A stretch of 64,000 nt of DNA, taken from positions 5,560 through 69,559 of IMG/VR virus record IMGVR_UViG_3300039098_000071, one strand, 5' to 3'. The position numbers and the translations under genes are program-made. A model generated the notes under the pieces. It had not been told where the DNA came from and did not search any database. It was given only the letters and a program-made list of their open reading frames with translations. Shown piece by piece: positions 1-64,000 of the stretch (positions are counted from its first letter, which is position 1; each line of letters starts with the position of its first letter). Origin of the DNA: a virus.

Positions 1-30
1 TGCATTGGCAATGGTGTTGTCACCTCTAAT
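1..30 (+). mobile_element. C-terminal end of an intein (block F/G)
   Basis: xxGNGVVTSN|C resembles the intein consensus ANG(I/V)(V/L)(V/T)HN|C/S/T, with Ser in place of the penultimate His. Confidence 0.55.
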
Positions 31-576
31 TGTCGATCACGTATAATTTGCTACTTTGGTAAAATACCTGGCGCCAGAGATTACACAAAAGATTTCGACC
101 AGGAAACCATAAACAAAGCATTTCAAACATCAAACACATTCCGAAATAAGTATTGGAATCGATTCCCACGTACACGATCATCAGCCGTCCTCCAGAGGCA
201 TTACCTGTCAACCATAGATATAGACACGATCCGACTGGGACTTACAAAATTAATCGACTCGAAAGCAATAACCGGCATAGAACACGATCGTCTCAAATTA
301 CTGAAAGCATTGTTACGCCGTCGTGTGATCGAGCGTGATTCATCAATCATCGTTGACGCGTTCGGAAAGTCCCTGCTACTTGACGTGGCGCAACGAAACG
401 CAATGCGCGCGGGACTGGCACAATTAATAAGATTGCAACGACTGAAAATCGACAGAGCAACAGCCGAACTCCCGATATGGTTGGAGCTGACCCTGCCACG
501 CAAAAAGCGAGAGATAAAAGACATGAAACTCACACTGTCACAATATGAGATAGCACTCGATGAGTTACCATTCTAA
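1..576 (+). CDS. 5'-truncated ORF; probable MuF/SPP1 gp7-like minor head protein C-terminus following an intein
   Basis: Frame +1 is open from base 1 to TAA at 576 (CIGNGVVTSN-CRSRIICYFGKIPG...). CRS-x-I matches the end of the MuF HPNCR[CS] motif. The ORF track shows only 310..576. Confidence 0.5.
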   Translation, partial: CIGNGVVTSNCRSRIICYFGKIPGARDYTKDFDQETINKAFQTSNTFRNKYWNRFPRTRSSAVLQRHYLSTIDIDTIRLGLTKLIDSKAITGIEHDRLKLLKALLRRRVIERDSSIIVDAFGKSLLLDVAQRNAMRAGLAQLIRLQRLKIDRATAELPIWLELTLPRKKREIKDMKLTLSQYEIALDELPF

Positions 577-602
577 AGATTTATATTAAATGCGCCTAAT
601 AT

Positions 603-1187
603 GTGACTATGTCTTCAGAACCCACAAAGGTGTTTTTCGATACCGAATCCACGGGATTGCATCAACATACAACACTCATTAGCATCGGCGCGATAGCAGA
701 AAACGGGGAAACATTTTATGCGGAATTTGCTGATTTCGATTGCAAGCAAGTCGATAATTGGATCAGTGAAAACGTTATCAAACACTTGCGATTTTATGGC
801 AGTGAACACAAAGGCTATAATAATTGTAGCACACAATTAGCAGGAACGCATCAAGCAAAAACAGAGGCATTCGGAAACACACACTTCGTCAAAAACTGCT
901 TTTTCGATTGGTTAACTGAAATAGGAGATGTAGAAATGTGGTCGGACTGTTTAGCATACGACTGGGTGCTATTCAACGAATTGATAGGAGGAGCAATGAG
1001 CATCCCGCAAAACGTGTATTATATCCCTTTCGATATTTGTACAATGTTTAAATTACGTGGCATAGATCCAGACATATCACGAGAAGGGTTTACAGAGGAC
1101 ATGAAAATACAAAAGGGTGCTAAGCACAATGCACTACAGGATGCAATAATAATAAAAGCGTGTTATGACAAACTTATGAAAAAGTAA
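603..1187 (+). CDS. DEDDh 3'-5' exo(ribo)nuclease, Rv2179c-like
   Basis: FFDTESTGL, LISIG, FYAE, AYDWVLF, PFDICT and HNALQDA motifs; TTTATA box upstream. Confidence 0.85.
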   Translation: MTMSSEPTKVFFDTESTGLHQHTTLISIGAIAENGETFYAEFADFDCKQVDNWISENVIKHLRFYGSEHKGYNNCSTQLAGTHQAKTEAFGNTHFVKNCFFDWLTEIGDVEMWSDCLAYDWVLFNELIGGAMSIPQNVYYIPFDICTMFKLRGIDPDISREGFTEDMKIQKGAKHNALQDAIIIKACYDKLMKK

Positions 1188-1273
1188 TGTCGCTAACCTC
1201 TGACTAAATCTCTCAACACACAATCACAAGCACACAGTCATAACTATGCCGCAGAGACGCTTACACTCACTCG

Positions 1274-1705
1274 TTAGATGGCTTTGTGGAGCAGTTTGAC
1301 CACGAATCGTATTCGATATATGCGCTCTTCCAACTCGTGCAAAGTTATCGCCGGTTCAGTTCGCAACACAGACATCCCGTCGGAATCCAACGTGTCGGTT
1401 GTGTTGAACCATGTTATGACTGCAGATGCAATCTCCCTTACGATCTTGCTGCCATGGACTACATTATTGTATGTCGTTGCATAGACGTCTATCGATAGAT
1501 CGGTCGTATCGAACTGCGCTGACCTGCCTACCATTGCGGTATGCTTTGCGCCATCCTTTGTATACTCCAAACATATCACCGGCGTACTCAGTGTACCGTC
1601 CCAGTGCTCTCGATATGTTTTGAGCGCCGTGAAATTTACCGTGTCAATCGTGTAAGCTGTGCCAATGCCTGTAAATATGATGTTACGCTGCGTCTGTGTA
1701 AGCAT
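1274..1705 (-). CDS. putative tail terminator/completion protein
   Basis: 143 aa, last gene of the neck cluster; beta-rich pattern (LSIDVYAT...IYRIRFVVKL) resembles gp17-type terminators. Confidence 0.45.
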   Translation of the reverse strand: MLTQTQRNIIFTGIGTAYTIDTVNFTALKTYREHWDGTLSTPVICLEYTKDGAKHTAMVGRSAQFDTTDLSIDVYATTYNNVVHGSKIVREIASAVITWFNTTDTLDSDGMSVLRTEPAITLHELEERIYRIRFVVKLLHKAI

Positions 1706-1708
1706 TAT

Positions 1709-2128
1709 TCAGTCCACTCCAGAAAACATATGATCAATCAAATACGACTTGAACTCTACGAATGAGTATTTCCGGCCGGTCTTATCTGATAACTCCTTCA
1801 TCAGCGCACGAAGATCATCTGCTGTGATGTCGGTTGATGCGGGACATTCTTGTTTGACATACCACGCCATCCCCATCAGTGTTGCGAACGGGTTGTTCCG
1901 CACGGTACGAACGATATCACATAAATATGGATTGTCTGAATCATTCAGTAGATTCATGATATGACCGTACTTGATACGGCTAGCTTCTGCTGCATTATCA
2001 TATCGATCGATTGTAACATGGGTTTTGATAGACGTACCGGTCGTTATATCACGTATTTCACCATCGACCACGTGCATTCCTGCCTTGCCGATTACTCTGT
2101 GCTGTTCTGTGTATTTGAGTGTCATCAT
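1709..2128 (-). CDS. hypothetical protein
   Basis: 139 aa ORF coupled to its neighbours. Confidence 0.6.
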   Translation of the reverse strand: MMTLKYTEQHRVIGKAGMHVVDGEIRDITTGTSIKTHVTIDRYDNAAEASRIKYGHIMNLLNDSDNPYLCDIVRTVRNNPFATLMGMAWYVKQECPASTDITADDLRALMKELSDKTGRKYSFVEFKSYLIDHMFSGVD

Positions 2129-2565
2129 AGCTTACCTCGTTCAATTTGTGCCTTCACCCATTTCTTCGCCATCTCCATGATCTCATCTGCATATTCATCA
2201 GCGACCGGAGCAAACAGCGGTCTGGCTGGAATCTTCGATGTACCGAATTCCAGTTGTGTTGCGATTAGTCCGATATCGCCTTCGGGCTTCACAATCCCGA
2301 TATACACAGAATCGCCACGGATTTCATACTTGATTGCACTTTCAAGAGAGCCCGTATAATACCACTGGTTGCCGTGTCCTTTCTGTTCCACCCATGCAGC
2401 GGACAGTGGCGCCCAAGAAGGATCGCCTTCGTGGATGCGTTCAACCAGCGCGCGCTCATATCTTGCGCCGATTGCTTCTGCAAGCTTCCCGGTCTGCATG
2501 GTCTTCAGCCCCGCGAGAATCTTCGGGATGTTATTCTTGACAATCACGGTTCGCTGTGTTACCAT
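2125..2565 (-). CDS. neck/tail-completion protein (HK97 gp10 / virion morphogenesis-like)
   Basis: WAPLS, TGSLESAI and LEFGTSKIPARPLF motifs; start reassigned to MVTQ (2565). Confidence 0.75.
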   Translation of the reverse strand: MVTQRTVIVKNNIPKILAGLKTMQTGKLAEAIGARYERALVERIHEGDPSWAPLSAAWVEQKGHGNQWYYTGSLESAIKYEIRGDSVYIGIVKPEGDIGLIATQLEFGTSKIPARPLFAPVADEYADEIMEMAKKWVKAQIERGKL

Positions 2566-2693
2566 TCGCTGTCCTCGCATATCCGTCCTGTTCCATGACA
2601 CGTGTCACACGGGACATCGTTGCCGGTCATACCGTCGATGACATGTCCCTCGCCGCCGCACACAGCACAGATATGGCATGTTGTAAATTTCAT
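2559..2693 (-). CDS. 44-aa DnaJ-type zinc-finger microprotein (not in ORF track)
   Basis: MKFTTCHICAVCGGEGHVIDGMTGNDVPCDTCHGTGRICEDSEW: two CxxCxGxG motifs; overlaps both neighbours. Confidence 0.7.
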   Translation of the reverse strand: MKFTTCHICAVCGGEGHVIDGMTGNDVPCDTCHGTGRICEDSEW

Positions 2694-3106
2694 CGCTGTT
2701 CTCTCCGGATTAAGAAGTATAATCTACTGTAGCCCCGAAGCTTCTTATATGTAGTTAGTTCTGTCAACTTTGCGATGCAACGCCAATATGATTTAATTGA
2801 TCCAGTCGTATCTTCGTATATTTCAAGGACATCATTCGCCGAGACGTCACAATCGCCGTGGCATCGAAAGAATGCATCTCCTGTCTTGAACATTCCACCT
2901 GAGATAAAGTCAAGCGTCTCTACTGACATCGCTTTTGTTGATAACTCCCCTCGCCCGAAATATCCCTTAACAGCGAGAGACGACTCTGTGGCAGGGGACC
3001 ACGCGCCGGTGGTCTGATTTGTATCGCTGCCCACCGTCACCCGCAGCCGATTAATCGTATATGGGTGGTCCGTCGGCGTCCATGGGGTTTTGTCATCGCA
3101 TGCCAT
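2690..3106 (-). CDS. putative head-closure protein
   Basis: Position in the neck cluster; TGAW...GD...NDVLEI pattern resembles SPP1 gp16-like proteins. Confidence 0.5.
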   Translation of the reverse strand: MACDDKTPWTPTDHPYTINRLRVTVGSDTNQTTGAWSPATESSLAVKGYFGRGELSTKAMSVETLDFISGGMFKTGDAFFRCHGDCDVSANDVLEIYEDTTGSIKSYWRCIAKLTELTTYKKLRGYSRLYFLIRREQR

Positions 3107-3114
3107 GACATACC

Positions 3115-3405
3115 CTATGATATGGCGGCTTCAACGAGAAACCGGTCTGGTTCGATGGTAATCCGACCGGCTGATCCAGTTGCTTTCACTTGCGCTCTGT
3201 ACAACCCAACACCCGACGGAATCATATAATTATACGTATATGTTCCGGACACAGATTGTGTCATTGCCACATCAGTAATGTCTAATGTACCGTCTGGCTT
3301 TTGTATCGAGATAGTTGTTGTACTGGGGTCTGCCGCCGTTCCAGCGACGTCAACAATCGTTGCTGTAATACCGATTGATTCACCGGTCTGATACACATCA
3401 CTCAT
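3115..3405 (-). CDS. Ig-like virion accessory protein
   Basis: TISIQKPDGT...SGTYTYNY...GLYRAQV beta-sandwich pattern. Confidence 0.55.
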   Translation of the reverse strand: MSDVYQTGESIGITATIVDVAGTAADPSTTTISIQKPDGTLDITDVAMTQSVSGTYTYNYMIPSGVGLYRAQVKATGSAGRITIEPDRFLVEAAIS

Positions 3406-3575
3406 GAGCCACCTCCACTATGCGTTATCGATATGTCATATTCTGTTGCTTTGGAGATCGTAATCAGCAGAGGATATGGCGTCACGACATCGACACATAC
3501 ACTATGATACTCGCTCATAGCATTAAGTCCAATAACCTGCGACTGCTCCAGATAATTCGGGTATGTGAGTATCAT
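3402..3575 (-). CDS. 57-aa hypothetical protein (not in ORF track)
   Basis: MILTYPNYLEQ...SITHSGGGS fills the gap and has an ATGA overlap with the next gene. Confidence 0.55.
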   Translation of the reverse strand: MILTYPNYLEQSQVIGLNAMSEYHSVCVDVVTPYPLLITISKATEYDISITHSGGGS

Positions 3576-3580
3576 GGTGG

Positions 3581-6187
3581 TTAGCTCGTGTATATTGTAA
3601 TTATCCTCTGATCACAATCGGTCTCGGTGAACTTTAAGGTTACTACGTCAGCATTCATCTCGGCTTGTGTTAGGTTTACCTTATACATCCCACTCGCAAT
3701 CTCAGACACAGCATTGGTCAACGCTACAAATGCAGCACCGTCCTTGCTTACCGTGGCGGAAATCGTCTTTCCAGTCGCTGGCGTGACATGATCCGAACTC
3801 AGCACCATCAAGAATTCAAAGTTTGATAGCGCCACGTTCTTTGCAACACCAGACGGTAAATCATCTGTCTTTGTCTTGATTGCATCAACAACCGTATCGA
3901 CCGTATCAATCTTGCCATCTGTTACACCGTGCAACGTTGTCGCCGTCCCTGCGACATCCGGGACAACTTTGTTCGGTGCATAGTTTGCCTGTGTTGTGGC
4001 GAGAGTTGCACCGTCGGTTCCTGTGAGCGTATCGAGGTCGGATTGTGCCACATCGATCTTCGTTTCGTTTGCATTGACTTCTGTTATGATTGCGTTCTTG
4101 TCGGTCGTTGCTTCTGCCCGAGTTGGTGGATCGTAATCAGTGAGTGCAGCGTCACACTCCGTATTGACCTGTGTAAGTGCGGTGGTCCCCATGCAACTAG
4201 CACAAGTTGTGCCGTATGGCATCATCACGTATATGCTAGTTGTGTCTGGCGTCGTGACCCAGTTATCACCGCAGATCGTTGCGACTTTTGTCGTCCCGTT
4301 GTACGCACCCACAAGACGAACTTGCCCACGTCCAGTCCCGGCAATGATTCCAATCTGGCTACATAGATACGTGTCATTGACGCTCGACGCATAACTGCGC
4401 AGCGTAATCGTGGTTGCCGTAGCTGCCACAACCTTACCATGATCTACCGTTAGCGGGGTGTCGTCCGGCACAATCTGATACTCAGACGTGTTGTCTGGTG
4501 TGGTTCTCCAGTCACGATCAACCACAACAACTTTCGTAGCGTCAACATAATCCACGATCGTGCGGGTCTGTCCTTGACCAGTACCGTTCACGATCACAAT
4601 CAGATTACGATTGTACACGCCGTCTCCACCGTTCGCGGTTGTTGCAAGCGTGATCCCTGTCGATGAGCCTGCCTGTGCAGTGCCCGAGTGAATAGCAAAT
4701 GCGCCGACCTCTCGCAACCTACGTCCTGCGCTCGTAGCAACGTTGTGGGTGGCACCGGTTAATAGCTCATCCCACACAGCGTCCGCGTTCGCTGCAGTGG
4801 TTGGTGGGGTGGTGGTGTTTGCTCCATCTGTGCCACGCATAGCGTCGCCATTCAGTCCAGCGACGTCTGTTGCTATTGTATTGAGATCTACGGAATTTGT
4901 GTCCATCTCCTGCCTGATCTCAATTGCTGTCGGCGCAACGCCGGCGGCATCTGGTGTAACCGAGTTTCTGCTGGTAATCTCATCATCAAGATAATCCCCG
5001 AAGGAATTAGCAATTGTGTGCTCGCTCTTGAGTTCATCCCAAACGGCATCTGCATTTTGTACCGCCGTCGGTGCTGTGGTTCCGGGAGCTGTAACGAATA
5101 CTTTTGTACCGTCGCCTGCAACAATCGTAAAAGCAGGAGCACTGTCAATCGTTATTGTCTTCGTCGCACCCGTGTAAGCAGAGCATTTCCGCACACTCGG
5201 ATAATCGCTGTCATTTGCGTCATAAACTACAACTGCTTGATCTTTGTATGCGTCGTCATCGTTAGAGCCAGCCGTAAGCACAAATACTGTCTGGCTGGTC
5301 ACCGATGCGATTGTGGTATCAATAAGAACGTTGGGATTGGTTCCACCACTCGGTGCTTGTTCAAGTGCATTCGCAGTATACCGAGCGACTCCACCGTCGT
5401 TTTCCACGAGCTCATTAAGTAAAGCAGTCGCCACACCTGGTTTCGATGCGGGGTCGTAGTTTACTGCCAGCAGGTGATCAAGATGAATGTCTGATAGTGC
5501 GGTCGCTACTTCGGCGGGTGTCGCTGCTACACCTGCCGCATCTGGCACGACTGTGTTAAATCCGGTGGCTTTGTAGTCGTTCAAGGTTTCGGAAGGAACT
5601 ACCAACTGATTCTTTGCACCGAATGATCCTGCGCCGGTGTGTCCGCTTATTGCCTCATCCCATATAGCGTCTGCATTCGCTGCCGACGTTGGTGCTGCCG
5701 CTACCATATCAGTGTTGGTGGTGGTGGTGTCGCAAAGTACAACGCCTTGCACTTTGTTCGTTGCCGGATCATACCCCGCATCTGCAAAGTCTTTAAGGTC
5801 TATTAATGATTGTGCATCACTGTTCATCTGCACGACGTCGGTCTCCAGTTTGTCGGTGCCCAACACCAACGAATCGTATCTGTTTGCGGTCATGACTTCG
5901 CACTCGACCTTAATCGCAAGTGCACCAGATACGTGCACATATACCCAAAGTGCCCCCAATGTATTGGAATCTGTGGCGTCGAGCACACAATAATATATGC
6001 CGTTACTGATATGAGTTGCACCGCCGCTATTCTTGTTCGCGAGCGTTGTAGCGCCATGCCTCCACAATTTTATGTCGGTATTCGCAATCGTGAGCCCGGT
6101 CTCTTCGGTATTGCCATCGGTGCTGTCAAGCATATACCCGAGCGGGATCTCCTGTGACGCTGTCGATTGTCGTATTGGAACCGTCAT
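3581..6187 (-). CDS. 868-aa repetitive virion fibre/decoration protein
   Basis: Three A-DA(I/V)WDE repeats, three beta-module repeats (two with GTG.GQ.R...W.TTPD.TS.Y), similar N- and C-terminal domains; Thr/Ala/Asp-rich. Confidence 0.65.
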   Translation of the reverse strand: MTVPIRQSTASQEIPLGYMLDSTDGNTEETGLTIANTDIKLWRHGATTLANKNSGGATHISNGIYYCVLDATDSNTLGALWVYVHVSGALAIKVECEVMTANRYDSLVLGTDKLETDVVQMNSDAQSLIDLKDFADAGYDPATNKVQGVVLCDTTTTNTDMVAAAPTSAANADAIWDEAISGHTGAGSFGAKNQLVVPSETLNDYKATGFNTVVPDAAGVAATPAEVATALSDIHLDHLLAVNYDPASKPGVATALLNELVENDGGVARYTANALEQAPSGGTNPNVLIDTTIASVTSQTVFVLTAGSNDDDAYKDQAVVVYDANDSDYPSVRKCSAYTGATKTITIDSAPAFTIVAGDGTKVFVTAPGTTAPTAVQNADAVWDELKSEHTIANSFGDYLDDEITSRNSVTPDAAGVAPTAIEIRQEMDTNSVDLNTIATDVAGLNGDAMRGTDGANTTTPPTTAANADAVWDELLTGATHNVATSAGRRLREVGAFAIHSGTAQAGSSTGITLATTANGGDGVYNRNLIVIVNGTGQGQTRTIVDYVDATKVVVVDRDWRTTPDNTSEYQIVPDDTPLTVDHGKVVAATATTITLRSYASSVNDTYLCSQIGIIAGTGRGQVRLVGAYNGTTKVATICGDNWVTTPDTTSIYVMMPYGTTCASCMGTTALTQVNTECDAALTDYDPPTRAEATTDKNAIITEVNANETKIDVAQSDLDTLTGTDGATLATTQANYAPNKVVPDVAGTATTLHGVTDGKIDTVDTVVDAIKTKTDDLPSGVAKNVALSNFEFLMVLSSDHVTPATGKTISATVSKDGAAFVALTNAVSEIASGMYKVNLTQAEMNADVVTLKFTETDCDQRIITIYTS

Positions 6188-7014
6188 TATGATATCCTCT
6201 GTTGTTTATAATGATACATCGCTACTGGTATGGACAAACCATCGGTGGGAACATAATAAGTTGAGGTGCGTAAGAAATTACAGAACGGGTCATGATAGAG
6301 CTGCATTACTTCTGCTGCTGACAACGCTCGGTCATATAAATGAAGTGAATCAATAACACCCTTATAATTGCCGCCATACGAATCGCATGCCAACCCATGC
6401 CCAACTCGCATAGTCGAATCTGCTGTGGTCCATGCGCTATCGCCAAAAACATCGATCACGCCATTAACATAGATATGGACAGTAGTACCATCGTAAGTTA
6501 CTACGGCGTGCTGTGATTTCCCACGAGTAATCGTATTGGGGCTGCCATTAATAGTCGACTGCCATGCTTCAGCACGAATCCCTTCATCGGAGATAGTAGC
6601 TGCATTTGTGTCATAAATTATTAAGCATGCATCTACGGTTGAACAAACACCCCATCCGCACAGCAGCTGCCCATAATACTCATCGTCCTTGTCGGCAGCA
6701 ATCATCCGCACAGCAATCGTTCTGGGTGACGCTCCTGATATCCCGATGTTACGGATGGTTTCTGCAACGTCACCAACACCATTGAACCCGATCCCGCCAC
6801 CACTTATGGAGGGAACCCATCCCGAGCCTTGCATATTGGGCGCCATGTTCAACGTAAGATGATTCTTGTTGTACGAAATATCATGTGCCACGCTACCGGC
6901 ACCCTCGTTAAACGGCCAGCACCCATAAAGCCCCAGCGACAATGGATGTGTAATATCAAGCATAGCACCGGGCTTCGGCTTCGTTATCAAACTCTGTAAA
7001 CCTGAAATCATCAT
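6187..7014 (-). CDS. LamG/concanavalin A-like domain virion protein
   Basis: GCWPFNEGAG, HAVVTYDG..VHIYVNG and GVIDSLHLYDRALSAAEV motifs. Confidence 0.85.
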   Translation of the reverse strand: MMISGLQSLITKPKPGAMLDITHPLSLGLYGCWPFNEGAGSVAHDISYNKNHLTLNMAPNMQGSGWVPSISGGGIGFNGVGDVAETIRNIGISGASPRTIAVRMIAADKDDEYYGQLLCGWGVCSTVDACLIIYDTNAATISDEGIRAEAWQSTINGSPNTITRGKSQHAVVTYDGTTVHIYVNGVIDVFGDSAWTTADSTMRVGHGLACDSYGGNYKGVIDSLHLYDRALSAAEVMQLYHDPFCNFLRTSTYYVPTDGLSIPVAMYHYKQQRIS

Positions 7015-7017
7015 CCC

Positions 7018-7620
7018 TTACCCAATACTGTCACCATATATCGCCATAGCTTTGATGTGGCAGTTCACCGATGTAGCACCTTCTGACTGAAACACCACCC
7101 GGACTCTCCCGACTGCTGTAAGATCAAGCTGACACGTCCAAATGTCTGCATCGTTCCAGATCACGTCTGCGTTATCTTTTGCATTCGTGAGCCCATCAAC
7201 CAAATCTATTGTGGTGTTGGTTACGATCTCCCGACAGAGCCCCCATTCTCCATCTGCCACAACGCTGGAATCCTGAATGTACAATTTGTCTTCAGATGCA
7301 AATCCTGCGGTTGCTGCAACTGCTAATGCCGTCTCGCCCTGTGGCTCTGATGCAGTCATTGCCTCTGTGTCTGCGGTGCTGATCGTCGCATCGAACTCTG
7401 CAACTGTCACCCAGTCTTCGTTTCCTGATGTCGCCCCCGAAACCTGAACAAGAAACTTTCCTGGATTCGTGTTTGCCATCGCTTCGACCGACGCATGAAA
7501 TAATGCAAGCGTCAGCGCCAACTTTGTACTGACATCAAGAGCAGACCCCACAACTGTAGCAGGATGCGTTACTGCTTGATGCGCCAGTGCTTCTGCATAA
7601 GATTTTGAAATAGTTGCCAT
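7018..7620 (-). CDS. putative virion structural protein
   Basis: 200 aa, beta-rich, in the structural operon. Confidence 0.55.
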   Translation of the reverse strand: MATISKSYAEALAHQAVTHPATVVGSALDVSTKLALTLALFHASVEAMANTNPGKFLVQVSGATSGNEDWVTVAEFDATISTADTEAMTASEPQGETALAVAATAGFASEDKLYIQDSSVVADGEWGLCREIVTNTTIDLVDGLTNAKDNADVIWNDADIWTCQLDLTAVGRVRVVFQSEGATSVNCHIKAMAIYGDSIG

Positions 7621-7624
7621 GATA

Positions 7625-7975
7625 TTATCCTATCATATGCCCATAATATTTTAATCGCCGGGCCATCATTGCCTGGTATGCTGCAATTGCTACATCTGCA
7701 AGAGCATTGACTGCGGCGCTGGTGGGAGATACCCCCGGTACGACCGTGGCAACCACTTCAATTGTGTCGCCGGCAATTATGCTATCGTGTTCTGCTTGTG
7801 TGATGTTCCCCGGCTCCGAACCAACTTCGAGCGATGTTGATCCAATGAGACCTGCTGCAAGCGCACAGGATTTCCATGACAACCCCACAGAATTATTACC
7901 AAGTGGCGTATCAAAGTGAATTGCAATGCTATAACCAAAATTGCCATCGGACTCCAAAACATGTATTTTTGACAT
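7625..7975 (-). CDS. hypothetical structural-cluster protein
   Basis: 116 aa with GGAGTGA RBS. Confidence 0.55.
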   Translation of the reverse strand: MSKIHVLESDGNFGYSIAIHFDTPLGNNSVGLSWKSCALAAGLIGSTSLEVGSEPGNITQAEHDSIIAGDTIEVVATVVPGVSPTSAAVNALADVAIAAYQAMMARRLKYYGHMIG

Positions 7976-7976
7976 G

Positions 7977-8156
7977 TCACTCCATGTTCCAGACCAGCTC
8001 TTCTTTTGTTATCGCTCGCAGAATTATGTTCATCATCACAAGCATCGAAGCCTGTGTTGTAGTATCGAGTACGAAACTAAACTGCCCCATGGACACGATC
8101 GCTATCAGGGCGACTACGTTCGCCCACAGAGTTTTACTCTTTAGATATTGTTTCAT
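7977..8156 (-). CDS. 59-aa two-TM holin-like membrane protein (not in ORF track)
   Basis: MKQYLKSKTLWANVVALIAIVSMGQF...ASMLVMMNIILRAITKEELVW: SKTLW and NIILR.IT pattern seen in small phage membrane proteins. Confidence 0.6.
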   Translation of the reverse strand: MKQYLKSKTLWANVVALIAIVSMGQFSFVLDTTTQASMLVMMNIILRAITKEELVWNME

Positions 8157-8175
8157 AATTATACCATCCTATTAT

Positions 8176-8388
8176 TCATGGCTTTACATTGTTCTTACGT
8201 GCATCACGTGTGTTCGTTTTCTTGCTATCTGCTGTCTTCGTGCGCACCGCCCCCGGTATAGCTGGCGGCTTTACTTTAGTAGAAACTGGCTTAGTGATCT
8301 TCTCTGTCGGTTTCACTTTGACAGCGACTGGCTTGGATGGCTCTTGCACAGTCTTCTTTTTCCGATCTTTGGTGGGTTTGAATATCAT
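8176..8388 (-). CDS. small Lys/Pro-rich basic protein
   Basis: 70 aa with KPV..KVKP repeats, directly after the capsid gene. Confidence 0.5.
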   Translation of the reverse strand: MIFKPTKDRKKKTVQEPSKPVAVKVKPTEKITKPVSTKVKPPAIPGAVRTKTADSKKTNTRDARKNNVKP

Positions 8389-8391
8389 AAT

Positions 8392-8420
8392 AAAAACGAA
8401 GGCCGGGTGATCCCGACCTC
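8392..8420 (-). terminator. hairpin plus U-tract after the capsid gene
   Basis: Minus strand GAGGTCGGG-ATCA-CCCGGCCTT-CGTTTTT. Confidence 0.6.
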
Positions 8421-8429
8421 CTAAAGGTC

Positions 8430-9275
8430 TTATGCAAGTATCGCGGTGATTGCATACACTGACATGTTCAGACTGGAACTGTTCGTGAAGACCGGTGCGA
8501 CTGCCTGTCTGAATACATCCATCTGATACATTTTCGCGCCGAGTGTTGCTTCATCCCACTCCCTGACCTTAACCGGTCCATTACCGACCGCGGCGGGGGT
8601 TCCGTTTGATGCACCAACGATTGCAGACTTTGCAGTCACATTATCATTGATGTAGATGTCAAGCTCAACGCCTGGGATCTTCGCAACCGACCCAGCCGCT
8701 TCGGATGGTGCGTAAGATGCCGTCGTTTCCATGAAGTCGAGCTGCATGTAGTCCGTATACACCGCTGTCGGCATAACGATGAAGTCCGCCTTATACGGTC
8801 TTATCGCTGCTACAGCAGTTGCCAGATCGAGCAACGGGTTTGCTGAAACGTCCGACCACTGCGCAGATGCGCCGCCAGTCTGTGGGCTGGTCTCAAATGC
8901 TGCTACAATCTTTTTGTCCATGATATTTGCCAGCCGCACGCCAGCACTGTTTATCTGGATCGTCAGCGGGTCGCCTGCCTTGCTCTTGTAAGTTGCCTCA
9001 TCAGATGCTGCAACAAACACGCGATCCTTCTTCAGATCAAAGTCAACATGAGTAAATGCTGATCCGCCGATCTCCGACACCTCAAACTCCTCAACGTCTT
9101 CGTCAACAGCCGCAGCTGTCATGACCGGGATCGTTGCGGTGAGTTCCGGTACGGATACCGAGGTGCAAAGTGATACGAGGTTGCTCATTTCAAGCGCAGT
9201 TGTAAGGACACCGCTAACGATGTTCTTTGCATCAAGTGAGCCGCTTATGTCAGATGTTCCTATTAGTCCTGCCAT
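8430..9275 (-). CDS. major capsid protein (HK97 fold)
   Basis: 281 aa after the protease/scaffold and cement genes; W....ANPLLDL and DFIVM motifs; GAGGTGA RBS. Confidence 0.75.
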   Translation of the reverse strand: MAGLIGTSDISGSLDAKNIVSGVLTTALEMSNLVSLCTSVSVPELTATIPVMTAAAVDEDVEEFEVSEIGGSAFTHVDFDLKKDRVFVAASDEATYKSKAGDPLTIQINSAGVRLANIMDKKIVAAFETSPQTGGASAQWSDVSANPLLDLATAVAAIRPYKADFIVMPTAVYTDYMQLDFMETTASYAPSEAAGSVAKIPGVELDIYINDNVTAKSAIVGASNGTPAAVGNGPVKVREWDEATLGAKMYQMDVFRQAVAPVFTNSSSLNMSVYAITAILA

Positions 9276-9288
9276 TTTAATCACCTCG

Positions 9289-9660
9289 TTAGTACAGCCC
9301 TACCCATATCGTTCCGGTGCCAGACGTCACAAAGTCTTCCATCGCCGTGCCAGCAACTTCGTATGCTGCGCCATAAGCAGCCAACCGAACCGTACCAGCG
9401 GCGCCTGCCTCAACACTCTGCCCCGCTGCAATTGCTGCAGCGGTTGCTGTAACCTCTACCCTGCCCCACACAACGGCTCGGGCGTCAGTGTCTGCGGTCA
9501 TAGCTTCGATCGCCACTGCAAACTTACCGGTGCCATCTACGGCACTCACAAAAAACTTGCCATTGGCGGAAGTATCAATCAACTGTCCTTTGGCGATGGT
9601 CTCCCCGGGTGTAACCTTGATTACAACCGCTTCATCGCCTTTTATATCTCCTGCTGTCAT
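9289..9660 (-). CDS. capsid cement/decoration protein (DUF2190-like)
   Basis: GETIAKGQ...V..WG.VEV...AAIAAGQ.V...G.A motif, immediately upstream of the capsid gene. Confidence 0.7.
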   Translation of the reverse strand: MTAGDIKGDEAVVIKVTPGETIAKGQLIDTSANGKFFVSAVDGTGKFAVAIEAMTADTDARAVVWGRVEVTATAAAIAAGQSVEAGAAGTVRLAAYGAAYEVAGTAMEDFVTSGTGTIWVGLY

Positions 9661-9671
9661 TTCTTTTCACC

Positions 9672-11084
9672 TCATAAAAATTCAACAGCCGTTACGCCGA
9701 GCTTCTGCATGTCAGCCGCAAAGCCTGCATCCTGTGTGTGGCTAGGTACGGTTGCATCGTCGAAAGCGGTTTTTCCCGCTGGCATTGCAGCGACCATTAC
9801 TTCCGCATCCGTGATTGCCTGCTCAACTGAAGCAGTCTTGAGTGTCATCATGTCTGCTCTCTTTGCTGACAACTTCGTAGCGTCAATGTTTCCATCCACC
9901 CTGTAAGGAGCAGATAGCACGCTTGATGCGGTCACGAGCTCAACGTATCTGTCAACGAGTGAGGCACGCTTGATCTCATCGATCGTGTCTGCCTTGACCG
10001 AGGCGAACATCGGCTGTAGGTCATCATTCGGCGTCATCTTCACAATCTCTGCGTCGTAATCTGCCTTCTGTTTCTCAAGAGCAAACTTGACAGCATCGTC
10101 AAGGTCCTCCTGTGTAAATGCGTCCGGTTCAGTGAGTTCCGGCGCTGCGTCTGGTATCGGTGATGGGGTGACCGCTGGGGGTTCCACCACCGGAGGCGCA
10201 TCTGCGGGAACCAAGGTTCCGGGTGTTTCAATATCTATTTCTGTCATATTAGTCACCTGTTGATTTAATGGTGCTGTTGCGGTCTTCGTTGCCTCATCAA
10301 GCAACTTGCGCAACATCCTTTCGGTGTTAGAGATGATTGTGTCTTGTTTTTCTTTGTCCGCATCGCATGACAGCTTTACTTGCTTTACTCTGCTCAGTGC
10401 GTTGCGTAAATGTGGCAAATCAATCTTACCATCGTTGTCTTTGTATGGTAGGTGCCGCAGATTCTTGTTATCGCTAGTCTCGCCGTAGCACGACTCGATG
10501 TATGCGAAACTTGAATCGGGGAGCGAGTTTATGTATGCGGTTGACCATTCCGCCGCATGCATGACCGCTGCCGCTACCATCTCGAATTTTGAGCCAGTAT
10601 AAGCCGGCTTTGCTGGAGGAGTAAACAGTGCTATGGATTGCGGCATCATCTGCTCAAGCATGCCGGTCTGTTCAAAGTCTGCTGTAACCTGCTCAACTGT
10701 ACCGGTTGCACTCCACGAGCCCTGCCCAAATGGGGTCCAGGTGCCATTGGAGATCAACCCTGCCGCGGCTGGCTTTGTTACCGCTGCTGATGCGTGTATC
10801 CAGTTGCCGTCCTGCCACATCTTGGTGGTGTAACCGACCTGCGAATAATTATCGTTTGCAAGATCACAGGCATGCGGGTCAAGATCGTTGCAAACTCGGA
10901 TAGGAATTCCCACTCCTCTCTCAATTATGCTGTCAACCGCCGCGGTCGTGATTCCCCATTCTGCCAAATTCTTTTTACCGATCTCGATTAACGGACCTGA
11001 AATTTCTATTGCGTGTTCGGGGATGTTCTCAGTGCGCTCTGCTGCAACACAATACGATGAAGCAGGAATGGCGATTGATTGCAT
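9672..11084 (-). CDS. prohead protease/scaffold fusion
   Basis: Between portal and capsid genes; N-terminal protease-like part (H...VG...WSA...PAY), acidic Pro-rich linker and helical C-terminus. Confidence 0.65.
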   Translation of the reverse strand: MQSIAIPASSYCVAAERTENIPEHAIEISGPLIEIGKKNLAEWGITTAAVDSIIERGVGIPIRVCNDLDPHACDLANDNYSQVGYTTKMWQDGNWIHASAAVTKPAAAGLISNGTWTPFGQGSWSATGTVEQVTADFEQTGMLEQMMPQSIALFTPPAKPAYTGSKFEMVAAAVMHAAEWSTAYINSLPDSSFAYIESCYGETSDNKNLRHLPYKDNDGKIDLPHLRNALSRVKQVKLSCDADKEKQDTIISNTERMLRKLLDEATKTATAPLNQQVTNMTEIDIETPGTLVPADAPPVVEPPAVTPSPIPDAAPELTEPDAFTQEDLDDAVKFALEKQKADYDAEIVKMTPNDDLQPMFASVKADTIDEIKRASLVDRYVELVTASSVLSAPYRVDGNIDATKLSAKRADMMTLKTASVEQAITDAEVMVAAMPAGKTAFDDATVPSHTQDAGFAADMQKLGVTAVEFL

Positions 11085-11174
11085 GCTTCGCTACTTTAAT
11101 CAAGCAAGTATATAAACCCCTAATTATCGTTATGTCACGTTATGATGTGCGATATATACCGATATACTACCAGA

Positions 11175-12566
11175 TCATGCATAACTCTCTTCCGGCATCT
11201 GCTCCGGAAACCCTGCCCTGCGTCGGAGTTCTGCCTGTGTGATGTCTCCGTTCAATCGCATCTCGATCAGATCGCGTGATGATATGTCTGGAGTGAAAAG
11301 CGGTTCTGCAAACAGCGTGACTGTCTCGGACTTGATGCCGATTTGTTCTAGCCACGGCAAGATGATCTCTGCTTCCATCGTTGCAAAGAATGTATCTCGC
11401 ATTGAGGACACGAGATCATAATCATTTTTAGATACGGTTGATCCTGAGTTGGTCCATGCATTCCCAACATCACCACCCGTTACATCGGACTGTAAGAGCC
11501 CTCGGTTGATCTCTTTGATGAGAGCATCTCGGTATTTTACAATGTCGATCGTGCCACCGGGTGTCAGCATCTTAACGTCATCGCCCGCGGTTATTATGTC
11601 TTCGGTTGACTTGATTTTTTGGATCGCTGCGGTGTTGGCTTCTTGCACGGTCGTTGCCTGTGTATGCGTGATCTCACCTGCGGCGAGTGCACGAGACAAT
11701 TCTCGCATGTCGATATGTAGCCTGCCGAGTCCGTGACGTTTTATATATTCGTTGTAATAATAAGTTGCATTCAGTAGAGATTTGAGTGGCGCCTCGATGT
11801 ACGGAACCATGCTATCTCCATACATACCGAAGGTTGACCTGCCTTTTATATCCGTGAAATAATTGTATTTCGACCACATCCGGAACAGCGCAACATCATC
11901 ACGCTCATAAACGATCTGCCCAGAGTTCCCCTCATCATGAACGATCTTCGTGATATCACCGTGCGCCAAAACCTGCGTATCAATCGTACCAGGTGTTTCT
12001 TTTTCTGTCAACAACGAAATATAATCCATCGGCTGGACCACCGGCTTGGTCAAATCATCATCCGTATCTTTTACGATCACTACTGCCGTGCCCATTTCGC
12101 ACAATGTTCTGGCTACATCCTGTGACAGCGCAGAGAAATCAAGATCGGTCATCAGTGCGTCAATCTCAGACTGATCACTTTCATCACCGACTAAGCGCAT
12201 CCCGTCTGTTAATTTCAGTGATAACGAAATGAATGCTCTGGAGACCTGCGCAGACATGCCTGATCTGGCGATCGCATAATATTTTGAGAATGTGTTCTCC
12301 GTGTCGACAACAAACTTTCCATAATACTCTGTTCCGGCGACCTCGGTATCCCGCGTGGTAGGAATGCCGCTGATCGCAGCAGCAAGCATAGCGACCGAGT
12401 CATTCCGTGGTACGATCGCATGTTTCTGCGTGTACCGAGAGACCTGTGTCCTCGTGATACCCTTTCCCACTGCCGTTGCAATCATAGCAGGAGGTGTGGA
12501 TTCACGGTACATCGCCATGACTGAGCCGCCGACACCGAGTCGGTCAATATTGGATTGCCGGGTCAT
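11175..12566 (-). CDS. portal protein
   Basis: 463 aa upstream of the protease; GTAVV, GMYGDSM and C-terminal GDITQAELRRRAGF motifs. Confidence 0.7.
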   Translation of the reverse strand: MTRQSNIDRLGVGGSVMAMYRESTPPAMIATAVGKGITRTQVSRYTQKHAIVPRNDSVAMLAAAISGIPTTRDTEVAGTEYYGKFVVDTENTFSKYYAIARSGMSAQVSRAFISLSLKLTDGMRLVGDESDQSEIDALMTDLDFSALSQDVARTLCEMGTAVVIVKDTDDDLTKPVVQPMDYISLLTEKETPGTIDTQVLAHGDITKIVHDEGNSGQIVYERDDVALFRMWSKYNYFTDIKGRSTFGMYGDSMVPYIEAPLKSLLNATYYYNEYIKRHGLGRLHIDMRELSRALAAGEITHTQATTVQEANTAAIQKIKSTEDIITAGDDVKMLTPGGTIDIVKYRDALIKEINRGLLQSDVTGGDVGNAWTNSGSTVSKNDYDLVSSMRDTFFATMEAEIILPWLEQIGIKSETVTLFAEPLFTPDISSRDLIEMRLNGDITQAELRRRAGFPEQMPEESYA

Positions 12567-12976
12567 GACTGCTCCTTATGCGCGCCGCTCAAAAATTCAA
12601 ACGTGACGTCCGCATTTGGATTAATCACATTAAAAAAGAGATCACATGACACGAGCTCCTCGGATTCGCTTTTGGGTATGGTGGTCAAGTTGGTGAAAAA
12701 ACAGTTTCTACATGTGATTTTGCCAAATCCGGTTTCATCGGTTCGGACTCGTCCAGTCACTGTAAACATATTTGCTTCGTCGGGTGGTATCCGTGCGTCT
12801 TGTAACACACGTATCAACTTGGCAGTGAACAGTGCGTATGAAATGTGTCCATCAAAATATCTCCGGAATGGTGGAAACCGCGCACCGTCAACAATACCAA
12901 ATGTGGCATCAAACATGGTCGGTGATGCAGTATCACCAATCACAAGAACCCCGTCATCACATTGATACTGCGTCAT
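12563..12976 (-). CDS. beta-rich protein, paralog of 13431..13850
   Basis: Shared DG.L.I...ATF.I, C..C[FY] and V.CD..F...[ND]P pattern. Confidence 0.55.
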   Translation of the reverse strand: MTQYQCDDGVLVIGDTASPTMFDATFGIVDGARFPPFRRYFDGHISYALFTAKLIRVLQDARIPPDEANMFTVTGRVRTDETGFGKITCRNCFFTNLTTIPKSESEELVSCDLFFNVINPNADVTFEFLSGAHKEQS

Positions 12977-13380
12977 GACTGCTCCTCATATTCCCCGATC
13001 CTGCGCCCGGTCGATCCCACCACGGATATACCGAGCGGTGTATTGTACTTCTTTCCGTGTAATGCAAGATACTGCCCTATCCACTTGTTGGCAGTACTAA
13101 AATAGTAATCAGGCTGCGATTCGTTCCCGTCCGACCGCTGGAATCCGTCAACCTTGTAATTTGATCTTGGATCGAGTTCGCCCGGCGCAGAAGCAATCAG
13201 AGCACAGGCGAGATTGTTTACGGCATATGACAGCGTGTTATTGCTTGCCGGAGTAGTAAGACCGTTCGCAAGCAAGATATCATCAACCAATCCCCTCGCA
13301 ACAATTAGCTGCCGATCTACCAACGCGGTATTACTCGACTGACATAAATCAATTATCTCTTGTGCTGATCCGAGAGCCAT
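12973..13380 (-). CDS. putative head-tail adaptor (gp15/gp6-like)
   Basis: 135 aa helical protein (A...VD...L.YA..NLACALI...SNYKVDG), own TATA box at about 13405-13412. Confidence 0.5.
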   Translation of the reverse strand: MALGSAQEIIDLCQSSNTALVDRQLIVARGLVDDILLANGLTTPASNNTLSYAVNNLACALIASAPGELDPRSNYKVDGFQRSDGNESQPDYYFSTANKWIGQYLALHGKKYNTPLGISVVGSTGRRIGEYEEQS

Positions 13381-13430
13381 CCAGACGTTATTTATTCGTG
13401 CTGGTATAAAAATGATGCGGCGATATGATT

Positions 13431-13850
13431 CTATTCATCCCATGTGATCACCAGGTTCGCAGGATCACACAACCTGAATACAAAATCGCACACAACACTT
13501 TGATCACCAACATGAAATCGTTTTATGGCTCTCATGCTCTTTCCACCCACGAGATAACATTCTTTACAACACGCCTGTATTGTAACATCATCACGGAGTA
13601 TATGCCCACTGAGTATGAAAGATGGCTTTTCGGGGGGCGTATCTGATACGGATACACTGCGACACAAAAGAGACGCAACTGCGGCGGTGACATTGATACA
13701 CGACACACGACCAGATACCCATGACACCGGCTTATGCAAAGCAGACGGAACACTCGTGCGCACGCATATATCAAACGTTGCATTACTATCAATACCATCG
13801 ATGATTAATGATCCATCGATCGCGGCAATGTGGGTCTCAACAGTCATCAT
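13431..13850 (-). CDS. beta-rich protein, paralog of 12563..12976
   Basis: Same shared pattern as 12563..12976. Confidence 0.55.
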   Translation of the reverse strand: MMTVETHIAAIDGSLIIDGIDSNATFDICVRTSVPSALHKPVSWVSGRVSCINVTAAVASLLCRSVSVSDTPPEKPSFILSGHILRDDVTIQACCKECYLVGGKSMRAIKRFHVGDQSVVCDFVFRLCDPANLVITWDE

Positions 13851-14254
13851 GCCATCTCCGATATTTCCCGTTTGATCCGGTCGAGCAACGCATGAACATC
13901 ATCCTCCAAATATTCATCTACAATGTCGAGCAAGAGATCGTTGATGATCCGGATGTCTTCTGCCACCGAACGATGCGCGGAATCATGCACGGACGCCGAC
14001 GTCCATATCGTCTGTGTAACCCCAGCATATTTCAGGCGGTATTTGGCAATGGAGATGGGCTCGTACTCCGGCCAGTCCAATTTCTTTTTAAGATCACATT
14101 CAAGCGTTCGTTTTTGCTTCAACTTGCGATCATTATAACACCGGGCAAGGTCATACGTATCAAAAACGTGTGGCTTGCGTTTGGATCCACACAGTATACT
14201 TGTGCCGTAGAGTACGGAGTACCACCCGTCCTGTCGGTTAGTGTCCGTGTTCAT
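13847..14254 (-). CDS. hypothetical protein
   Basis: Start reassigned to MNTDT (ATGA overlap, GGTGA RBS). Confidence 0.6.
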   Translation of the reverse strand: MNTDTNRQDGWYSVLYGTSILCGSKRKPHVFDTYDLARCYNDRKLKQKRTLECDLKKKLDWPEYEPISIAKYRLKYAGVTQTIWTSASVHDSAHRSVAEDIRIINDLLLDIVDEYLEDDVHALLDRIKREISEMA

Positions 14255-14559
14255 TGCTTCACCCAGTTTTCCGAACCACATAGTGGGCATTTCCCACCGT
14301 CGCGGCACGCGTCAAATTTCACAACCGCCATGACTGCGTAAGAAGCTTGAAACTCAGTCATACCATGGCGTGGGTCTGCTTCATCTATGAGGTCTGCAAA
14401 CAACGGCGACGCCTGCATAAGTTGGTCGGCAGGAAATGCCTGGTACACGTCGATCGCGCTGAAATCAAGCTCATCCACGTGCTTTTTCATCAACTCGATG
14501 AGGTGATTCACTTCGTGTGACTCTTCGCACGCCTTGATCATCGCGTCGTACATGATCAT
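14251..14559 (-). CDS. hypothetical protein ending in a half zinc ribbon (CPLCGSENW)
   Basis: Start MIMYD at an ATGA overlap; C-terminus shared with the upstream gene. Confidence 0.6.
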   Translation of the reverse strand: MIMYDAMIKACEESHEVNHLIELMKKHVDELDFSAIDVYQAFPADQLMQASPLFADLIDEADPRHGMTEFQASYAVMAVVKFDACRDGGKCPLCGSENWVKQ

Positions 14560-14741
14560 CGCTTCACCCAGTTCTTTGAGCCGCATAATGGACATCTGCC
14601 GCTCCCGCGATGAGCAAGCATCCAGTACGCCACACCAGGCAAGATCGCAAAGCACAGCAGTATGAACGTTATGATGAGACTGGCGCCCTTCGTTGGCGTC
14701 ACGTACTGATCACAGTTTCCGCAAAATTTCTGTTTTGTCAT
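14556..14741 (-). CDS. 61-aa membrane-interrupted zinc-ribbon protein (LITAF-like topology)
   Basis: CGNC - hydrophobic segment - CPLCGS. Confidence 0.7.
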   Translation of the reverse strand: MTKQKFCGNCDQYVTPTKGASLIITFILLCFAILPGVAYWMLAHRGSGRCPLCGSKNWVKR

Positions 14742-14950
14742 TTGATCCTCCCACCGAGTCGGATTGCATACATCCCAAACCCGATCAGAACAACGGCAGC
14801 AGCCGCACCAGCCGACACAAGGCACACAAAGCACAGCTCGGTGAATGTTGTTACAGACGGATTCGTTGATAAGAATGCCAGTGCATACCGCAACTCCATC
14901 ACAGCGGCAATGATAAGTACGACCGGTGCCACATAGCGCATTCCTTTCAT
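14738..14950 (-). CDS. small two-TM membrane protein
   Basis: Two hydrophobic stretches; ATGA overlaps on both sides. Confidence 0.55.
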   Translation of the reverse strand: MKGMRYVAPVVLIIAAVMELRYALAFLSTNPSVTTFTELCFVCLVSAGAAAAVVLIGFGMYAIRLGGRIK

Positions 14951-15507
14951 TCGAGCACCCGTCCACGTCGATCGTGGTATGGACAATCAGCACACCCTAT
15001 CTCTACTGCACGTGTGCGCTCGCCACATACGACATCGCGCCACATCGCGCCACGTTGTCGGTGCACTTGCTTGTTGGTGTCTTCGAGCATGGAACGTGAC
15101 TTGTAGTGTTCGACCGACGGCAAAGCACAACGACACCTTGCCGGTATGCGCTGATCGAATAACAGATCATGTTTGCGCTGCGACTTAAGCAGCCTGCCCA
15201 ATGCTATGATCTCGCCGCGTGTCTGATTGAATACGTCGTTCCTGCTGCACACAGCAACACATGAGAACCCATATTCTGCCAGCCGATGCTTCATGAATGC
15301 TCCGATTGATTCACCGTCTGCCATCTCGCCGCGTGCAATCACACGTGCTGCATTGTGTGTGCAACGAGACAATTCGGCTGTATCAATCGGATCAACCGAC
15401 GCTATTGTCACCGCGCGCGGTAACGGTGACGACGGAAGCAGCAGCGAGATGTATACACGGTCACACGTTTTGCTGAGTGCTTTATGAAGCTGTTTAACTG
15501 TTGTCAT
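14947..15507 (-). CDS. phage protein with AVCS..D.F...RG.IIAL.RL motif, tandem paralog 2
   Basis: Shares PLPRAVTIASVDPID with 15494..15856; GGAGG RBS before MTTVK. Confidence 0.7.
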   Translation of the reverse strand: MTTVKQLHKALSKTCDRVYISLLLPSSPLPRAVTIASVDPIDTAELSRCTHNAARVIARGEMADGESIGAFMKHRLAEYGFSCVAVCSRNDVFNQTRGEIIALGRLLKSQRKHDLLFDQRIPARCRCALPSVEHYKSRSMLEDTNKQVHRQRGAMWRDVVCGERTRAVEIGCADCPYHDRRGRVLE

Positions 15508-15856
15508 TTCTTGTTTCCTCCTTGTTATGTGACCCAAGCAGCCGCTCGAGTGCTATGATCTGGTCACGTGTCCGATCAAATTCGTCGTCCCTACTACACA
15601 CAGCAACACCAATGAATCCACGCTCTGCCAACTGTTGCGTCACGAATGCATCGACGGATTCCCCTGCTGGGATATCCCCATGGACAATCGAACTCACCGC
15701 ATGCCACATGCAAACAGATAGTTCGTCGAGATCGATTGGATCAACTGATGCAATGGTCACCGCGCGCGGTAATGGCGGTGAGTAGAGTGCAAATGACACG
15801 TACACATCGTCACAGATTCCAGCAAACTCTTTGCTGAGTTGTTTAACGGTTTTCAT
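15494..15856 (-). CDS. phage protein, tandem paralog 1
   Basis: Clear paralog of 14947..15507. Confidence 0.7.
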   Translation of the reverse strand: MKTVKQLSKEFAGICDDVYVSFALYSPPLPRAVTIASVDPIDLDELSVCMWHAVSSIVHGDIPAGESVDAFVTQQLAERGFIGVAVCSRDDEFDRTRDQIIALERLLGSHNKEETRNDNS

Positions 15857-15876
15857 TTCTTGGTTTCCTCCATAAC

Positions 15877-16062
15877 TTATCCCACGTATGTTCTACAGAT
15901 ATGCGCATCATCCAGTTCATCCATTCGTAACTCGGTCGAATCTCGGTCGTTGCGCATCAGTCTGATCAGGATGTCGTCGTACGTCTCACCTTTGATACCA
16001 TGTGTCCGGAGCTGGTTTCTGACACCCTTCGTTACAGATATAGTTGTTAATTCAGTGTCCAT
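15877..16062 (-). CDS. RHH/antitoxin-like DNA-binding protein
   Basis: TTISVTKGVRNQL..HG.KGETYDDILIRLM archaeal RHH pattern; start lies 24 nt after TTTAAGTA. Confidence 0.75.
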   Translation of the reverse strand: MDTELTTISVTKGVRNQLRTHGIKGETYDDILIRLMRNDRDSTELRMDELDDAHICRTYVG

Positions 16063-16098
16063 TATATCGTTATACGCATTCATAGTACTTAAATGCTG

Positions 16099-16545
16099 TC
16101 ATGAATCGGTGTGCTGTCTATCACACGCTTGCTCCGGAAGCGACAATGTCCATGTAGCCGGCTTATCGTCGGACTTCATGAGGATTCCGTACTTCCGCCT
16201 GATCTGCGCAAGCTTCTGATGCGTGATCGAAGACACCGAGTCCTTCGCGACCTCCACACACGTGAACGACCAGCGGTCCTGTGCGATACAGAAATCATAG
16301 ATCTCTTGAATTATGTCTGCATGCCGATAGTGCCGGTACAATCGCAATGGGTCATCATACAGTTCGCCATAGTACTCGATCGCCTCTTCACGCCCCATGC
16401 GCTTTGCTTGCGGGGAGGACAGCAGCATGCTCACGTATTTGCACTTCTCGCTACACAGACGAGCAGACGGGTGTTGTGGAGGAAAGAACCCCCCACATAT
16501 CCGGCAGGGAATGTTCACTTTATACCTCACAATAAGAAGGTCCAA
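16099..16545 (-). CDS. zinc finger plus putative wHTH protein, family copy 1
   Basis: CRICG..F...CSEKC, MGREEAIEYYG..YDDPLR, IYDFC; paralogs at 46082 and 46814. Confidence 0.7.
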   Translation of the reverse strand: MDLLIVRYKVNIPCRICGGFFPPQHPSARLCSEKCKYVSMLLSSPQAKRMGREEAIEYYGELYDDPLRLYRHYRHADIIQEIYDFCIAQDRWSFTCVEVAKDSVSSITHQKLAQIRRKYGILMKSDDKPATWTLSLPEQACDRQHTDS

Positions 16546-16804
16546 ATGCTTTAAACGTCTTTATTATACGCATCCGTACACCAAACACCCGCACCATGCC
16601 AGTTGTCCGATCCGCAACAACACAGCCCTTTGGCGGCGATCCTTCGAGCACATGAGTTTCCACCCTGTATTTCGAGTCGTCATACGACATCAATTCTGAT
16701 GACAGCCATTCCCGAGGACACGAACCACATCCATAACGGTCCTCAGCATACTGCTTTGCTTTGTTAACGCATTCTACAAATAGCGTCTCTCTTGTTTGTT
16801 TCAT
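16520..16804 (-). CDS. hypothetical protein
   Basis: 94 aa with GAGG RBS, downstream of MCM. Confidence 0.5.
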   Translation of the reverse strand: MKQTRETLFVECVNKAKQYAEDRYGCGSCPREWLSSELMSYDDSKYRVETHVLEGSPPKGCVVADRTTGMVRVFGVRMRIIKTFKAFGPSYCEV

Positions 16805-16816
16805 GAATATACCTCA

Positions 16817-18976
16817 CTAATTGGGATTCTGTCTGTAATGTTCAACCGTGCTTTCCACAAGTCCTGCAGGTGCACCCATGTCTTCCAGCTTTGCAGTGAT
16901 CATCGCGAAGCCTGGCGCGCGCATGTAGTAGCGCGGTATGCCTTCGTACTCTTTCATCTCGGTGTGGACCAACTTCTTGATCGTCTCGATCGTCCACTCT
17001 GCGGGGGGTGCATATTTTGCAGTCGGTGCATGGCTCAACTCGGACACGTCAACCCACTCACATGTTTTACTCCACAGTTCCCGCACAAAATCAAAATCCA
17101 TATCTGTAAGCACCGAACGTCCATTGATCTGTGCGGACAACTCGAGAAGCAGAGTAATGTCTTGTCCCACTCGGTTACTATGGATAGTATCATGCTTGCG
17201 CAGTTCATTAACAAAATCAAGTATTCTGTCGCTGTCGTTTTCCCGATTGACCTGTATCTTGCTACACACTGTGAAATAATCATGGATCGCTGGGTTATAT
17301 AACAATTTCGATAACACGATGTCACTGATCTTCGTATCATGTGCATCGAGATGATGTTTATCAAGTTGCCGAGATCTATTCCGAATGAAAAATAAGATCA
17401 TCCACCGATCCACATCAGGGTATGGCTGTCCGGTATGCCAGTCCAGCCCCCGATCGTGCCACTCATTGATCATTGCTCCATGCGCGTTCTCTTCTGAGAA
17501 GGGTGTGTGCACACCGTCGTCATGATCACGAATCCAGGCGAACTCGAATCGTTTTTGTTCATTGGTCACCTGTGGTAATGGATTAGATGTGCCGATAACA
17601 CAAGCACTCTTCAACAACGATGTCCTATTCCCTGCCACCTCCTTACTGATCATAGAACTACGCAACACCGAACGCAACAATGGCATCATTTTCGATGCTT
17701 GCATGTATACCTCATCGATCACAACCATGTTATACCGCGATAGCAGCCCTGCCTCGGGCACGGTAACCGTCGAATCATTTACCTTTAGCTGCGCAGTGGA
17801 ACCATACAATCCGGGTCCTGACAATGATATAGCCTCCTGTATCTTAAATTGCTGGGTTATAGACGCCAAACAAAATCGGGGGGTGCTTGTCTTGCCTACT
17901 CCGGGTTCTCCGATTGCCAGCACGTTAGCAGACGTGTATCCCTGCAAGTTCGCAAGATATGAAAGCAATATCGCTGCTTTATACCAATCCATCCCGTGTA
18001 TGTGCTTGCCGAGCCGATCATCATGTTGTGCGTCAATCTTGGATATGAGTTGCCACACAACATGTTCACCTGGCGACAATTCGATGGAGGATGGATTCGG
18101 CATGACATCATCAACAGAGATCATAAACAGATGATACCCTGATCGAGTGTTGCGCAAGAACACAGCAGCATTGAATTCCCCAGACGGAACCGGCACCAAT
18201 GAAATGATTGGAAGATCGTTAAAGTCGTCTGTGATAACTTGTGATACATACCCCGCGCATGACAGATCTTTCGAGGGGGACCGAGTCATCTTACGTCCAC
18301 ACTCTTCGTGATCACACAAAAGGTCCTTGCGCTCAAAAGAGGACATCATCGAGTTCCCGCACACACACGAGTAGTGATATGCAAGCGGAATCGCAATCCT
18401 GGGGTTTCCACCAACGTGATTGAGTTTTATTATCTGGATGCGCTCAAGTTCGGTGTAGTCAAGAGACCGCACACACTGATTGAGATGTGATGAGAAGCCA
18501 TATACCGTATATGGATTTTTCCGGAGTGTGTCCATGGTATTTGTGTAATCAAACACCATATCAACAGGGATGTCTCCGTTAACTTCAACACATCGTTTGT
18601 ATTCCGCAAACTCATGCCGTTTCTGAATGTTGTCACCGATGCGTCGGACACATTCCATAAAGAACCAGTCTGTAAAAAACCCGTCATGGTCTACAACATC
18701 ACATTTTCTCAATTGTGACCGCATCACATTTTTCGATTGCGCAGTGTAATCGGCGCCATTGAAGACGTCGTCGCAGTGTGGGGTTCGTCCGTAATTGAGA
18801 TAATGCGGTCGTAACAACTCAAATGTTTTTGTGTACCTTCGCCGCTGTTCGCCTTTGCTTCGTAGGATGTCCTTTGTAACATCTAAAAAACGTTTTTCAT
18901 TTCCCTCAAAATATTTCGCATATTTGACATAATGGGCTTCTTGTTCGCGCAGAGCATCTGGGGACAGCATCGACAT
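16817..18976 (-). CDS. mcm: divergent MCM-family replicative helicase
   Basis: Zn finger CVCG...CDHEECG, Walker A GEPGVGKT, SGPGL, EAGLL, Walker B VVIDE, sensor-1 IGTSNP. Confidence 0.8.
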   Translation of the reverse strand: MSMLSPDALREQEAHYVKYAKYFEGNEKRFLDVTKDILRSKGEQRRRYTKTFELLRPHYLNYGRTPHCDDVFNGADYTAQSKNVMRSQLRKCDVVDHDGFFTDWFFMECVRRIGDNIQKRHEFAEYKRCVEVNGDIPVDMVFDYTNTMDTLRKNPYTVYGFSSHLNQCVRSLDYTELERIQIIKLNHVGGNPRIAIPLAYHYSCVCGNSMMSSFERKDLLCDHEECGRKMTRSPSKDLSCAGYVSQVITDDFNDLPIISLVPVPSGEFNAAVFLRNTRSGYHLFMISVDDVMPNPSSIELSPGEHVVWQLISKIDAQHDDRLGKHIHGMDWYKAAILLSYLANLQGYTSANVLAIGEPGVGKTSTPRFCLASITQQFKIQEAISLSGPGLYGSTAQLKVNDSTVTVPEAGLLSRYNMVVIDEVYMQASKMMPLLRSVLRSSMISKEVAGNRTSLLKSACVIGTSNPLPQVTNEQKRFEFAWIRDHDDGVHTPFSEENAHGAMINEWHDRGLDWHTGQPYPDVDRWMILFFIRNRSRQLDKHHLDAHDTKISDIVLSKLLYNPAIHDYFTVCSKIQVNRENDSDRILDFVNELRKHDTIHSNRVGQDITLLLELSAQINGRSVLTDMDFDFVRELWSKTCEWVDVSELSHAPTAKYAPPAEWTIETIKKLVHTEMKEYEGIPRYYMRAPGFAMITAKLEDMGAPAGLVESTVEHYRQNPN

Positions 18977-18982
18977 GCTCCA

Positions 18983-19129
18983 TCACGCATCGGCGGTTAT
19001 CAACAATGTTCTAATCGCGGTTCTGATTAAGTCACTGCGATTGAGGTATGCGCCGCTCGACACCAACTTCTCGATCTTTTCTCCGTCGTCTGCGGAGAGT
19101 TGACAGGATACATAGACAACTGATCTCAT
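18983..19129 (-). CDS. 48-aa CopG/RHH regulator (not in ORF track)
   Basis: MRSVVYVSCQLSADDGEKIEKLVSSGAYLNRSDLIRTAIRTLL: LV..G.Y.NRS..IR.AIR signature. Confidence 0.8.
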   Translation of the reverse strand: MRSVVYVSCQLSADDGEKIEKLVSSGAYLNRSDLIRTAIRTLLITADA

Positions 19130-19310
19130 ATATTACACTCACACGCTATGCTATATATATGTTTCGTGTGGTTGTGTTGGCGTATTCGAGTATTTATATA
19201 TTAACATCCTCTGTAGTTGTGCATACTACATACATACATACATTACACACAAATACCATTTATACATTCATTCATTCATTCATACCTCAAATACTGTGTA
19301 CAGAAAATAT

Positions 19311-19549
19311 TTTGTGTTAATTGTGTTAAAAGTTAGCTACTGCTATCGATTTGCTTGTGTTAATTTTGTGTTAATTTTGTGTTAATTTTGTGTTAATAGC
19401 AAAAATAGTGTTAAACGTAATACTCATTTCATGGGGGCACACATTTTAACACTCTGCGCAGAATTAACACAAAATTAACACAAAATTAACACAAAATTAA
19501 CACAAGCAAATCGATAGCAGTAGCTAACTTTTAACACAATTAACACAAA
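19311..19549. repeat. perfect 87-bp inverted repeat (65-bp spacer) built from GTGTTAA iterons; putative replication origin
   Basis: 19311-19397 is the exact reverse complement of 19463-19549; each arm has four tandem ~11-bp TTTTGTGTTAA-type units plus two more TGTGTTAA. Confidence 0.9.
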
Positions 19550-19621
19550 CACACGCCCCCCCCCCACATATTCTCGGGCACCGACCAAAAGACATAACCC
19601 AACACAATACAATATCATACT

Positions 19622-19765
19622 ATGCGAGCAGGCAAATCGATATCAATGGATCTGGACACGTGGCTCAGGATCAGCAGCATAGCGAACGAAGAGGCAGACG
19701 GCGACATCAGCGCAGCAATAGAGACGTTGTGCACAGAAGCGATTGAGCAGAGAGGCAAGGCATGA
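19622..19765 (+). CDS. 47-aa RHH-like protein (not in ORF track)
   Basis: MRAGKSISMDLDTWLRISSIANEEADGDISAAIETLCTEAI; ATGA overlap with the next gene. Confidence 0.65.
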   Translation: MRAGKSISMDLDTWLRISSIANEEADGDISAAIETLCTEAIEQRGKA

Positions 19766-20199
19766 ATCAAATATTTTCAATCATGAAATTATTGTGGGAA
19801 CAGGAGGATGCGCCAATGAGCACAGGACGCATCATGGGACGTGTCGGGTGTTCCGAGTCGGAACTGCAGGACGCGCTCCGGCGATTGATTGCACAGAAGA
19901 TCGTTAAGATGGACACCCGGCGAGTTTTGCTTGCGACACACCAAAGCACGCCACTACAGACCAGTGATCCGATCAACACAATATTTCTCCAGCAGCTCGA
20001 GATCACCTCGCCACTCAGCGATCAGTCGTTTGTGGAGTTTTTCAACATTCCGCTTTCAGACGTGCGAGCACACCTACGCGCACTCGACAGAGATGGAATG
20101 ATAGGATTGGAATCAATCAACATGCAATTCGTAACAATGATGGGTGGGCGATGGCACATTTTCAAGCGATTGCTTGCGGAATTGGTTGCGCGCCACTAA
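19762..20199 (+). CDS. tandem winged-helix protein, candidate origin-binding initiator
   Basis: Two wHTH-like units (MSTGRIMGRVGCSESELQDALRRL; FFNIPLSDVRAHLRALDRDGMI), divergent from mcm across the inverted repeat. Confidence 0.6.
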   Translation: MNQIFSIMKLLWEQEDAPMSTGRIMGRVGCSESELQDALRRLIAQKIVKMDTRRVLLATHQSTPLQTSDPINTIFLQQLEITSPLSDQSFVEFFNIPLSDVRAHLRALDRDGMIGLESINMQFVTMMGGRWHIFKRLLAELVARH

Positions 20200-20209
20200 T
20201 CGAATTTAT

Positions 20210-20310
20210 GCCGCCGGGGTAAAAGAGTGTGGTGACATGGACAATTGAATGTGATCCCGGCGGCGGTATGCCTGCGTTGTGTTTTGGAGGAGTGAACCAA
20301 TGACAACAGA
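20210..20310 (-). ncRNA. candidate two-hairpin anti-SD small RNA
   Basis: 9-bp GC stem 20210-18/20256-64 with a 37-nt loop; second hairpin contains UGUUGUCAUUGGUUCACUCCUCC, complementary to the yopX RBS/start. Confidence 0.55.
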
Positions 20311-20473
20311 TTACTATCGTTCTGCTCACACAAATAGTTTTCTGTGATTCTGATTCAGAGCCGATTTAAGCGCCTCAGATTTTCAGACACACCACCACAT
20401 CAAAAAAAGTAGATCGCCGCACACGTGGCGGCGCAGCACAGAAGAACAACGATATGATTGCACTGTTTGATTA

Positions 20474-20710
20474 TCACTGCTCCATCTCATGCACCCTCTC
20501 TTCCGCCATATACGAAACAAACATCTCTCTGATGTCTTGATACACATCTACAGCATCTCTTTCACCACACGTATCGGCATACGCCCGCACATCAGCAATC
20601 GAGCAGTCACCGATTGCATCGAATAGATCGGATGGCATCGGACCGAAGCTGCCATACGTCCGGAACAATGCAAGTATGTTGTCGATATCGATTGTGATCA
20701 TTCGTCCCAT
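20474..20710 (-). CDS. hypothetical protein
   Basis: 78 aa with GAGG RBS. Confidence 0.55.
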   Translation of the reverse strand: MGRMITIDIDNILALFRTYGSFGPMPSDLFDAIGDCSIADVRAYADTCGERDAVDVYQDIREMFVSYMAEERVHEMEQ

Positions 20711-20713
20711 GTC

Positions 20714-20974
20714 TTACCTCTCCGTTCCAACGAGCAACGCGATGCCAGCAAACAGTACGGACACAGCAATCAGAAGAATTCCGATCACGATAATGCTGCC
20801 AGGCACACACATGAAGACAAACACACCGAATGCCGTCGCTCCGGTCGCACCGATCATGCTCGCTATATGATACGCAAGGGAGATCATCGATTGTGCGACT
20901 ATAGCATCGAGAATGAATAGAGCGGCAGCAAGGCACAGCATTATGATTGCAGTTATGGTTTGTATGGTTTTCAT
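20714..20974 (-). CDS. three-TM membrane protein
   Basis: 86 aa, almost entirely hydrophobic. Confidence 0.6.
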   Translation of the reverse strand: MKTIQTITAIIMLCLAAALFILDAIVAQSMISLAYHIASMIGATGATAFGVFVFMCVPGSIIVIGILLIAVSVLFAGIALLVGTER

Positions 20975-21504
20975 TATTCACATCCCTCCATGGCTTCTTT
21001 CAATATGCTTTCTTTCTTTTGCTCGATACAAAGAACAACCCGTCGCCGTTTACTTGTCATGGTTCGTATCAATGACCTCAGTTTAGCAACTGATATAAGC
21101 ACATCCGGCACATGGGGTCTCGCTTGCGCCAACGCTGCGGCATCATAATTATATGCATCTGCCTTTTCCAGCAGCTTCTTTTTATATGGGTTATATCGCC
21201 ACAGTTCAGTGGCTCGTTTCTCGCAGTTTTGTGCATCGTTATTTAGCTTGTTGTTCTGCGCGTCGATGTCGGCAGTGGGATCAGGCGAATGTATATACGG
21301 ATACATGACGTTGTACGTGTCTTGTCTCGAATGTAAATAGTTCTGCATATCTGGGGGTGCGTGTCGTAGCAACTGATAATACTCTGAACGAGTTGCGCCA
21401 ATTCGCAACCACGTTTCTGTGATACAGCTGTGCAATTCGCTGATATCATTCTGTAATCCGGTGTTGTAATCCTCCAATGTTGATATCGCATCAATTGTTA
21501 TCAT
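20974..21504 (-). CDS. coiled-coil hypothetical protein
   Basis: 176 aa helical, GGAGTGA RBS. Confidence 0.6.
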   Translation of the reverse strand: MITIDAISTLEDYNTGLQNDISELHSCITETWLRIGATRSEYYQLLRHAPPDMQNYLHSRQDTYNVMYPYIHSPDPTADIDAQNNKLNNDAQNCEKRATELWRYNPYKKKLLEKADAYNYDAAALAQARPHVPDVLISVAKLRSLIRTMTSKRRRVVLCIEQKKESILKEAMEGCE

Positions 21505-21506
21505 TA

Positions 21507-21803
21507 TTAATCACTCCAAGCGTGTATGATCTCATCATGCGGCGTTTGCAAAACTTTTATAAGTGTGTCACTGTCGATGTCGAGCACAACCACAAGATCT
21601 TTGTACATACTGATGTTGAGTGAACACAGCTCATCACACTGTTTTTCAAGTGTGTAACACAGTGCGAGGTACGCGTCTTCGTTTAGCAATACGCACCATG
21701 CGGTTAAATTGTTCTCTCGCAACACACGTATTTTTTCGCAGATGTCATCCTCGATCGTTTCGGCAAGCGACATACTGAACGGCACAACAATTTCTATTGG
21801 CAT
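21507..21803 (-). CDS. hypothetical protein (leaderless start MPIEI)
   Basis: ATG lies 23 nt downstream of the conserved TTAAGTA box. Confidence 0.6.
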   Translation of the reverse strand: MPIEIVVPFSMSLAETIEDDICEKIRVLRENNLTAWCVLLNEDAYLALCYTLEKQCDELCSLNISMYKDLVVVLDIDSDTLIKVLQTPHDEIIHAWSD

Positions 21804-21824
21804 AATGTGTATGGTGGCATGCAG

Positions 21825-21841
21825 GTACTTAAGGGTTCTGC
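21825..21841 (-). promoter_or_regulatory. conserved viral BRE/TATA promoter GCAGAACCCTTAAGTAC
   Basis: Identical 17-mer at 26789-26805 and 16/17 at 56845-56861; variants at 50817(+), 50461(+), 35321(-). Confidence 0.75.
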
Positions 21842-23170
21842 TCATGTCCGATGTGCCCCGCCATGCGCAGACAAGAACCCAGGCGGCAGTCGCACAGGTG
21901 GTTTATTTGCCTCTGAAAACAGCAGATACCGGCAGCAATCCATACCATGGTCGTTCTCTTTCGTCGGTTCCTCTTTTGCGCTTTTGTCCTTCCACAGATA
22001 CCCCTGAAATTCGGTGGTGGTGTGCGTCGGCTTCTTTGCATTGATGAGGTGCTGGTCAACCTCGGTCAATGCATCGGAAAAGAAATACACCCCTGCCTTT
22101 CCTGCCACGTTGAACGTCAGTTTTGAGTACACTTCTTGTATGCCTTCACTGACGTTCTTGATTGCCGCAGTTGTCTCTACTCCGTACTTCTCGAGCGTTG
22201 CGCGCCCTTCTGCGTCGTGGTCTGCATACGTTATATCGATTGTTTCTCCTTCCGACAACCTCGTGATGTCTCGTGCGTGGTCCTCAACCAGTCGGCGAGA
22301 CATGTATATTTCTCGATACATATATGCGGCGTCGTCCGGGTCAAACGCAAACCACTGACACACGAACGGATTGGTGTATCCAAAGTCCACTACCCTAACA
22401 CGCCGCCAGTCGGCAGGTATCTCGAACGACTCAATCACGTGTCTGGTCGGATCGAACACAGGATACACCAGCCCCTCGAATGCGGTCCATTTCCCGAGCA
22501 CGTACCTGTCTCGATACATCCCCTTGAAATCGTCGAGACGATAAATGTAATCTTCCGGGTTAAACGTGTTTTGCAACGCGTTGCTCTCAACAACAGAGGT
22601 AAGGCGGGATCCATCCTTTTTCGATCGCGGCAGGTCCTCGTAAAATCGTTTGTACAGAAAATGCTCTGGATACCCCGGATTGGTAGCCATGAATATCTGC
22701 CGCATCGGAACGTTCGCCTGTCGCAAACGACCAAGCAACATGACATAATCATCCTCGTTGATCTCGACCGCTTCATCAACGGCGATCCATCCCACCTCGA
22801 GTGATCCCCACTTATCCGGGTCGTCCAGTCCGCCGTAGATGATTTCACTGCCGTTTGCAAGCGCAATCAACTGTTCCGATTTGTTATGATTCAGAATCGC
22901 ATCGGGTGGTATGACTGGCTGCCCACCAGTCCCGCGCAGAAGTGTTCGAAGAGTGGTATGCCTGAGGCTCTTCATTGTCTTGCGCACAATCAGCCCGAAG
23001 TTGCCGGGATAGTACACGCTCAGGAAATACGCCTTCTCGCACAGTATCTTTGTCTTCCCTGCACCAAATGCACCGCTGTACAATAGCTCAGGTGTGACGT
23101 CCTCCATGAACTTTCGCTGTCCTGGCAGCAGCTCAAGTTTCTGTTGGTTCGGGGTATTTGCTCTGGTCAA
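21842..23170 (-). CDS. terL: terminase large subunit (PBSX/Terminase_6 type)
   Basis: GAFGAGKT, IAVDEA, ATNPG, VDFGYTNP and DHGMDCCRY motifs. Confidence 0.95.
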   Translation of the reverse strand: MTRANTPNQQKLELLPGQRKFMEDVTPELLYSGAFGAGKTKILCEKAYFLSVYYPGNFGLIVRKTMKSLRHTTLRTLLRGTGGQPVIPPDAILNHNKSEQLIALANGSEIIYGGLDDPDKWGSLEVGWIAVDEAVEINEDDYVMLLGRLRQANVPMRQIFMATNPGYPEHFLYKRFYEDLPRSKKDGSRLTSVVESNALQNTFNPEDYIYRLDDFKGMYRDRYVLGKWTAFEGLVYPVFDPTRHVIESFEIPADWRRVRVVDFGYTNPFVCQWFAFDPDDAAYMYREIYMSRRLVEDHARDITRLSEGETIDITYADHDAEGRATLEKYGVETTAAIKNVSEGIQEVYSKLTFNVAGKAGVYFFSDALTEVDQHLINAKKPTHTTTEFQGYLWKDKSAKEEPTKENDHGMDCCRYLLFSEANKPPVRLPPGFLSAHGGAHRT

Positions 23171-23684
23171 AATCGTACATCTTCACGCTGTGCTGAATGT
23201 TCACTGCGTCAGACTCTCCCCTGATCTTCCGGGCGGTCTCAACGATCTTGACCTGCACAGAGTTCAGTCGTGACAACGCATTATACAATGCTGTCATGTC
23301 TGCGGTGGTTTCCGGTGGCACGGTCACGTATAGCTCGCCGTCTTCGGTCGTCTGTGTCACCGCATTAAGTGCAGAAAAGATCAGTGGCTTGACCGCATCG
23401 ATCTCGCTCATAGCACTGTCGAGCTGCTCAAGTTCCTTGATCTTTGCATCAACCACAACCGCCGCAGAGGACTCCTGTATGCCCTCTCTGACTGCGGCAT
23501 CACGTAGCGCCACTCGGTCTCGCCACTTGTACTTTTGAGACCATCTTTTCATCGTGTCTACACTTGGTGTATTCTTCGAGTTTCGTTTGTGTAGCCGTTC
23601 GTGTAATTTCACTATGCTGCGCGATGCACCAATGGTGTAGTACACCTCGAATGCCTTGTCAACATCGATGAGACTCTTTGCCAT
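23133..23684 (-). CDS. terS: terminase small subunit
   Basis: Directly upstream of terL; AFEVYY..G..RS...MKRWSQKYKWRDRV HTH pattern. Confidence 0.7.
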   Translation of the reverse strand: MAKSLIDVDKAFEVYYTIGASRSIVKLHERLHKRNSKNTPSVDTMKRWSQKYKWRDRVALRDAAVREGIQESSAAVVVDAKIKELEQLDSAMSEIDAVKPLIFSALNAVTQTTEDGELYVTVPPETTADMTALYNALSRLNSVQVKIVETARKIRGESDAVNIQHSVKMYDFDQSKYPEPTET

Positions 23685-23975
23685 GCTCTATAATATACTT
23701 GATGTGGTATTTTAAGTTTTCTCTGCTTTGTCACACATTCTCCGCCCACGGATCGATCTTGTCATGCAAACGATACAGCTTTGTCCCTCGCCAACACTCG
23801 TGCGGCGTCTCCTCGTGCCCAACATGCACCAATTCCCCCCGCAACTGGAAGTAGCGCAGGAGGGAGGGATTGACCCGCACGTCGTGATGTGCAAACGACT
23901 TGTTATGTCGCCTACACCACAAGACAACTTTCGCCCACGCATCATATCGCTTACCTTTGTGTCTACACCCCATTG

Positions 23976-24188
23976 TTACCGCTCCAGCTTAGCACAATGT
24001 ACTTCATAATGTGTTGATGCTAATATCACAGCCTCACGTAATTCCGATGGGGTATAGTACCCATTATAGATTTGTGATTCTATTGTATCCACAAGCATGT
24101 GGAACATGGAATCTGTACGATATCTATACTCAGCAAAATGATCACGTGCATGGTTCTGCAAATCTGCTATGTGTTCGGTTGTTGGCAT
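23976..24188 (-). CDS. small phage protein
   Basis: RY..D..FH.LVD...YTPSELREAVILAS..YE; GGAGG RBS. Confidence 0.55.
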   Translation of the reverse strand: MPTTEHIADLQNHARDHFAEYRYRTDSMFHMLVDTIESQIYNGYYTPSELREAVILASTHYEVHCAKLER

Positions 24189-24190
24189 AC

Positions 24191-24460
24191 TTACAGCCTC
24201 CTCTCTGCCATTCTGTCGATGATCACCGCAAGCTTCTTGACTGCACACATGCCGTTAAGCATGAGCCACTGGCAGTCCTCTCTGCATCGTCCGCCGAACG
24301 GACAGTGTTTGCGCTGAAGGGGTTTATCAGCAGCTATGACCCGGATCGCTGTTGTTGGATCTACCAGGTGCTCGCAGTTCCGGCATTTAAACTGCCACGT
24401 CTCGGTGTGTTGTGATGCGGTTCCGCAGCGTGGGCATACGTAGCCGGTCCATGGGGTCAT
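24191..24460 (-). CDS. Cys-rich zinc-binding protein
   Basis: CPRCG...CRNC and CPF...C...C.W...CA clusters. Confidence 0.6.
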   Translation of the reverse strand: MTPWTGYVCPRCGTASQHTETWQFKCRNCEHLVDPTTAIRVIAADKPLQRKHCPFGGRCREDCQWLMLNGMCAVKKLAVIIDRMAERRL

Positions 24461-24659
24461 TTGTAACACCTGCCGAAATTGCTAAAGTCTTGTTCTACTT
24501 CTTTTAATGACATGTTCTTTTTGATCGCCGCCCATGATATCATGCATTTCTTATCACAGAAAATCGGGATGGTGTCGGCTTCATCCAGAATATGCATCAC
24601 ATAATTACTAAAATACCGGTGTGCGTGGGACTTGAAACAATACGCACATGATCGTTCCG

Positions 24660-24818
24660 TCATGTCTCCACCTTGTCTCCAACCTTCTCTACGTATATCC
24701 TGACATAGTCACCCTCGTTTATGTCGTGCACTTTGCACGCTTTCCGGATTGTGACACGGTGGAGTGTTTGCACCATGCATATCCCGCAATCTATCTTATC
24801 TTCTGTTTGTTCTGTCAT
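24660..24818 (-). CDS. AbrB/SpoVT-like small DNA-binding protein
   Basis: VQTLHRVTI......DINEGDYVRIYVEK. Confidence 0.65.
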   Translation of the reverse strand: MTEQTEDKIDCGICMVQTLHRVTIRKACKVHDINEGDYVRIYVEKVGDKVET

Positions 24819-24819
24819 A

Positions 24820-25215
24820 TTATACATATCCTGCAATTTTAATTGCTGCATCGTCTCCGTATAATGTAACTGCTCGATTGCACCAAAACTTAAGCCACTT
24901 CATGCAATCGGTACGGATCGGATCGTCGCATTGATCATCCAATGCATTTATTCGATCTATCCACGGCGTGATAAATGCAACGTCTTGATCGTTCGAGTCT
25001 GGATAATCCCGCATTTCCGTATAAATATCATATAGATACTTATTAAAAAATCCATACAATGCTACCGCCCCACTACGTTTCGCGGCACGTGGGCGAACAG
25101 CGTACTTTGGATCACATACGTCATACGTTTCTGGTACACACGGGGATACAGACACGTATGCCTTGTTACCATACTCTTCTATACACACTTGTCCGATTGT
25201 AATATCTAATGTCAT
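24820..25215 (-). CDS. hypothetical protein
   Basis: 131 aa with GGAG RBS. Confidence 0.55.
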   Translation of the reverse strand: MTLDITIGQVCIEEYGNKAYVSVSPCVPETYDVCDPKYAVRPRAAKRSGAVALYGFFNKYLYDIYTEMRDYPDSNDQDVAFITPWIDRINALDDQCDDPIRTDCMKWLKFWCNRAVTLYGDDAAIKIAGYV

Positions 25216-25217
25216 GT

Positions 25218-26390
25218 TTATTTCTCCTGATCAAAATACGTTTCTATATGTGGCGTGTGCGCCATACTGCGCTCCCTGATTAATGTCTCATAATCCGGAT
25301 TCAGTTCGAAGCCGATCGCATTCCGGTTCAGCTTGCGGCAGACCTCCAGTACTGTGCCGGATCCGCAGAACGGATCAAGCACCGTGCCAGTGACCCAGCC
25401 GGCGCCACATGAGCAGGCGGTCCAGCCGGTTGTCTCGATCGATGTTATGCCGCGTGGGACCCCCTGCCACTGGTTCGATGCGTCCATGGGCTTCTGGTCG
25501 TTCGCACCACGGACCCCCTTCTCAGCAGACACGTCTTGCTGCGGCACAAATTCACGATCAACTATCCGCGCCCGGATGTGCCCGCAATCCGGGCATATCT
25601 CTGCGGGGCACGCCGCCCTGATCATCGGATCTATTAGTGTAGTCGGGAATGTGGCAAAATGCGACTCTGGGTACGGTTTCGTGTTTATGGTCCAGACGTC
25701 ACCCGGATTCTTTCCGAGCGAGTGAAATGCGTTCGGTGCTTTGCTACCGCCAGGTGGGTCACGCATGCCATTGGGTTTGTATGCTTTCTGTGCGTTCTCT
25801 GTTCGTTTCACTTCCTTTTGGGTCCGCCCATAATGCGCACGGGGATTGTTCTGTGCATGCGGCGTACCGGCATCGCCGCCCTTCCGGCTCCACACTTCAG
25901 CGTATTTCGCAGGGACCCGGACCGCATCGAGATCGAACCAGTACTTTTTGCTCTTTGTAAGCATGTAAACCGGCTCATACTTGTTTGCAAACCTGTCACG
26001 CACGCTGGATGGCATCCCATTACTTTTGTGCCAGATAATTCTATTCCTTAATATAAATCCCTGCTCATCGATCATCCGCATGATTAGCCGCTCGTTCTGC
26101 ATGGTGAGGCATTTTGCAGTAGTGTTACCCGAACCACCGTAACTGTCACCATGGTTCCAGAATAAGACCGCTGTAGGCTTCATAACACGTTTTATCTCCG
26201 CCGTAACCTCCAGCAGCCGATCATGATACTCTTCGAGCGTTGGTTCAAGCCCGATCTGCCCATCGACTTGATAATCTCTCAGAAAGTAATATGGCGGACT
26301 CGTAACTATTGTATCTATACTGTCTGCCGGTACACAACGCAATAATTCAATGCAATCACCTATCTCATACGTTTGTGAGGATACCGTCAT
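25218..26390 (-). CDS. beta-class DNA methyltransferase (N4-C/N6-A) with zinc-ribbon insertion
   Basis: GDC...TSPPY, IIWHK, HFATFP and VLDPFCGSGT...GFELN motifs; likely start MTVSS at 26390. Confidence 0.9.
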   Translation of the reverse strand: MTVSSQTYEIGDCIELLRCVPADSIDTIVTSPPYYFLRDYQVDGQIGLEPTLEEYHDRLLEVTAEIKRVMKPTAVLFWNHGDSYGGSGNTTAKCLTMQNERLIMRMIDEQGFILRNRIIWHKSNGMPSSVRDRFANKYEPVYMLTKSKKYWFDLDAVRVPAKYAEVWSRKGGDAGTPHAQNNPRAHYGRTQKEVKRTENAQKAYKPNGMRDPPGGSKAPNAFHSLGKNPGDVWTINTKPYPESHFATFPTTLIDPMIRAACPAEICPDCGHIRARIVDREFVPQQDVSAEKGVRGANDQKPMDASNQWQGVPRGITSIETTGWTACSCGAGWVTGTVLDPFCGSGTVLEVCRKLNRNAIGFELNPDYETLIRERSMAHTPHIETYFDQEK

Positions 26391-26594
26391 GGTACACTGA
26401 TATGATACTTGATAGTATATATAGCCATCGGTCGCAAACCTGATACCACAAGAGAAACAAACACTCGTCCGTGCCACCTTGCTATGCGGAGATGGTCGTA
26501 ATCTGCGCCGACTGCCGGCAGCCGCACCTCTGCAAAGATAAGATTGCCGACGGCTCCTGTGCATTAAAACAAGTCGAAGAGCAGAAATGATAGT

Positions 26595-26647
26595 ACAGAC
26601 GACCGCGGCAAGTGGGGTTTTGCTGGTGTGATCGCGATCATCTGCCC
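26595..26647 (-). ncRNA. candidate stem-loop small RNA or structured leader
   Basis: Starts 22 nt after TTTAAATA (26669-76); 13-bp stem with G-U pairs; loop AUCACACCAGCAAAACCCCACUUGC. Confidence 0.5.
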
Positions 26648-26696
26648 AACACAACATTACGACACTGGTATTTAAACGTTGTGTAACAAAGGAGGC

Positions 26697-26767
26697 AGCA
26701 GGCGACTGCCAAAAAAGAATGAAGGATTGTGGATGCCCATGAAATGTGTAGTGTGTTGTCGCCTGCC
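26697..26767 (-). ncRNA. candidate stem-closed small RNA
   Basis: Starts 23 nt after the conserved promoter; GGCAGGCGAC/GUCGCCUGCU stem with a 51-nt G-poor loop. Confidence 0.55.
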
Positions 26768-26788
26768 ATAACTATCTACGCCCCCAAG

Positions 26789-26805
26789 GTACTTAAGGGT
26801 TCTGC
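26789..26805 (-). promoter_or_regulatory. conserved promoter GCAGAACCCTTAAGTAC, possibly bidirectional
   Basis: Exact copy of 21825-21841; a plus-strand ORF starts at 26822. Confidence 0.7.
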
Positions 26806-26821
26806 ACATAACACACATCAC

Positions 26822-27085
26822 ATGACAGAAATGAGACGCATTAAGATCACCCACGAAGATTACAAACAACTCGATTCAGAATTCAACGCCGATTCTGCGC
26901 GCAATGCACCGGCTGGGTTCCTTGTGCATAGTGTGCTCGAACAGAATGCCGAACTTAAGCAGCGCGTGAAAGAACTTGAATTGTTATTATCGCGGGTCGC
27001 CACAATGAATGTATCGAACGCAAAAAACAGAAATGCGGCGTGGGACACACTGGACGCCGCTGTCATCGAGTTAAAAACGATGTGA
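26822..27085 (+). CDS. small DNA-binding/coiled-coil protein
   Basis: MRRIKITHEDYKQL beta-alpha start followed by a heptad repeat. Confidence 0.55.
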   Translation: MTEMRRIKITHEDYKQLDSEFNADSARNAPAGFLVHSVLEQNAELKQRVKELELLLSRVATMNVSNAKNRNAAWDTLDAAVIELKTM

Positions 27086-27097
27086 TATCAAAGTCGG

Positions 27098-27445
27098 TTA
27101 CTTTAGATCATTGATGCAACACGAACATAATGCTCGACCATTGTAGCAAACCAGATCATCATCCTTCCCACATTCATCACATTGGTGTTCATTGATCCAA
27201 TCATATAGCCCTCTGATCAGCGCATCGCGACAATCATCAACCATGCCAATCGGTAACTGGGAGACATCCGCATCACGCACCCAGCGCGTCCGTATAGCAA
27301 TATAATCAGTGTCTCCATATATGATCTCGCCAGAGTCGTAAACAATCTTCTTTGCTTCTTTTGCCGTCGATGCAACGACCGCGAACCCGCCCACGTTTTC
27401 ACCGTTGTTGCATACGTAATATCCTCTTTTATTCATGTTTCTCAT
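27098..27445 (-). CDS. hypothetical protein with C-terminal zinc finger
   Basis: VVASTAKEAK...CDECG...LCSCC. Confidence 0.6.
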   Translation of the reverse strand: MRNMNKRGYYVCNNGENVGGFAVVASTAKEAKKIVYDSGEIIYGDTDYIAIRTRWVRDADVSQLPIGMVDDCRDALIRGLYDWINEHQCDECGKDDDLVCYNGRALCSCCINDLK

Positions 27446-27453
27446 GTCCCATG

Positions 27454-27726
27454 TTATGATGGTCGTGTATAAACAATCCGATACACATTCTGTATCACGT
27501 TTTTGCTCCGCACACGCACAGTCTCCGTACCGACCTTCATAATTCCCTTTCGATGTATAAGTCGTTGTATGTCATTCACATCTATCCCAATTGCCTTTAC
27601 GTCACGTAACATGAACCGCTTGGTATCATGTGCCGCGCACCACTCTGAAAGCTTGCGATAAGCAATGCGTGGCGCGCCAGGTGCATTGATATACTGATTA
27701 CCGCTCGATGCTGTTCCCATAATCAC
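27454..27726 (-). CDS. putative wHTH protein
   Basis: WC..HD..RF.L.DV...I..L..RKGI.KVG...NVYRI resembles the C-terminal half of the 16099 family. Confidence 0.5.
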   Translation of the reverse strand: MIMGTASSGNQYINAPGAPRIAYRKLSEWCAAHDTKRFMLRDVKAIGIDVNDIQRLIHRKGIMKVGTETVRVRSKNVIQNVYRIVYTRPS

Positions 27727-27917
27727 ACCTCGGTGTCGTCGTCTTCGGTTTTTTGCAATGTGTCAACCATGTCCATCTTTCCTTCTATTATTCCTTCGTC
27801 TTTTGCTATGTCAGCTTCAATCCGCAAGATTCGCATCTTGTTTCCATCGATCCTGTGCCGGAGCGCGGCGACCTCTGCCTTGGTCGCTTGTATTATTTCA
27901 TCAATTGTTTTCATTAT

Positions 27918-29063
27918 TCATACCTCGAATGTTGATGCCCTGCGTCGCCCGGAATTGGTTTTCTCGATCTGCTCCAAGCATATTATTGTCTGATCGTACT
28001 GCACATCTGTCATCTGTCCCGATGCAGCAGGACCATAAATACCGATGTATTCGGCATAAGCCCGGAATGCCTGTATCGGTATCGGGTCGTCTTCGGGGAT
28101 CATGCCAGCTTCTTTCGCAAACTTCCACAACCGGAATATAACCATACCATCACTGAAATCCACACCAGACCGCCCCTTTCCAGATCCACGCATCCCATAC
28201 CCGGCAACGCTGCATGATGCGACGTCTGCGATGACAGCGAGCGCAGACATTGCGGTGTGTGTAACGTTGTGCCGCCAGCAGTACAACAGTCCGCCCATAA
28301 CCGTCGTGTTCTTTCCTGTCTCCGACCCATGAAATAATGACGGAAACCGCTTGCGTGGATTATCAATCTTTCCTACCACGTCAGTGATCGTCAGGTCGTA
28401 CAAAGCGGATCGAAAAGAAGAGGTATGACTGGTTTGTGCAGTTTGCTCTTTCGCTCGTTGTGCGTCACGCTCTTCTGCAATCCTCTCCATCTCTTCGTTG
28501 CGTCTTATCTGCTCCAAAAATACCTCCGGGAATTGCTCAAACTTAATCATCGCCGGCACAGATGCATTTAGCAACGTATACCGTCCAGCCAGTCCTTGTT
28601 CTTCTTCGGGCATGTGTACAATCTCCACCTCCCCAGTCACAACGTAAGACCCCGGCGCCACTACATATTGCCAGTTCGCGCGGACCTCCCCCGCATCTTC
28701 CGTAGCGATGTTCTGCTTTGCTTTGATATCTTTCGTGAAATAAAAGTAATGCCGCCCTACCCGCTTGCGACTCGTGACTGATAGAGTCGGTAGCACCCGA
28801 TTATTCGGTGTAATCCCGATGTCGTCGATGTCGATGATCACCAGTCCGTCATCACCGGTTGCAGCTATCCCGACGTTCTTTCCGCTTCGTAGATGCCGAA
28901 CTGCCTGCTTGACGGTGATCCTTGCCGTCGGTGCTTTCCATGACCCGACCGATAAGTCCGGGTCTTTATCTTCTGACAGTTTAAAGTACCACGGCACATA
29001 ATCCGGCTTTCCCGAAGTTAAGAGCGCGTTGAATCGTTCGAACTCTTCGGTGTTCTGTTGCAT
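27918..29063 (-). CDS. bifunctional DNA primase/polymerase (Prim-Pol, AEP) without a helicase domain
   Basis: NVGIA...LVIIDID, GRHFYF and GEVR....YVVAPGS motifs; C-terminal H/C zinc-binding-like segment. Confidence 0.85.
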   Translation of the reverse strand: MQQNTEEFERFNALLTSGKPDYVPWYFKLSEDKDPDLSVGSWKAPTARITVKQAVRHLRSGKNVGIAATGDDGLVIIDIDDIGITPNNRVLPTLSVTSRKRVGRHYFYFTKDIKAKQNIATEDAGEVRANWQYVVAPGSYVVTGEVEIVHMPEEEQGLAGRYTLLNASVPAMIKFEQFPEVFLEQIRRNEEMERIAEERDAQRAKEQTAQTSHTSSFRSALYDLTITDVVGKIDNPRKRFPSLFHGSETGKNTTVMGGLLYCWRHNVTHTAMSALAVIADVASCSVAGYGMRGSGKGRSGVDFSDGMVIFRLWKFAKEAGMIPEDDPIPIQAFRAYAEYIGIYGPAASGQMTDVQYDQTIICLEQIEKTNSGRRRASTFEV

Positions 29064-29605
29064 TATTTCTCCATTTCTTCGCAAACGACATAATCATCCG
29101 CCCATGTGCACCATCTGGCATTGCACATATTGCTTTGATCATGTATGTTTATATGCATGCATGTCTGCATGTTACACTTATTGTACCCACTGCAAATCAA
29201 TTTTTCCATGTATGCCACCACCTAAAAAATATAAAAAAGAGAGATTATAAAAACTCCTCTCTCATCCGACAGTCGATCTGCTTGAGTCTGCGTATAGCAT
29301 CCTCTACATCAGAATCCGAATCGAAACTTACCTTGAGATCCCAATACGTCTCGCCTTTCGCGCTCATCTTCTTTGTGATCGTGTCGTGAATTGGGAGTGT
29401 TGCATACACTATTGATTCTGTCATGCCTTGTTCGCCGCCGCCGTTGCAATGGCAGATATACTCACCGACACCATGTATGCGATCCACACACCCCACATCA
29501 GATCAGATGCATCGATATGACAGAGCAACAAGTACCACAACCCTACCGAACATGCCATTACTGGTAATGTGCATATTATCGCCACGACGTCTGCTGCATT
29601 GCCCA

Positions 29606-31144
29606 TCATTCTACTCCTGGGTAAAACTCGTCGTGGACATCGATCTGCTGCTCGAGTGTTTCGCCATCGACATTGTGCGCAATTTGTCGCTGTGGCGCCG
29701 AATAATCTGTTGCCTCCCGAGATTTTTGTTGCAGGTCCTCGATACTACCCCTATATTCAACCGTGACTATTGGAATCTTCTTTTTTCTGCTTTGTCCCTT
29801 CGGTGTAACCCAACGGGATGAATACACGAGTTTCATCGGCAGAAACGCTATTCTGCCGCCCGAGTTTTCAGCAATCCGTTTATTCATGAACAGCGACGCC
29901 ATAGTCCCCTCGATGCTGTTTCTTCCGGACGTCCTGTACTTCCACACGCTACCAACACTGTTCTGGCCCTCGATGATAAATGTCAGGATTCCCTGCATTT
30001 TGGTATCCTTATCTTTCAGAAACCCATGCGTGCCGTCGGGGTCATGCACAAATTCTCTTGTACCGTCTGGCTTCATGACGATCCAATCAACGCCATCGCC
30101 CCACCATATCATGCCTCTACCTCCATATTTTGCATAAAATGTTCTAAAGCTTTCGGTGGGGTCGTCTGACAACAACCGAATTGGAATCTCGGTGCATTCA
30201 TCACCCATCAGATTAGTCATCGTTTGATCAATGATGAAATCCTCATTGTCGTCCTTATCAGGGGTCGTAAAGATAAAATGGTCGTATGTAACCGTAGACC
30301 GTCCTTTGCCACTTGCATACACGTCCCCCTTTTTACCAATTCTGACACCGCCAGCCTCCCGCATGTTGAGGTTGAGCCCCCGAATCATCGGAGCAATTGG
30401 TCGCAGCTGTTGTAATACCGACGGTACATAGTCAGCAGATTCAGACTGTGTGGGTGGTGTAGTTACTATATCAGTGTTGTTGTCTTTGTGTCCTTCGATG
30501 CAGTTCAGAACGGCATCGATCGTGTCGTGCTCCTTTCCGCATATCTTGCAGGTGTGCTTTTTCGACGTGGGTGGTGGCACGATCTCTGCCTCGATCACGG
30601 GCGGCTCTTCAGTATGTGCATCCTTTGCACTAACTTGTTCCGGTTCCTTAATCTCTTCCGGCGCTTCCGGCACAACGATTCCCGCATCCGCACTATCCAC
30701 AACGTCGCTTGCTTGCGTTTCCGGTGCTTCGAAATTCCCGGGTTGCGGGGGAACCATGTTCTGGTCGGCGTCAAACGTCCATTTCTCTACATCATCTACT
30801 GCATTCAGCATCATCGTCTCAGAGATGTTGTCCCGCGCCAGACTTTCCTTACCAGAACCGAGCTTGCCAACTGCAATGATATGACGGCATCGCTTACCGC
30901 CATCCTTAAACGTGTCGCAAGAGCACCCAATGCCCTTTTTCGTGAAAGCGACCACGTACATCTGATCGTTTTCGTTCTCGTTAGCAACGACGATTGAATA
31001 TAGTCCTGCCTCTCCGAGCCGGGCAAACGTGTACATGCCATCGTCCATTTCCGCATTCGCTGCAACGTCTTCTCCCTTCACTATTCCTGCTGTTAGCGGG
31101 TCGATTACGCCCGCCCATGTTATGTTATGGTCTGTTTTAGTCAT
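29606..31144 (-). CDS. SWIM zinc finger + C2H2 + Gp3/RDF-like recombination domain protein
   Basis: CSCDTF....CRHIIAV; CKICG...C...H; VRIGKKG...DHF...IPIRL.SDD...VWKYRTSGRNSI. Confidence 0.6.
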   Translation of the reverse strand: MTKTDHNITWAGVIDPLTAGIVKGEDVAANAEMDDGMYTFARLGEAGLYSIVVANENENDQMYVVAFTKKGIGCSCDTFKDGGKRCRHIIAVGKLGSGKESLARDNISETMMLNAVDDVEKWTFDADQNMVPPQPGNFEAPETQASDVVDSADAGIVVPEAPEEIKEPEQVSAKDAHTEEPPVIEAEIVPPPTSKKHTCKICGKEHDTIDAVLNCIEGHKDNNTDIVTTPPTQSESADYVPSVLQQLRPIAPMIRGLNLNMREAGGVRIGKKGDVYASGKGRSTVTYDHFIFTTPDKDDNEDFIIDQTMTNLMGDECTEIPIRLLSDDPTESFRTFYAKYGGRGMIWWGDGVDWIVMKPDGTREFVHDPDGTHGFLKDKDTKMQGILTFIIEGQNSVGSVWKYRTSGRNSIEGTMASLFMNKRIAENSGGRIAFLPMKLVYSSRWVTPKGQSRKKKIPIVTVEYRGSIEDLQQKSREATDYSAPQRQIAHNVDGETLEQQIDVHDEFYPGVE

Positions 31145-31515
31145 TCTGTTTTCTCCTCTGGTCGTTTCGGTAAATACATCCAATGCGATATATCAGGTAT
31201 GCCATGCACGCACTTGGATACCAGTGCCTCGTTTCGGAACGTGTGCGACACACTATCATACCACATTGTCTCCATCACACCATCGTTCCGCAATGCTAAC
31301 ACCGTTGTATGTACTTGCGGCAACATGTCACAAGTAGAAACCCACTCGCCCCTTCGCATGCTATGATCTGTCTTCCGCAGTTCGTATCCCTCACATTTCA
31401 ATATTTGGTCCATGATGTCGTCAGAGAGTACCATCAGCGACGTGTATGGTGCGCCCGTCTCAAAGAATGCCCAGTATCCGTCGCCGATTCGGTCGATCAT
31501 GTGTTTTGCTCGCAT
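31141..31515 (-). CDS. DUF551-like protein
   Basis: WVSTCDMLP...VLA...ISHWMYLP..P. Confidence 0.7.
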   Translation of the reverse strand: MRAKHMIDRIGDGYWAFFETGAPYTSLMVLSDDIMDQILKCEGYELRKTDHSMRRGEWVSTCDMLPQVHTTVLALRNDGVMETMWYDSVSHTFRNEALVSKCVHGIPDISHWMYLPKRPEEKTE

Positions 31516-31679
31516 TATTCAATCCTCCCACGAAACATGCCCGCCCGCAATCTCGACAAACTTGACTGTGGTAGTAAGCAAGGCTTCTGCTGTTTTAAGC
31601 GGCCCTTCTTCGTCTGCTCCGCCTTTCACCAGCCCTTCGGCAAAAAGCCGTATTACACGCTGCGGTATCTCTTGTTCAG

Positions 31680-32024
31680 TCATATCTGGTCACCCATCCT
31701 TATTTTTGCTATCCCATCGTATCCGACAAGTGCATCACCGACCGCTCGCTCAACCTCTTTGGCAGCACCACGTGGACGAATCTTGATAGTGATCGCCTGA
31801 TCAAGCGCAGCGTCACGAGACAATACGCCACGCACCACATAGCCACGCGCCATGAGTTCGAGCACGTAACTCCGAACGCTACCATCGCTGTGTATCCCTT
31901 CCGCTTCCAACGCTGCCGCAACCATATCGACCGTGACCACACCGTCCACACCAACCAGATCTCGGAGACGCACAGCGATCTTCGCAGCTGTGATATGGCG
32001 GGGTGTCCATGTATCGTCACGCAT
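31680..32024 (-). CDS. putative wHTH protein
   Basis: SVRSYVLELMARGYV helix-wing pattern. Confidence 0.5.
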   Translation of the reverse strand: MRDDTWTPRHITAAKIAVRLRDLVGVDGVVTVDMVAAALEAEGIHSDGSVRSYVLELMARGYVVRGVLSRDAALDQAITIKIRPRGAAKEVERAVGDALVGYDGIAKIRMGDQI

Positions 32025-32723
32025 GATTATCACCGAACACACACTGAAACCCCTCAATAACACGATATGACTGATTAGGAACATTGTCATACCGTCTGCC
32101 AGACATGCGGAGATAGACCATGCTCATCATTGCATCGCGGTCTGATCGTTGCCACGTATCGACTCCGAGCTCTGCTAATGTTGCGGCAATAGATTCAACT
32201 GATGCCGCCCCCGGTATGAGTGATGGGTTGTACATGTCTTCACTCATTCTTATCACCTGATTCAATTGCATACATATACATATTTGTTGCCGCATGCAAC
32301 ACGCGGGGTGACATCCTTCCAAATGCTTCGGGCGACACACGCATGTTCCGTGCCTGCTGCTCAACCAGCCACGTATAATCCGTCTGTTCTTGTTCGGTCC
32401 ATTCATCGAAGCCGTCTGGGATTAATGAAGTCATGCTACGTCCTCCATGGAAACACCACATTGCCTAACTCGCACGTCGTTGCCGAATGCTCGCTTTAGC
32501 GTATCGGTGATCCATTCAATCTTCGCACCATCTGGTATGTTGTCAATTACGATCATCAGTCATACCTCGTAATACACATTGATAAAATTAGCGATGGATG
32601 CCGCCGCTATCCCGCAACAAAACCCAACGGTCATCGGGTCGACGGCATATCTCGCACATATCATCTGCGCAGTGATTACACATATTATGGTGACAAGTGC
32701 GTACACGACAATGTTCATTCCGT

Positions 32724-33038
32724 TCATATCTCGGTTCCTCCTTTATATGCTTCTGCCCATATAAGCGCCTTCAAAACGTCGCTCGCAACAACTTGCCCGA
32801 TCACGGAATCTGATTGACTCGGATCATATTCTTGCGTAATCCAATTACCATCACCATCCCACATCGCAAGTTCCGCGTCGGGTGATCGCATACCTTCCGT
32901 GCGCAGCGAGTCGATCTCAGCATCATAATTCTGGCAATAGTTCCCGCCGCCAAACTGCACAGAAACACACACACCATTGGCGAATGTGATGTGAAACCCC
33001 TTGTTGTCAAGGATCTTGAACCCTGGTGTAGTCTTCAT
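32724..33038 (-). CDS. phage hypothetical protein
   Basis: F.ITFANG..VSVQFG.GNYC...AELA.W...D.VIG pattern. Confidence 0.6.
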   Translation of the reverse strand: MKTTPGFKILDNKGFHITFANGVCVSVQFGGGNYCQNYDAEIDSLRTEGMRSPDAELAMWDGDGNWITQEYDPSQSDSVIGQVVASDVLKALIWAEAYKGGTEI

Positions 33039-33559
33039 ATCTTGCCTCGCATCAGAGTAATGAACCCACGTAGTACACGAGTCGTTCTGCCCACAACATT
33101 CCCATGCCCGCTATGCGCTGCTGCACGCGCCATCATCTGCGATAACACATACTGCTCTGCGATCGGCCATTCATCGAACCCGATCTCATCCAGTGCGCTG
33201 GCTGCGGAGGATTGCGACCACAATCTTTCCTGGCACTTGCGCAGTTCACGTTTGAACTCTATAGTCTTTCCTTCTGAGTGACGTAATTGCAGTCTCGACT
33301 TCGCAACCGTCTCCGCTTGTTCTGACCGCTCTTTCAAATCCTCGAATCCAGAATGTGTTCCGAGCAGCGCAGTACCCAACCGCTCCGCCTCTTCTGACGT
33401 CAGCGTCTTTGGGATGCTAATCGGATACTCGCCGGTGCCCGCACGAATCACTCTTATCTTTACCGATCCGTCAGACGCACGAGTAACCCGAAGATTTTCC
33501 ACGATCGAATCCTCATCAACAAGTGGCAAGGATGTTTCGTATATTACAACTTCTTTCAT
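33035..33559 (-). CDS. hypothetical protein
   Basis: 174 aa with GGAGG RBS and ATGA overlap. Confidence 0.6.
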   Translation of the reverse strand: MKEVVIYETSLPLVDEDSIVENLRVTRASDGSVKIRVIRAGTGEYPISIPKTLTSEEAERLGTALLGTHSGFEDLKERSEQAETVAKSRLQLRHSEGKTIEFKRELRKCQERLWSQSSAASALDEIGFDEWPIAEQYVLSQMMARAAAHSGHGNVVGRTTRVLRGFITLMRGKI

Positions 33560-34283
33560 CGTTTTCAGTCCTCCTCTTCTGTAGTCATATCATAAATCCC
33601 AACCATTCCTTCGAATATCAGCCTGTCCACTGGATATGCTTCAGTTGGCTCCGGATTTCCTGTTGCAAGCACTCGGTCGTTGCCATACGTCAAATCGGCG
33701 ATGCGTTTTTCTACATCATCTCGATGCGCATTCGTCAGCCATTTCATCGTTTTCCGTCCTCCTTTAGTATGATGTTTAGTCCATGTCCAGTGATGTTTGA
33801 TTTCTCCGCCGCCGCGAATACCTCGCTCATGAACTGCGTCTGTGTTGCCGCAATCGTTCCTGACACATCTGTGTCGAGTACGATCTCATATATTCGTGGG
33901 GGAATAGGTTCTCCGATTTTCTGTTTGTATTCACTCATGATTCAGTCCTCCCATGTCTTCTCTCGGTTGTTTCCAGAATACTGATCTGCTGCGGTCGTCC
34001 CCGACTCTGCGCAATATGCCAGAAATACCGCCTCAAATTCTGCTCTTGTTTTCAATATGTGTTTGCTCATGATTCATTCCTCGTTTAGGTCCCGCAGAGT
34101 TATGTACGAAGCATTAAACCGTAGCATAACGGGTTTCGAGGTGATCTCAAACGTCTCTCCGTTTGCCATCGCTCGTCGCGCTTTCCAGAGGTTGTATGGC
34201 GTCTCGTTTATATGCAACTTGAATGCCCTTTTGAACGCTTCGTATACAGACTCTCCCGCGTGTGCTTCGATTTCTATCATGAT

Positions 34284-34454
34284 TTAATCATCCACAACAT
34301 CCTTTTGTCTTGCATCTGATATTGCAATGCGGTATTCTACGGTGTCGTGCTTTCCTGCGAATTGTATACTCTCGTACACAGCTTTCTCGTGTTTCTGGTG
34401 TTCAAAGCAGAACATATTCTCATCTCTGCATCCCGGACAGTTGTTTCTTGCCAT
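34284..34454 (-). CDS. small zinc-binding protein (start MARNNCPGC)
   Basis: CPGC.....C..H; first gene after the structured leader. Confidence 0.55.
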   Translation of the reverse strand: MARNNCPGCRDENMFCFEHQKHEKAVYESIQFAGKHDTVEYRIAISDARQKDVVDD

Positions 34455-34619
34455 TGTTCTCGCCTTCTTGCTCTTCCGAGCATGCACCGGTTGGGCAGCG
34501 AACCCCATAGAGTCGGTAACTCGCCGATGCCATACGTGATTTCGATCCGCCTGCGAAGCAACAGGGGATAACGGTTTTGTTGCAGCGTTTGCTGTGCGCA
34601 TTTCAGCGCATTGCAACAA
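34455..34619 (-). ncRNA. highly structured ~165-nt leader or ncRNA
   Basis: Starts about 22 nt after TTTATATA (34640-47); UUGUUGCA/UGCAACAA encloses two hairpins, GCAUCGG/CCGGUGC encloses two more, then UGCUC-GGAA-GAGCA. Confidence 0.5.
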
Positions 34620-34705
34620 TACTACATAGTATCTAATCGTATATAAACTTATCGTTTGCGTGCGCAATTACAGATTTCATACACAATATGGAATACCGTC
34701 TGCAT

Positions 34706-34743
34706 AAAAAAAAGAGACATAAGAGTATTGTGGTAATACTCTT
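34706..34743 (-). terminator. hairpin plus U-tract
   Basis: AAGAGTATT/AATACTCTT stem followed by T8 on the minus strand. Confidence 0.6.
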
Positions 34744-34759
34744 TCGTCCACTACGATAT

Positions 34760-35281
34760 TCATATCTCAACCCGATCCAGAACAACCGGTATCCCTTCGG
34801 CGACCAGTCTTAATTTTCTGTCGCTATCATTCCGTTCATTCCGCACCCTGACATGATCTGTTTTAAGTGTCGCAAGTTCACTCTCGCGTGTGTCGAGTCG
34901 ATGCTTTGTTCTCTCAAGTTCCCGCTCAAGTTCGGTGATTCTTGCGTCCTTCTCTTCTTCGATCGCCCGGTGATCGACCTTGACAACTTTCTTCCTTCGA
35001 TCTCCTGCATAGATTCCCAACTCCTTAAGTCTCTTAGTGATCGGGTTCTTTTTGATGTTGATCCCATCTTCATATCGAAGGGTGCCGGCTATCTTATCTG
35101 CTCCGATCCCGGCATTGTACAATTCCGATATCTTCTCATCAAAGAAATCGATCTTGCCACCCACTGCAATCTCGTATGCAGAAGGTTTCTTTGCCCGCTC
35201 AACAGCGACGTGATGAGAAACAACTTTCCCATACTTCTTCTCGTTCCATTGTCCGTATCCGCGTCCATTCACAAATGTCAT
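34760..35281 (-). CDS. HTH plus coiled-coil protein
   Basis: ISELYNAGIGADKIA..L...I.KRLKELG followed by heptads; promoter variant at 35321-36. Confidence 0.65.
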   Translation of the reverse strand: MTFVNGRGYGQWNEKKYGKVVSHHVAVERAKKPSAYEIAVGGKIDFFDEKISELYNAGIGADKIAGTLRYEDGINIKKNPITKRLKELGIYAGDRRKKVVKVDHRAIEEEKDARITELERELERTKHRLDTRESELATLKTDHVRVRNERNDSDRKLRLVAEGIPVVLDRVEI

Positions 35282-35391
35282 TTTTGCCAACCATCCTATG
35301 ATTATTACTTTGCCCACAAAGTACTTAAAGGTTTCCTCGCACGTTCACTACCACCATTCAACCCCCAGATAAGACTGCACCACTCATCACC

Positions 35392-36261
35392 AGAACGTCG
35401 CACACGCCGCATATATGGAAGCCGCCAGAGCGTCACAGAGCAACGATCGCAAAGCCATGTTATGGAAAGTATGCTCTCAGTTCCACTATAAAGAATTCAC
35501 ACGAACAAACAAAAGAATGTAAAAAATATAGAAGACAGGGGTGGTGGATTATACTCCACCGCGTCCCGGCCCAACTTGACTCTCTTCTGGCGCACTGTCC
35601 GGCCAGTCTGAGGGTGTCCGTGGCTCGATGTAACTATCAATCAGGTTTGTGATGTTATCGAAGTACGTATTGCCTCTCTCAAAGTCCCATATCTGGATCC
35701 CCGTAATCAACCGAGCACTCTGGCAAGTAACAAACTCGCGATGTATCATCTCAAGCATGTTAGCAATAAGTTTGATGTCCTTATTTTCAGGTTCTGGGAG
35801 ATCCTCAAGCTGTGGCACAACATAATTAAGTATGCCGTGACTCTCCGGGCAGTCCAACAACGGCAACGACTGCAAAAACGCCCACTGCACTTTGGCATCT
35901 TCTACTCGATCCTTCAGTCGTATCAAGTCTGCTGCGACTACGAATCCATCGGACTGATCAGCGGCTTGCGACTTCAGGACGCCGTAATGCCAGTCTCTCA
36001 AAAACGATGCAACGTAACACAACTGCATGTTCGGGATTCTTTCAGGTAGTTCTGTATTGTCTGTCATTATGTACTACATGGTCGAGCATCAAATATAAAA
36101 ACGTATCGATTTGCGAAGGCATGCTGTAAATCGATGCCATAATGTCATTTGCCAGAGATGTAAGCACATCGGCACGATTCGGCACACGATAAGATCATAC
36201 ACACCAATCATAGAACGTCGCACACACCACATATATGGAAGCCGACGGAACGCCACAGAGC
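35392..36261. repeat. 50-bp imperfect direct repeats (35392-35441 and 36212-36261)
   Basis: 44/50 identical, flanking gene 35549..36067. Confidence 0.85.
35549..36067 (-). CDS. acidic protein with internal duplication and its own promoter
   Basis: SQAA...G...D..R...PLLDCPES and CQSA...G...D..R...PSDWPDS halves; TTTTTATA box at 36094-101. Confidence 0.7.
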   Translation of the reverse strand: MTDNTELPERIPNMQLCYVASFLRDWHYGVLKSQAADQSDGFVVAADLIRLKDRVEDAKVQWAFLQSLPLLDCPESHGILNYVVPQLEDLPEPENKDIKLIANMLEMIHREFVTCQSARLITGIQIWDFERGNTYFDNITNLIDSYIEPRTPSDWPDSAPEESQVGPGRGGV

Positions 36262-36269
36262 CATGGCAA

Positions 36270-36566
36270 TCAGAAGTAAACATATGTGACAGCGAGCGCG
36301 GCGGCGATGACCCATGGCGCATACTTTTCGATCTCGTACAATCTGCCGCCAATCTCTTCTGTATCAGCATCCATAACCGAAGTACGAACTTCCAGATCGT
36401 TGATATGTGCTTCCAGATCGCGAAACGTCTTTTTTATGTCACTGATGTCAGCAGCAATCCGGGAATTAATCTCTTCTTGTCGTGCAAGCATCTGACAAAT
36501 CTGTGATAATACAGCGTCGTGGCTGTGATCATTGTGCCTGGCAACGGTGCCAATTTTTTCTGACAT
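36270..36566 (-). CDS. coiled-coil protein with C-terminal TM anchor
   Basis: Heptad repeats followed by WVIAAALAVTYVYF. Confidence 0.65.
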   Translation of the reverse strand: MSEKIGTVARHNDHSHDAVLSQICQMLARQEEINSRIAADISDIKKTFRDLEAHINDLEVRTSVMDADTEEIGGRLYEIEKYAPWVIAAALAVTYVYF

Positions 36567-36998
36567 GACGGACTACATGACACACGCATATAAAAAAGTG
36601 CCTATCCGCCGCATGTTCCGACGGATCGGTGGTAAAATGCTATTGGCGCCCACGGTTTCTATTAAACATGTCTCGCCGATGTTCGATAACAAGCACAGAT
36701 AAGACCGCGCACATCATGAGAATCATTAATAGATCACCGATACACCCATAAATATGTAGTTCAATCGTTATTATCGTGCACATAAATAGTAAGAAATCCA
36801 CTCTGCCGGGTCTTGTCATGTCTCTTCGGTTACCGGGTCGATTCCATGTTCTTCCAAAAACTTGGGTCGCCGAATTGGCGAGATCCCGCAGTCTTCGCAC
36901 TCATTGACGAGGCGCCCGTAAACACGACACCGCCCGCCGTATTCATTGTATATTCGTTTGATATGCCCACAACGTCCCGCCTTCTCGTCAAAGTTCAT

Positions 36999-37139
36999 TT
37001 AGTCCACCTTCGGTTTCTGTACAGCGCTAATAACGAAAGTGATCCTCGATCCCTCCACTATCCCGAGCACTTCACGATCGATGATTGGGATAACGATCCT
37101 TCCAGCCCTGTCTACGGTTGCATAGATGTCTCTGCTCAT
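36999..37139 (-). CDS. AbrB/MazE/SpoVT family protein
   Basis: TVDRAGRIVIP..DRE.LGI.EGS.I.F. Confidence 0.85.
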   Translation of the reverse strand: MSRDIYATVDRAGRIVIPIIDREVLGIVEGSRITFVISAVQKPKVD

Positions 37140-37797
37140 ATTCCATCCTCCGGAACCGATACGTGCCAGATGCCGGATAACGTGCTCCACATCTGGTATT
37201 TCTTTTCGATGAAATTACATGCTTCTTCCGGGGTTACATCCCGATTACACACCCCATCATTATGTATCAATGTGTTGGGGAACGTGTCGTCATTGATTTT
37301 GACGATTGCGCACTTATCGCCGATTTTGAACAATTTCCCGCAGACCGGGCATTTCTTACCCCATTCGATTGCAGTGGCAACATCCTCCGTATACATAATA
37401 GCAGACATCTTAACCGATCTTGTGTCGATCATGATTTGTCGTCCTCCACATCGCGCTTCTTCTGCTCATCGATGAGTCTGTACACTCTCAATATGATGTC
37501 CACATCGATCTCGTTCCATGTCATCATGTTAAGCATGCTGACCCGATGATAATGTTTCATCGTGTCGTTTGGCGTCAGTGCGTCAAGCGTCGTCGGCGTT
37601 GCGACCGGCGTCGGTCCTTCGAGGAATTCGTCTCTCATGTTTTTGATCTCCTGCGCATTTGCGCAAGTGTGTAATGGTTCGCAATGGTTATAAATGTTTC
37701 GATCTACCATCTGAAACCAGAAAAAGAAATTCTAATTCCCGCGAATTCGAGGGAATTAAAAAATGGGGGTGGCAGGTTATGCCCGCTTCACACATCA

Positions 37798-37953
37798 TCA
37801 ACCAACCAACAACCACTGCCAGTATCGAATACCGACGATCACAGCAGCAACATTCACAGCGAGCCATCCGAGCCACATCATTATTTTCAACATATTCCTA
37901 CCTATAGTACCGTGAATAATAATGTTTTCGGCGTATTTATATGCTATATTCAT
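37798..37953 (-). CDS. 51-aa single-TM protein, last gene of the VirB4 operon (not in ORF track)
   Basis: GGAGG RBS; MNIAYKYAE...MMWLGWLAVNVAAVIVGIRYWQWLLVG. Confidence 0.55.
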   Translation of the reverse strand: MNIAYKYAENIIIHGTIGRNMLKIMMWLGWLAVNVAAVIVGIRYWQWLLVG

Positions 37954-37968
37954 CTGGTTTCCTCCGTT

Positions 37969-40335
37969 CTAAATGAGTTTTAATTGCCGTTCGCAATTGT
38001 CAACGATGGTTTGTTCCACTTTGCCGCTTGTCACTGTTCGTAGGTGCAAATCAGCATATTCTTTCAAATTCGCTGACGATGTCACAAACCACCATTTATC
38101 AATTCGAGCAGACAGATCTAACCGTTCGGTCTTGTCCATGACGTCTGATCGATTATTCTTTCCCGTTTCGTACTCAAAACCAATTACGTAGCTATTAGGC
38201 AGCTCCATCATAACGTCACAATCCATGCCGTTGTCATTGATCGTGGTCTTCAGTCCCTTCAACTTGCCGATCTCAGCGATTAAATGCGTCATGATGAAAT
38301 GCTCGGGTGATTGATTACTCGGAAGATTCCTGATCATGAAGTCGGCAGTTCCACGCCCAATAATCTTCGAGCCATTGACCCGAGTATACGCTCCACCAAC
38401 GAGCTGTGGATCCGTCAGGTGCTCGATCTGCGAGTGTGTCAGATCCCGGCATCGATGAATGTCTTTCGACATATCCATAGGAGCCGACGCGTCCACGTTC
38501 ACACCATTTGCAGATGCTTCGATGAGTTTCTTTTCGATCTGCGCGGGAGGTGTCTTAAATTTCATCGCGTTCTTTCCCGAGATTAGGTATCCTTCACCAC
38601 GTTCGAGTCCCGGTAGGTCTGCCGCTTGCGCCATAGTAAGTCCCATCATCGATCCTAACTGCTTCGAGTATGCCGTGGCGATGCGCATAACGATCGTTAG
38701 AGCGACGTTGTTGATGATCGCTTCGTCAACACCGCTCTTCATCACATCGGCGAGGTCCTGTGTGACCAAGATCAATCCCATCTTCTTGAATCTGCACGTT
38801 TTGATGATGTTATGCACGTGGATCGAGTTGGATGCAAGGATCGCCCATGCCTCGTCTATCACAACACTTCGGAAGCCTCGGTCAGATTCAGACATGTACT
38901 CATACAGTGAACTCATGAGCATGTACATTACCGCATTCTGCACGTCAGCCGGAACATTTGATATGTCATAATTGATCAATTTGCCATCGAATTTTATCGA
39001 AGTCTGCCCGTTGAAAAACGACTCGTACGTTCCACCGTCGGCAAAACGCTTGACCTTTGATGCCAGTGCCATGGCAGCAACACGATCAGACTGAATGATA
39101 TCGAATTCCGTTTTGATGCGTCCGTTAATGTATGACGCCAAAACCTCATAAAACTCTCCGATCGTCGGCATTTCTTTGTTCCAAGTACTCCGATCATTTG
39201 TAATCCCTTTAGTCTCATAGAGAACGTTTATGCAAGTATCGAGAATTGACTTGCCTGCGTCCGTAACTCCGCCCGTAAGCATCTCGAAAAATGCTGGCAA
39301 ACTCTGTTTCCTTACTGATAGCGAAGACCGCCCGAGGTCAAACGGATTCATCGTGGTAGGCGATCCTTCCTGTATGATAATGTTCTCTCCATTGAACTCA
39401 GCAACCAATCCGGAGTACTCGCCCTTCGGATCGATGATGATAACATCTTTCCCAGTTTCCAAGTCACGCATGATAAACAACGAGATCATGAATGACTTAC
39501 CAGAACCAGACGATGCAAACACCGCCATATTATAATTCATCATCGATGAATCGAACCTGTTTATGTGAATCGGCATGCCAGATGCATGCTCCCAGATCAC
39601 AGTCTCCGCCGTTGGATTCGTGTCAATCCGTGCCCTACCAGGGAGTGCTATCGTCATGGCTGCGCTGGTCGTGTCCATGTGTCTGGCAGTCTCCAGATCA
39701 TCGATGCCTACAGGCATCATCGACATGTGTCCTCTTGTGTTTCGGTATACCATCCGTTCCGGCTTGATCATTATTCCTTGCAGCGCCGACCACAACGACG
39801 CCACATTTGTCTCGAGCACTCGCTCATCATCTGCATGCACACTAAAATATGTAGCAAAGTCAAACATGCGCTCCTCACCGCGCTGGATCGATGCAAGTCG
39901 TTTCGTCAACGAGCCGAGCTGCGAAGCCTCCGATAAGGACAGTTCCTTCTTTTCAATGCGAGCGAGTTCCTGGCTGGTCTTCAATTTATCGATCGATTTC
40001 TCGATCTTCTTCATCGCGACGTCATTGTCGATAGGCGAGATGTGCTGTGAGAAGTCTACCCTCCCTGATGCATCGTTAATCAGGTGATACATCCAGTTTG
40101 GTTTCATCGTTCCGGGAATCCCCACCATGGCAAGGATCGAATGCTTCTCATCACCGATCTGAATATGATCGGGCTCATCGACCACCACGGTTGGCGTGAT
40201 CAATCGTTTCAGCATCGAAGCATCCCCGGTCACGTCCATGTCGATGTTCGTTGGCACGCTCGGGGTACGCAACTTGCGCACGATAACAGAGTTTCCTTTC
40301 AGGAAATACCGTTTTAAAGACGTTAGTTTATTCAT
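37969..40335 (-). CDS. virB4: VirB4-like ATPase with C-terminal PD-(D/E)XK-like domain
   Basis: NMAVFASSGSGKS, IIIDPKGEY, NPFDL, VVIDEAW and LVTQ motifs; N-terminal GEERMF region typical of VirB4; C-terminal H...DCDV...GFEYETG. Confidence 0.85.
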   Translation of the reverse strand: MNKLTSLKRYFLKGNSVIVRKLRTPSVPTNIDMDVTGDASMLKRLITPTVVVDEPDHIQIGDEKHSILAMVGIPGTMKPNWMYHLINDASGRVDFSQHISPIDNDVAMKKIEKSIDKLKTSQELARIEKKELSLSEASQLGSLTKRLASIQRGEERMFDFATYFSVHADDERVLETNVASLWSALQGIMIKPERMVYRNTRGHMSMMPVGIDDLETARHMDTTSAAMTIALPGRARIDTNPTAETVIWEHASGMPIHINRFDSSMMNYNMAVFASSGSGKSFMISLFIMRDLETGKDVIIIDPKGEYSGLVAEFNGENIIIQEGSPTTMNPFDLGRSSLSVRKQSLPAFFEMLTGGVTDAGKSILDTCINVLYETKGITNDRSTWNKEMPTIGEFYEVLASYINGRIKTEFDIIQSDRVAAMALASKVKRFADGGTYESFFNGQTSIKFDGKLINYDISNVPADVQNAVMYMLMSSLYEYMSESDRGFRSVVIDEAWAILASNSIHVHNIIKTCRFKKMGLILVTQDLADVMKSGVDEAIINNVALTIVMRIATAYSKQLGSMMGLTMAQAADLPGLERGEGYLISGKNAMKFKTPPAQIEKKLIEASANGVNVDASAPMDMSKDIHRCRDLTHSQIEHLTDPQLVGGAYTRVNGSKIIGRGTADFMIRNLPSNQSPEHFIMTHLIAEIGKLKGLKTTINDNGMDCDVMMELPNSYVIGFEYETGKNNRSDVMDKTERLDLSARIDKWWFVTSSANLKEYADLHLRTVTSGKVEQTIVDNCERQLKLI

Positions 40336-41179
40336 TCTTAACCTCCACTGCATCCGATAGATAATCGATTCCTTTCCTTCCTATTCCTGTCGTAACCATC
40401 ATGAGCATCGTTGCCAGGTCTGACTTTTGGAGACGTTCGGAAATCACGCCTGATCTCATCAGGTTTTTCGTGATCACGGCTGCATGGTCGCCGATGACTT
40501 TCACCGCGTCGTGTGTCTGTGCATCTATAGACAGAATCATGAAATACATTGGTTCCTGCACATTCTCATCTTCACAACGCTTCTTATAATCGTTTAGATG
40601 TGCAACCAAGTATTTCTGATGCTTCTCCGGCATGGCTCGTGCGTTATGTAGCATTGCATCGATGTAATCGGATGTGTTGTATGCAAACGTGTATCTTACG
40701 ATCTGGATCTTACACGGCAGGGCATTCAAAAAGTGCTTGTCCATGTCAATTCTCGTATCCACATCGGCATCGTTGACACGATCAGAGTTCAGTGCAGTCA
40801 TCGATAACGCAACGCACACATTCCCTTCTTTGTTGAGATACCAGCCATCAGCGATGCTGACAGTGCCGGATAGGTCTTTCGCTATCCGATTATGCCGATC
40901 GGCGACGTAAGGAGTGATCGCCCACCTTGCCATCCGGTATGCTTTGATGTCCAACTTTCCGAAGACGATTACTGCAATGAGCGGCACGTAAATTATGATC
41001 GGTATCCGGAACACCATCGACTCCCACGTGAACCCCATACTTACGATCAATTCATACCATTTTATCACGGCAATCGCTGAAATAAGCAATATCAGTCCGT
41101 GCCTCGTTGTTAATCCGAACCACGGTTTTGGCTCGAATTCCAAATCTTCTGGTACATCGTACCCCTGTTTTATATCCAT
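40328..41179 (-). CDS. PrgI/VirB3-like membrane protein with cytoplasmic domain
   Basis: Y.VP.DL..E.K..FGLT.RH plus two TM helices, directly upstream of VirB4. Confidence 0.7.
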   Translation of the reverse strand: MDIKQGYDVPEDLEFEPKPWFGLTTRHGLILLISAIAVIKWYELIVSMGFTWESMVFRIPIIIYVPLIAVIVFGKLDIKAYRMARWAITPYVADRHNRIAKDLSGTVSIADGWYLNKEGNVCVALSMTALNSDRVNDADVDTRIDMDKHFLNALPCKIQIVRYTFAYNTSDYIDAMLHNARAMPEKHQKYLVAHLNDYKKRCEDENVQEPMYFMILSIDAQTHDAVKVIGDHAAVITKNLMRSGVISERLQKSDLATMLMMVTTGIGRKGIDYLSDAVEVKNE

Positions 41180-41181
41180 TA

Positions 41182-42048
41182 TTACACTCCTTTGGCAGCT
41201 ATGTATGTGATCTTCTGAATTGCTGGCGTTGGGTTCCAAATCACGTAGAAAAATACCATGATCGGCGTGAATAATGCGATCAACATCACCGCAAGCCCGG
41301 CAATGTCCCCACCCCACCCAGCGACCGGGGTCGAGCTATGTGTGATACATGCTGCACCGATCCGCCAGATCGTCGCTATTGCAAACCCTAAAAATATGTT
41401 GATTGTGATTATCAAGAGCAGAAACACGCCGTGCCTCGCTGTCTTCTCAAACGTCCACAGCAACCAGGCATACACCCACACAATACACGAGATGTAGATC
41501 AAGTGGAACCGGACCAAATAGAATATCCCTTCTGCAAAGATTCCGATCGTATAAGCAATCACCATGACTGCACCAAAAGGTGATGTGACACCTGCCGCCA
41601 TCAGGTCTCGAGCCACATGCACAGGCGCTACGATAAATGACATTTCCTGATTGATCAGCAACAACAACATGATTAGGGACAGCCCCTGCGCAATCATGAA
41701 AGTAGATATGATTGATCGTTTCAACAGATTAATCATGCCAGCCTCGTTATCTCCGAAGTCCGCCCCAAACTGCTTCAGGACATACCCAATGAGAGTGGCA
41801 AGCAATAATATCTTGAAAAGATCGAATGCTATCCACGAGTGTTCAGCGTACATCTGTGTTAACCAGCCTTGACTCATAACGTCAGGCGATACGACTGCCA
41901 CGCTTTCGATGAAGTCTATTGCCGAGCCACCCTCGACCGTTGCCTGCATCGTCTGATTCGTTGCGTTCAGATCGGCTCCAGTAAATCCGACCGATTTCTG
42001 CGCAATCGATGTGAATTCTTGATCCAGATCAACTAAATTGTAAAACAT
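41182..42048 (-). CDS. VirB6-like polytopic membrane protein
   Basis: About six hydrophobic helices; FYLVR...IY...IVW..AW..W.F pattern; operon context. Confidence 0.6.
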   Translation of the reverse strand: MFYNLVDLDQEFTSIAQKSVGFTGADLNATNQTMQATVEGGSAIDFIESVAVVSPDVMSQGWLTQMYAEHSWIAFDLFKILLLATLIGYVLKQFGADFGDNEAGMINLLKRSIISTFMIAQGLSLIMLLLLINQEMSFIVAPVHVARDLMAAGVTSPFGAVMVIAYTIGIFAEGIFYLVRFHLIYISCIVWVYAWLLWTFEKTARHGVFLLLIITINIFLGFAIATIWRIGAACITHSSTPVAGWGGDIAGLAVMLIALFTPIMVFFYVIWNPTPAIQKITYIAAKGV

Positions 42049-43053
42049 TTATTTAAGCAACCCCATTACAAGGAAATATAAAACAATACAGATCACGAGA
42101 ATGTTGAAAAACTCCACTGGTGTCTCCCTCGGATCTGCCTCTTCTTCTTCGGCATGCACAATGACCACGTCGGCATCGATTGCATCAAAAGGGGTATGCA
42201 ATTTCACCGACACATCGGTGATTGGTTCACGTGACGCAAACAGGTTTCTGCCGCATGGTGCCAGTCCATTACTGTCTTCGTACACATGCTTGCGCAGTTC
42301 CATCCATTCAAACCCGTCGGAGGTGTTTCGCAACAGATGGTAGGCGTGTTTCATGTATTCCCCGGCGTTCGTTGCGATACTGATTCCCGTCACATTTGCC
42401 GGTATACTTACCTCCAACAAATACACTCTGCCAGAACAATTAGTGATCGTCGCATGCACAACATGATCGGGCACCACCCATTTCATGAACGACATCCGAT
42501 CAGATAAACGAGTCGTTGCACTTTGCTGATTGTCCTTACACTCGCACTTAACCGTCACGTCATTCGTAACCACGCACGCATTACCGTGCACAGAAACCGA
42601 TTGTTGATTGGTTACTTCGTATGTGATCCAGTGTTTCGTCCTAAATCCTTTGTACCCACAGTATCCCGTCGTGTAATACACTTCTGTCGGGTCATCGGTG
42701 TATACCACACCATTCTCATCGATGAGGGTATGCTTAAACCCATGGATGCAAACATATCCCCACGAAACATCATCAGCGCGCCCACCGACATCAACAAACC
42801 GGGTGCTGCTCAGGAGTCCCCAAGTGGCAGGATCCCACATAACAGCCTGGTTCAGGTCACCACGGTGGAAACGATAGAAATATGAACGTAGAGATTTATC
42901 TGGGGAATTTGATATCCCACTCCAGTCGCCACAGTCGCTCACGTTTTCGTCGATTGCATGCAGGGCATCGGTGTATCCGGCAACTGCGACCGACGATGTC
43001 ATGAGCATCATCACAATCACAACGATTTGATGGATGATACGATCCATAGACAT
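42049..43053 (-). CDS. secreted, C-terminally membrane-anchored protein of the transfer operon
   Basis: Signal peptide (..SSVAVA), beta-rich body, C-terminal TM helix. Confidence 0.65.
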   Translation of the reverse strand: MSMDRIIHQIVVIVMMLMTSSVAVAGYTDALHAIDENVSDCGDWSGISNSPDKSLRSYFYRFHRGDLNQAVMWDPATWGLLSSTRFVDVGGRADDVSWGYVCIHGFKHTLIDENGVVYTDDPTEVYYTTGYCGYKGFRTKHWITYEVTNQQSVSVHGNACVVTNDVTVKCECKDNQQSATTRLSDRMSFMKWVVPDHVVHATITNCSGRVYLLEVSIPANVTGISIATNAGEYMKHAYHLLRNTSDGFEWMELRKHVYEDSNGLAPCGRNLFASREPITDVSVKLHTPFDAIDADVVIVHAEEEEADPRETPVEFFNILVICIVLYFLVMGLLK

Positions 43054-43331
43054 AGATACAATGCCGCCACGGCTTTCATGACGTCAATTACTTTCTTTTG
43101 TCCGTTCGCACTCAGTGCAGACCCACCGACCGCTATGCATATAACGCCGACCAACAGCCCGATCGGGACGACGTACCAAAACACGTCTGATAATAGGTCA
43201 ACCACCCACTCAAGCATGTCGTCGGCAGATTTACCCGTCTCATCGAGCGGATTCTTTGCAGCCGCCACTGTACTCACACACAGCAACAGCAAGAACACAG
43301 AGAGTGTGGTGTGTTTGTTTATGTTCATCAT
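43017..43331 (-). CDS. VirB2/TrbC-like pilin
   Basis: 104 aa: signal peptide (..TVAAA) and two hydrophobic helices separated by a GQKK loop. Confidence 0.55.
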   Translation of the reverse strand: MMNINKHTTLSVFLLLLCVSTVAAAKNPLDETGKSADDMLEWVVDLLSDVFWYVVPIGLLVGVICIAVGGSALSANGQKKVIDVMKAVAALYLCLWIVSSIKSL

Positions 43332-43513
43332 TCCCCCATATCAAGTCCAGCAATCATAACAAGCAATGTAACCGGAAGACCGGCATACCTCTCTGGTGAT
43401 ATCTTCAAATCTTCGAGCAGAGCCTTCAATCCCACTCTGCCGTCATTCTGCACGCGTGTCGTAACGAATCTCCACGCATCTGTTCCCTGGTCAATCTGTA
43501 TATTACAATTCAT
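43328..43513 (-). CDS. AbrB-like small regulator heading the transfer operon
   Basis: TTRVQNDGRVGL...YAG..VTLLV; TTTTTTATA box about 25 nt upstream. Confidence 0.55.
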   Translation of the reverse strand: MNCNIQIDQGTDAWRFVTTRVQNDGRVGLKALLEDLKISPERYAGLPVTLLVMIAGLDMGE

Positions 43514-43599
43514 GTATGTCTGCATTTGTCGCCCATAGTATAAAAAAGTATCGCCACGGCTCATGGCAACAACACACGACACATACAGACACATTGCGC

Positions 43600-44040
43600 C
43601 TAATGCATCAACCAGCGGATTGGCGTCTTTGTGAAGAGATGGTCCTCGATGAGGTGGAGTAAGTACCCAACAAAGAACCCGAGCGTGGCAACCCCCGCCA
43701 CGTCCTGCGTGGTGAACAGCCACGTAAAATGATAAACTACGATCATCGACCAACAAAGCCCATACAGCGAGTGCATGACACCTCTGTGCCCCTTGCCAAA
43801 AATCATCGCGAGTGGAGCATAGCCGAAAAGCCAGTACAATCTCCAGAAGCCAAAGAAGTGCCATGACTTGATGATAGCACGCCTTGAGTCGATGTCTGGA
43901 GCAATTGATCCGACAGAACAGAAAAAAATAAACAACGCACAGGACATCACTGTGAATATTGATGGCTGACGCATAAACAATGCCGCCGCTATCAATACGC
44001 CAATCGAAGACGATATCAACAGATGTGATGTCCCGTGCAT
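43600..44040 (-). CDS. membrane-bound metal-dependent hydrolase (YdjM-like)
   Basis: SH...GSIAPDID...HRGVMHSL...GYLLHLIED. Confidence 0.85.
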   Translation of the reverse strand: MHGTSHLLISSSIGVLIAAALFMRQPSIFTVMSCALFIFFCSVGSIAPDIDSRRAIIKSWHFFGFWRLYWLFGYAPLAMIFGKGHRGVMHSLYGLCWSMIVVYHFTWLFTTQDVAGVATLGFFVGYLLHLIEDHLFTKTPIRWLMH

Positions 44041-44785
44041 GAGAATCTACCGATCAATCTCTTCTATCTGCTGCAGGATGAAATCCGTTGACAAACATTC
44101 CGGGTCTTCTGCAACATCACCGGCATGCTCGATAAGAATGTCGCACACGTCGCCACGCATACGCACCTTTTCTCTACGCTGTCTCTGCCGCTCTGCAAGC
44201 TCATCTCTGTGTTTGGAATAGTAATCCCTACACCTATTGTTTATCTGCTCTCTGTTGCGCTCGTAGTAGCGCCTATCAGCATACAATCGTGATAGTGATA
44301 CCATGTCATATCACCGCCTTCAACCAGCGTCGTTCACAAACCCCGACCGGAGACATGCGATGAACGTCCCCGAACGGGTCGATGAGTGGTGATGATGTGC
44401 ATCGTCGCATGTACACACCACCCGAGCCAACCTGAACCAATCCACCTTTTGTTATGTGCCCGGATGCAGTGAATGTTGTACTCATCCTTCCACCTTCCGC
44501 CAGTTGCACTCAACTGCGCCACCACATACCGGGCACCGTCGCGGATGCCCAGCAATGCGCGGGAGTTCCAGTTTGCATTCTCCAACAAACGGATACTCAC
44601 CAGAACAATCATTGCAAATATATTTAGTCATTCTCATTACCTCATCAAGAACGTGTCCACATATTTTTTCTTGTATCTGCCTGCCACAATCGCGTCGTCG
44701 AGCCCGTAAAGATATTCCCGCAGCTCGGTAATGTCACACTTATCTTCGATGGCGCTTTGTGTGTAATATGCATCGGTGATTGCCA

Positions 44786-45145
44786 TCACTCCACCTCCTC
44801 AAGATATTCATCAACAGTCATAACCGGTGTTTCCTCAAGGTCCAGCAGCGCATTCATCAATCCATCGTGCAAATGGTCGATGTCATGCAGATCCACAGCA
44901 TCGATGAACCCCTGTATTGCTCGATCCTTCGTAACACATCTCTTTGAGTGTGTCAACGTTAGTCCAGTCGTCCGCTCGGTCGCCACCCACATCTCATCAT
45001 CGAAAAGTGGATGTTGGTGCACGATGAATCTGATTCCCTTGTGCTCGTGCTCATCGATGTCTGTGTAGTCTGGGATCAGCACAGCGATGTCTTTTATCAT
45101 GTCTCCTGTCGTTTGCAGGGACATGAACGGTTCGTTTGGTCTCAT
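44786..45145 (-). CDS. hypothetical protein, paralog of the C-terminal domain of 45142..45894
   Basis: H.GI.F.VH....DE.WVATER.TG. Confidence 0.65.
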   Translation of the reverse strand: MRPNEPFMSLQTTGDMIKDIAVLIPDYTDIDEHEHKGIRFIVHQHPLFDDEMWVATERTTGLTLTHSKRCVTKDRAIQGFIDAVDLHDIDHLHDGLMNALLDLEETPVMTVDEYLEEVE

Positions 45146-45894
45146 TTCTTCTCCTTACGCAAATTGTTATATTCATCGATCGATATCATTTTCGCTGCTT
45201 CAACCCGAGGGACAGCAGACATAATCGCATGGCATGTACTTAACACACCCTTCTCATCGACCATGTCTCTGAATGCGGCACTTGCTCGGATCGGATCTGG
45301 AAATCTTACGCCGAATGGGACGGTACCACCTGATATGCGCTCTGTTGCAACCCATTTCTCGCGATCGTGAAACACATCTCGATGAATCAGATACTTAATA
45401 CCACGGTATACGTGGGATGTCATGTCAAGCCCATGCTCAAGCTCGATGACATGCGCGTCGATGTTACCCGATACAAACATGGTATCGACATCAATTTTTC
45501 TCATTTCACGCAAGTATTCCTTGGTTGCAGCCGCCTCGTATGATGCAACGTCTGGATACGTGGTGTCTCCAAACGCCTCTCCATCATACGTAACGTCTTG
45601 ATACACGGTGTCTCCACCCGTCTCGTCGTCGTCGATGATGACCCGTTTCTCTTCGTATGTCCATCCGGACACATCACTGTCGAAATCATACCACACATCA
45701 CAAACTATGCCGACCAAGCCACTCAGTGGCTCCGCTGGCATGTCTATCTTCGTGTCTGGTGCATTCATCATTTCTTGGATCTCAGCGATGTCTTCCGGTC
45801 CAACGGGACCATATACGCCACAAATGATCACACCGTCCGGGTGTCCGTCGCCGTGGTCTCGCCACACGGTCACTGAAATGTTTTCTTGTATCAT
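45142..45894 (-). CDS. two-domain hypothetical protein
   Basis: N-domain similar to 51363..51707, C-domain similar to 44786..45145. Confidence 0.65.
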   Translation of the reverse strand: MIQENISVTVWRDHGDGHPDGVIICGVYGPVGPEDIAEIQEMMNAPDTKIDMPAEPLSGLVGIVCDVWYDFDSDVSGWTYEEKRVIIDDDETGGDTVYQDVTYDGEAFGDTTYPDVASYEAAATKEYLREMRKIDVDTMFVSGNIDAHVIELEHGLDMTSHVYRGIKYLIHRDVFHDREKWVATERISGGTVPFGVRFPDPIRASAAFRDMVDEKGVLSTCHAIMSAVPRVEAAKMISIDEYNNLRKEKK

Positions 45895-46081
45895 GATACC
45901 ACAATTCCGATCGAATCCACAATCTCTTTGATCTCTTCGGATGATATCCCAAGCCCCATCTGGCAATCTTCGCATCCCAATACGTGTTTTTGATATGCAC
46001 CGAAATCATTCGTCCATGCGTCAGTTGCGCACAATTTTTCGTATAGTGCCTCTCCGACCGGGCACAGTATTGTTTCTGTTG

Positions 46082-46531
46082 TCATGATTGCAACTCCGTT
46101 ATCTCCTTATTATCTGGTAGCACAAACTTCCACACCGAAACATGCCGCGTACCTGCCCCGTTAATCTCTCGCTCCCCGGAGATGTGCATAACATGATGCA
46201 CGCGACCGATCGCACCAAGAACGTAGTAATCAAGCTTTCCATCAAACCCTTCTGCGATCTCTTCTGCGGTAAATGTCGTCTTCTGGTGGTCAATGCAATA
46301 ATTGTAGATATGCCGAAGATGCGGCATATACTTGGAATATCCGATGCTGCGGAGCGGATCGTCGAATCGTGCTCCGTAGTGCTCAATGGCTGCCTCTCGC
46401 CCCATCTTGATTGCTTGCGGGCGTTTTATGTACTTTCCGATGTATGCACATCGGAGCGTGTCATATACAATGTTGCCCTTTGTCATGTCGAACTCTTTCA
46501 GACATATCGGGCATGTTTTCTTTTGTGTCAT
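46082..46531 (-). CDS. zinc finger plus putative wHTH protein, family copy 2
   Basis: CPIC..EF, MGREAAIEHYG..FDDPLR, IYNYC. Confidence 0.7.
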   Translation of the reverse strand: MTQKKTCPICLKEFDMTKGNIVYDTLRCAYIGKYIKRPQAIKMGREAAIEHYGARFDDPLRSIGYSKYMPHLRHIYNYCIDHQKTTFTAEEIAEGFDGKLDYYVLGAIGRVHHVMHISGEREINGAGTRHVSVWKFVLPDNKEITELQS

Positions 46532-46813
46532 AATTCCTCCATTCCTATCTTTTACTTACACGTTGTTACTTGCATTGTTCCTGCGGCACCACGTCGTATA
46601 CCTCGACGCCGCCATGGCAGACTGGGTATCCAGTTGGTCTGCTTTTGACAAACGCGATGGTCCCATCACTGCGCATGTCCAAAAACGTGCCGGTATCAAC
46701 GATCCGAGACGTATGTGTATCGAAGTTGATCAGTCTGACCGCCCCATCTGTGATGGCACTGTAATATATGACTTGTCCTGCTTGCAGTAACCTTATGATC
46801 TCTTCTTTGTCGT

Positions 46814-47263
46814 TCATATTTCCTCCATTCCTATCTTGCACTCCCAGATTGTTAACTGTCCCGTCCCTGCCGCGTTCATCTCGGTATGCCTGGTATGATA
46901 GACGGCGCCATGATCCCTTGCTATGTATCCGAGCATCTGCGATGTTATGTTAGTCGGAATACCCTCTACCTGCTCGATTGTGAAGGTCGATCGGTTGTGC
47001 GCGATGCAATAGTCATAGATGCGCCGGATTGCAGCGGCATGCCGGGTGTGCATGACCAGCCTCAGCGGGTCATCAAACATCTCGCCGTATTGCTCGATTG
47101 CCTGCTCCTTGGTCATTGACACTGCAGCGGGTCGGTGTTCGTTCTGTGCCCACCGCAGGGCGATGTATCGGCATCGGTCCGAGCCGTATCTCGTGGTTGC
47201 TGTCTCCGCATCAAACGGCTTTCCGCAGAGGCGGCAGTTCCGATGATATATGATTTTGGTCAT
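46814..47263 (-). CDS. zinc finger plus putative wHTH protein, family copy 3
   Basis: CRLCG.PF, MTKEQAIEQYG..FDDPLR, IYDYC; start MTKII after GGAGG. Confidence 0.7.
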   Translation of the reverse strand: MTKIIYHRNCRLCGKPFDAETATTRYGSDRCRYIALRWAQNEHRPAAVSMTKEQAIEQYGEMFDDPLRLVMHTRHAAAIRRIYDYCIAHNRSTFTIEQVEGIPTNITSQMLGYIARDHGAVYHTRHTEMNAAGTGQLTIWECKIGMEEI

Positions 47264-47475
47264 AGCAATCCTCCGATTATGAGGAGAGATACGCCAATTA
47301 TAATCCACCATCCGATCAACAGCACGAATAGTTCCAATCTGCACCGACGTCGATATGCCTCGATCGTCTGAGTATACAAAACATATATTGCTATCAATAC
47401 GAGACACATCGTCACAACGACAACAAAAACCGCAATCATTGCCATTCCTATCTCGATCATCAAGTTGTTCATGTT

Positions 47476-47865
47476 CTACTCCTCGTGCACTGGTGCAAAT
47501 TGTTTCCGTACGAGGTCAGGCGTTTCATAGATGTTGCTGATCACAGCAACGCCATCATTCACGACGTAACCATACAATCCACGTGCTCCGGTCGTGTCGG
47601 TTGCCTCGAAACATCCGATATCATCCGAGAATACAACCGTCTTAACTCCGGATGTAGTCAGTATAATGTCGCCCTCGTAGATCTCGCGACCGTTGCGATC
47701 GTTGAAGCCGGTATATGGCATCAATTCGTATTCATCGAGATTGTGCGGTAATGTGCCGAGTTCGTCGGTACTAAATTCTACAGCATTCAGCCCGCAGTGG
47801 ATCCCGGAGACCCCGCGCATCTCGCGTATTTCCGGGTCCCATGCTCTGTATTTGTGTGTTGTCAT
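47476..47865 (-). CDS. YopX family protein
   Basis: KYRAWD...LMPYTGFNDRNGREIYEGDI...VISNIYETPDL. Confidence 0.9.
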   Translation of the reverse strand: MTTHKYRAWDPEIREMRGVSGIHCGLNAVEFSTDELGTLPHNLDEYELMPYTGFNDRNGREIYEGDIILTTSGVKTVVFSDDIGCFEATDTTGARGLYGYVVNDGVAVISNIYETPDLVRKQFAPVHEE

Positions 47866-48060
47866 CAGTTCACTCCTCCCGAGATATGGCGGATTGCTTC
47901 CTCAATGCCCACACTCGAGCATACCATACTGTTGCCAGCACCGCAGCAAGTAGTAACGCCTCAATGCGTCCGGTGTCTGCAAACAGCATGCAGCCCATTC
48001 CTATCACAACTGCCATCATGATCTGTTCCCATGTCTTGATTGGTTTCACTTCTTTCATGA

Positions 48061-48450
48061 TTATTCACTCCTTTGCGACGTCGTTTCCGACGCACGTTGC
48101 TCTCGGAACATTTTTGTAAGCATGGCATTGGTCTGCACACTACCATCTGCCATTTGTGCCGGTACAGAACTCGTGAATTCGTCCCACGCAGTTAAAGCCA
48201 CGCGTGCGGTGTTCTTTATCCCACCGTCGATATAATCCATATCAGTGGTGTGGAAATGGAAAACGACACCGAACCCGTTGTGTCCGTGCCAGTCGAACCT
48301 TTCGAACCAAAAGCTGTATCCGTATCTATTACCCCATCCAAGATGGGTTAGCTTGTCGTGTGAGGTCCACCCACGTTCCATCATTTTTATGCGCAGATCA
48401 TTCACATCCATTCTTTCAATGTCGATCTCGTTCATATCGTTTATTGTCAT
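48061..48450 (-). CDS. hypothetical protein
   Basis: 129 aa with GGAGTGA RBS. Confidence 0.6.
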   Translation of the reverse strand: MTINDMNEIDIERMDVNDLRIKMMERGWTSHDKLTHLGWGNRYGYSFWFERFDWHGHNGFGVVFHFHTTDMDYIDGGIKNTARVALTAWDEFTSSVPAQMADGSVQTNAMLTKMFREQRASETTSQRSE

Positions 48451-48452
48451 GA

Positions 48453-48899
48453 TTATTCACTCCTGCCGTCAATCGTTCGGTCCACTCTGTCCATTATGGC
48501 TTCGCATGTGTAGCTATGCATGTCATGCCACATGACACAGTTTTTAGCTACGTCGAACCGTTCCGACAATCCAGCATCTTTGAAAATGTGTATCCGCATG
48601 CAACGTTCGGACCACACCGATCCAGTCGTGAACAGTGCTCGCATCCCAATCACTCTGAAATACTGATTGGCGGCGCAGATCTCGTCGCCCTCAAGCGGGT
48701 ATGGCTGACCGACTCCGACGTACTCATTGTCTAATAGCTTTCCATACACGATGTGGTCGCTTGTCATGTACGGTGCGCACTCGCACAGGAAACGGAAGCC
48801 CAATGGCACCGTGTTTGTGGGCACGTAAGTTGCACATCGTCCGTTTCCGACTGCAAAACTCTTTCCGAGTATTCCTTCGTTGTTTGTATGTGTTGTCAT
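48453..48899 (-). CDS. hypothetical protein
   Basis: 148 aa with GGAG RBS. Confidence 0.55.
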   Translation of the reverse strand: MTTHTNNEGILGKSFAVGNGRCATYVPTNTVPLGFRFLCECAPYMTSDHIVYGKLLDNEYVGVGQPYPLEGDEICAANQYFRVIGMRALFTTGSVWSERCMRIHIFKDAGLSERFDVAKNCVMWHDMHSYTCEAIMDRVDRTIDGRSE

Positions 48900-49019
48900 G
48901 TTCAGGTTCTCCTGTAATAATTAGCTGACTGTAATGAAACGTCCAATCCTATCTGAATACTTGTGGTTGTTCTCATGATTCATTCCTTCTTATTTATTAA
49001 TCCCGTCAACTATGTTATG

Positions 49020-49132
49020 GACGGAAAGGACGGAAAGGACGATTATAGCCTATTACCCCTCTATAAATATTTGCCAACCCCACAATAGTAGAATCGTCCA
49101 TACCGTACTTTCCGTCATGTAATGTTGGCAAA
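49020..49132. repeat. iteron-containing inverted repeats just downstream of the D5 helicase; putative second origin
   Basis: 49020-44 (GACGGAAAG x2 + GACGATT) pairs with 49092-116 at 22/25; TTTGCCAAC 49070-78 pairs with GTTGGCAAA 49124-32. Confidence 0.7.
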
Positions 49133-49139
49133 CATTTAA

Positions 49140-50543
49140 TTATATCGTTGGTGATAATATCACCCCGGACCAGCGGCGACTGTAGTTTCCCGCATCTTTG
49201 TCGAATCCTTTATCGTCCACAAATTCATGGTCATTCCGTAAAGACCGGTTTAATTTCTTCTTGGTTTTGGCAGTGAAACCATGTTCTTGACAATACCTAA
49301 GATAAGACTTGTATAACGATTCGAATGATATAAAATTGTCTGGATCATACGTTATTTCAACGCAGTCCATTATAAACGCCGTAACAGAGTCTGAATGTTT
49401 TACATAGAACTCTTTTACTTCATCTATGCTGGTTTTCTTCGAGAAATCCATATTATCATTCAATCGCTGGAGTCCTTCGATCGCCAGGTTTAATATGCCT
49501 GCCAATTCTGATTCCGTGGTCAAAGACTTATAGTAATTCTTGGTGTCGTCCTTGCCAACGAACGTTTTCTTGAAATTGAACATCATAACCCGTCTCCAGA
49601 ACGCTATCGTTTCGTCATGCGTCCGTGGCAGCTCGTTTGCACTAAAAATCAGTTTGGCATGATTTACAAAATTGAAGGGGTTCTGAAACTTTCTTTCTGC
49701 TAGCAAACGATCGCCCCCCGTCAATCCTTTCAACTTACCACTGTATTCCAAGTCTCTGTGACTCAAATCACCTGCTATGTTCGCTAACTTGCCATATAGT
49801 TCTGCCAACGTAAAATTTCTATCAAAATTCTGCAATTCAACCGTTGACACATTGTCGTTGCCGAGAAATGCAGATAACACACTCAAAAGAGTCCCTTTGC
49901 CATTTCCTCCGCTGCCATAAAACATAAACCACCTCTGTATAGAATAGTTTTTAACCAAACAGTAACCAAACAACTCTATTATACTGTCTCGTTCATTCTT
50001 ATCAGAGAGCACAGTTTCAAGGAAATCTTCGAACATTGGGCATTTGGCGGCGGGGTCATATATTACGGGGATCTTCTGCAGAAAATACAGATCTGGTGAA
50101 TGGTCGGTGAATTCAAATGTCGTTGTGTTCAATACGCCATTCTGTAATGCGATTTCGTGTTCGTTGTTGTCAAATATGCTGCGGTCAACATATCTTTTCC
50201 GCTCAACATGTCCCACCACTTCTCCGACTGATCTGGTTGATACACGTCGCCCACCGGTGGATCGTTCGACCATCCCTTTGATATAAGTCTTTGCATCCGG
50301 CACATATATTCCATCAACATATCGGTATATAGTTTCCGTATCAGAGATCGTCAAAAAACGCTGCCCGCTTTTCTCGGTCAACCAAACCGAGAAATTGTTC
50401 GGGACAAACTTCGCTTCCTCGAAAAACTCCGGTAAATGATTGATTGTCACATCGCGACCGGAACCATTAAGTACCTCTCCACCAAAGTTATAAGTGGATT
50501 CTGTTGATTTGGGGGTTGCCGCCCCCGCTGCATTTTTATTCAT
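49140..50543 (-). CDS. D5/P4-family SF3 helicase without a primase domain
   Basis: LQNGVL...HSPD, YDP.AKCP.F, YGSGGNGKGT, LKGLTGGD, KLIFSANELP and AFWRR motifs; C-terminal wHTH. Confidence 0.9.
   Translation of the reverse strand: MNKNAAGAATPKSTESTYNFGGEVLNGSGRDVTINHLPEFFEEAKFVPNNFSVWLTEKSGQRFLTISDTETIYRYVDGIYVPDAKTYIKGMVERSTGGRRVSTRSVGEVVGHVERKRYVDRSIFDNNEHEIALQNGVLNTTTFEFTDHSPDLYFLQKIPVIYDPAAKCPMFEDFLETVLSDKNERDSIIELFGYCLVKNYSIQRWFMFYGSGGNGKGTLLSVLSAFLGNDNVSTVELQNFDRNFTLAELYGKLANIAGDLSHRDLEYSGKLKGLTGGDRLLAERKFQNPFNFVNHAKLIFSANELPRTHDETIAFWRRVMMFNFKKTFVGKDDTKNYYKSLTTESELAGILNLAIEGLQRLNDNMDFSKKTSIDEVKEFYVKHSDSVTAFIMDCVEITYDPDNFISFESLYKSYLRYCQEHGFTAKTKKKLNRSLRNDHEFVDDKGFDKDAGNYSRRWSGVILSPTI
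50495..50540 (+). ncRNA. candidate cis-antisense RNA to the 5' end of the helicase gene
   Basis: Promoter variant GAACCATTAAGTAC at 50461-74, GGGGG/CCCCC hairpin at 50511-26, T-tract at 50533-40. Confidence 0.55.
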
Positions 50544-50546
50544 TAG

Positions 50547-50717
50547 TCACTCCTTTTCAAACATCACCGCACCATCTGGTGTGAGTGACACTCGCATCAC
50601 ATCTCCTGCATGCAGATCAAGCGTACGCATTGCAATGCGGGGCATGTTGATCGTATGCGCATTGGTCGATTGCTGAACTTTCCGAGTCCCGAGTTGTATA
50701 TTCGTGTCGAAAGACAT
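50547..50717 (-). CDS. 56-aa AbrB-like regulator (not in ORF track)
   Basis: LGTRKVQQ....HTINMP......LDLHAGD.M.V.L..DG; TTTATATA box upstream. Confidence 0.75.
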   Translation of the reverse strand: MSFDTNIQLGTRKVQQSTNAHTINMPRIAMRTLDLHAGDVMRVSLTPDGAVMFEKE

Positions 50718-50847
50718 GTAATAACATGTGTTCGTTGAGGTATATAAAGGTTTCTGTTAGAGTGAAATGCACCCACCAAAACCAACCCATCCAGTCATAT
50801 CTTTGGTGCGCAACCGGAACCCTTAAGTACGTTCACGCCAACTATGT

Positions 50848-50905
50848 ATGTGGTTTCTCTTGTTTTCCCCCAGGGGGTTTGCCACCCCCGTCCCCTTCTT
50901 CTTCA
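50848..50905 (+). ncRNA. candidate anti-SD small RNA
   Basis: Follows GAACCCTTAAGTAC (50817-30); pyrimidine-rich 5' end, GGGGG/CCCCC hairpin, pyrimidine tail. Confidence 0.5.
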
Positions 50906-51189
50906 GCATTTCAGAATCACAGAGTATTCTAACAATACTCGCAAGTACACTACAGAACAAAGAAGATAGGACCGGACCGTCCGTTCCAGCACCAAAACAC
51001 CTATCACATATCACAGCAAAACATGAAACCCATGACACGCAACAAAAAAGACGGCTCTCAGTCGGGACGCAAGGATGGCGGACGGGGCAGAAACCAGACG
51101 GACAAATGCCGCCACCCGGCAAAAAAGAAATAGCGAGGCATGTAGCAGATCAGAAACCTTTAAGTGGTGTCAGTGACATAGATAACATC

Positions 51190-51366
51190 ATGGCAGAAGA
51201 CACACGAGAGCCAATCGTGCGCATGACGTTGCGCATACCAGAATCACTCATCAACGAATTCGAGAGCATCACCACGCACGAAGATGCCAGGTCGATGAAT
51301 GTGGCGGTGTGCAACTCGATAAGAGAAACCATTGCACGACACCACAAATGCGAAGGAGATGAATGA
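51190..51366 (+). CDS. Arc/RHH DNA-binding protein
   Basis: VRMTLRIPESL...........RSMN..V...IRE; TTTAAG box about 25 nt upstream. Confidence 0.8.
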   Translation: MAEDTREPIVRMTLRIPESLINEFESITTHEDARSMNVAVCNSIRETIARHHKCEGDE

Positions 51367-51707
51367 TGGAAACAAAAGCAACCGTCCATGCGTGGGTAAA
51401 TAACCAGAACCCCGACCGGATCGTCATCAACGGAATATGGGGCAACGTGACCACAAGAGACATATCACAGATCGAAGATGATCTATCAGATGCAAAGTTG
51501 TCGATCCCACGAATCGACTCGAAATCAGTCGTTGGCATACGTTGCGTATTGGCACGCAAGCAATCATACAGCGTTGTGAACACATGGACGTGTGCAGTCG
51601 AGGGATATGTCATCTATGACCATCTGACGACAGAAACAACGATTGTGTCGTGTGATGAGTTCGAGAAGAGATATAATGTCTGCTATCGGTTCGGCGAGGA
51701 AACATGA
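51363..51707 (+). CDS. hypothetical protein, paralog of the N-domain of 45142..45894
   Basis: V..W....PD.I.I.G..G.V...DI..I. Confidence 0.6.
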   Translation: MMETKATVHAWVNNQNPDRIVINGIWGNVTTRDISQIEDDLSDAKLSIPRIDSKSVVGIRCVLARKQSYSVVNTWTCAVEGYVIYDHLTTETTIVSCDEFEKRYNVCYRFGEET

Positions 51708-51861
51708 AAACAGAACGGGCACAGCAGATCCAGAGTATCACCGCTCGCCTTGAGATGGCAGCCGACAGAGAGATCGGCGAGTCCAACAACGAATGGTATC
51801 GCCTGATGAATCGTATCTCATCATCAATCGACATTTATCTAATCGAACAGGAGTTGAAGCT

Positions 51862-52227
51862 ATGAAAGCAGACACGTATGAATACAAACCAATCGATATA
51901 CCCATCGAAGAGATGAGTTACAACCAGTACCTTGAGCTCACCCTCGCATGGTTGGAAGACACAAACGACGGCGAGCTGCTGGACCTGGTGAGCCCGCTTG
52001 AGTGCCCGATCCACAAGTGGATAAAAGAGACAAATCGGATATGCAGTGGTGACACGATCCCGAACACTGCTAAATGTCCAGTTTGCGGCTACTACGAATG
52101 TCCAGACTGCCACAGCCACAAAGTCGATGTGTTATCGAGAGTAACTGGGTACTTACAGGTTGTATCGGGCTGGAACAGCGCGAAGACACAGGAATTTGAA
52201 GACAGAACGCGATACGACGTGTCTTAA
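51862..52227 (+). CDS. stand-alone NrdD C-terminal zinc-ribbon/glycyl-radical domain protein
   Basis: CPVCG...CPDC.S..VDVLSRVTGYL..VSGWN.AK..EF.DR.RY in only 121 aa. Confidence 0.85.
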   Translation: MKADTYEYKPIDIPIEEMSYNQYLELTLAWLEDTNDGELLDLVSPLECPIHKWIKETNRICSGDTIPNTAKCPVCGYYECPDCHSHKVDVLSRVTGYLQVVSGWNSAKTQEFEDRTRYDVS

Positions 52228-52262
52228 GAAAACCATCGCCAAAGATTCAATAGAAATACGAA

Positions 52263-52293
52263 CCCCGCCCGGATAAGCGGGGCATTCTTTTTT
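52263..52293 (+). terminator. hairpin plus T-tract between convergent genes
   Basis: CCCCGC-CCGGATAA-GCGGGG followed by CATTCTTTTTT. Confidence 0.7.
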
Positions 52294-53690
52294 CAGTTCA
52301 GCCAGATCAATCGGTCCACATTTCCATCTGATACAACAAGCGAAACCAGATCATCGATGTTGATGACTTCCGTGGTGCCCATGCGATTCAGCGTGAGCGT
52401 GAGTCCATCGTCTGGCACATCCCGATACACCGCAAACTCGGACAACGAAGTGTATATCCGTGGTCCATGCATGTCTATGATCTTGAAGTACTGCCCCATC
52501 GCGACACATGGAAGCTTAACAAGCTCTCCGGATTCGGTGATGGTTGCATCGTCTACGACTGTGGTCCAGTCATGCCCGTCCGTAGACACCTGTACGTCGA
52601 ACGTCATCGGGACGTCGAGTTTGAACATGGCTACTCTGATCGCTGAGGATTGTACCACATCACCCATATCAAATGTTAAGGTGGGGTCGAGGTCATCGAT
52701 CTTTGAAAACCAATGCGTCTCTACGTCGCCGTCTATGGTGTTCTCAACTGGATACTTTGTGCGATATACAGTCGATGCCACGACCGAGTCAGGCGTGACC
52801 CATTCGCTTGGGGTATCGCCATGATCAACGATTCCCGTAACGGCATACGCATAATTATACTTCTCGATCACGCCGTACCTGACCCTTGCGTATCCATTCT
52901 CGCCCCAGTTCTCGCCCCAACAATTCTTGATGAACCAACAGCCATCTGAATCGTTCCAACCGACCACAACAACGGCGTGGTTCGCCCAACCGAGATTGCC
53001 AACAAACGCTGGTTCATATACTCCGGATCGATAATAATACCAGTCTTCCGGAACAGAGATCACGACCGAGATCGGACCATGTTCTTGGATTGCATACTTA
53101 AATGAGTCCGTGGTCGGCGCAACATAAACACACTCTTCTATCTGCCACGCGATACTCTCCCAGTTTTCGCACGTCTCGCAGTCTCTCGTATTCTTTGCAA
53201 TGTATGGATAGCATGCCTCATTCGGGATCCCGATGTCTCGCGCATACTTCAGTACTTCATCCGGCCATCCACCGCCACACGATCCAGTGTTTGTACATGA
53301 TATCAGATGTTGTTCCGAAAGGTCAACGGTTTTGCCCGTCTCGATGAGTATCTTCGACTCGATCGCGCCGGTTGCACCGAATGCCCAGCAACTCCCGCAT
53401 GATCCTTGGTGTTTCACCGGAGTCGTCCCGTTGTTTTCTCTCCAGTCAAACGCTGGTGGATACATCGGCATTGGTGGCGCGTATATAACACGATCATCTT
53501 CATCAGGGACCGATGCAACAGCACCACCGAGTGCAGCCTTTTCATTGTCGCACAATCCCGACACTGACGTCGTGCCGCTCTCCCATACCGGGGCTTCTCC
53601 TGCGATTGCAGTGAGCGCCCGGGTTTCATCTGTTGCTGCTGCGTTCGCGCAAAACAGCAACAGAAGTATCAGTATTATGAATTGCTTCAT
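52293..53690 (-). CDS. secreted papain-like (C1A) cysteine peptidase with discoidin/F5-8 type C domain
   Basis: Signal peptide; FDWR, QGSCGSCWAF, LSEQHL, NHAV, KNCWG..WGENGY; IDGD..T.W...VSTDG.DW. Confidence 0.9.
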   Translation of the reverse strand: MKQFIILILLLLFCANAAATDETRALTAIAGEAPVWESGTTSVSGLCDNEKAALGGAVASVPDEDDRVIYAPPMPMYPPAFDWRENNGTTPVKHQGSCGSCWAFGATGAIESKILIETGKTVDLSEQHLISCTNTGSCGGGWPDEVLKYARDIGIPNEACYPYIAKNTRDCETCENWESIAWQIEECVYVAPTTDSFKYAIQEHGPISVVISVPEDWYYYRSGVYEPAFVGNLGWANHAVVVVGWNDSDGCWFIKNCWGENWGENGYARVRYGVIEKYNYAYAVTGIVDHGDTPSEWVTPDSVVASTVYRTKYPVENTIDGDVETHWFSKIDDLDPTLTFDMGDVVQSSAIRVAMFKLDVPMTFDVQVSTDGHDWTTVVDDATITESGELVKLPCVAMGQYFKIIDMHGPRIYTSLSEFAVYRDVPDDGLTLTLNRMGTTEVINIDDLVSLVVSDGNVDRLIWLN

Positions 53691-53768
53691 GCGCAGTATC
53701 TACGACTGCGCGGTATAAAAACGGTTTGTTAAAATGAACTTGTTTATACTTTGCTGGCAATGTGTTAT

Positions 53769-54392
53769 CTACGTGGGGTCCACACATCGATTAATTGTTA
53801 GCACAACGTCGAGTATGTCGATCACATCATCATAATTCATGTCCGCACGGTCACCATCGATTGATACGTTGTCTGGATCGGAGACATGATTCAGTAGCTG
53901 GATTGCATCGCGCACATCAACTATTCGATCTCTGTTTACATCGCCCATGAGCGGAGTGATCGTGACCGATCCGTGGATATAATCACTGTGCATCAGGATA
54001 TCATACTCATCTCTTAAGATTGTGTTCATTACGTGTAACAGCGTTGTTTCACCGCACTCGCCGATTGCCGTAATTCGAACACTGCCAAAAAATCGATCGC
54101 CTGTCAATGTCATGTCATCAGAACCCGTGTACATCCCAACAAATCCACCACTGTCTTTGATTGCTGTCACCACAAACCCATAATCGCCGCATTCCCCGGC
54201 AGTCATCTCGATAACAGAATCGTTATATTGAATGCATACATGTCCATGATGAAACGTCGTGTCTGTTACATGTATTTCAACAAGCGTAGTACACCCTTCT
54301 TGCAATTCTATATCATCTATTGATATCGTGTTTTCTGCTGCTGCGCTCGACGCAAAAAGCAGCAATACCAAAAATGTTATGATGTGTTTCAT
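53769..54392 (-). CDS. secreted cohesin plus dockerin protein
   Basis: Signal peptide; IQYNDSVIE...VRITAIG..G cohesin-like part; GDVNRDRIVDVRDA and ADMNYDDVIDILDV duplicated Ca-binding loops. Confidence 0.8.
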   Translation of the reverse strand: MKHIITFLVLLLFASSAAAENTISIDDIELQEGCTTLVEIHVTDTTFHHGHVCIQYNDSVIEMTAGECGDYGFVVTAIKDSGGFVGMYTGSDDMTLTGDRFFGSVRITAIGECGETTLLHVMNTILRDEYDILMHSDYIHGSVTITPLMGDVNRDRIVDVRDAIQLLNHVSDPDNVSIDGDRADMNYDDVIDILDVVLTINRCVDPT

Positions 54393-54438
54393 GGTATTAA
54401 AATTAAAAGGTGGCGCCAATTGCGGCGCCAATTGTATT

Positions 54439-55365
54439 CTACTCACCCGTGTTCCCGGTAGCAATGTTCAAGATGTGTATTGCATCGCGAACATTTAACA
54501 CTCCATCTGCCACGACATCAGCGACATCAAGATTTATCGCTGTGTTGTCTGGATCAACAATGTACGTGATCACCATCAGGGCATCAAGAGAATCTACCGT
54601 GCCGTCGCCGTTCACATCACCCATGACAATTACTGCCACCGGAATCGTTATCTGTGTGGTGGCGCCATCGTCATCTGTAACAGTCGCTACAATGTCGTAA
54701 GTACCCGGCAGAACATTTGCTGGCATCTGGAACTCGTATTCATAACGGTCACCTGATACATAGTTATATTCCACGATTCCGAGACCTATCGGAGTTAAAT
54801 CAAACGTGACGATTGCAATCGTACCGTCGGGGTCCGAAGCAGTGACACCGATTCTGCCACTTCCACCCGGTGCAAAGTCCGTGGCGTGAATATCTGTTAT
54901 CACAGGATCCAAATTATCAGATATGATCTCGACAGACCCAGCATTGACAGCCGATACAATTTCGATTGCATTTGGGTCGCTCAAACATATCGCGTCCATC
55001 GACAACGGCGACACATCACCAATGCTCCCGACGGCAGTCACCTGCAAAGTACACATTGTTAGATCGCCAGTCTTGCCACCACCAAGTGACAGTATAACGA
55101 TTCGGACAGACGTTGCAGATGCTTCTAGATTATACTTTGTCCAATCAAGATCACCATTGAGAACACCGGTAATCTCAATCACAGTTGGATCATACGTAAT
55201 GTCTACCTGCCCGGCGGCAACATCCGTGGCGTTGCAGACCACAACCGGGATGCCCGCCGATGCACCAGGACATAGTTGTACGTCATCTATTGTCATGACG
55301 TTGTCCTCTGCGGCGACAGCAGTCGCGCACAAGAGGAGTACCAATATAGCTACAATTGATTTCAT
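54439..55365 (-). CDS. secreted cohesin + Ig-like + dockerin protein
   Basis: ITYDPTVIEI...LQVTAVG..G..SPL; ASDPDG...ATVTDDDG; GDVNGDGTVDSLDA and ADVVADGVLNVRDA. Confidence 0.85.
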   Translation of the reverse strand: MKSIVAILVLLLCATAVAAEDNVMTIDDVQLCPGASAGIPVVVCNATDVAAGQVDITYDPTVIEITGVLNGDLDWTKYNLEASATSVRIVILSLGGGKTGDLTMCTLQVTAVGSIGDVSPLSMDAICLSDPNAIEIVSAVNAGSVEIISDNLDPVITDIHATDFAPGGSGRIGVTASDPDGTIAIVTFDLTPIGLGIVEYNYVSGDRYEYEFQMPANVLPGTYDIVATVTDDDGATTQITIPVAVIVMGDVNGDGTVDSLDALMVITYIVDPDNTAINLDVADVVADGVLNVRDAIHILNIATGNTGE

Positions 55366-55442
55366 CAGTCATGTCTGCGATTGGGTACTATAAAAAAGTT
55401 ATTCAAATTACCAAATGCAGAACCGGGTTTGGCATTTTGCTA

Positions 55443-56147
55443 TCATGGCTTGTACTTCGTACTCACTACCTCGGTAATCGTTTTAGCTGTCTTCGGACCG
55501 ATATTTGGCACCGATACGAGTTCGCTCACGGTCGCAGACATGATCGCTCGCGGCGTATGAAAATGATTAAGCAGTCTTGTCGCTGTATCTACTCCTACCC
55601 CCATGATAGAAGTGATAAGATAGATTTGTTTTTCATCCAAAGATAGGTGAGAGCGTTTCCCGTGGGGGGATGGTTTGCCTGTGTGGTTATCTAATTGCGC
55701 TTTCTTTGCTGCTATAACTAGCATCTCCGCCGTATCATGTGTGCTCATTGTCCAGATGATCGGCACGCGAAATCCATTTGCGATGGCATATAATTTCCCA
55801 CGAATTGAATTTGGATGTATGCCAGGGCGCAGCGTATACAGTTCCATCAGTTCCTGCCCCTCGATTATGAGAGCGGGGCGCCGATACTCGCGTGCCAGAT
55901 CTGCGACCTGCCGCATGAGATACCCCTTTTCATGCTGTTCGTTTTCGTCAAACGCGCTGTGCAAGAAATCCGGAAACGTCTTGCGCTCAAACGCAATTTC
56001 TGGCGAAACGACATAATCACCAACCTCGAGCGTTTCAACACGGGGTATGACTGAATAGTCGTTTGTAGAACATGCCTCGAGTTCATCTATGATCTCGGAT
56101 GGCTCTCTCGAATCAACGACCACCTCGACCTCTTGCGATGGTTTCAT
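55443..56147 (-). CDS. ERCC4/XPF (Hef nuclease-like) structure-specific endonuclease with HhH2
   Basis: VVVDSRE, L.VGDY, ERKT..DF and LIIEG motifs; C-terminal GVG and NIGPKTA hairpins. Confidence 0.92.
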   Translation of the reverse strand: MKPSQEVEVVVDSREPSEIIDELEACSTNDYSVIPRVETLEVGDYVVSPEIAFERKTFPDFLHSAFDENEQHEKGYLMRQVADLAREYRRPALIIEGQELMELYTLRPGIHPNSIRGKLYAIANGFRVPIIWTMSTHDTAEMLVIAAKKAQLDNHTGKPSPHGKRSHLSLDEKQIYLITSIMGVGVDTATRLLNHFHTPRAIMSATVSELVSVPNIGPKTAKTITEVVSTKYKP

Positions 56148-56716
56148 CTGTCCACCATCGACATAATCAGATCTGCCATGCGGCTTGCAGGTGGTGGGGT
56201 TTTATATGTGTAATCAACATACATATTGCTGGAATAACCAAACCGATATTCGATTTCATTTGCGAATCCCACAATGTCCACAGCAGTATCTTTGCCACCG
56301 TCACGTCCAAGTAGCCATTCTATGTTGAGCTCCAGTCTGATCACTTGATCGTACGTGCTCATCCAGTTCATAGCGATTTGATGCATCACACGCATCGTTT
56401 TCATGTGCACATCAAATGGTGAGTCTTCGTGATCAACGAATCGCCGCATGTACATCATGTTGTCAAGGAGGGTCCGGTCGCACAAAATGACCTGTGCGCC
56501 AGTATCCATTGCGATGAGTTCCCGCCGCAACTGTTCCGTAAAGATCCAGGTCTGCGCATCAAATGTTGTTTCCATTCCTGTCTGGAATGGACATTCTCGT
56601 GCGACTTCGTTAACACACACACACGTTATGTCACGCTCGGTTAGCTCTTTTTCGATCTTTAATAAAAGCGTTGTCTTTCCGCTGCCGTGCACCCCAGTTA
56701 ATGCGAATTTGATCAT
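56144..56716 (-). CDS. P-loop kinase (AAA_28/NadR-like)
   Basis: ALTGVHGSGKTT, EVAR and ILCDRTLLD..MY motifs. Confidence 0.8.
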   Translation of the reverse strand: MIKFALTGVHGSGKTTLLLKIEKELTERDITCVCVNEVARECPFQTGMETTFDAQTWIFTEQLRRELIAMDTGAQVILCDRTLLDNMMYMRRFVDHEDSPFDVHMKTMRVMHQIAMNWMSTYDQVIRLELNIEWLLGRDGGKDTAVDIVGFANEIEYRFGYSSNMYVDYTYKTPPPASRMADLIMSMVDR

Positions 56717-56740
56717 GTGGTTTCTCCTGCAGAATTGTGT

Positions 56741-56824
56741 TCAGCCAGCGCGCCGGGTATGGATCCCGTTCACAAACATGGTGTTGTTTATACGGTCACG
56801 CTGACTGAGTCGGCGTTAGCCGAC
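56741..56824 (-). ncRNA. structured leader or ncRNA
   Basis: Starts 22 nt after the conserved promoter; GUCGGC-UAAC-GCCGAC, then a 12-bp stem UCAGUCAGCGUG/CGCGCUGGCUGA enclosing two hairpins. Confidence 0.6.
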
Positions 56825-56844
56825 AATATATATTGGATGTGCAG

Positions 56845-56861
56845 ATACTTAAGGGTTCTGC
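56845..56861 (-). promoter_or_regulatory. conserved promoter GCAGAACCCTTAAGTAT
   Basis: 16/17 match to the 21825 and 26789 copies. Confidence 0.7.
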
Positions 56862-56862
56862 T

Positions 56863-57675
56863 TCATTCTATGATGGGGATTGTACCACCAGACACTCTGA
56901 AGTTTTTCACGTATGCATAATAGCCACCCGCAGAGTATTGGTGTACATACAACTGAATTAGATCACCAGATTTCCATCCAGAGATGTCTGCCGACTTTGC
57001 AACATAAGTAACGGCGTCGGTCGATCTTTCGGTACCCACCACTGAACCGTTTTTATAGATTCTGCCATATGCAGTTTTATTAAGAGAACTGGTCTTCATA
57101 TCGAATGCGATGCGGAGCGTGCCCGAGATATGTTGGGTCTTGATCTCAAATTCTTTTAGCTTTACATACGTTGTGGAGGCGGTGTTCTCTTCTGTATCAT
57201 CCGTCGCAAGCCGTTCATCCCCCGCAAAGAATGTTGATAGTGCGGGGTTTATAACGATGCCAGCGGCATGGACGTCGCCAGCAGTGATGGATGTTGCCCC
57301 GGCATCCACATCAATGATCGCCAACAAGATGTCCCCCGACGGAATTGCGGGCGGATAAACAGGGTCCGACGTACCACCCGCATGATTAGCACCCTGTACT
57401 ATGATAGGATTGGTGCTGGTGGGGTCATAAGTAACCAAGTCTTTTCGGTACAATGTAGCATGAGAGGATGCCAATGCCAAGTTTTTAATGGTGGTCTCTG
57501 TATATGTGCTACCATCAACGTAACATCTCCCGACCGCCACATTTATACTCATGCTTGCCCCCGCAGACACCGTAAGCCCGTTAAGCACACCCCACGTCTT
57601 CGCTGCGAGTAGCATGTTATTCAACTGCACGTTTTCCAGTACTTCGCCAGATGAAAAATCTAATGTCATGTTCAC
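56863..57675 (-). CDS. tail fibre/receptor-binding protein
   Basis: GVLNGLTV...VAVG...DG...RKDLV...PAIP....LA.I.V N-terminal module typical of distal tail proteins; last tail gene. Confidence 0.65.
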   Translation of the reverse strand: MNMTLDFSSGEVLENVQLNNMLLAAKTWGVLNGLTVSAGASMSINVAVGRCYVDGSTYTETTIKNLALASSHATLYRKDLVTYDPTSTNPIIVQGANHAGGTSDPVYPPAIPSGDILLAIIDVDAGATSITAGDVHAAGIVINPALSTFFAGDERLATDDTEENTASTTYVKLKEFEIKTQHISGTLRIAFDMKTSSLNKTAYGRIYKNGSVVGTERSTDAVTYVAKSADISGWKSGDLIQLYVHQYSAGGYYAYVKNFRVSGGTIPIIE

Positions 57676-58046
57676 ACGTCCGATAATGTTGTCCGTATCT
57701 GATATTTGAGCTCAAATGCAACGGTCTTCGGTATCACAGTGTGTATCATGTGATTCATAAGCGTTCCGCCCGTTGCTGCATTGATGGCGCCGACCTCAGT
57801 TAGGTTGTTTCCGTTCGCCTCGCCAGCACCAACAAGCATCTGAAGCCGAACATCTTTTGCAATGGGTTTCGTCCTGCCAGAGATTGCGCTGCGGTTTGAC
57901 CCGTCTGGGAGTACCTCTGTCTCAAGCGCCGTGTCGCTTGCAGCCGCGGCAGTTGTGCCGGTCCCGATAGCGATGTGTGTTGGCATCGTGACAGAGTCGC
58001 CATAGATAACGTCACGTAACGAGTTAAGGAATGCATCAACAATCAT
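57672..58046 (-). CDS. tail tip/baseplate-associated protein
   Basis: THIAIGTGTTA...DTALETE...EANG..LTEVG...K...FEL. Confidence 0.7.
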   Translation of the reverse strand: MIVDAFLNSLRDVIYGDSVTMPTHIAIGTGTTAAAASDTALETEVLPDGSNRSAISGRTKPIAKDVRLQMLVGAGEANGNNLTEVGAINAATGGTLMNHMIHTVIPKTVAFELKYQIRTTLSDV

Positions 58047-58300
58047 GTCCCATCACCTGCGTATAATATTACTGGCGCCCCCCGGCGATCACCTATTGCG
58101 GTCTCGCCGAGGATGCCATGCCCTATCAGGAATGACGTGTTGATATCTCGTTTATAAATATATAAATAGTCTGTTACACCAATGTCTTCCTCGATCGACA
58201 TGAAACTCAATACAGTGTCTGTCGCCGAGCCAATGCACTCTTCAAGTCGTTTCAGTCGAGTGTCGATATCATTAATGAACGTTGCAAGAGGATTGTTCAT
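58043..58300 (-). CDS. small tail-cluster protein
   Basis: 85 aa with ATGA overlaps. Confidence 0.6.
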   Translation of the reverse strand: MNNPLATFINDIDTRLKRLEECIGSATDTVLSFMSIEEDIGVTDYLYIYKRDINTSFLIGHGILGETAIGDRRGAPVILYAGDGT

Positions 58301-60867
58301 ACTTCCTCCATTTCAAGTTGATTGTATATGAATTTAACGCCTACGTTCATCGAACTGCTCTGGATCTTCATGACTTTGTTTATTGCTATCCCCGGTTCGC
58401 TGATTGTAAGCAGCACGTTGTCTCCCGCCTTGAGATCGTCACCCAGAACGGTGAGGCTTGCGGTCTGCTTGGAGTATGTCATCAGCATTTCGCCTGCCAG
58501 GATCTCTGCCACTTGCGGGTCTTCAATCTTGTCGTCACGGTGGACGTCTGTGTATATCCCGTATTGTTCTTGTGACGTGTCGTCGTTCGACATGACCGAC
58601 ACACGCGCCGGATACCGCGTGCTATAATCAAGCACCGTGCCCCCACTGTCCACACCCACATTAATGCCTGCCGATGTGGGGCTTAACACGAGGTAATAAT
58701 TAACACCCGGTGTAAGAGTGACCTGATTATCGAATCGGAATTCTGTGTAACCACCATCAATAATCGATGTGTTTTTCACAGTAAGCTGTCCATTTGATAG
58801 ATTTATTCCATCTGCACTTCCCCCGGATTCCCCCTGTATTGATAGATCGAGATCCGGTGTGCCACTTACCAATTTCGTATATATAAGAACACTACCAAGA
58901 TAATCCTCCGTCGGAACAAACAATTGTGTTCTCGGCGGCGTGGCGGCGAGGGCGACTGTGTGGTCATAGCCGCTGCCGTGTTTGTCTTCGACTTGGTGAT
59001 AGCCACCGATCACAATCGCACGATTCACAACTGCACCAATATCCGAGATCGTGGGTGCTCCGTCCAAGTCGCCGTCTACAATCGTTGCTGTGGTTGCCAC
59101 ACCAGCAGGATCGAAGAAATGCAGCTTCGAATCTGGATCAACGTACCAATCATACCCCACCAGATCTGCCAGTTCCTTGATCGCTGCGCTCAATGATTTC
59201 CACACGTACGACGCCTCATCTATGCTATACGATGTGCTTTCGATATATGCGTTGCTTGCGTCGATCCCTGCCAGTTCACGATAAGAATCACCGGTTGTGA
59301 AATCAATCGTGTCGATGGCGGCGATGAGTAATGCACTTACTTCTTGATCATAGAATCTCCCAGAAAAGAAGATGTGATTTAGTCGAACACCACCATCTTC
59401 GCCAACCACATCCATAAGTGGCAATGACCCTGTCCCGTCCATGGTTTTCGACACGTCGGAAACGTACCCCGACAGCTTCAAGTCATTGACTCCGTCCATG
59501 CCAATTAAGACCTCCACCACACAACCACGCGTAAGCCACGCATAGCGGTCTGCCGTATTGAGTAACGAAATCGAAAACGTGTCGGTGGAATCCGTAAGCT
59601 CAGTGCCGACGTCAAGAGCAATCATATCAGATATGGTATGTCCCGTTCCGTCCAGATCAGTGAAACACACCCGCCCCGACGGGGTATCTTCCATTGTTCC
59701 GGGCGGATGGTTGTACAACCACGTGATTTCTGATTTGATGAGTGCTCGATCATATACACGTAACTCGTCGACCTGACCCGATAGATACTCTCCCCATCGA
59801 CTATTTGCACCAATCCACATGTCGTCACCGATCGGATTAATCACAAACGACGCGGTCGTGGAGCCAATTGATACTGTGTCTAAGAACAGTTCCATGTCGG
59901 ACCCGTCATATCGTGCAACGACGTGGTGCCACACCCCAGCAGATAACCCACCTGTCGATGTGATGTTTGAATATCCACCGTCGTGATATAATATAAACCA
60001 CAGCTTGGTGTCTTCGGCGGACAAATATATGGCAGATGTCGCATCATTTGTTCCCACTTTTGCACATATCGACTGCCAGCCAGAAACCGAATCCAATTTT
60101 ATCCATGCTGAGATGCTGATCGCTGTGAGGATATTCAAACTACTACTATGTGTACAGAGTACATATTCATCCGAGCCGTTAAAGTCCAGCGCATCGCCCG
60201 ACTTTCCAGAAACCCAATTTGAATCATTCATGTTCTGCAAGGCGCCGGTGTTGCCTTTGCCGGAGTCGTCCCGTGCAGACGTACCTGAACCATCATTGAA
60301 CGGTAGGTAAAGCATGAGACCATCGTCTAAGGTGACTTCGTAATCTATTTCTATCTTTGCACTTGATGTGGGAGCGGAGTCATACGCGGTGATTCCAATG
60401 ATATCCACGTCCCCGCCGGTCGTGTCAATTGTCACCGACATGGCATTCGAGTATTGCCACCCACTTCGGTGAACAATCTCTTGGACGATTGTGGTGATGT
60501 CGATTGATGCCCATGCGCCAACACGCAGGTTTGTCCAGTCTGCCGCGTTTGCTGGTATTGCCGCGTCTGTTAGTGGTCGTTGAGATGGTATGTTACTCGA
60601 TGACCATGTAGCTGGATCATCTTCGGCAACACCACGTATAACTGCTTGGAGACTACCAGACACCTCTGTCGGGTATATCAATAATTTTGCAGAACGGATC
60701 GCCGCATTGTGTGGGATGTGCAACGATTGCCACCGCAGCCCAGTTGAATATCGAAATGATAAAGCGTGCCCCACATACACAGACGAACTGGTTGTGTTTA
60801 CCGATGTGTAATTGGATTCACGACAGTCATCCGTACCGAGCACAATCTGTTTTGTGATTAATGTCAT
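58297..60867 (-). CDS. tail hub/Tal-like protein with inserted LamG domain
   Basis: LamG (YLPFNDGSG...WHHVVARYDG...VDELRVYDRAL) followed by hub motifs (AIKELADLVGYDWYVD...LHFF, VNRAIVIG). Confidence 0.75.
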   Translation of the reverse strand: MTLITKQIVLGTDDCRESNYTSVNTTSSSVYVGHALSFRYSTGLRWQSLHIPHNAAIRSAKLLIYPTEVSGSLQAVIRGVAEDDPATWSSSNIPSQRPLTDAAIPANAADWTNLRVGAWASIDITTIVQEIVHRSGWQYSNAMSVTIDTTGGDVDIIGITAYDSAPTSSAKIEIDYEVTLDDGLMLYLPFNDGSGTSARDDSGKGNTGALQNMNDSNWVSGKSGDALDFNGSDEYVLCTHSSSLNILTAISISAWIKLDSVSGWQSICAKVGTNDATSAIYLSAEDTKLWFILYHDGGYSNITSTGGLSAGVWHHVVARYDGSDMELFLDTVSIGSTTASFVINPIGDDMWIGANSRWGEYLSGQVDELRVYDRALIKSEITWLYNHPPGTMEDTPSGRVCFTDLDGTGHTISDMIALDVGTELTDSTDTFSISLLNTADRYAWLTRGCVVEVLIGMDGVNDLKLSGYVSDVSKTMDGTGSLPLMDVVGEDGGVRLNHIFFSGRFYDQEVSALLIAAIDTIDFTTGDSYRELAGIDASNAYIESTSYSIDEASYVWKSLSAAIKELADLVGYDWYVDPDSKLHFFDPAGVATTATIVDGDLDGAPTISDIGAVVNRAIVIGGYHQVEDKHGSGYDHTVALAATPPRTQLFVPTEDYLGSVLIYTKLVSGTPDLDLSIQGESGGSADGINLSNGQLTVKNTSIIDGGYTEFRFDNQVTLTPGVNYYLVLSPTSAGINVGVDSGGTVLDYSTRYPARVSVMSNDDTSQEQYGIYTDVHRDDKIEDPQVAEILAGEMLMTYSKQTASLTVLGDDLKAGDNVLLTISEPGIAINKVMKIQSSSMNVGVKFIYNQLEMEEV

Positions 60868-63800
60868 ATCAACATCCTGAGTGACCGGGTGATCTTGCGA
60901 TCGTGTTCATCAAGCAGTCGGTTCAAATCGTCCACGCCATACACATTACCAATGTTGTAATGATTGTTAATAGTTACCCCGCGTGGCCCGTTGATGAAAT
61001 CGTCCACAGATCGTTTCGGGACCACGAATTCTCCAGCGTGCACTTTCGCATACATGTCACGAGGAATGAATCCACCTGATGCAAACTCTTCTACAACCGA
61101 TTTTAGATCATTCGATACAAGTCCTTTGGTCGACTCCCGAAGCGCATCTTGTTCTGCTGATGTTAATTGATCCCATGCATATTCTGTAAACCACAGCCCC
61201 TGTCCCGACGCCCCGGTCAAAAGATCCAAACGGGTATCTGTTGTGCCACCTTCCCACTTCTTGTCTTGAGTAGGGTTCCATCCGCGCGCACTAGCCCCAC
61301 TTTCATCGGCCCCACTGCTTTCTATAATAATCCCCTCCACATCTACCCACTCATCAGAGCGATTATATTCTCCATTGTCATCTCTCTCAGATATGCGGCC
61401 GGCTTCTCTTTCTTGTTCCGCTATCTTTGCATTCATATCATCGATCGAACGCCCCACCGATGCGACAGATGATTGTGCTGATGCAGCCCAGGTATCGATC
61501 ACACCGCCTGCATCGGCTGTCCACAACTTTGTAGATGTAACTGCTGATGCCCCGCCCGACGTAACGGCTTCGACAACGCCACCCATACCAGCACTCATTT
61601 TTGATATCCAGCTCGTGCCACCTGCCCCGATTGCCAATGCAACATTTCCGCACCACGTGCCTGTATTTGCCACGGCGGTAGCACCGCCAGTCGTAACTGC
61701 TGCTGATACAGTACCCATTCCGGAGGTCGTCTCGGACCCCCAACCCGGAACAAGGGATTTAATCTTTGCAGTTATGTTGCCGCACCAAGTGGATGTATTT
61801 GCTGTCGATGTTTCACCGCCAGTCGTAACCGCCGCTGCTACAGTATCCATTCCAGATGTCGTTTCGGTTCCCCAACTCGGGACAAGTGCTTTGATTGCTG
61901 CAGTTGCGTTACCACACCACGTGGTCGTGTTTGCTGTCGATGTTTCACCGCCAGTCACAACAGCAGCAGCAACACTGTTCATCCCATCAGTGACTGGCGC
62001 AACCCAGCTCCCGGCACCGGTCTCGATCGCAGATGTTGAATTGTCGCACCACGTGGTATTATTTGTAGTTACCTCTGCACCGCCTAATGTGACTGCAGAA
62101 GCTATTTGTGCTATGATATCAGTAACCGGCGCAAGCCATCCACCTGCAGCAGTTGATATGGCTTCTTTGACAGCGTCACATAATTCTGTCGCTGCGGTAA
62201 TCACTGCCCCGCCGGCTGAGGTAATTGCTTCACCGATGGCATTAATTGCATCTGTAACTTCAGGTGGCCAATTGCCAACTGCGGTCGATATAGCTTCTTT
62301 TATATTGTCACACAATTCTGTTGCGGCAGTAACCACTGCCCCACCGGCAGAAGCAATTGCTTCGCCTATGGCGTTGATTGCTTCCGTAATCTTTTCTGGC
62401 CAATCACCTGCAGCAGTTGATATGGCTTCTGAGATACTACTACATAATTCAGTTGCAGCAGTGATAACGGGTTCACTACCAGATGTAATCGCTTCTCCAA
62501 GTTTGCCAACTGCTTCCGTAATCTTCTCCGGCCAATCACCTGCAGCAGCAGTGATTATAGGACCGACTTTTGCCAGCAGTTCTGAAGCACCTGCCACAAG
62601 CGCATCCCATGCACCTACCCAATCACCCTGTAGAATCGCCATGCCCAACATTATAGCAGTTTTTATGCTGGTCAATTGTATATCAACTACTAATGCAATA
62701 GCATCAAATGCCATTGATACGGACTCGCCCCACTTACCACCAACACTTTCACCAATAGCATCGCCGATCGCGCCGATCGCCTCGACAATGGATGGTCCCC
62801 ATTTTGTGATGTAATCAACAATCGTTGTTCCGATTGCTGTTACGCCTTCCACCAAAGCCTCCCATGCACCTGCCCAATCGCTTTGTACCAATGCCATGCC
62901 CACATTAATTGCCGTTTGCACTGCTGTTAATGCGATACCAACTGCAGCAGCCACTCCGTCCCATATTGCTGCCGCCGCTTCTGATATTCCTGGACCATAC
63001 TCAGCCCACATCGCCGACATGTCGCCTAAAAACCCCGACACTACTCCGGTTATAGCAGCGACCGCAGTCGCAGTTTTCTCTTGTATCCCGAACCAATTTT
63101 CATCCCATGCAATCGCAAACAATGCAACCGCCACGATAAGCGCAGCGAGCGGTATATTTATGGCAGCGAGTGCCGCAGCAATACCACCCGTCACAATCGC
63201 TATGATTCCTCCAGATGCAATGATTGCTGTGGCAAGTCCGGAAACCGCTGCTACGATCGCGGCATACGTGGCGGCAACGGTTGCAATTAGTCCCAGTGCA
63301 GAGTAGATAGCAACCAAAGCAGCAGCGAACTTCGTTAGTGTTGGATGATCTGCGAAATACTTTAATATGTCTGCTACGATACCTGTAAGCGTGTTAAGAG
63401 CAGTTGCAGCAGTGTTTGCCGCAATACCGATGGCCCCTAAAATAACTGCCAGTGCAACATCGGTAACATCATATTTCGTTAATGCCGCCCAAATATCGTT
63501 GATCAGTTCAGCGACATGACCAGCAATCTCGATGATACTAACAAACGATGATACTACGGCAGTCGCTGTTGGCGCAAGCTTCGTAGTTACCGCATCAACG
63601 AAATTCGATATAGCATCCGACATTGTGGAGAAGTCGCCGGTAACAGCATCACGAAAGCCCGCCGCATTTGTATCCCATGCTACCTTCAATCCCAACGAAG
63701 CAATGTTGATTTCCGCGAGTTTCCCGATGAATGTGCCCACTGCAACCTTCGCGATAAGCAATGCGCCGCTGTCTATCTCTGGTAATACCAACGTGGGGAT

Positions 63801-64000
63801 CGTGGGCCAGGTAAATGCCGGTATCTCAGGCCACACAAATACGTAATCATCAAACAATCCTATCAATGGATTAACTGGTTTTGGCAATACCAATACTGGT
63901 ATTTCTGGCCACACAAATACGTAATCATCAAACAATCCTATCAATGGATTAACTGGTTTTGGCAATACCAATACTGGTATTTCTGGCCACACAAATACGT
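60864..64000 (-). CDS. tape measure protein (5' end outside the window)
   Basis: >1040 aa, Ala/Gly/Trp-periodic, WDENWFGIQ, GDW..AW, 40-aa repeats, C-terminal FASGG...AKVHAGEFVVP. Confidence 0.9.
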   Translation of the reverse strand, partial: VFVWPEIPVLVLPKPVNPLIGLFDDYVFVWPEIPVLVLPKPVNPLIGLFDDYVFVWPEIPAFTWPTIPTLVLPEIDSGALLIAKVAVGTFIGKLAEINIASLGLKVAWDTNAAGFRDAVTGDFSTMSDAISNFVDAVTTKLAPTATAVVSSFVSIIEIAGHVAELINDIWAALTKYDVTDVALAVILGAIGIAANTAATALNTLTGIVADILKYFADHPTLTKFAAALVAIYSALGLIATVAATYAAIVAAVSGLATAIIASGGIIAIVTGGIAAALAAINIPLAALIVAVALFAIAWDENWFGIQEKTATAVAAITGVVSGFLGDMSAMWAEYGPGISEAAAAIWDGVAAAVGIALTAVQTAINVGMALVQSDWAGAWEALVEGVTAIGTTIVDYITKWGPSIVEAIGAIGDAIGESVGGKWGESVSMAFDAIALVVDIQLTSIKTAIMLGMAILQGDWVGAWDALVAGASELLAKVGPIITAAAGDWPEKITEAVGKLGEAITSGSEPVITAATELCSSISEAISTAAGDWPEKITEAINAIGEAIASAGGAVVTAATELCDNIKEAISTAVGNWPPEVTDAINAIGEAITSAGGAVITAATELCDAVKEAISTAAGGWLAPVTDIIAQIASAVTLGGAEVTTNNTTWCDNSTSAIETGAGSWVAPVTDGMNSVAAAVVTGGETSTANTTTWCGNATAAIKALVPSWGTETTSGMDTVAAAVTTGGETSTANTSTWCGNITAKIKSLVPGWGSETTSGMGTVSAAVTTGGATAVANTGTWCGNVALAIGAGGTSWISKMSAGMGGVVEAVTSGGASAVTSTKLWTADAGGVIDTWAASAQSSVASVGRSIDDMNAKIAEQEREAGRISERDDNGEYNRSDEWVDVEGIIIESSGADESGASARGWNPTQDKKWEGGTTDTRLDLLTGASGQGLWFTEYAWDQLTSAEQDALRESTKGLVSNDLKSVVEEFASGGFIPRDMYAKVHAGEFVVPKRSVDDFINGPRGVTINNHYNIGNVYGVDDLNRLLDEHDRKITRSLRMLI
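63829..64000. repeat. perfect 78-bp in-frame tandem repeat within the tape measure gene
   Basis: Unit WPEIPVLVLPKPVNPLIGLFDDYVFV, at least 2.2 identical copies, running off the window. Confidence 0.9.

What the first reader, a model, noticed from the sequence alone, without database searches (positions are those of the whole stretch)
20210..56861. Family of promoter-driven stem-loop small RNAs: a candidate anti-Shine-Dalgarno regulatory system
Seen: the 17-mer GCAGAACCCTTAAGTAC or close variants occurs at 21825, 26789, 56845, 50817, 50461 and 35321. At 21825 an ATG follows 23 nt after the TATA box. At 26789 and 56845, and at the TATA boxes at 26669 and 34640, the same spacing lands on the first bases of a strong stem rather than an ORF. 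At 50461 and 50817 it lands on short non-coding tracts with a GGGGG/CCCCC hairpin. Several loops and tails are G-poor and carry anti-SD or anti-AUG words (CUCCUCC, UCACACC, GUCACC, CCUCCUUU). Two of them pair extensively with start regions of distant viral genes. Inference: the virus may use short hairpin-stabilised RNAs to block translation initiation of its own or host mRNAs. I do not know of this being described for archaeal tailed viruses.
Basis: partly seen in the sequence, partly recalled or inferred. Interest (0 to 1): 0.82.

Follow-up and report, generated by a model that had tools for sequence, protein, structure and literature searches.

The report
Consensus promoters of an archaeal virus
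The repeated 17-base word is the strongest form of this archaeal tailed virus's ordinary gene promoter, and what follows it is a mix of ordinary gene starts, folded untranslated leaders and one antisense start, not a demonstrable family of ribosome-site-blocking small RNAs.

Summary
The 17-mer is real: 5 copies within 3 mismatches, 0.09 expected. Its core RAACCHTTAAGTR occurs 7 times, 0.01 expected. It reads as an archaeal BRE+TATA promoter. Twelve TATA boxes in the window lie 30-34 nt before the first ATG of a gene, so leaderless mRNAs are the rule; internal genes carry GGAGG-type SD sites.

The nine named sites differ in kind:
- A drives a leaderless 98-aa gene.
- F drives a short-leader gene.
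- D drives a 108-nt leader that folds very strongly (z -4.6) ahead of an SD-led ATPase gene.
- B and C are tandem promoters in 470 nt with no coding signal, upstream of a methylase that has its own promoter.
- P2 precedes 342 nt of doubtful coding sequence before an RHH repressor gene that has its own promoter.
- P1 lies inside, and antisense to, the D5 primase gene.
- G has no credible promoter.

Stems that start at the predicted TSS are enriched only for B, C and E. Pairing with start regions is no better than random for 5 of 7 candidates, and the two exceptions have simpler explanations. There is no Rfam match, no RNA run and no close relative. The anti-SD system is unsupported. Some non-coding transcripts remain plausible.

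The parts
21825..21841 (-). Site A: class-I promoter (BRE+TATA 17-mer). ATG 21803 lies 30 nt after the TATA start and opens a leaderless 98-aa ORF, 21507-21803.
   Evidence: (codon score 0.207 per codon in frame)
26789..26805 (-). Site B: class-I promoter with predicted TSS 26766-26769. An 11-bp stem (26768-26758 / 26706-26696) closes a 51-nt loop that holds a T6 run (26716-26711). CCTCC follows at 26695-26691. The 43-codon ORF from ATG 26769 has no coding signal.
   Evidence: z -0.93; -0.088 per codon; stem score 10
26669..26676 (-). Site C: TATA box TTTAAATA with predicted TSS about 26645. A 13-bp stem with GU pairs (26645-26633 / 26607-26595) has a 25-nt loop. The site lies in the non-coding tract 26391-26860.
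   Evidence: z -2.27; stem score 11.5
25218..26423 (-). N6/N4 DNA methylase. The real start is ATG 26390 (MTVSSQTYEIGDC...), 33 nt after its own TATATATA (26416-26423). The 89 in-frame codons upstream, back to ATG 26657, carry no coding signal.
   Evidence: (Pfam domain from residue 114 of the long ORF)
56845..56861 (-). Site D: class-I promoter placed directly after the stop of gene 56863-57675.
56717..56824 (-). D leader of 108-110 nt: a 5'-terminal palindromic hairpin (56809-56824), a long stem, then SD GGAG (56724-56727) and ATG 56716 of the AAA_28 ATPase gene (56144-56716).
   Evidence: (MFE -43 kcal/mol, z -4.59, 0 of 200 shuffles)
34640..34647 (-). Site E: TATA box TTTATATA with predicted TSS about 34616-34619. 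An 8-bp stem (34619-34612 / 34584-34577) follows. The ORF 34284-34619 has weak coding signal and an uncertain start.
   Evidence: z -2.10; 0.076 per codon; stem score 8
35321..35338 (-). Site F: class-I promoter variant (AAACCTTTAAGTA). It drives a short-leader mRNA of the 173-aa gene 34760-35281 and has no notable structure.
   Evidence: z +0.22; 0.304 per codon
50458..50474 (+). Site P1: class-I promoter copy inside codons 24-29 of the D5 primase-helicase gene, on the opposite strand. Predicted TSS 50494-50497, GC hairpin 50511-50526, T5 run 50533-50537. Read-through RNA would be complementary to the D5 start codon (50541-50543) and SD (50550-50553).
   Evidence: z -2.30; -0.01 per codon; the D5 frame scores 0.29
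49140..50543 (-). D5-type primase-helicase gene with SD GGAGTGA. It is preceded by a leaderless 56-aa ORF (50547-50717) driven by TATA 50741-50748.
50814..50830 (+). Site P2: class-I promoter and direct repeat of P1 (58 nt at 74% identity, plus a 16-nt hairpin at 88%). Predicted TSS 50848-50853, hairpin 50873-50889. It is followed by 342 nt (50848-51189) that is open in frame with the RHH gene but has weak coding signal and no homologue.
   Evidence: 0.062 per codon; 0 stops against 5 and 5
51151..51366 (+). P3: class-I promoter (CAGAAACCTTTAAGTG, 51151-51166) with ATG 51190 exactly 31 nt after the TATA start. It drives a leaderless 58-aa ribbon-helix-helix (Arc-like) repressor gene, 51190-51366.
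   Evidence: (phrog_582 Arc-like repressor, residues 118-167 of the long ORF, E 0.002)
20285..20307 (-). Site G: 23 nt complementary to the RBS of gene 47865. On the + strand it reads as an orphan SD plus ATG (20300) opening a 15-codon ORF (20300-20347). There is no credible TATA upstream on the - strand. It lies in the convergent gap between genes 19762-20199(+) and 20474-20710(-).
   Evidence: (z -1.94)
50496..51330 (.). Cluster of the 10-nt box GGWTTCTSTT: 50496-50505, 50749-50758 and 50852-50861 on +, 51321-51330 on -. It sits at +1 of P1 and P2 and is the reverse complement of the BRE of the 50748 promoter. It is a candidate regulator or origin box.
   Evidence: 4 matches against 0.40 expected, all within 835 nt; 0 of 100 shuffles reach 4; 2 copies in the D5-RHH spacer of relative L084

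Best explanation
The 17-mer is the best-matching form of the basal archaeal promoter used by this virus: a BRE-like RGAA(A/C)CC directly joined to a TATA box (C/T)TTAAGTA. It marks the starts of transcription units.

The virus uses two kinds of gene start. First genes of units are leaderless, with the ATG 30-34 nt after the TATA start. Internal genes carry GGAGG/GGAGTGA Shine-Dalgarno sites.

The named sites are therefore promoters of different outputs:
- A: a leaderless mRNA.
- F, and perhaps E: a short-leader mRNA.
- D: an mRNA with a 108-nt highly folded leader ahead of an SD-led ATPase gene.
- B and C: two tandem promoters feeding a 470-nt untranslated tract upstream of a methylase gene that has its own leaderless promoter.
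- P1 and P2: a duplicated promoter cassette in the divergent control region between the D5 primase-helicase gene and an RHH repressor gene.

The 5'-terminal stems at B, C, D and E are inferred to act in cis, either as leader structures (RNA stability or control of the downstream gene) or as palindromic operator DNA over the TSS. They are not inferred to be trans-acting anti-SD RNAs.

Shown: motif over-representation, spacing to gene starts, SD usage, fold energies, and absence of excess pairing. Inferred: that these sites fire, where transcripts start and end, and what the stems do.
For: Motif statistics:
- The 17-mer has 5 copies against 0.09 expected.
- The core has 7 copies against 0.01 expected, all oriented with the local genes except P1.

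Promoter role:
- Twelve TATA boxes lie 30-34 nt before the first ATG of a gene with coding signal: 11084, 13380, 16062, 19129, 21803, 26390, 36067, 36566, 50717, 51190, 53690 and 55365.
- 45 of 102 called starts, mostly internal genes, carry an SD word.
- The only relative found (L084, D5 at 60% aa identity) has AACCTTTAAGTAC 30 nt before the ATG of a divergent 55-aa RHH-like ORF, and AACCTTTAAATAC before D5.
- Archaeal affinity: a full-length MCM, and a terminase closest to haloarchaeal HVTV-1/HCTV among named phages, at 39%.

D as an mRNA leader:
- It is the only promoter for the SD-led ATPase gene.
- Its leader folds at -43 kcal/mol, z -4.59.

Against the sRNA reading:
- Pairing is no better than random for 5 of 7 candidates.
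- There is no Rfam family, even at E up to 5.
- Strong hairpins also sit in two bona fide leaderless coding starts and in about 50 other loci.
Against: - Four of the five 17-mer copies are followed by sequence that is probably not translated. That is odd for plain mRNA promoters in a genome where most first genes are leaderless.
- B and C feed no obvious gene. The methylase ATG 26390 has no SD and has its own TATA.
- Stems starting at the TSS are enriched: 3 of 19 promoters score 8 or more against 3.2% of windows, and B and C score 10 and 11.5.
- B and P1 are each followed by a T5-6 run within 55 nt, so short RNAs are possible.
- P1 points into the D5 gene from the wrong side.
- No transcript data exist to show that any of these promoters fire.
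Confidence: 0.6

Rival explanations
1. Some of the sites (B, C, P1) make genuine small non-coding RNAs that act in cis or on neighbouring genes. P1 would be a countertranscript against the 5' end or RBS of the D5 primase-helicase mRNA, giving plasmid-like replication control. B and C would be hairpin RNAs tied to control of the adjacent methylase.
For: - P1 keeps 16 of 17 promoter bases shared with P2 although it lies inside D5 codons. The 22-nt promoter block is 20/22 identical, against 74% over the 58-nt repeat.
- P1 has a 7-bp GC hairpin and a T5 run 38 nt after the TSS. Read-through would cover the D5 AUG and SD.
- The P1 ORF has no coding signal, while the D5 frame does.
- B and C sit in 470 nt without coding signal, each with a long stem that starts at the TSS (scores 10 and 11.5). 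B has a T6 run at +52.
- Antisense RNAs have been mapped in another archaeal virus, SSV1 (abstract of bioRxiv 10.64898/2026.06.17.732947).
Against: - No RNA run holds this virus, and no relative exists for covariation.
- T5+ runs are common inside genes: 33 on the sense strand.
- The P1/P2 similarity downstream of the TATA coincides with a DNA box clustered in this control region. P1 may also be a by-product of a roughly 95-nt duplication that includes the D5 start.
- By my hand binomial estimate, the extra conservation of the promoter block is only about P 0.05.
- B, C and P1 are not among the most structured windows.
Confidence: 0.22
2. One reading: a family of trans-acting, hairpin-stabilised small RNAs whose G-poor loops and tails carry anti-SD or anti-AUG words and block translation initiation of viral or host mRNAs.
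For: - Anti-SD 5-mers number 8 in 742 nt against 2.6 in random segments, P about 0.02.
- CCUCC lies directly 3' of the B stem.
- G has 23 nt of complementarity to the RBS of gene 47865; 0 of 150 random segments reach it.
- The P2 5' end forms 17 bp, 3 of them GU, over the SD and AUG of gene 56716; 1% of random segments reach it.
- The virus does use strong SD sites on internal genes.
- An RBS-masking sRNA is known in Methanosarcina mazei (sRNA162, PMC3510493; search listing and start of abstract only).
Against: - Four of 7 candidates have no anti-SD word, and the counted words overlap.
- Five of 7 pair no better than random, both by the longest-helix test and, for the 5 that finished, by duplex energy.
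- G has no credible TATA at the right distance. On the + strand it reads as an orphan SD+ATGACAACA like many real starts; RBS-to-RBS identity reaches 18 among 102 real starts.
- The P2 match is about P 0.07 after 7 tests and coincides with the GGTTTCTC box.
- The candidates share no sequence or fold beyond the promoter.
- D is the leader of an mRNA, and A and F are plain genes.
- There is no Rfam match.
Confidence: 0.05
3. The sequences just downstream of the TATA boxes act as DNA, not RNA. They would be palindromic or repeated binding sites for the virus's RHH and wHTH regulators or for the replication initiator, placed over the TSS to block RNA polymerase (operators) or forming iterons of an origin beside the D5 gene.
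For: - The box GGWTTCTSTT occurs 4 times, all within 835 nt around D5-RHH, against 0.40 expected in the whole window. It starts at +1 of P1 and P2 and overlaps the BRE of the 50748 promoter.
- Relative L084 has 2 copies in the same spacer; 7 of 200 shuffles reach this.
- A third, inverted, degenerate copy of the P1/P2 element lies at 50769-50808.
- D starts with a perfect 6+4+6 palindrome at the TSS.
- An Arc-like repressor gene sits in the same region.
Against: - The long-range stems of B (51-nt loop), C and E are poor operator geometry.
- The D leader's extended fold (z -4.6) goes well beyond a 16-nt palindrome.
- No binding data exist.
- This reading does not exclude transcription of the same sequences.
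Confidence: 0.13

Closest known systems
Archaeal BRE/TATA promoters with leaderless mRNAs (as mapped by dRNA-seq in haloarchaea, Sulfolobales and methanogens; recalled, not read here)
   Same: An A/T-rich octamer with a purine-rich element directly upstream. The start codon of first genes sits at a fixed distance of about 30 nt. Internal operon genes are led by SD sites.
   Different: The consensus here is unusually long and sharp: 13-17 identical bases in 5-7 copies, with (C/T)TTAAGTA rather than TTTAWATA. Firing and TSS positions are predicted only.
sRNA162 of Methanosarcina mazei (PMC3510493; search listing and start of abstract only)
   Same: An archaeal small RNA reported to act on the 5' region of an mRNA.
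   Different: sRNA162 is an experimentally defined host transcript with a validated target. Here no transcript is shown, and pairing is not above chance for 5 of 7 candidates.
Plasmid and phage countertranscripts (R1 CopA, ColE1 RNA I, lambda OOP, halovirus phiH antisense RNA; recalled, not read here) and the SSV1 antisense RNAs (abstract of bioRxiv 10.64898/2026.06.17.732947)
   Same: P1 is a promoter on the opposite strand inside the 5' end of a replication gene, followed by a GC hairpin and a U run. This is the layout of a replication-control countertranscript.
   Different: Expression is untested. The T5 run lies before the D5 AUG and SD, so a terminated RNA would not cover them. P1 may be a relic of a duplication.
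5'-terminal stem-loops that stabilise leadered mRNAs against 5'-end-dependent RNases (bacterial ompA-type leaders; recalled)
   Same: The stems begin within 1-3 nt of the predicted 5' end at B, C, D and E.
   Different: This is not known to me for archaeal viruses. No decay data exist, and the same sequences could be operators.
C-rich anti-SD seed sRNAs of Firmicutes (RsaE/RoxS type; recalled)
   Same: G-poor, C-rich single-stranded stretches lie next to hairpins: the B loop and tail, and the C loop.
   Different: There is no shared seed motif among the candidates, no excess pairing to SD regions, and the domain of life differs.

Membership tests
Archaeal BRE+TATA promoter | An A/T-rich TATA octamer at a fixed distance (about 25-30 nt) upstream of the transcript start | tested here: met
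   Twelve TATA boxes lie 30-34 nt before the first ATG of SD-less genes, taken as leaderless starts. The TSS itself is inferred, not measured.
Archaeal BRE+TATA promoter | A purine-rich BRE directly upstream of the TATA box that sets the direction | tested here: met
   RGAA(A/C)CC abuts the TATA box in 8 sites (7, plus 50748). Seven of the 8 point along the local genes.
Archaeal BRE+TATA promoter | Actual initiation by archaeal RNA polymerase with TBP and TFB | not testable with these tools
   No RNA run holds the sequence.
Trans-acting RBS-masking sRNA (sRNA162-like, anti-SD) | A discrete short transcript with its own 5' and 3' ends | not testable with these tools
   There are no RNA data. 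A T5+ run follows only B (+52) and P1 (+38), and such runs are common in genes.
Trans-acting RBS-masking sRNA (sRNA162-like, anti-SD) | Complementarity to target start regions beyond chance | tested here: not met
   For 5 of 7 candidates, 18-99% of 150 random same-strand segments pair as well. The duplex-energy test says the same for the 5 that finished. G and P2 exceed chance but have other explanations.
Trans-acting RBS-masking sRNA (sRNA162-like, anti-SD) | Structure or seed conserved, with covariation, in relatives | not testable with these tools
   There are no close relatives: terminase relatives are at 50% aa or less, D5 has a single relative at 60%, and the ATPase has none.
Cis-antisense countertranscript of a replication gene (CopA / RNA I type) | A promoter on the opposite strand within the 5' part of the replication gene | tested here: met
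   P1 core GAACCATTAAGTA lies at 50461-50473(+), inside D5 codons 24-29. This is at motif level only.
Cis-antisense countertranscript of a replication gene (CopA / RNA I type) | A stem-loop in the antisense RNA and overlap with the target RBS | tested here: inconclusive
   The hairpin 50511-50526 is present (z -2.30 for 107 nt). Overlap with the AUG and SD needs read-through of the T5 run at 50533-50537.
Any Rfam RNA family | A covariance-model match | tested here: not met
   There are 0 matches at gathering score. At E up to 5 there is one unrelated weak match, at 54382-54441.

The most novel reading that the evidence does not exclude
An archaeal tailed virus carries a dedicated class of very sharp promoters. 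Besides mRNAs, they fire short hairpin RNAs with three roles:
- a countertranscript (P1) that limits translation of its D5 primase-helicase, as plasmids do for their Rep genes;
- a paralogue (P2) whose 5' end can cover the SD and AUG of a distant ATPase gene;
- two tandem hairpin RNAs (B and C) beside the methylase gene.

This would make RNA-level control part of the virus's replication and modification circuit.
Probability: 0.15. Interest if true: 0.6.

Novelty: new member of a known kind. Interest (0 to 1): 0.3.

Why it matters
Promoters and transcript architecture are almost unmapped for uncultured archaeal tailed viruses from sediments. Three things follow from this analysis:
- A sharp consensus (RGAA(A/C)CC + (C/T)TTAAGTA, ATG at +30-31) gives a practical rule. 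It can be used to call leaderless gene starts, as it did here for the methylase and the RHH gene. It may also help recognise the host lineage.
- The untranslated tracts behind four of these promoters and the antisense copy inside the D5 gene are concrete, cheap targets for primary-transcript mapping.
- The specific claim of an anti-SD RNA system, which would have been striking, does not hold up against matched controls.

Tried and rejected
- Rfam: nothing at gathering score. At E up to 5 there was only an unrelated weak match.
- RNA evidence: no RNA holder was listed for the 10-kb query. Four DNA runs of one marine-sediment study hold it.
- Laying their contigs on 37500-57400 listed no variant inside P1, P2 or D, so there was no test of stems or frames. 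492 further differences were not shown.
- Relatives for covariation:
  - Terminase in IMG/VR: 170 relatives, best 42% aa, none with the motif.
  - D5 in IMG/VR: none.
  - D5 in metagenomes: one locus at 60% aa.
  - ATPase in IMG/VR: none.
  - Terminase in genomes: best 50% aa, on a contig binned with a Chloroflexota MAG, whose genome has no copy of the motif.
  - The exact 16-mer in IMG/VR: three single hits that look like chance, in AT-rich contigs with no ATG at +30.
- Megablast of 10 kb against named phages: no match.
- The idea that all sites are leaderless small ORFs was rejected for B and P1, which show no coding signal and have the wrong spacing. It is left open for P2.
- Homologue search with the N-terminal 114 residues of the 172-aa ORF: none.
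- Oligo-T as proof of short RNAs was rejected, because 33 sense-strand T5+ runs lie inside genes.
- A resemblance of the 17-mer to a haloarchaeal CRISPR repeat, recalled from memory, was not pursued: the motif's fixed spacing to gene starts explains it as a promoter.
- Supplementary files of papers were not consulted.

Full report
What the window is.
The window is 64 kb of a 69.6-kb linear virus record with a completeness estimate of 54%. GC is about 48% and nearly all genes lie on the - strand. It encodes:
- a large terminase, closest among named phages to haloarchaeal tailed viruses HVTV-1/HCTV at 39% aa;
- a full-length MCM helicase;
- a PrimPol, a D5-type primase-helicase and an N6/N4 methylase;
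- head- or baseplate-like proteins.
The only public runs that hold it are four DNA runs of one marine-sediment study. An archaeal tailed virus is the reasonable reading.

The observation.
- The 17-mer occurs 5 times within 3 mismatches, against 0.09 expected; 0 of 100 shuffles reach 5.
- Its core RAACCHTTAAGTR occurs 7 times, against 0.01 expected. That adds the variants at 35322 and 51154.
- With AAACCTTTATATA at 50748, there are eight sites of one class: a BRE-like RGAA(A/C)CC joined to a TATA box.

What the motif is.
- I listed TATA-like octamers with an ATG 24-36 nt downstream: 164 octamers and 61 octamer-ATG pairs.
- Twenty-four rows (19 distinct ATGs, counting the in-frame neighbours 56458 and 56455 as one) open an ORF of 40 or more codons with a codon score above 0.09.
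- Twelve of these ATGs sit at the 5' boundary of a gene: 11084, 13380, 16062, 19129, 21803, 26390, 36067, 36566, 50717, 51190, 53690 and 55365. None has an SD, and all lie 30-34 nt after the first base of the octamer.
- Five others (18289, 25014, 30112, 43513, 56458) lie deep inside long ORFs, and I take them as chance. Two on the + strand (609, 57110) are uncertain.
- Internal genes carry GGAGG, GGAGTGA or similar: 45 of 102 called starts.
- This is the classic archaeal pattern of leaderless first genes and SD-led internal genes.
- The one relative found, L084 (D5 at 60% aa), has AACCTTTAAGTAC 30 nt before the ATG of a divergent 55-aa RHH-like ORF and AACCTTTAAATAC before D5. The consensus is therefore shared beyond this genome.

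Site by site.
- A (21825-21841): ATG 21803 lies at +30 and opens a 98-aa ORF with a normal codon score of 0.207 per codon. It has no structure (z +1.05). It is a plain leaderless gene.
- F (35321): a short leader and a 173-aa gene (score 0.304, z +0.22).
- D (56845-56861):
  - It sits directly after the stop of the upstream gene.
  - It is followed by 108-110 nt that fold at -43 kcal/mol (z -4.59, 0 of 200 shuffles), then GGAG and the ATG of an AAA_28 ATPase gene.
  - No other TATA lies between. D is therefore the structured 5' leader of an mRNA.
- B and C:
  - The 479-aa 'methylase' ORF really starts at ATG 26390 (MTVSSQTYEIGDC...). This is 33 nt after its own TATATATA and about 30 residues before the SPPY motif.
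  - The first 113 codons of the long ORF, 89 of which lie upstream of this start, score -0.136 per codon. The 43-codon ORF at the B start scores -0.088, against a 10th percentile of 0.093 for real genes.
  - So 26391-26860 is about 470 nt without coding signal. It holds promoter B and TATA C, and each is followed at once by a long stem.
- P1 and P2:
  - They are direct repeats: 58 nt at 74% identity plus a 16-nt GC hairpin at 88%, 356-363 nt apart.
  - P1 lies inside D5 codons 24-29 on the other strand. Its 60-codon ORF scores -0.01, while the D5 frame scores 0.29.
  - P2 precedes 342 nt that is open in frame with the RHH gene: 0 stops against 5 and 5 in the other frames. That tract scores only 0.062 and has no homologue.
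  - The RHH domain has an Arc-like match at residues 118-167 (E 0.002). It has its own class-I promoter, with ATG 51190 at +31.
- G (about 20310):
  - It has no TATA at a workable distance.
  - On the + strand the 'anti-SD' stretch reads GGAGGAGTGAAC..ATGACAACA, an orphan SD+ATG opening a 15-codon ORF.

In the four class-I sites that clearly drive leaderless genes, the ATG lies at +30 or +31 (A, 16093, P3, 50748). The 'start codons' at B, P1, P2 and D lie at +28, +28, +26 and +27. With the same spacing, the transcript would begin 2-5 nt after them. P2 remains ambiguous.

Are the stems special?
- I scored uninterrupted helices that start within about 4 nt of the predicted TSS for 19 promoters. 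B scores 10, C 11.5 and E 8; D scores 6 and all others 7 or less.
- Across the genome, 3.2% of 7-nt windows reach 8 and 1.2% reach 9. Three of 19, against about 0.6 expected, is a modest excess carried by B and C.
- By whole-region folding, the candidates have z of -0.9 to -4.6.
- Ten leaderless coding starts used as controls range from +1.8 to -5.4. Two secreted-protein genes are at -5.4 and -3.7.
- I scanned 70-nt windows at a 10-nt step on both strands. The top 80 windows fall into 52 loci, mostly inside genes. They include the D leader on its own strand and the E region only on the opposite (+) strand. B, C, P1, P2 and G are absent.
- So only D is outstanding, and strong hairpins near starts are not a mark of non-coding RNA here.

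Are the RNAs short?
- A T5+ run within 400 nt of the start exists only after B (+52) and P1 (+38).
- There are 59 such runs on the - strand, and 33 of them lie inside genes on the sense strand. They are weak evidence of termination.

Anti-SD test.
- Six anti-SD 5-mers occur 8 times in the 742 nt of seven candidates, against 2.6 in random segments of the same lengths and strands (P 0.021). The hits overlap, lie in 3 candidates, and the set was chosen for them.
- Duplex energies against 100-odd start regions finished for 5 of 7 candidates before the time limit. They are matched or beaten by 32-84% of 25 mononucleotide shuffles and by 44-92% of 25 random segments.
- The longest-helix test on all seven, with 150 random segments each, gives these fractions of random segments reaching the observed value: B 0.47, C 0.99, D 0.18, E 0.72, P1 0.44, P2 0.01, G 0.00.
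- G's 23-nt match to the RBS of gene 47865 is a 21-of-23 identity between two SD+ATGACAACA starts. I used the antisense of each of 102 real start regions as a null. The best matches there reach 18, so 22 is higher but of the same nature.
- The 17-bp match of P2, with 3 GU pairs, to the SD and AUG of gene 56716 is about P 0.07 after seven tests.
- That match rests on GGTTTCTC, part of the box GGWTTCTSTT. The box occurs 4 times in the window, all within 50496-51330, against 0.40 expected. It begins at +1 of both P1 and P2 and is the reverse complement of the BRE of the 50748 promoter. L084 has two copies in its D5-RHH spacer.
- A DNA-level role, as operator or origin box, explains this as well as an RNA role.

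Comparison with what is known.
- The motif meets the sequence-level definition of an archaeal BRE/TATA promoter. Firing is untested.
- The nearest precedent for P1 is the replication-control countertranscript of plasmids (recalled).
- Antisense RNAs have recently been mapped in the archaeal virus SSV1 (abstract only).
- Two full-text searches showed me no report of anti-SD small RNAs in archaeal tailed viruses. That is not an exhaustive search, and a review I searched for virus terms spoke only of CRISPR.

Verdict.
- The sites are heterogeneous:
  - two plain genes (A, F);
  - one strongly folded mRNA leader (D);
  - one leader or ORF of uncertain start (E);
  - two tandem promoters in an untranslated tract (B, C);
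  - a duplicated promoter cassette in the D5-RHH control region, with one copy antisense to D5 (P1, P2);
  - one non-promoter (G).
- The anti-SD system fails its own pairing criterion for most members. I put it at about 5%.
- That some of B, C and P1 are real small or antisense RNAs stays open, at about 20%.

Noticed in passing
window 53591-53690 (-) and 55266-55365 (-): Two leaderless genes for secreted proteins are the papain-like protease with an F5/8 type C domain and the cohesin-dockerin protein. Both carry very strong hairpins inside the signal-peptide codons, about 25-60 nt after the AUG (z -5.38 and -3.65; 0 of 200 shuffles each).
   Followed up: partly
window 56862 joined to 21843 (run X1): One contig of run X1 matches up to 56862 and then continues for 255 letters. 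Its first 30 letters are identical to the + strand from 21843, the terminase end upstream of site A (table 7; compared). The junction lies inside the shared 17-19-mer. Promoter copies A and D may therefore be a recombination point, or a variant gene order may exist in the population.
   Followed up: partly
window 25218-26657 (-): The longest ORF of the N6/N4 methylase (479 aa) overcalls the gene. The start supported by domain position and by its own TATA is ATG 26390 (390 aa). The upstream 127 codons in that frame are nevertheless free of stops, against 2 and 3 in the other frames.
   Followed up: partly
window 50496-51330: The 10-nt box GGWTTCTSTT occurs 4 times, all in the D5-RHH control region. 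A third, inverted, degenerate copy of the P1/P2 element lies at 50769-50808. This is a possible operator set or replication origin beside the D5 gene.
   Followed up: partly
window 35392-35441 and 36212-36261 (-): A 50-nt direct repeat at 88% identity lies about 60-110 nt upstream of two different promoters, TATA 35329 and TATA 36101. It could be a shared upstream control element.
   Followed up: no
window 37969-41317 (-): A VirB4/TraG/HerA-type ATPase (794 aa) sits next to a protein with a sub-threshold PrgI-family match (25.7 bits against a cut-off of 27). These are conjugation-like genes inside a genome that also has a terminase and head genes.
   Followed up: no
window 51793-52227 (+): A 144-aa protein matches only the C-terminal end of the anaerobic ribonucleotide reductase NrdD (profile positions 499-562, E 4.9e-15). 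It looks like a stand-alone glycyl-radical piece and hints at an anaerobic host.
   Followed up: no
contig C1 ends (first and last 200 bases; window end 60864-64000): Both ends of the 69.6-kb contig run into tandem repeats of roughly 85-90 nt. The record is rated 54% complete and linear. The assembly probably broke inside repetitive genes.
   Followed up: no
window 20410-20440 (-): A GC hairpin followed by T7, downstream of gene 20474-20710, looks like a terminator. It lies in the convergent gap that also holds site G.
   Followed up: no

Follow-up and report, generated by a model that had tools for sequence, protein, structure and literature searches.

This study analyzed a 64,000-nt stretch of viral DNA (the window), in which one tightly coupled minus-strand operon of seven ORFs occupies positions 37798-43546, with an archaeal-type TATA box in front (Table 1). 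The promoter element is of a recurrent type: the window has TTTTTATAS at five sites where 0.49 would be expected, a count reached by none of 100 shuffles. Four of the five are minus-strand sites that precede a start codon by 22-24 nt (13380, 43513, 53690, and 55365). The start of the PrgI-like gene was placed at the Met giving the length of the orthologues; counted from the second Met, the overlap with the ATPase gene is 8 nt. The earlier note on this DNA had described such an operon, comprising an AbrB-like regulator, a VirB2-like pilin, a secreted membrane-anchored protein, a ~6-TM protein, PrgI/VirB3-like and VirB4-like proteins, and a small transmembrane peptide. The layout and most of these identities were confirmed, the pilin was weakly supported, and the AbrB-like label found no backing.

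Table 1. Features of the operon, in order of transcription (positions in the window).
Feature	Position	Strand	Remarks
TATA-box-like promoter element TTTTTATAC	43538..43546	-	24 nt before ATG at 43513, leaderless layout
ORF1, 61 aa	43328..43513	-	4-nt overlap with pilin gene
VirB2/TrbC-like pilin candidate, 104 aa	43017..43331	-	37-nt overlap with secreted anchored protein gene
Secreted anchored protein, 334 aa	42049..43053	-	abuts polytopic protein gene
VirB6-like polytopic membrane protein, 288 aa	41182..42048	-	followed by 2-nt gap
PrgI/VirB3-like protein with TraC-like domain, 283 aa	40328..41179	-	26-nt overlap with ATPase gene
VirB4-like ATPase gene, 794 aa	37969..40353	-	followed by 15-nt gap
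ATPase part, residues 1-614	38512..40353	-	Walker A GSGKS and Walker B DEAW
Winged-helix and PD-(D/E)xK-fold domain, C-terminal 180 residues of VirB4-like protein	37969..38511	-	alignment, AF2, Foldseek, VIA
51-aa peptide, one hydrophobic helix	37798..37953	-	similar 53-aa peptide after VirB4 in L003
C-run and T-run after last gene, putative terminator-like operon end	37750..37780	-	read from sequence

Profile searches strongly suggest that the ATPase is of the VirB4 type and groups with VirB4 rather than with HerA/FtsK. It matched P-loop_TraG of Pfam (3e-24) and, among the NCBIfam models, NF045971 (CD1110-type VirB4, 1.9e-58) and NF045975 (mycoplasma-ICE VirB4, 2.8e-57), and because all scores fall under the equivalog cut-offs, the protein stands outside these exact families. 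The profile search of solved structures ranked VirB4 (4ag5, 8.4e-42) far ahead of TrwK (1.3e-6) and HerA (2e-6). In a plasmid collection, 1094 of the 1403 records with an ATPase homologue were predicted to be conjugative, and nowhere in these 1403 records did a homologue cover at least 80% of the query. The VirB4 query also matched 44 of 50,697 deposited phage records; the 25 matches listed are distant homologues (at most 25.6% identity), none with query coverage of at least 80%. Most of these are unannotated metagenome fragments; among the rest are two Streptococcus phages (TrsE-like) and gp155 of Bacillus phage G.

The ATPase is fused to a C-terminal winged-helix and nuclease-fold domain in every full-length family member, and among the 150 best representatives of the nuclease-fold domain, 34 are VirB4 fusions. 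The alignment of this domain revealed six invariant residues (H685, D707, D713, E727, E729, and K741), and its AF2 model was confident (pLDDT 84, pTM 0.80). Foldseek matched the model to YaeQ, VC1899, AF1548, Hjc, HindIII, and FokI (E 2e-3 to 2e-2), and the highest VIA Z scores were those of Hjc ST1444 (8.6), Cdn1 (8.6), VC1899 (8.5), and Bax1 (8.3). A Z score of 8.6 is a middling match, by which the predicted structure may be placed among the nuclease folds. Nuclease activity is uncertain because E729 occupies the position at which the (D/E)xK motif canonically has a Lys.

The partner proteins were likewise related to type IV secretion system (T4SS) families or folds. Sequence matches give good grounds for the PrgI/VirB3 assignment of the 283-aa protein: PrgI was matched by seven of nine orthologues (best E 2.1e-8), and the window protein itself scored 25.7-26.2 bits (E 1.2e-5), just under the cut-off of 27. 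Its residues 32-260 aligned with positions 25-272 of NF045975 (4.6e-5), and comparison with the TraC-like PF26593 cluster (Atlas) gave a feature score of 0.91 and a structure TM of 0.59/0.70. The protein joins a two-helix, PrgI/VirB3-like membrane part to a TraC-like domain of the VirB4 N-terminal type.

The 104-aa protein carries a signal peptide and two hydrophobic helices, a layout common to all seven orthologues, but its match to TrbC of Pfam (E 5.2e-4, 20.6 bits) lies under the cut-off of 27.9. TrbC and T4SS_pilin were each matched by two of the seven orthologues, and in hhalign the protein aligned with the N-terminal, two-helix portion of VirB6-like proteins (probability 73.6, E 2.9e-5). 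These findings weakly suggest that it is a VirB2-like pilin candidate. No Pfam or other sequence family was found for the 288-aa polytopic protein, and its AF2 model is of low confidence (pLDDT 59, pTM 0.47). In a Foldseek search of the PDB with this model, R388 TrwI/VirB6 took all of the top five places (E 0.04-0.5, probability 0.96-1.0). VIA superposed 222-224 residues on TrwI/VirB6 (rmsd 4.2-4.5 A) with Z scores of 12.9, 12.1, and 11.9, the next unrelated entry reaching 9.9; a Z of about 13 is within the chance range of helical bundles. On this low-confidence model, the protein is likely VirB6-like.

The 334-aa secreted protein, which has a C-terminal membrane anchor, matched no known family in the Pfam search. 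It is a conserved member of the cassette without a T4SS counterpart, with orthologues at six other loci and 21 invariant columns. ORF1 yielded no match in Pfam, NCBIfam, or the PDB profile search, and L003 and L002 have counterparts of it at the equivalent position, with 14-22% identity.

The carrier is a head-tailed virus of archaea. The terminase, capsid, and tape measure genes named by the earlier note were all recovered: TerL matched Terminase_3 (7e-21) and phrog_2 (3.6e-40), the major head protein matched phrog_1650 and phrog_544, and the tape measure, within whose gene both ends of the contig fall, matched phrog_305 and others. The portal named in the same note could not be confirmed in the window. 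The nearest TerL proteins in deposited viruses are those of the haloarchaeal tailed viruses HVTV-1, HCTV-1, HCTV-5, and HCTV-16 (38-40% identity, E ~1e-86); these four viruses differ from the carrier in that none appears among the 25 VirB4-query matches listed of the 44 phage records. TerL and the pair of D5 helicase and YopX lie on opposite sides of the operon. Throughout the 69,559-bp record, no match with E<=0.1 was obtained for integrase/resolvase, VirD4, relaxase, or partition families (Pfam Phage_integrase, Resolvase, T4SS-DNA_transf, Relaxase, TrwC, Mob_Pre, ParB_N, and CbiA), a search that represented relaxases by three families and the coupling protein by one, so that an unrecognized one could hide among the many ORFans. 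Because no partition genes (ParB_N, CbiA) were found, stable plasmid-like carriage is unsupported.

The order of the pilin, secreted, VirB6-like, PrgI-like, and VirB4 genes was the same in all five other environmental contigs (L002-L005 and L013) that extend 4 kb or more beyond VirB4 on its upstream side, and partial copies of the cassette were present in L006, L008, and L011. The module is also linked to viral genes elsewhere: TerL lies approximately 4 kb from it in L003, and TerL-like and portal genes lie 3.4-5.6 kb from it in L002. The cassette genes are under purifying selection, with dN/dS values in close pairs of 0.117 (pilin), 0.066 (secreted protein), 0.05-0.06 (VirB6-like), 0.03 (PrgI-like), and 0.046 (VirB4).

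The cassette belongs to the virus and is derived from monoderm-type (MPF_FATA-like) type IV secretion/conjugation machinery. The conjugative MPF_FATA systems of Firmicutes, mycoplasma ICEs, and archaeal plasmids have a core of PrgI/VirB3, a VirB6-type protein, and a CD1110-type VirB4. The viral ATPase resembles them in its best families and in the PrgI-family gene directly upstream; together, the two viral proteins cover NF045975 (positions 25-272 and 294-893) as though one gene had been split. The viral cassette differs in its VirB2-like pilin, in the nuclease-fold domain fused to VirB4, and in being carried by a tailed virus, and neither a coupling protein nor a relaxase or cell-wall hydrolase was detected. 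The combination of a virion module and plasmid-type functions on one element recalls bacterial phage-plasmids and prophages. The observation of the earlier note stands: a tailed archaeal virus carries a VirB2/VirB6/VirB3/VirB4-type module accompanied by no recognizable relaxase, coupling protein, or integrase. The interpretation of this module as a channel for DNA transfer or uptake is partly supported.

We regard contact-dependent export of the viral genome through a T4SS-type machine as the best explanation, with a probability of about 0.5. That the cassette is a selected, working machine of this type is very likely; that the machine moves DNA is somewhat probable, and that it exports the virus's own genome is a tentative proposal. 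From the parts, we infer an assembly, a substrate, and a direction of transfer as follows. A hexameric VirB4 motor would be anchored to the archaeal cell membrane by the PrgI/VirB3-TraC-like protein, the VirB6-like protein would form the channel, and the signal-peptide pilin would polymerize into a short pilus or conduit, with the secreted anchored protein on the outside, perhaps as an adhesin or part of the stalk. The winged-helix and nuclease-fold domain would bind and cut DNA at the channel entrance, the coupling protein and relaxase being missing, and the viral genome would pass by contact to neighboring cells. Because its motor carries a fused nuclease-like domain, the virus may pass DNA from cell to cell on contact, with no particle involved. 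No copy of the cassette turned up in the genomes of 185,579 species searched with two pattern sets, which, together with the lack of a detected integrase, fits a non-integrating element for which contact transfer could pay. If this explanation is true, the virus has a second, particle-free route of spread beside its virions.

To our knowledge, the T4SS-type DNA systems of known function that lack a relaxase and a coupling protein (ComB and Ced) import DNA and do not export it. The viral machine might likewise make the host take up DNA from neighbors or lysed kin, the motor-linked nuclease cutting the incoming DNA so as to provide viral replication with nucleotides or with substrates for recombination. 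The available text of PMC9905601 describes Ced of Sulfolobales and Ted of Thermoproteales as DNA importers with a VirB2-like pilin, a VirB6-like channel, and a VirB4-like ATPase but no relaxase or coupling protein, which is the part list of the viral cassette, and it likens the CedA1 pilin to the N-terminal part of the CedA channel protein, a resemblance that the viral pilin also displays. A possible supply of nucleotides is hinted at by a small gene read as glycyl-radical (NrdD-like) and by its relative in L003. However, Ced and Ted are chromosomal host systems, to which the viral cassette adds the PrgI/VirB3-TraC-like protein and the nuclease-fold fusion, and conjugative monoderm VirB4 matches the ATPase far better than CedB does, the CedB model giving 1.3e-8 and 33.9 bits where its cut-off is 700. 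The benefit to the virus would be less direct than that of self-transfer, and no competence-type DNA-binding or recombination-mediator gene was recognized beside the operon. We consider import unlikely.

It is similarly unlikely that the cassette moves no DNA and instead makes a pilus or adhesin or secretes proteins, altering the host surface so that cells aggregate or attach to partner cells, competing viruses are excluded, or an episymbiotic host is aided. According to the available part of PMC12102498, the T4SS of Patescibacteria, derived from MPF_FATA, has the same four components (VirB4, PrgI/VirB3, VirB6, and a VirB2-like pilin), mostly without a relaxase, and a non-conjugative role has been proposed for it. 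Patescibacteria VirB4 proteins are the nearest named homologues of the viral ATPase outside its own family (approximately 26% identity). The conserved secreted protein would suit a surface role, and the virus encodes further surface proteins, including cohesin-dockerin proteins and a papain-like protease. The Patescibacteria systems, however, are bacterial and chromosomal, with no nuclease-fold fusion described in that part of the source, and the domain fused to the viral motor is of a DNA type. Moreover, no effector-like or toxin-like gene was recognized in the operon.

Contigs built independently bridge both operon ends at a flat depth of about 12 (run X1); the two contigs of 5,895 nt (33034-38928) and 1,211 nt (42611-43821) that cross these ends show zero differences and the depth of the flanks. 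The strand, GC content (0.48), and TATA/leaderless promoter type of the operon are those of the other operons in the window, and no att-like repeats were found flanking it. A misassembled plasmid or ICE fragment, or a recent foreign insert without a role for the virus, is thus highly improbable given also the lack of a detected integrase, the selection, and the viral linkage at other loci, although the record is linear (IMG/VR) and 54% complete (CheckV), and variant contigs and a depth spike of ~100x occur at the operon 3' end (37409-38009; runs X2 and X3). The cytoplasmic proteins of the window are not strongly acidic (median pI 5.4), and a salt-in haloarchaeal host is therefore unlikely.

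Our analysis demonstrated that the cassette is under selection, has a T4SS ancestry, resides in a virus and carries a DNA-type domain on its motor. Its seven open reading frames (ORFs) lie between 43546 and 37798, and neighboring ORFs either overlap or are no more than 15 nt apart. The sequence TTTTTATAC was found 24 nt upstream of the ATG at 43513. The motif TTTTTATAS occurred five times in the window against an expectation of 0.49, and four of these five matches were on the minus strand, 22-24 nt upstream of the start codons at 13380, 43513, 53690, and 55365, which is the archaeal TATA/leaderless layout. The 16-nt promoter stretch had no second copy in the window, where only the 9-nt TATA core recurs. 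The T4SS-like operon therefore has a promoter of the kind that the record also uses for a structural-region gene, for the papain-like protease and for a cohesin-dockerin protein. Directly upstream of the operon promoter lies a gene for a YdjM-family membrane protein (43600-44040; Pfam 5.6e-14). Three highly acidic viral proteins (pI 4.0-4.3) are encoded at 52293-55365: two of the cohesin/dockerin type and a protease of the papain family that carries a discoidin domain.

The window spans bases 5560-69559 of an IMG/VR virus record of 69,559 bp. The record is classed as linear in IMG/VR, with a completeness estimate of 54% by CheckV, and nearly all of its long ORFs are on the minus strand. The operon sits in the middle of the record with small, typical viral ORFs on either side. 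The carrier is a tailed virus (Caudoviricetes), as judged from TerL, the major head protein and the tape measure. The earlier note had listed terminase, portal, capsid and tape measure genes; all were recovered except the portal, which we did not recognize in the window. One further, large ORF (9672-11084) has a single phage match: its residues 180-239 share 59% identity with a Thermoanaerobacterium phage THSA-485A protein annotated as hypothetical (E 9e-14).

Features of the record and of the cassette (window positions)
Feature	Position	Strand	Length	Remarks
TerL	21842-23170			Terminase_3 7e-21, phrog_2 3.6e-40
Major head protein	8430-9284			counted as HK97-type major capsid protein
Tape measure	60864 to window end
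Baseplate-like and LamG tail proteins				in record
MCM-like, PrimPol, D5-type helicase, ERCC4-HhH nuclease, DNA methylase, YopX				in record
ORF1	start ATG 43513	(-)	61 aa	first gene of operon
Pilin candidate		(-)	104 aa	signal peptide and two hydrophobic helices
Secreted protein		(-)	334 aa	signal peptide and C-terminal anchor
VirB6-like candidate		(-)	288 aa	polytopic
PrgI-like protein		(-)	283 aa	directly before ATPase gene in operon order
VirB4 ATPase		(-)	794 aa
Hydrophobic peptide		(-)	51 aa	last operon gene, followed by a C-run and a T-run
TTTTTATA(C/G)	13404-13412, 43538-43546, 53713-53721, 55388-55396	(-)		22-24 nt before the start codons of four operons; used for structural, T4SS-like and secreted-protein genes

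TerL is closest to those of haloarchaeal tailed viruses (38-40% identity, E ~1e-86), and an archaeal host is supported by this affinity in combination with the type of promoter and the genes for MCM and ERCC4-HhH. TerL raised the possibility of a salt-in haloarchaeal host, which protein pI values make unlikely. Two other candidate hosts came up: DPANN, because one ERCC4 homologue (42% identity) is named Candidatus Diapherotrites, and Methanosarcinales, because one of the related loci (L013) encodes a disaggregatase-repeat protein. At the low end of the record (positions 1-1833, outside the window), a tape-measure-like ORF runs off the contig with its N-terminal 611 codons present, and the high end (window 60864-64000) has the C-terminal 1,044 codons of a tape-measure-like gene on the same strand. 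No terminal repeat was found. The break in the assembly therefore probably lies within a single repetitive gene, in a genome that is circular or permuted, and the ends suggest that the viral genome may be nearer to complete than the 54% estimate.

The integrity of the locus was examined in four sequencing runs, labelled marine sediment metagenome, which all belong to one study. Run X1 is possibly the source sample; two of its contigs, of 5,895 nt (33034-38928) and 1,211 nt (42611-43821), matched the record without differences, at a flat depth of ~12. Of the words sampled, 82% were also present in another sample from this study, at 4-10x on the operon and its flanks. Runs X2 and X3 yielded contigs over parts of the operon and both flanks, and among the contigs listed none bridged the operon ends. 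The GC content of the operon (0.48) falls within the window range (0.43-0.52). No att-like direct repeats bracket the operon, and no integrase or resolvase was found. The three Pfam relaxase models PF03432, PF08751, and PF01076 gave no match, and the coupling protein model PF02534 had none at E<=0.1 in the whole record; weak TrwB and CD1115 matches mapped to the Walker A of VirB4 itself. Chimeric flanks or an inserted ICE, either of which would have undone the earlier note's proposal, are contradicted by the identical X1 contigs and by the lack of att-like repeats and of integrase or resolvase matches, and the operon is very unlikely to be an artefact or an inserted ICE. By the same searches, it would not qualify as a self-transmissible conjugative element, for which a coupling protein and a relaxase are expected. 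In the bin 37409-38009, the depth was about 94-113x in X2 and X3, compared with 5-9x around it. Loose ends occur at 37648-37762, and a variant contig differs by numerous substitutions at 37764-37839. A short piece of sequence at the operon's 3' end seems to be common to other, more abundant genomes or relatives, and this bin could be a recombination or mosaic junction.

The ATPase is identified as VirB4 from its sequence matches. In Pfam, it matched P-loop_TraG (3e-24), DUF87 (4e-12) and AAA_10 (2e-9), and in NCBIfam, it matched the CD1110-type VirB4 (NF045971; 1.9e-58), the mycoplasma-ICE VirB4 (2.8e-57), TraC (1.4e-37), VirB4_CagE (2.8e-25) and, at 4.8e-4, HerA (NF040937). A profile of 15 members searched against the PDB retrieved VirB4 of Thermoanaerobacter (4ag5) at 8.4e-42, TrwK at 1.3e-6, and HerA at 2e-6 (8wiv) and 7.7e-5 (4d2i). 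Clustering of the ATPase with HerA/FtsK, which the earlier note had named, together with partners lacking T4SS folds, as a ground for abandoning its proposal, was not observed, the match to VirB4 4ag5 (8.4e-42) being far stronger than that to HerA. The residues G283, G285, K286, and E501 were invariant across the 15 sequences, and Walker A and B are intact. The match to the CedB model NF041017 (1.3e-8) reached 33.9 bits against a cut-off of 700, far below the conjugative VirB4 models, and the protein does not appear to be a CedB/TedB orthologue. The nearest phage family, phrog_2666, is labelled 'terminase large subunit' in PHROGs; this role was rejected, since the record has a genuine TerL and the evidence for VirB4 outweighs the label by far.

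A VirB3/PrgI-type membrane partner adjoins VirB4. The 283-aa protein scored 26.2 bits against PrgI (PF12666; cut-off 27), and seven of its nine orthologues matched the model, the best at 2.1e-8. Residues 32-260 correspond to positions 25-272 of the mycoplasma VirB4 model, a VirB3-VirB4 fusion, and the ATPase corresponds to positions 294-893; the PrgI-like protein falls among PF26593 (TraC-like) clusters in the protein atlas, with a feature score of 0.91 and a structure TM of 0.59/0.70. Since the two proteins cover successive parts of one model and the atlas placement is TraC-like, the pair looks like a split VirB3-VirB4.

The 288-aa polytopic protein, for which no sequence family match was found, is likely to be of the VirB6 type on the basis of its predicted structure. 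Confidence in the AF2 model is low (pLDDT 59). The top five Foldseek matches in the PDB were all TrwI/VirB6 of plasmid R388, and VIA-align gave a Z score of 12.9 for the best of them (rmsd 4.5 A, 222 aligned) and 12.1 and 11.9 for the next two, with 222-224 residues aligned in all three, values to be read with the tool's own warning that helical bundles may reach Z ~13 by chance; the next unrelated entry had Z 9.9 and DotA had Z 9.3. The pilin candidate scored 20.6 bits against TrbC, below the Pfam cut-off of 27.9. Among its seven orthologues, two matched TrbC, two matched T4SS_pilin and all seven had a signal peptide and two helices. In hhalign, the pilin profile aligned with the two N-terminal helices of the VirB6-like family at a probability of 73.6, a score that a shared membrane-helix composition may inflate. 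The same pilin-channel relation is described for CedA1/CedA and VirB2/VirB6 by Beltran et al. (PMC9905601). Alignment profiles of the pilin, VirB6-like and PrgI-like proteins retrieved only insignificant or spurious matches from PDB sequences: G8P (0.36), TrwI (5.2), GPCRs and HP0242.

The secreted protein matched no known family and had no usable protein-atlas match, and its atlas model had a pLDDT of 0.35. ORF1, only 61 aa long and labelled AbrB-like in the earlier note, has no known family either: searches of Pfam (E<=1), NCBIfam (E<=0.1) and PDB profiles (E<=10) gave no hit, the swapped-hairpin domain of AbrB/SpoVT regulators included. The better AbrB-fold candidate is an ORF of 63 aa that follows the operon (36999-37190), although its match to the MazE/AbrB fold is weak and stays below the cut-off (PF04014, E 5.2e-4).

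The ATPase had 16 close relatives besides its own cluster, at 33-82% identity, 15 of which covered at least 92% of the query; beyond these, identity fell to ~26%. Locus scans identified 14 metagenome loci and one IMG/VR locus. Viral contigs yielded nothing in a single-sequence scan and one other IMG/VR contig in alignment scans. Two pattern sets found no copy in species-representative genomes, a pattern-limited search and hence no proof of absence. The order pilin, secreted protein, VirB6-like, PrgI-like, VirB4 was kept at all five loci with enough upstream sequence (L002-L005 and L013), with protein identities of 17-50% across loci, and partial copies were found at contig ends in three others (L006, L008, L011). 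Among close relatives, dN/dS was 0.03-0.12 for all five genes, with dS of 0.7-1.1.

Some of the relatives also have viral neighbors; gene content at L003, L004, L005, and L013 was taken from +-10 kb of the contigs. On the 100.5-kb contig of L003, TerL (phrog_2, 1.7e-21) lies ~4 kb downstream, together with homologues of the PrimPol and methylase of the window. Upstream at L002 are a portal gene (phrog_9232, 2.8e-24) and a TerL-like gene, and this locus also encodes a homologue of the window ORF 7018-7620 with 70% identity; L005 carries phrog_1499, a C5 methylase and an ERCC4-like gene. At L013, beta-helix proteins (580-1815 and 1951-3792) adjoin the cassette, and a disaggregatase-related repeat (PF06848, 5.2e-44) occurs in one of them. 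This domain is known from Methanosarcina and is a possible host hint for this relative. The VirB4-like gene of L006 (1243-3688) is read as two ORFs of 573 and 262 aa; its close relative L004 has the gene whole, and the split is a frameshift or sequencing error. At L013, L002, L007, and L012, which form a sub-lineage, VirB4 is followed by a gene for a ~125-aa lipoprotein-like protein; in L003 and the window, a peptide of ~51 aa is encoded there instead.

The ATPase ends in a domain of 180 residues, not mentioned in the earlier note, that was conserved in every full-length relative. The model of this domain (pLDDT 84, pTM 0.80) comprises a winged helix followed by an alpha-beta-beta-beta-alpha-beta core. 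In Foldseek and VIA-align, nearly all matches were PD-(D/E)xK nucleases, namely Hjc, Cdn1, VC1899/Can2, Bax1, HindIII, FokI, NucS, and McrC; the best VIA-align score was middling (Z 8.6, rmsd 3.4 A, 97 aligned) and the list was coherent. D713, E727, and E729 are invariant in strands 2 and 3, with E729 at the usual Lys (x+2) position, and K741 is invariant in the helix after strand 3. Because the canonical Lys is replaced and K741 is invariant in the next helix, the modelled fold suggests that catalysis is possible, though unproven.

We propose that the cassette proteins would assemble in the membrane and move DNA, and that the cytoplasmic, putative DNA-cutting domain on the motor would stand at the place where the relaxase and the coupling protein act in donors. 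Export of the viral genome is the reading that we favor, at a probability of roughly 0.35-0.4, because the putative DNA-cutting domain is at a donor-type position and a virus gains directly from self-transfer. To our knowledge, the DNA systems of known function that lack both a relaxase and a coupling protein import DNA, which weighs against export; import by this cassette seems improbable to us. A surface or secretion role, as proposed for a similar system of Patescibacteria in PMC12102498, is about equally unlikely. A tentative and rather doubtful further reading would be a bimodal lineage of head-tailed archaeal viruses that packages DNA into particles and also passes its genome to touching cells through its own pilus-bearing T4SS, with the DNA-cutting domain of the motor replacing the relaxase and the coupling protein.

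The T4SS, the Ced/Ted systems and the Patescibacteria system are already known kinds. The new elements are the carrier, a tailed archaeal virus; the split VirB3-VirB4; the fusion of VirB4 with a nuclease fold; and the extra anchored secreted protein. We found no description in the literature of a T4SS in a tailed archaeal virus or of a VirB4-nuclease fusion, and supplementary annotations may hold some. Virus particles and conjugation are treated as distinct routes of gene transfer, and a conserved, selected T4SS-type cassette in tailed archaeal viruses makes the boundary between them testable. The bimodal reading, if true, would describe the first conjugative virus and would point to possible relaxase-free DNA processing in archaeal conjugation, a step whose mechanism is an open question in PMC9905601 and PMC6563490; the VirB4 motor with its fused nuclease-fold domain is a concrete candidate for the missing DNA-processing step. 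In hosts living in dense aggregates or sediments, contact spread could alter models of viral transmission and host range.

No entry among the PLSDB plasmids and deposited phages covered at least 80% of the ATPase, and the VirB4-nuclease-fold fusion is therefore absent from both collections at BLAST sensitivity. A profile of the C-terminal domain retrieved 256 representatives (E<=0.001) among 1.84 billion. Of the best 150, 34 carry a VirB4 part: P0002 and P0012, already known from the search with the ATPase, and 32 of the other 148, recognized by a local hmmsearch; 15 of these 32 have 700 aa or more. The 116 others lack a VirB4 part, carry the domain at the end and are mostly shorter, 39 of them being 380-520 aa long and having no Walker A. 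These VirB4-free carriers of the winged-helix and nuclease-fold domain are an unnamed family.
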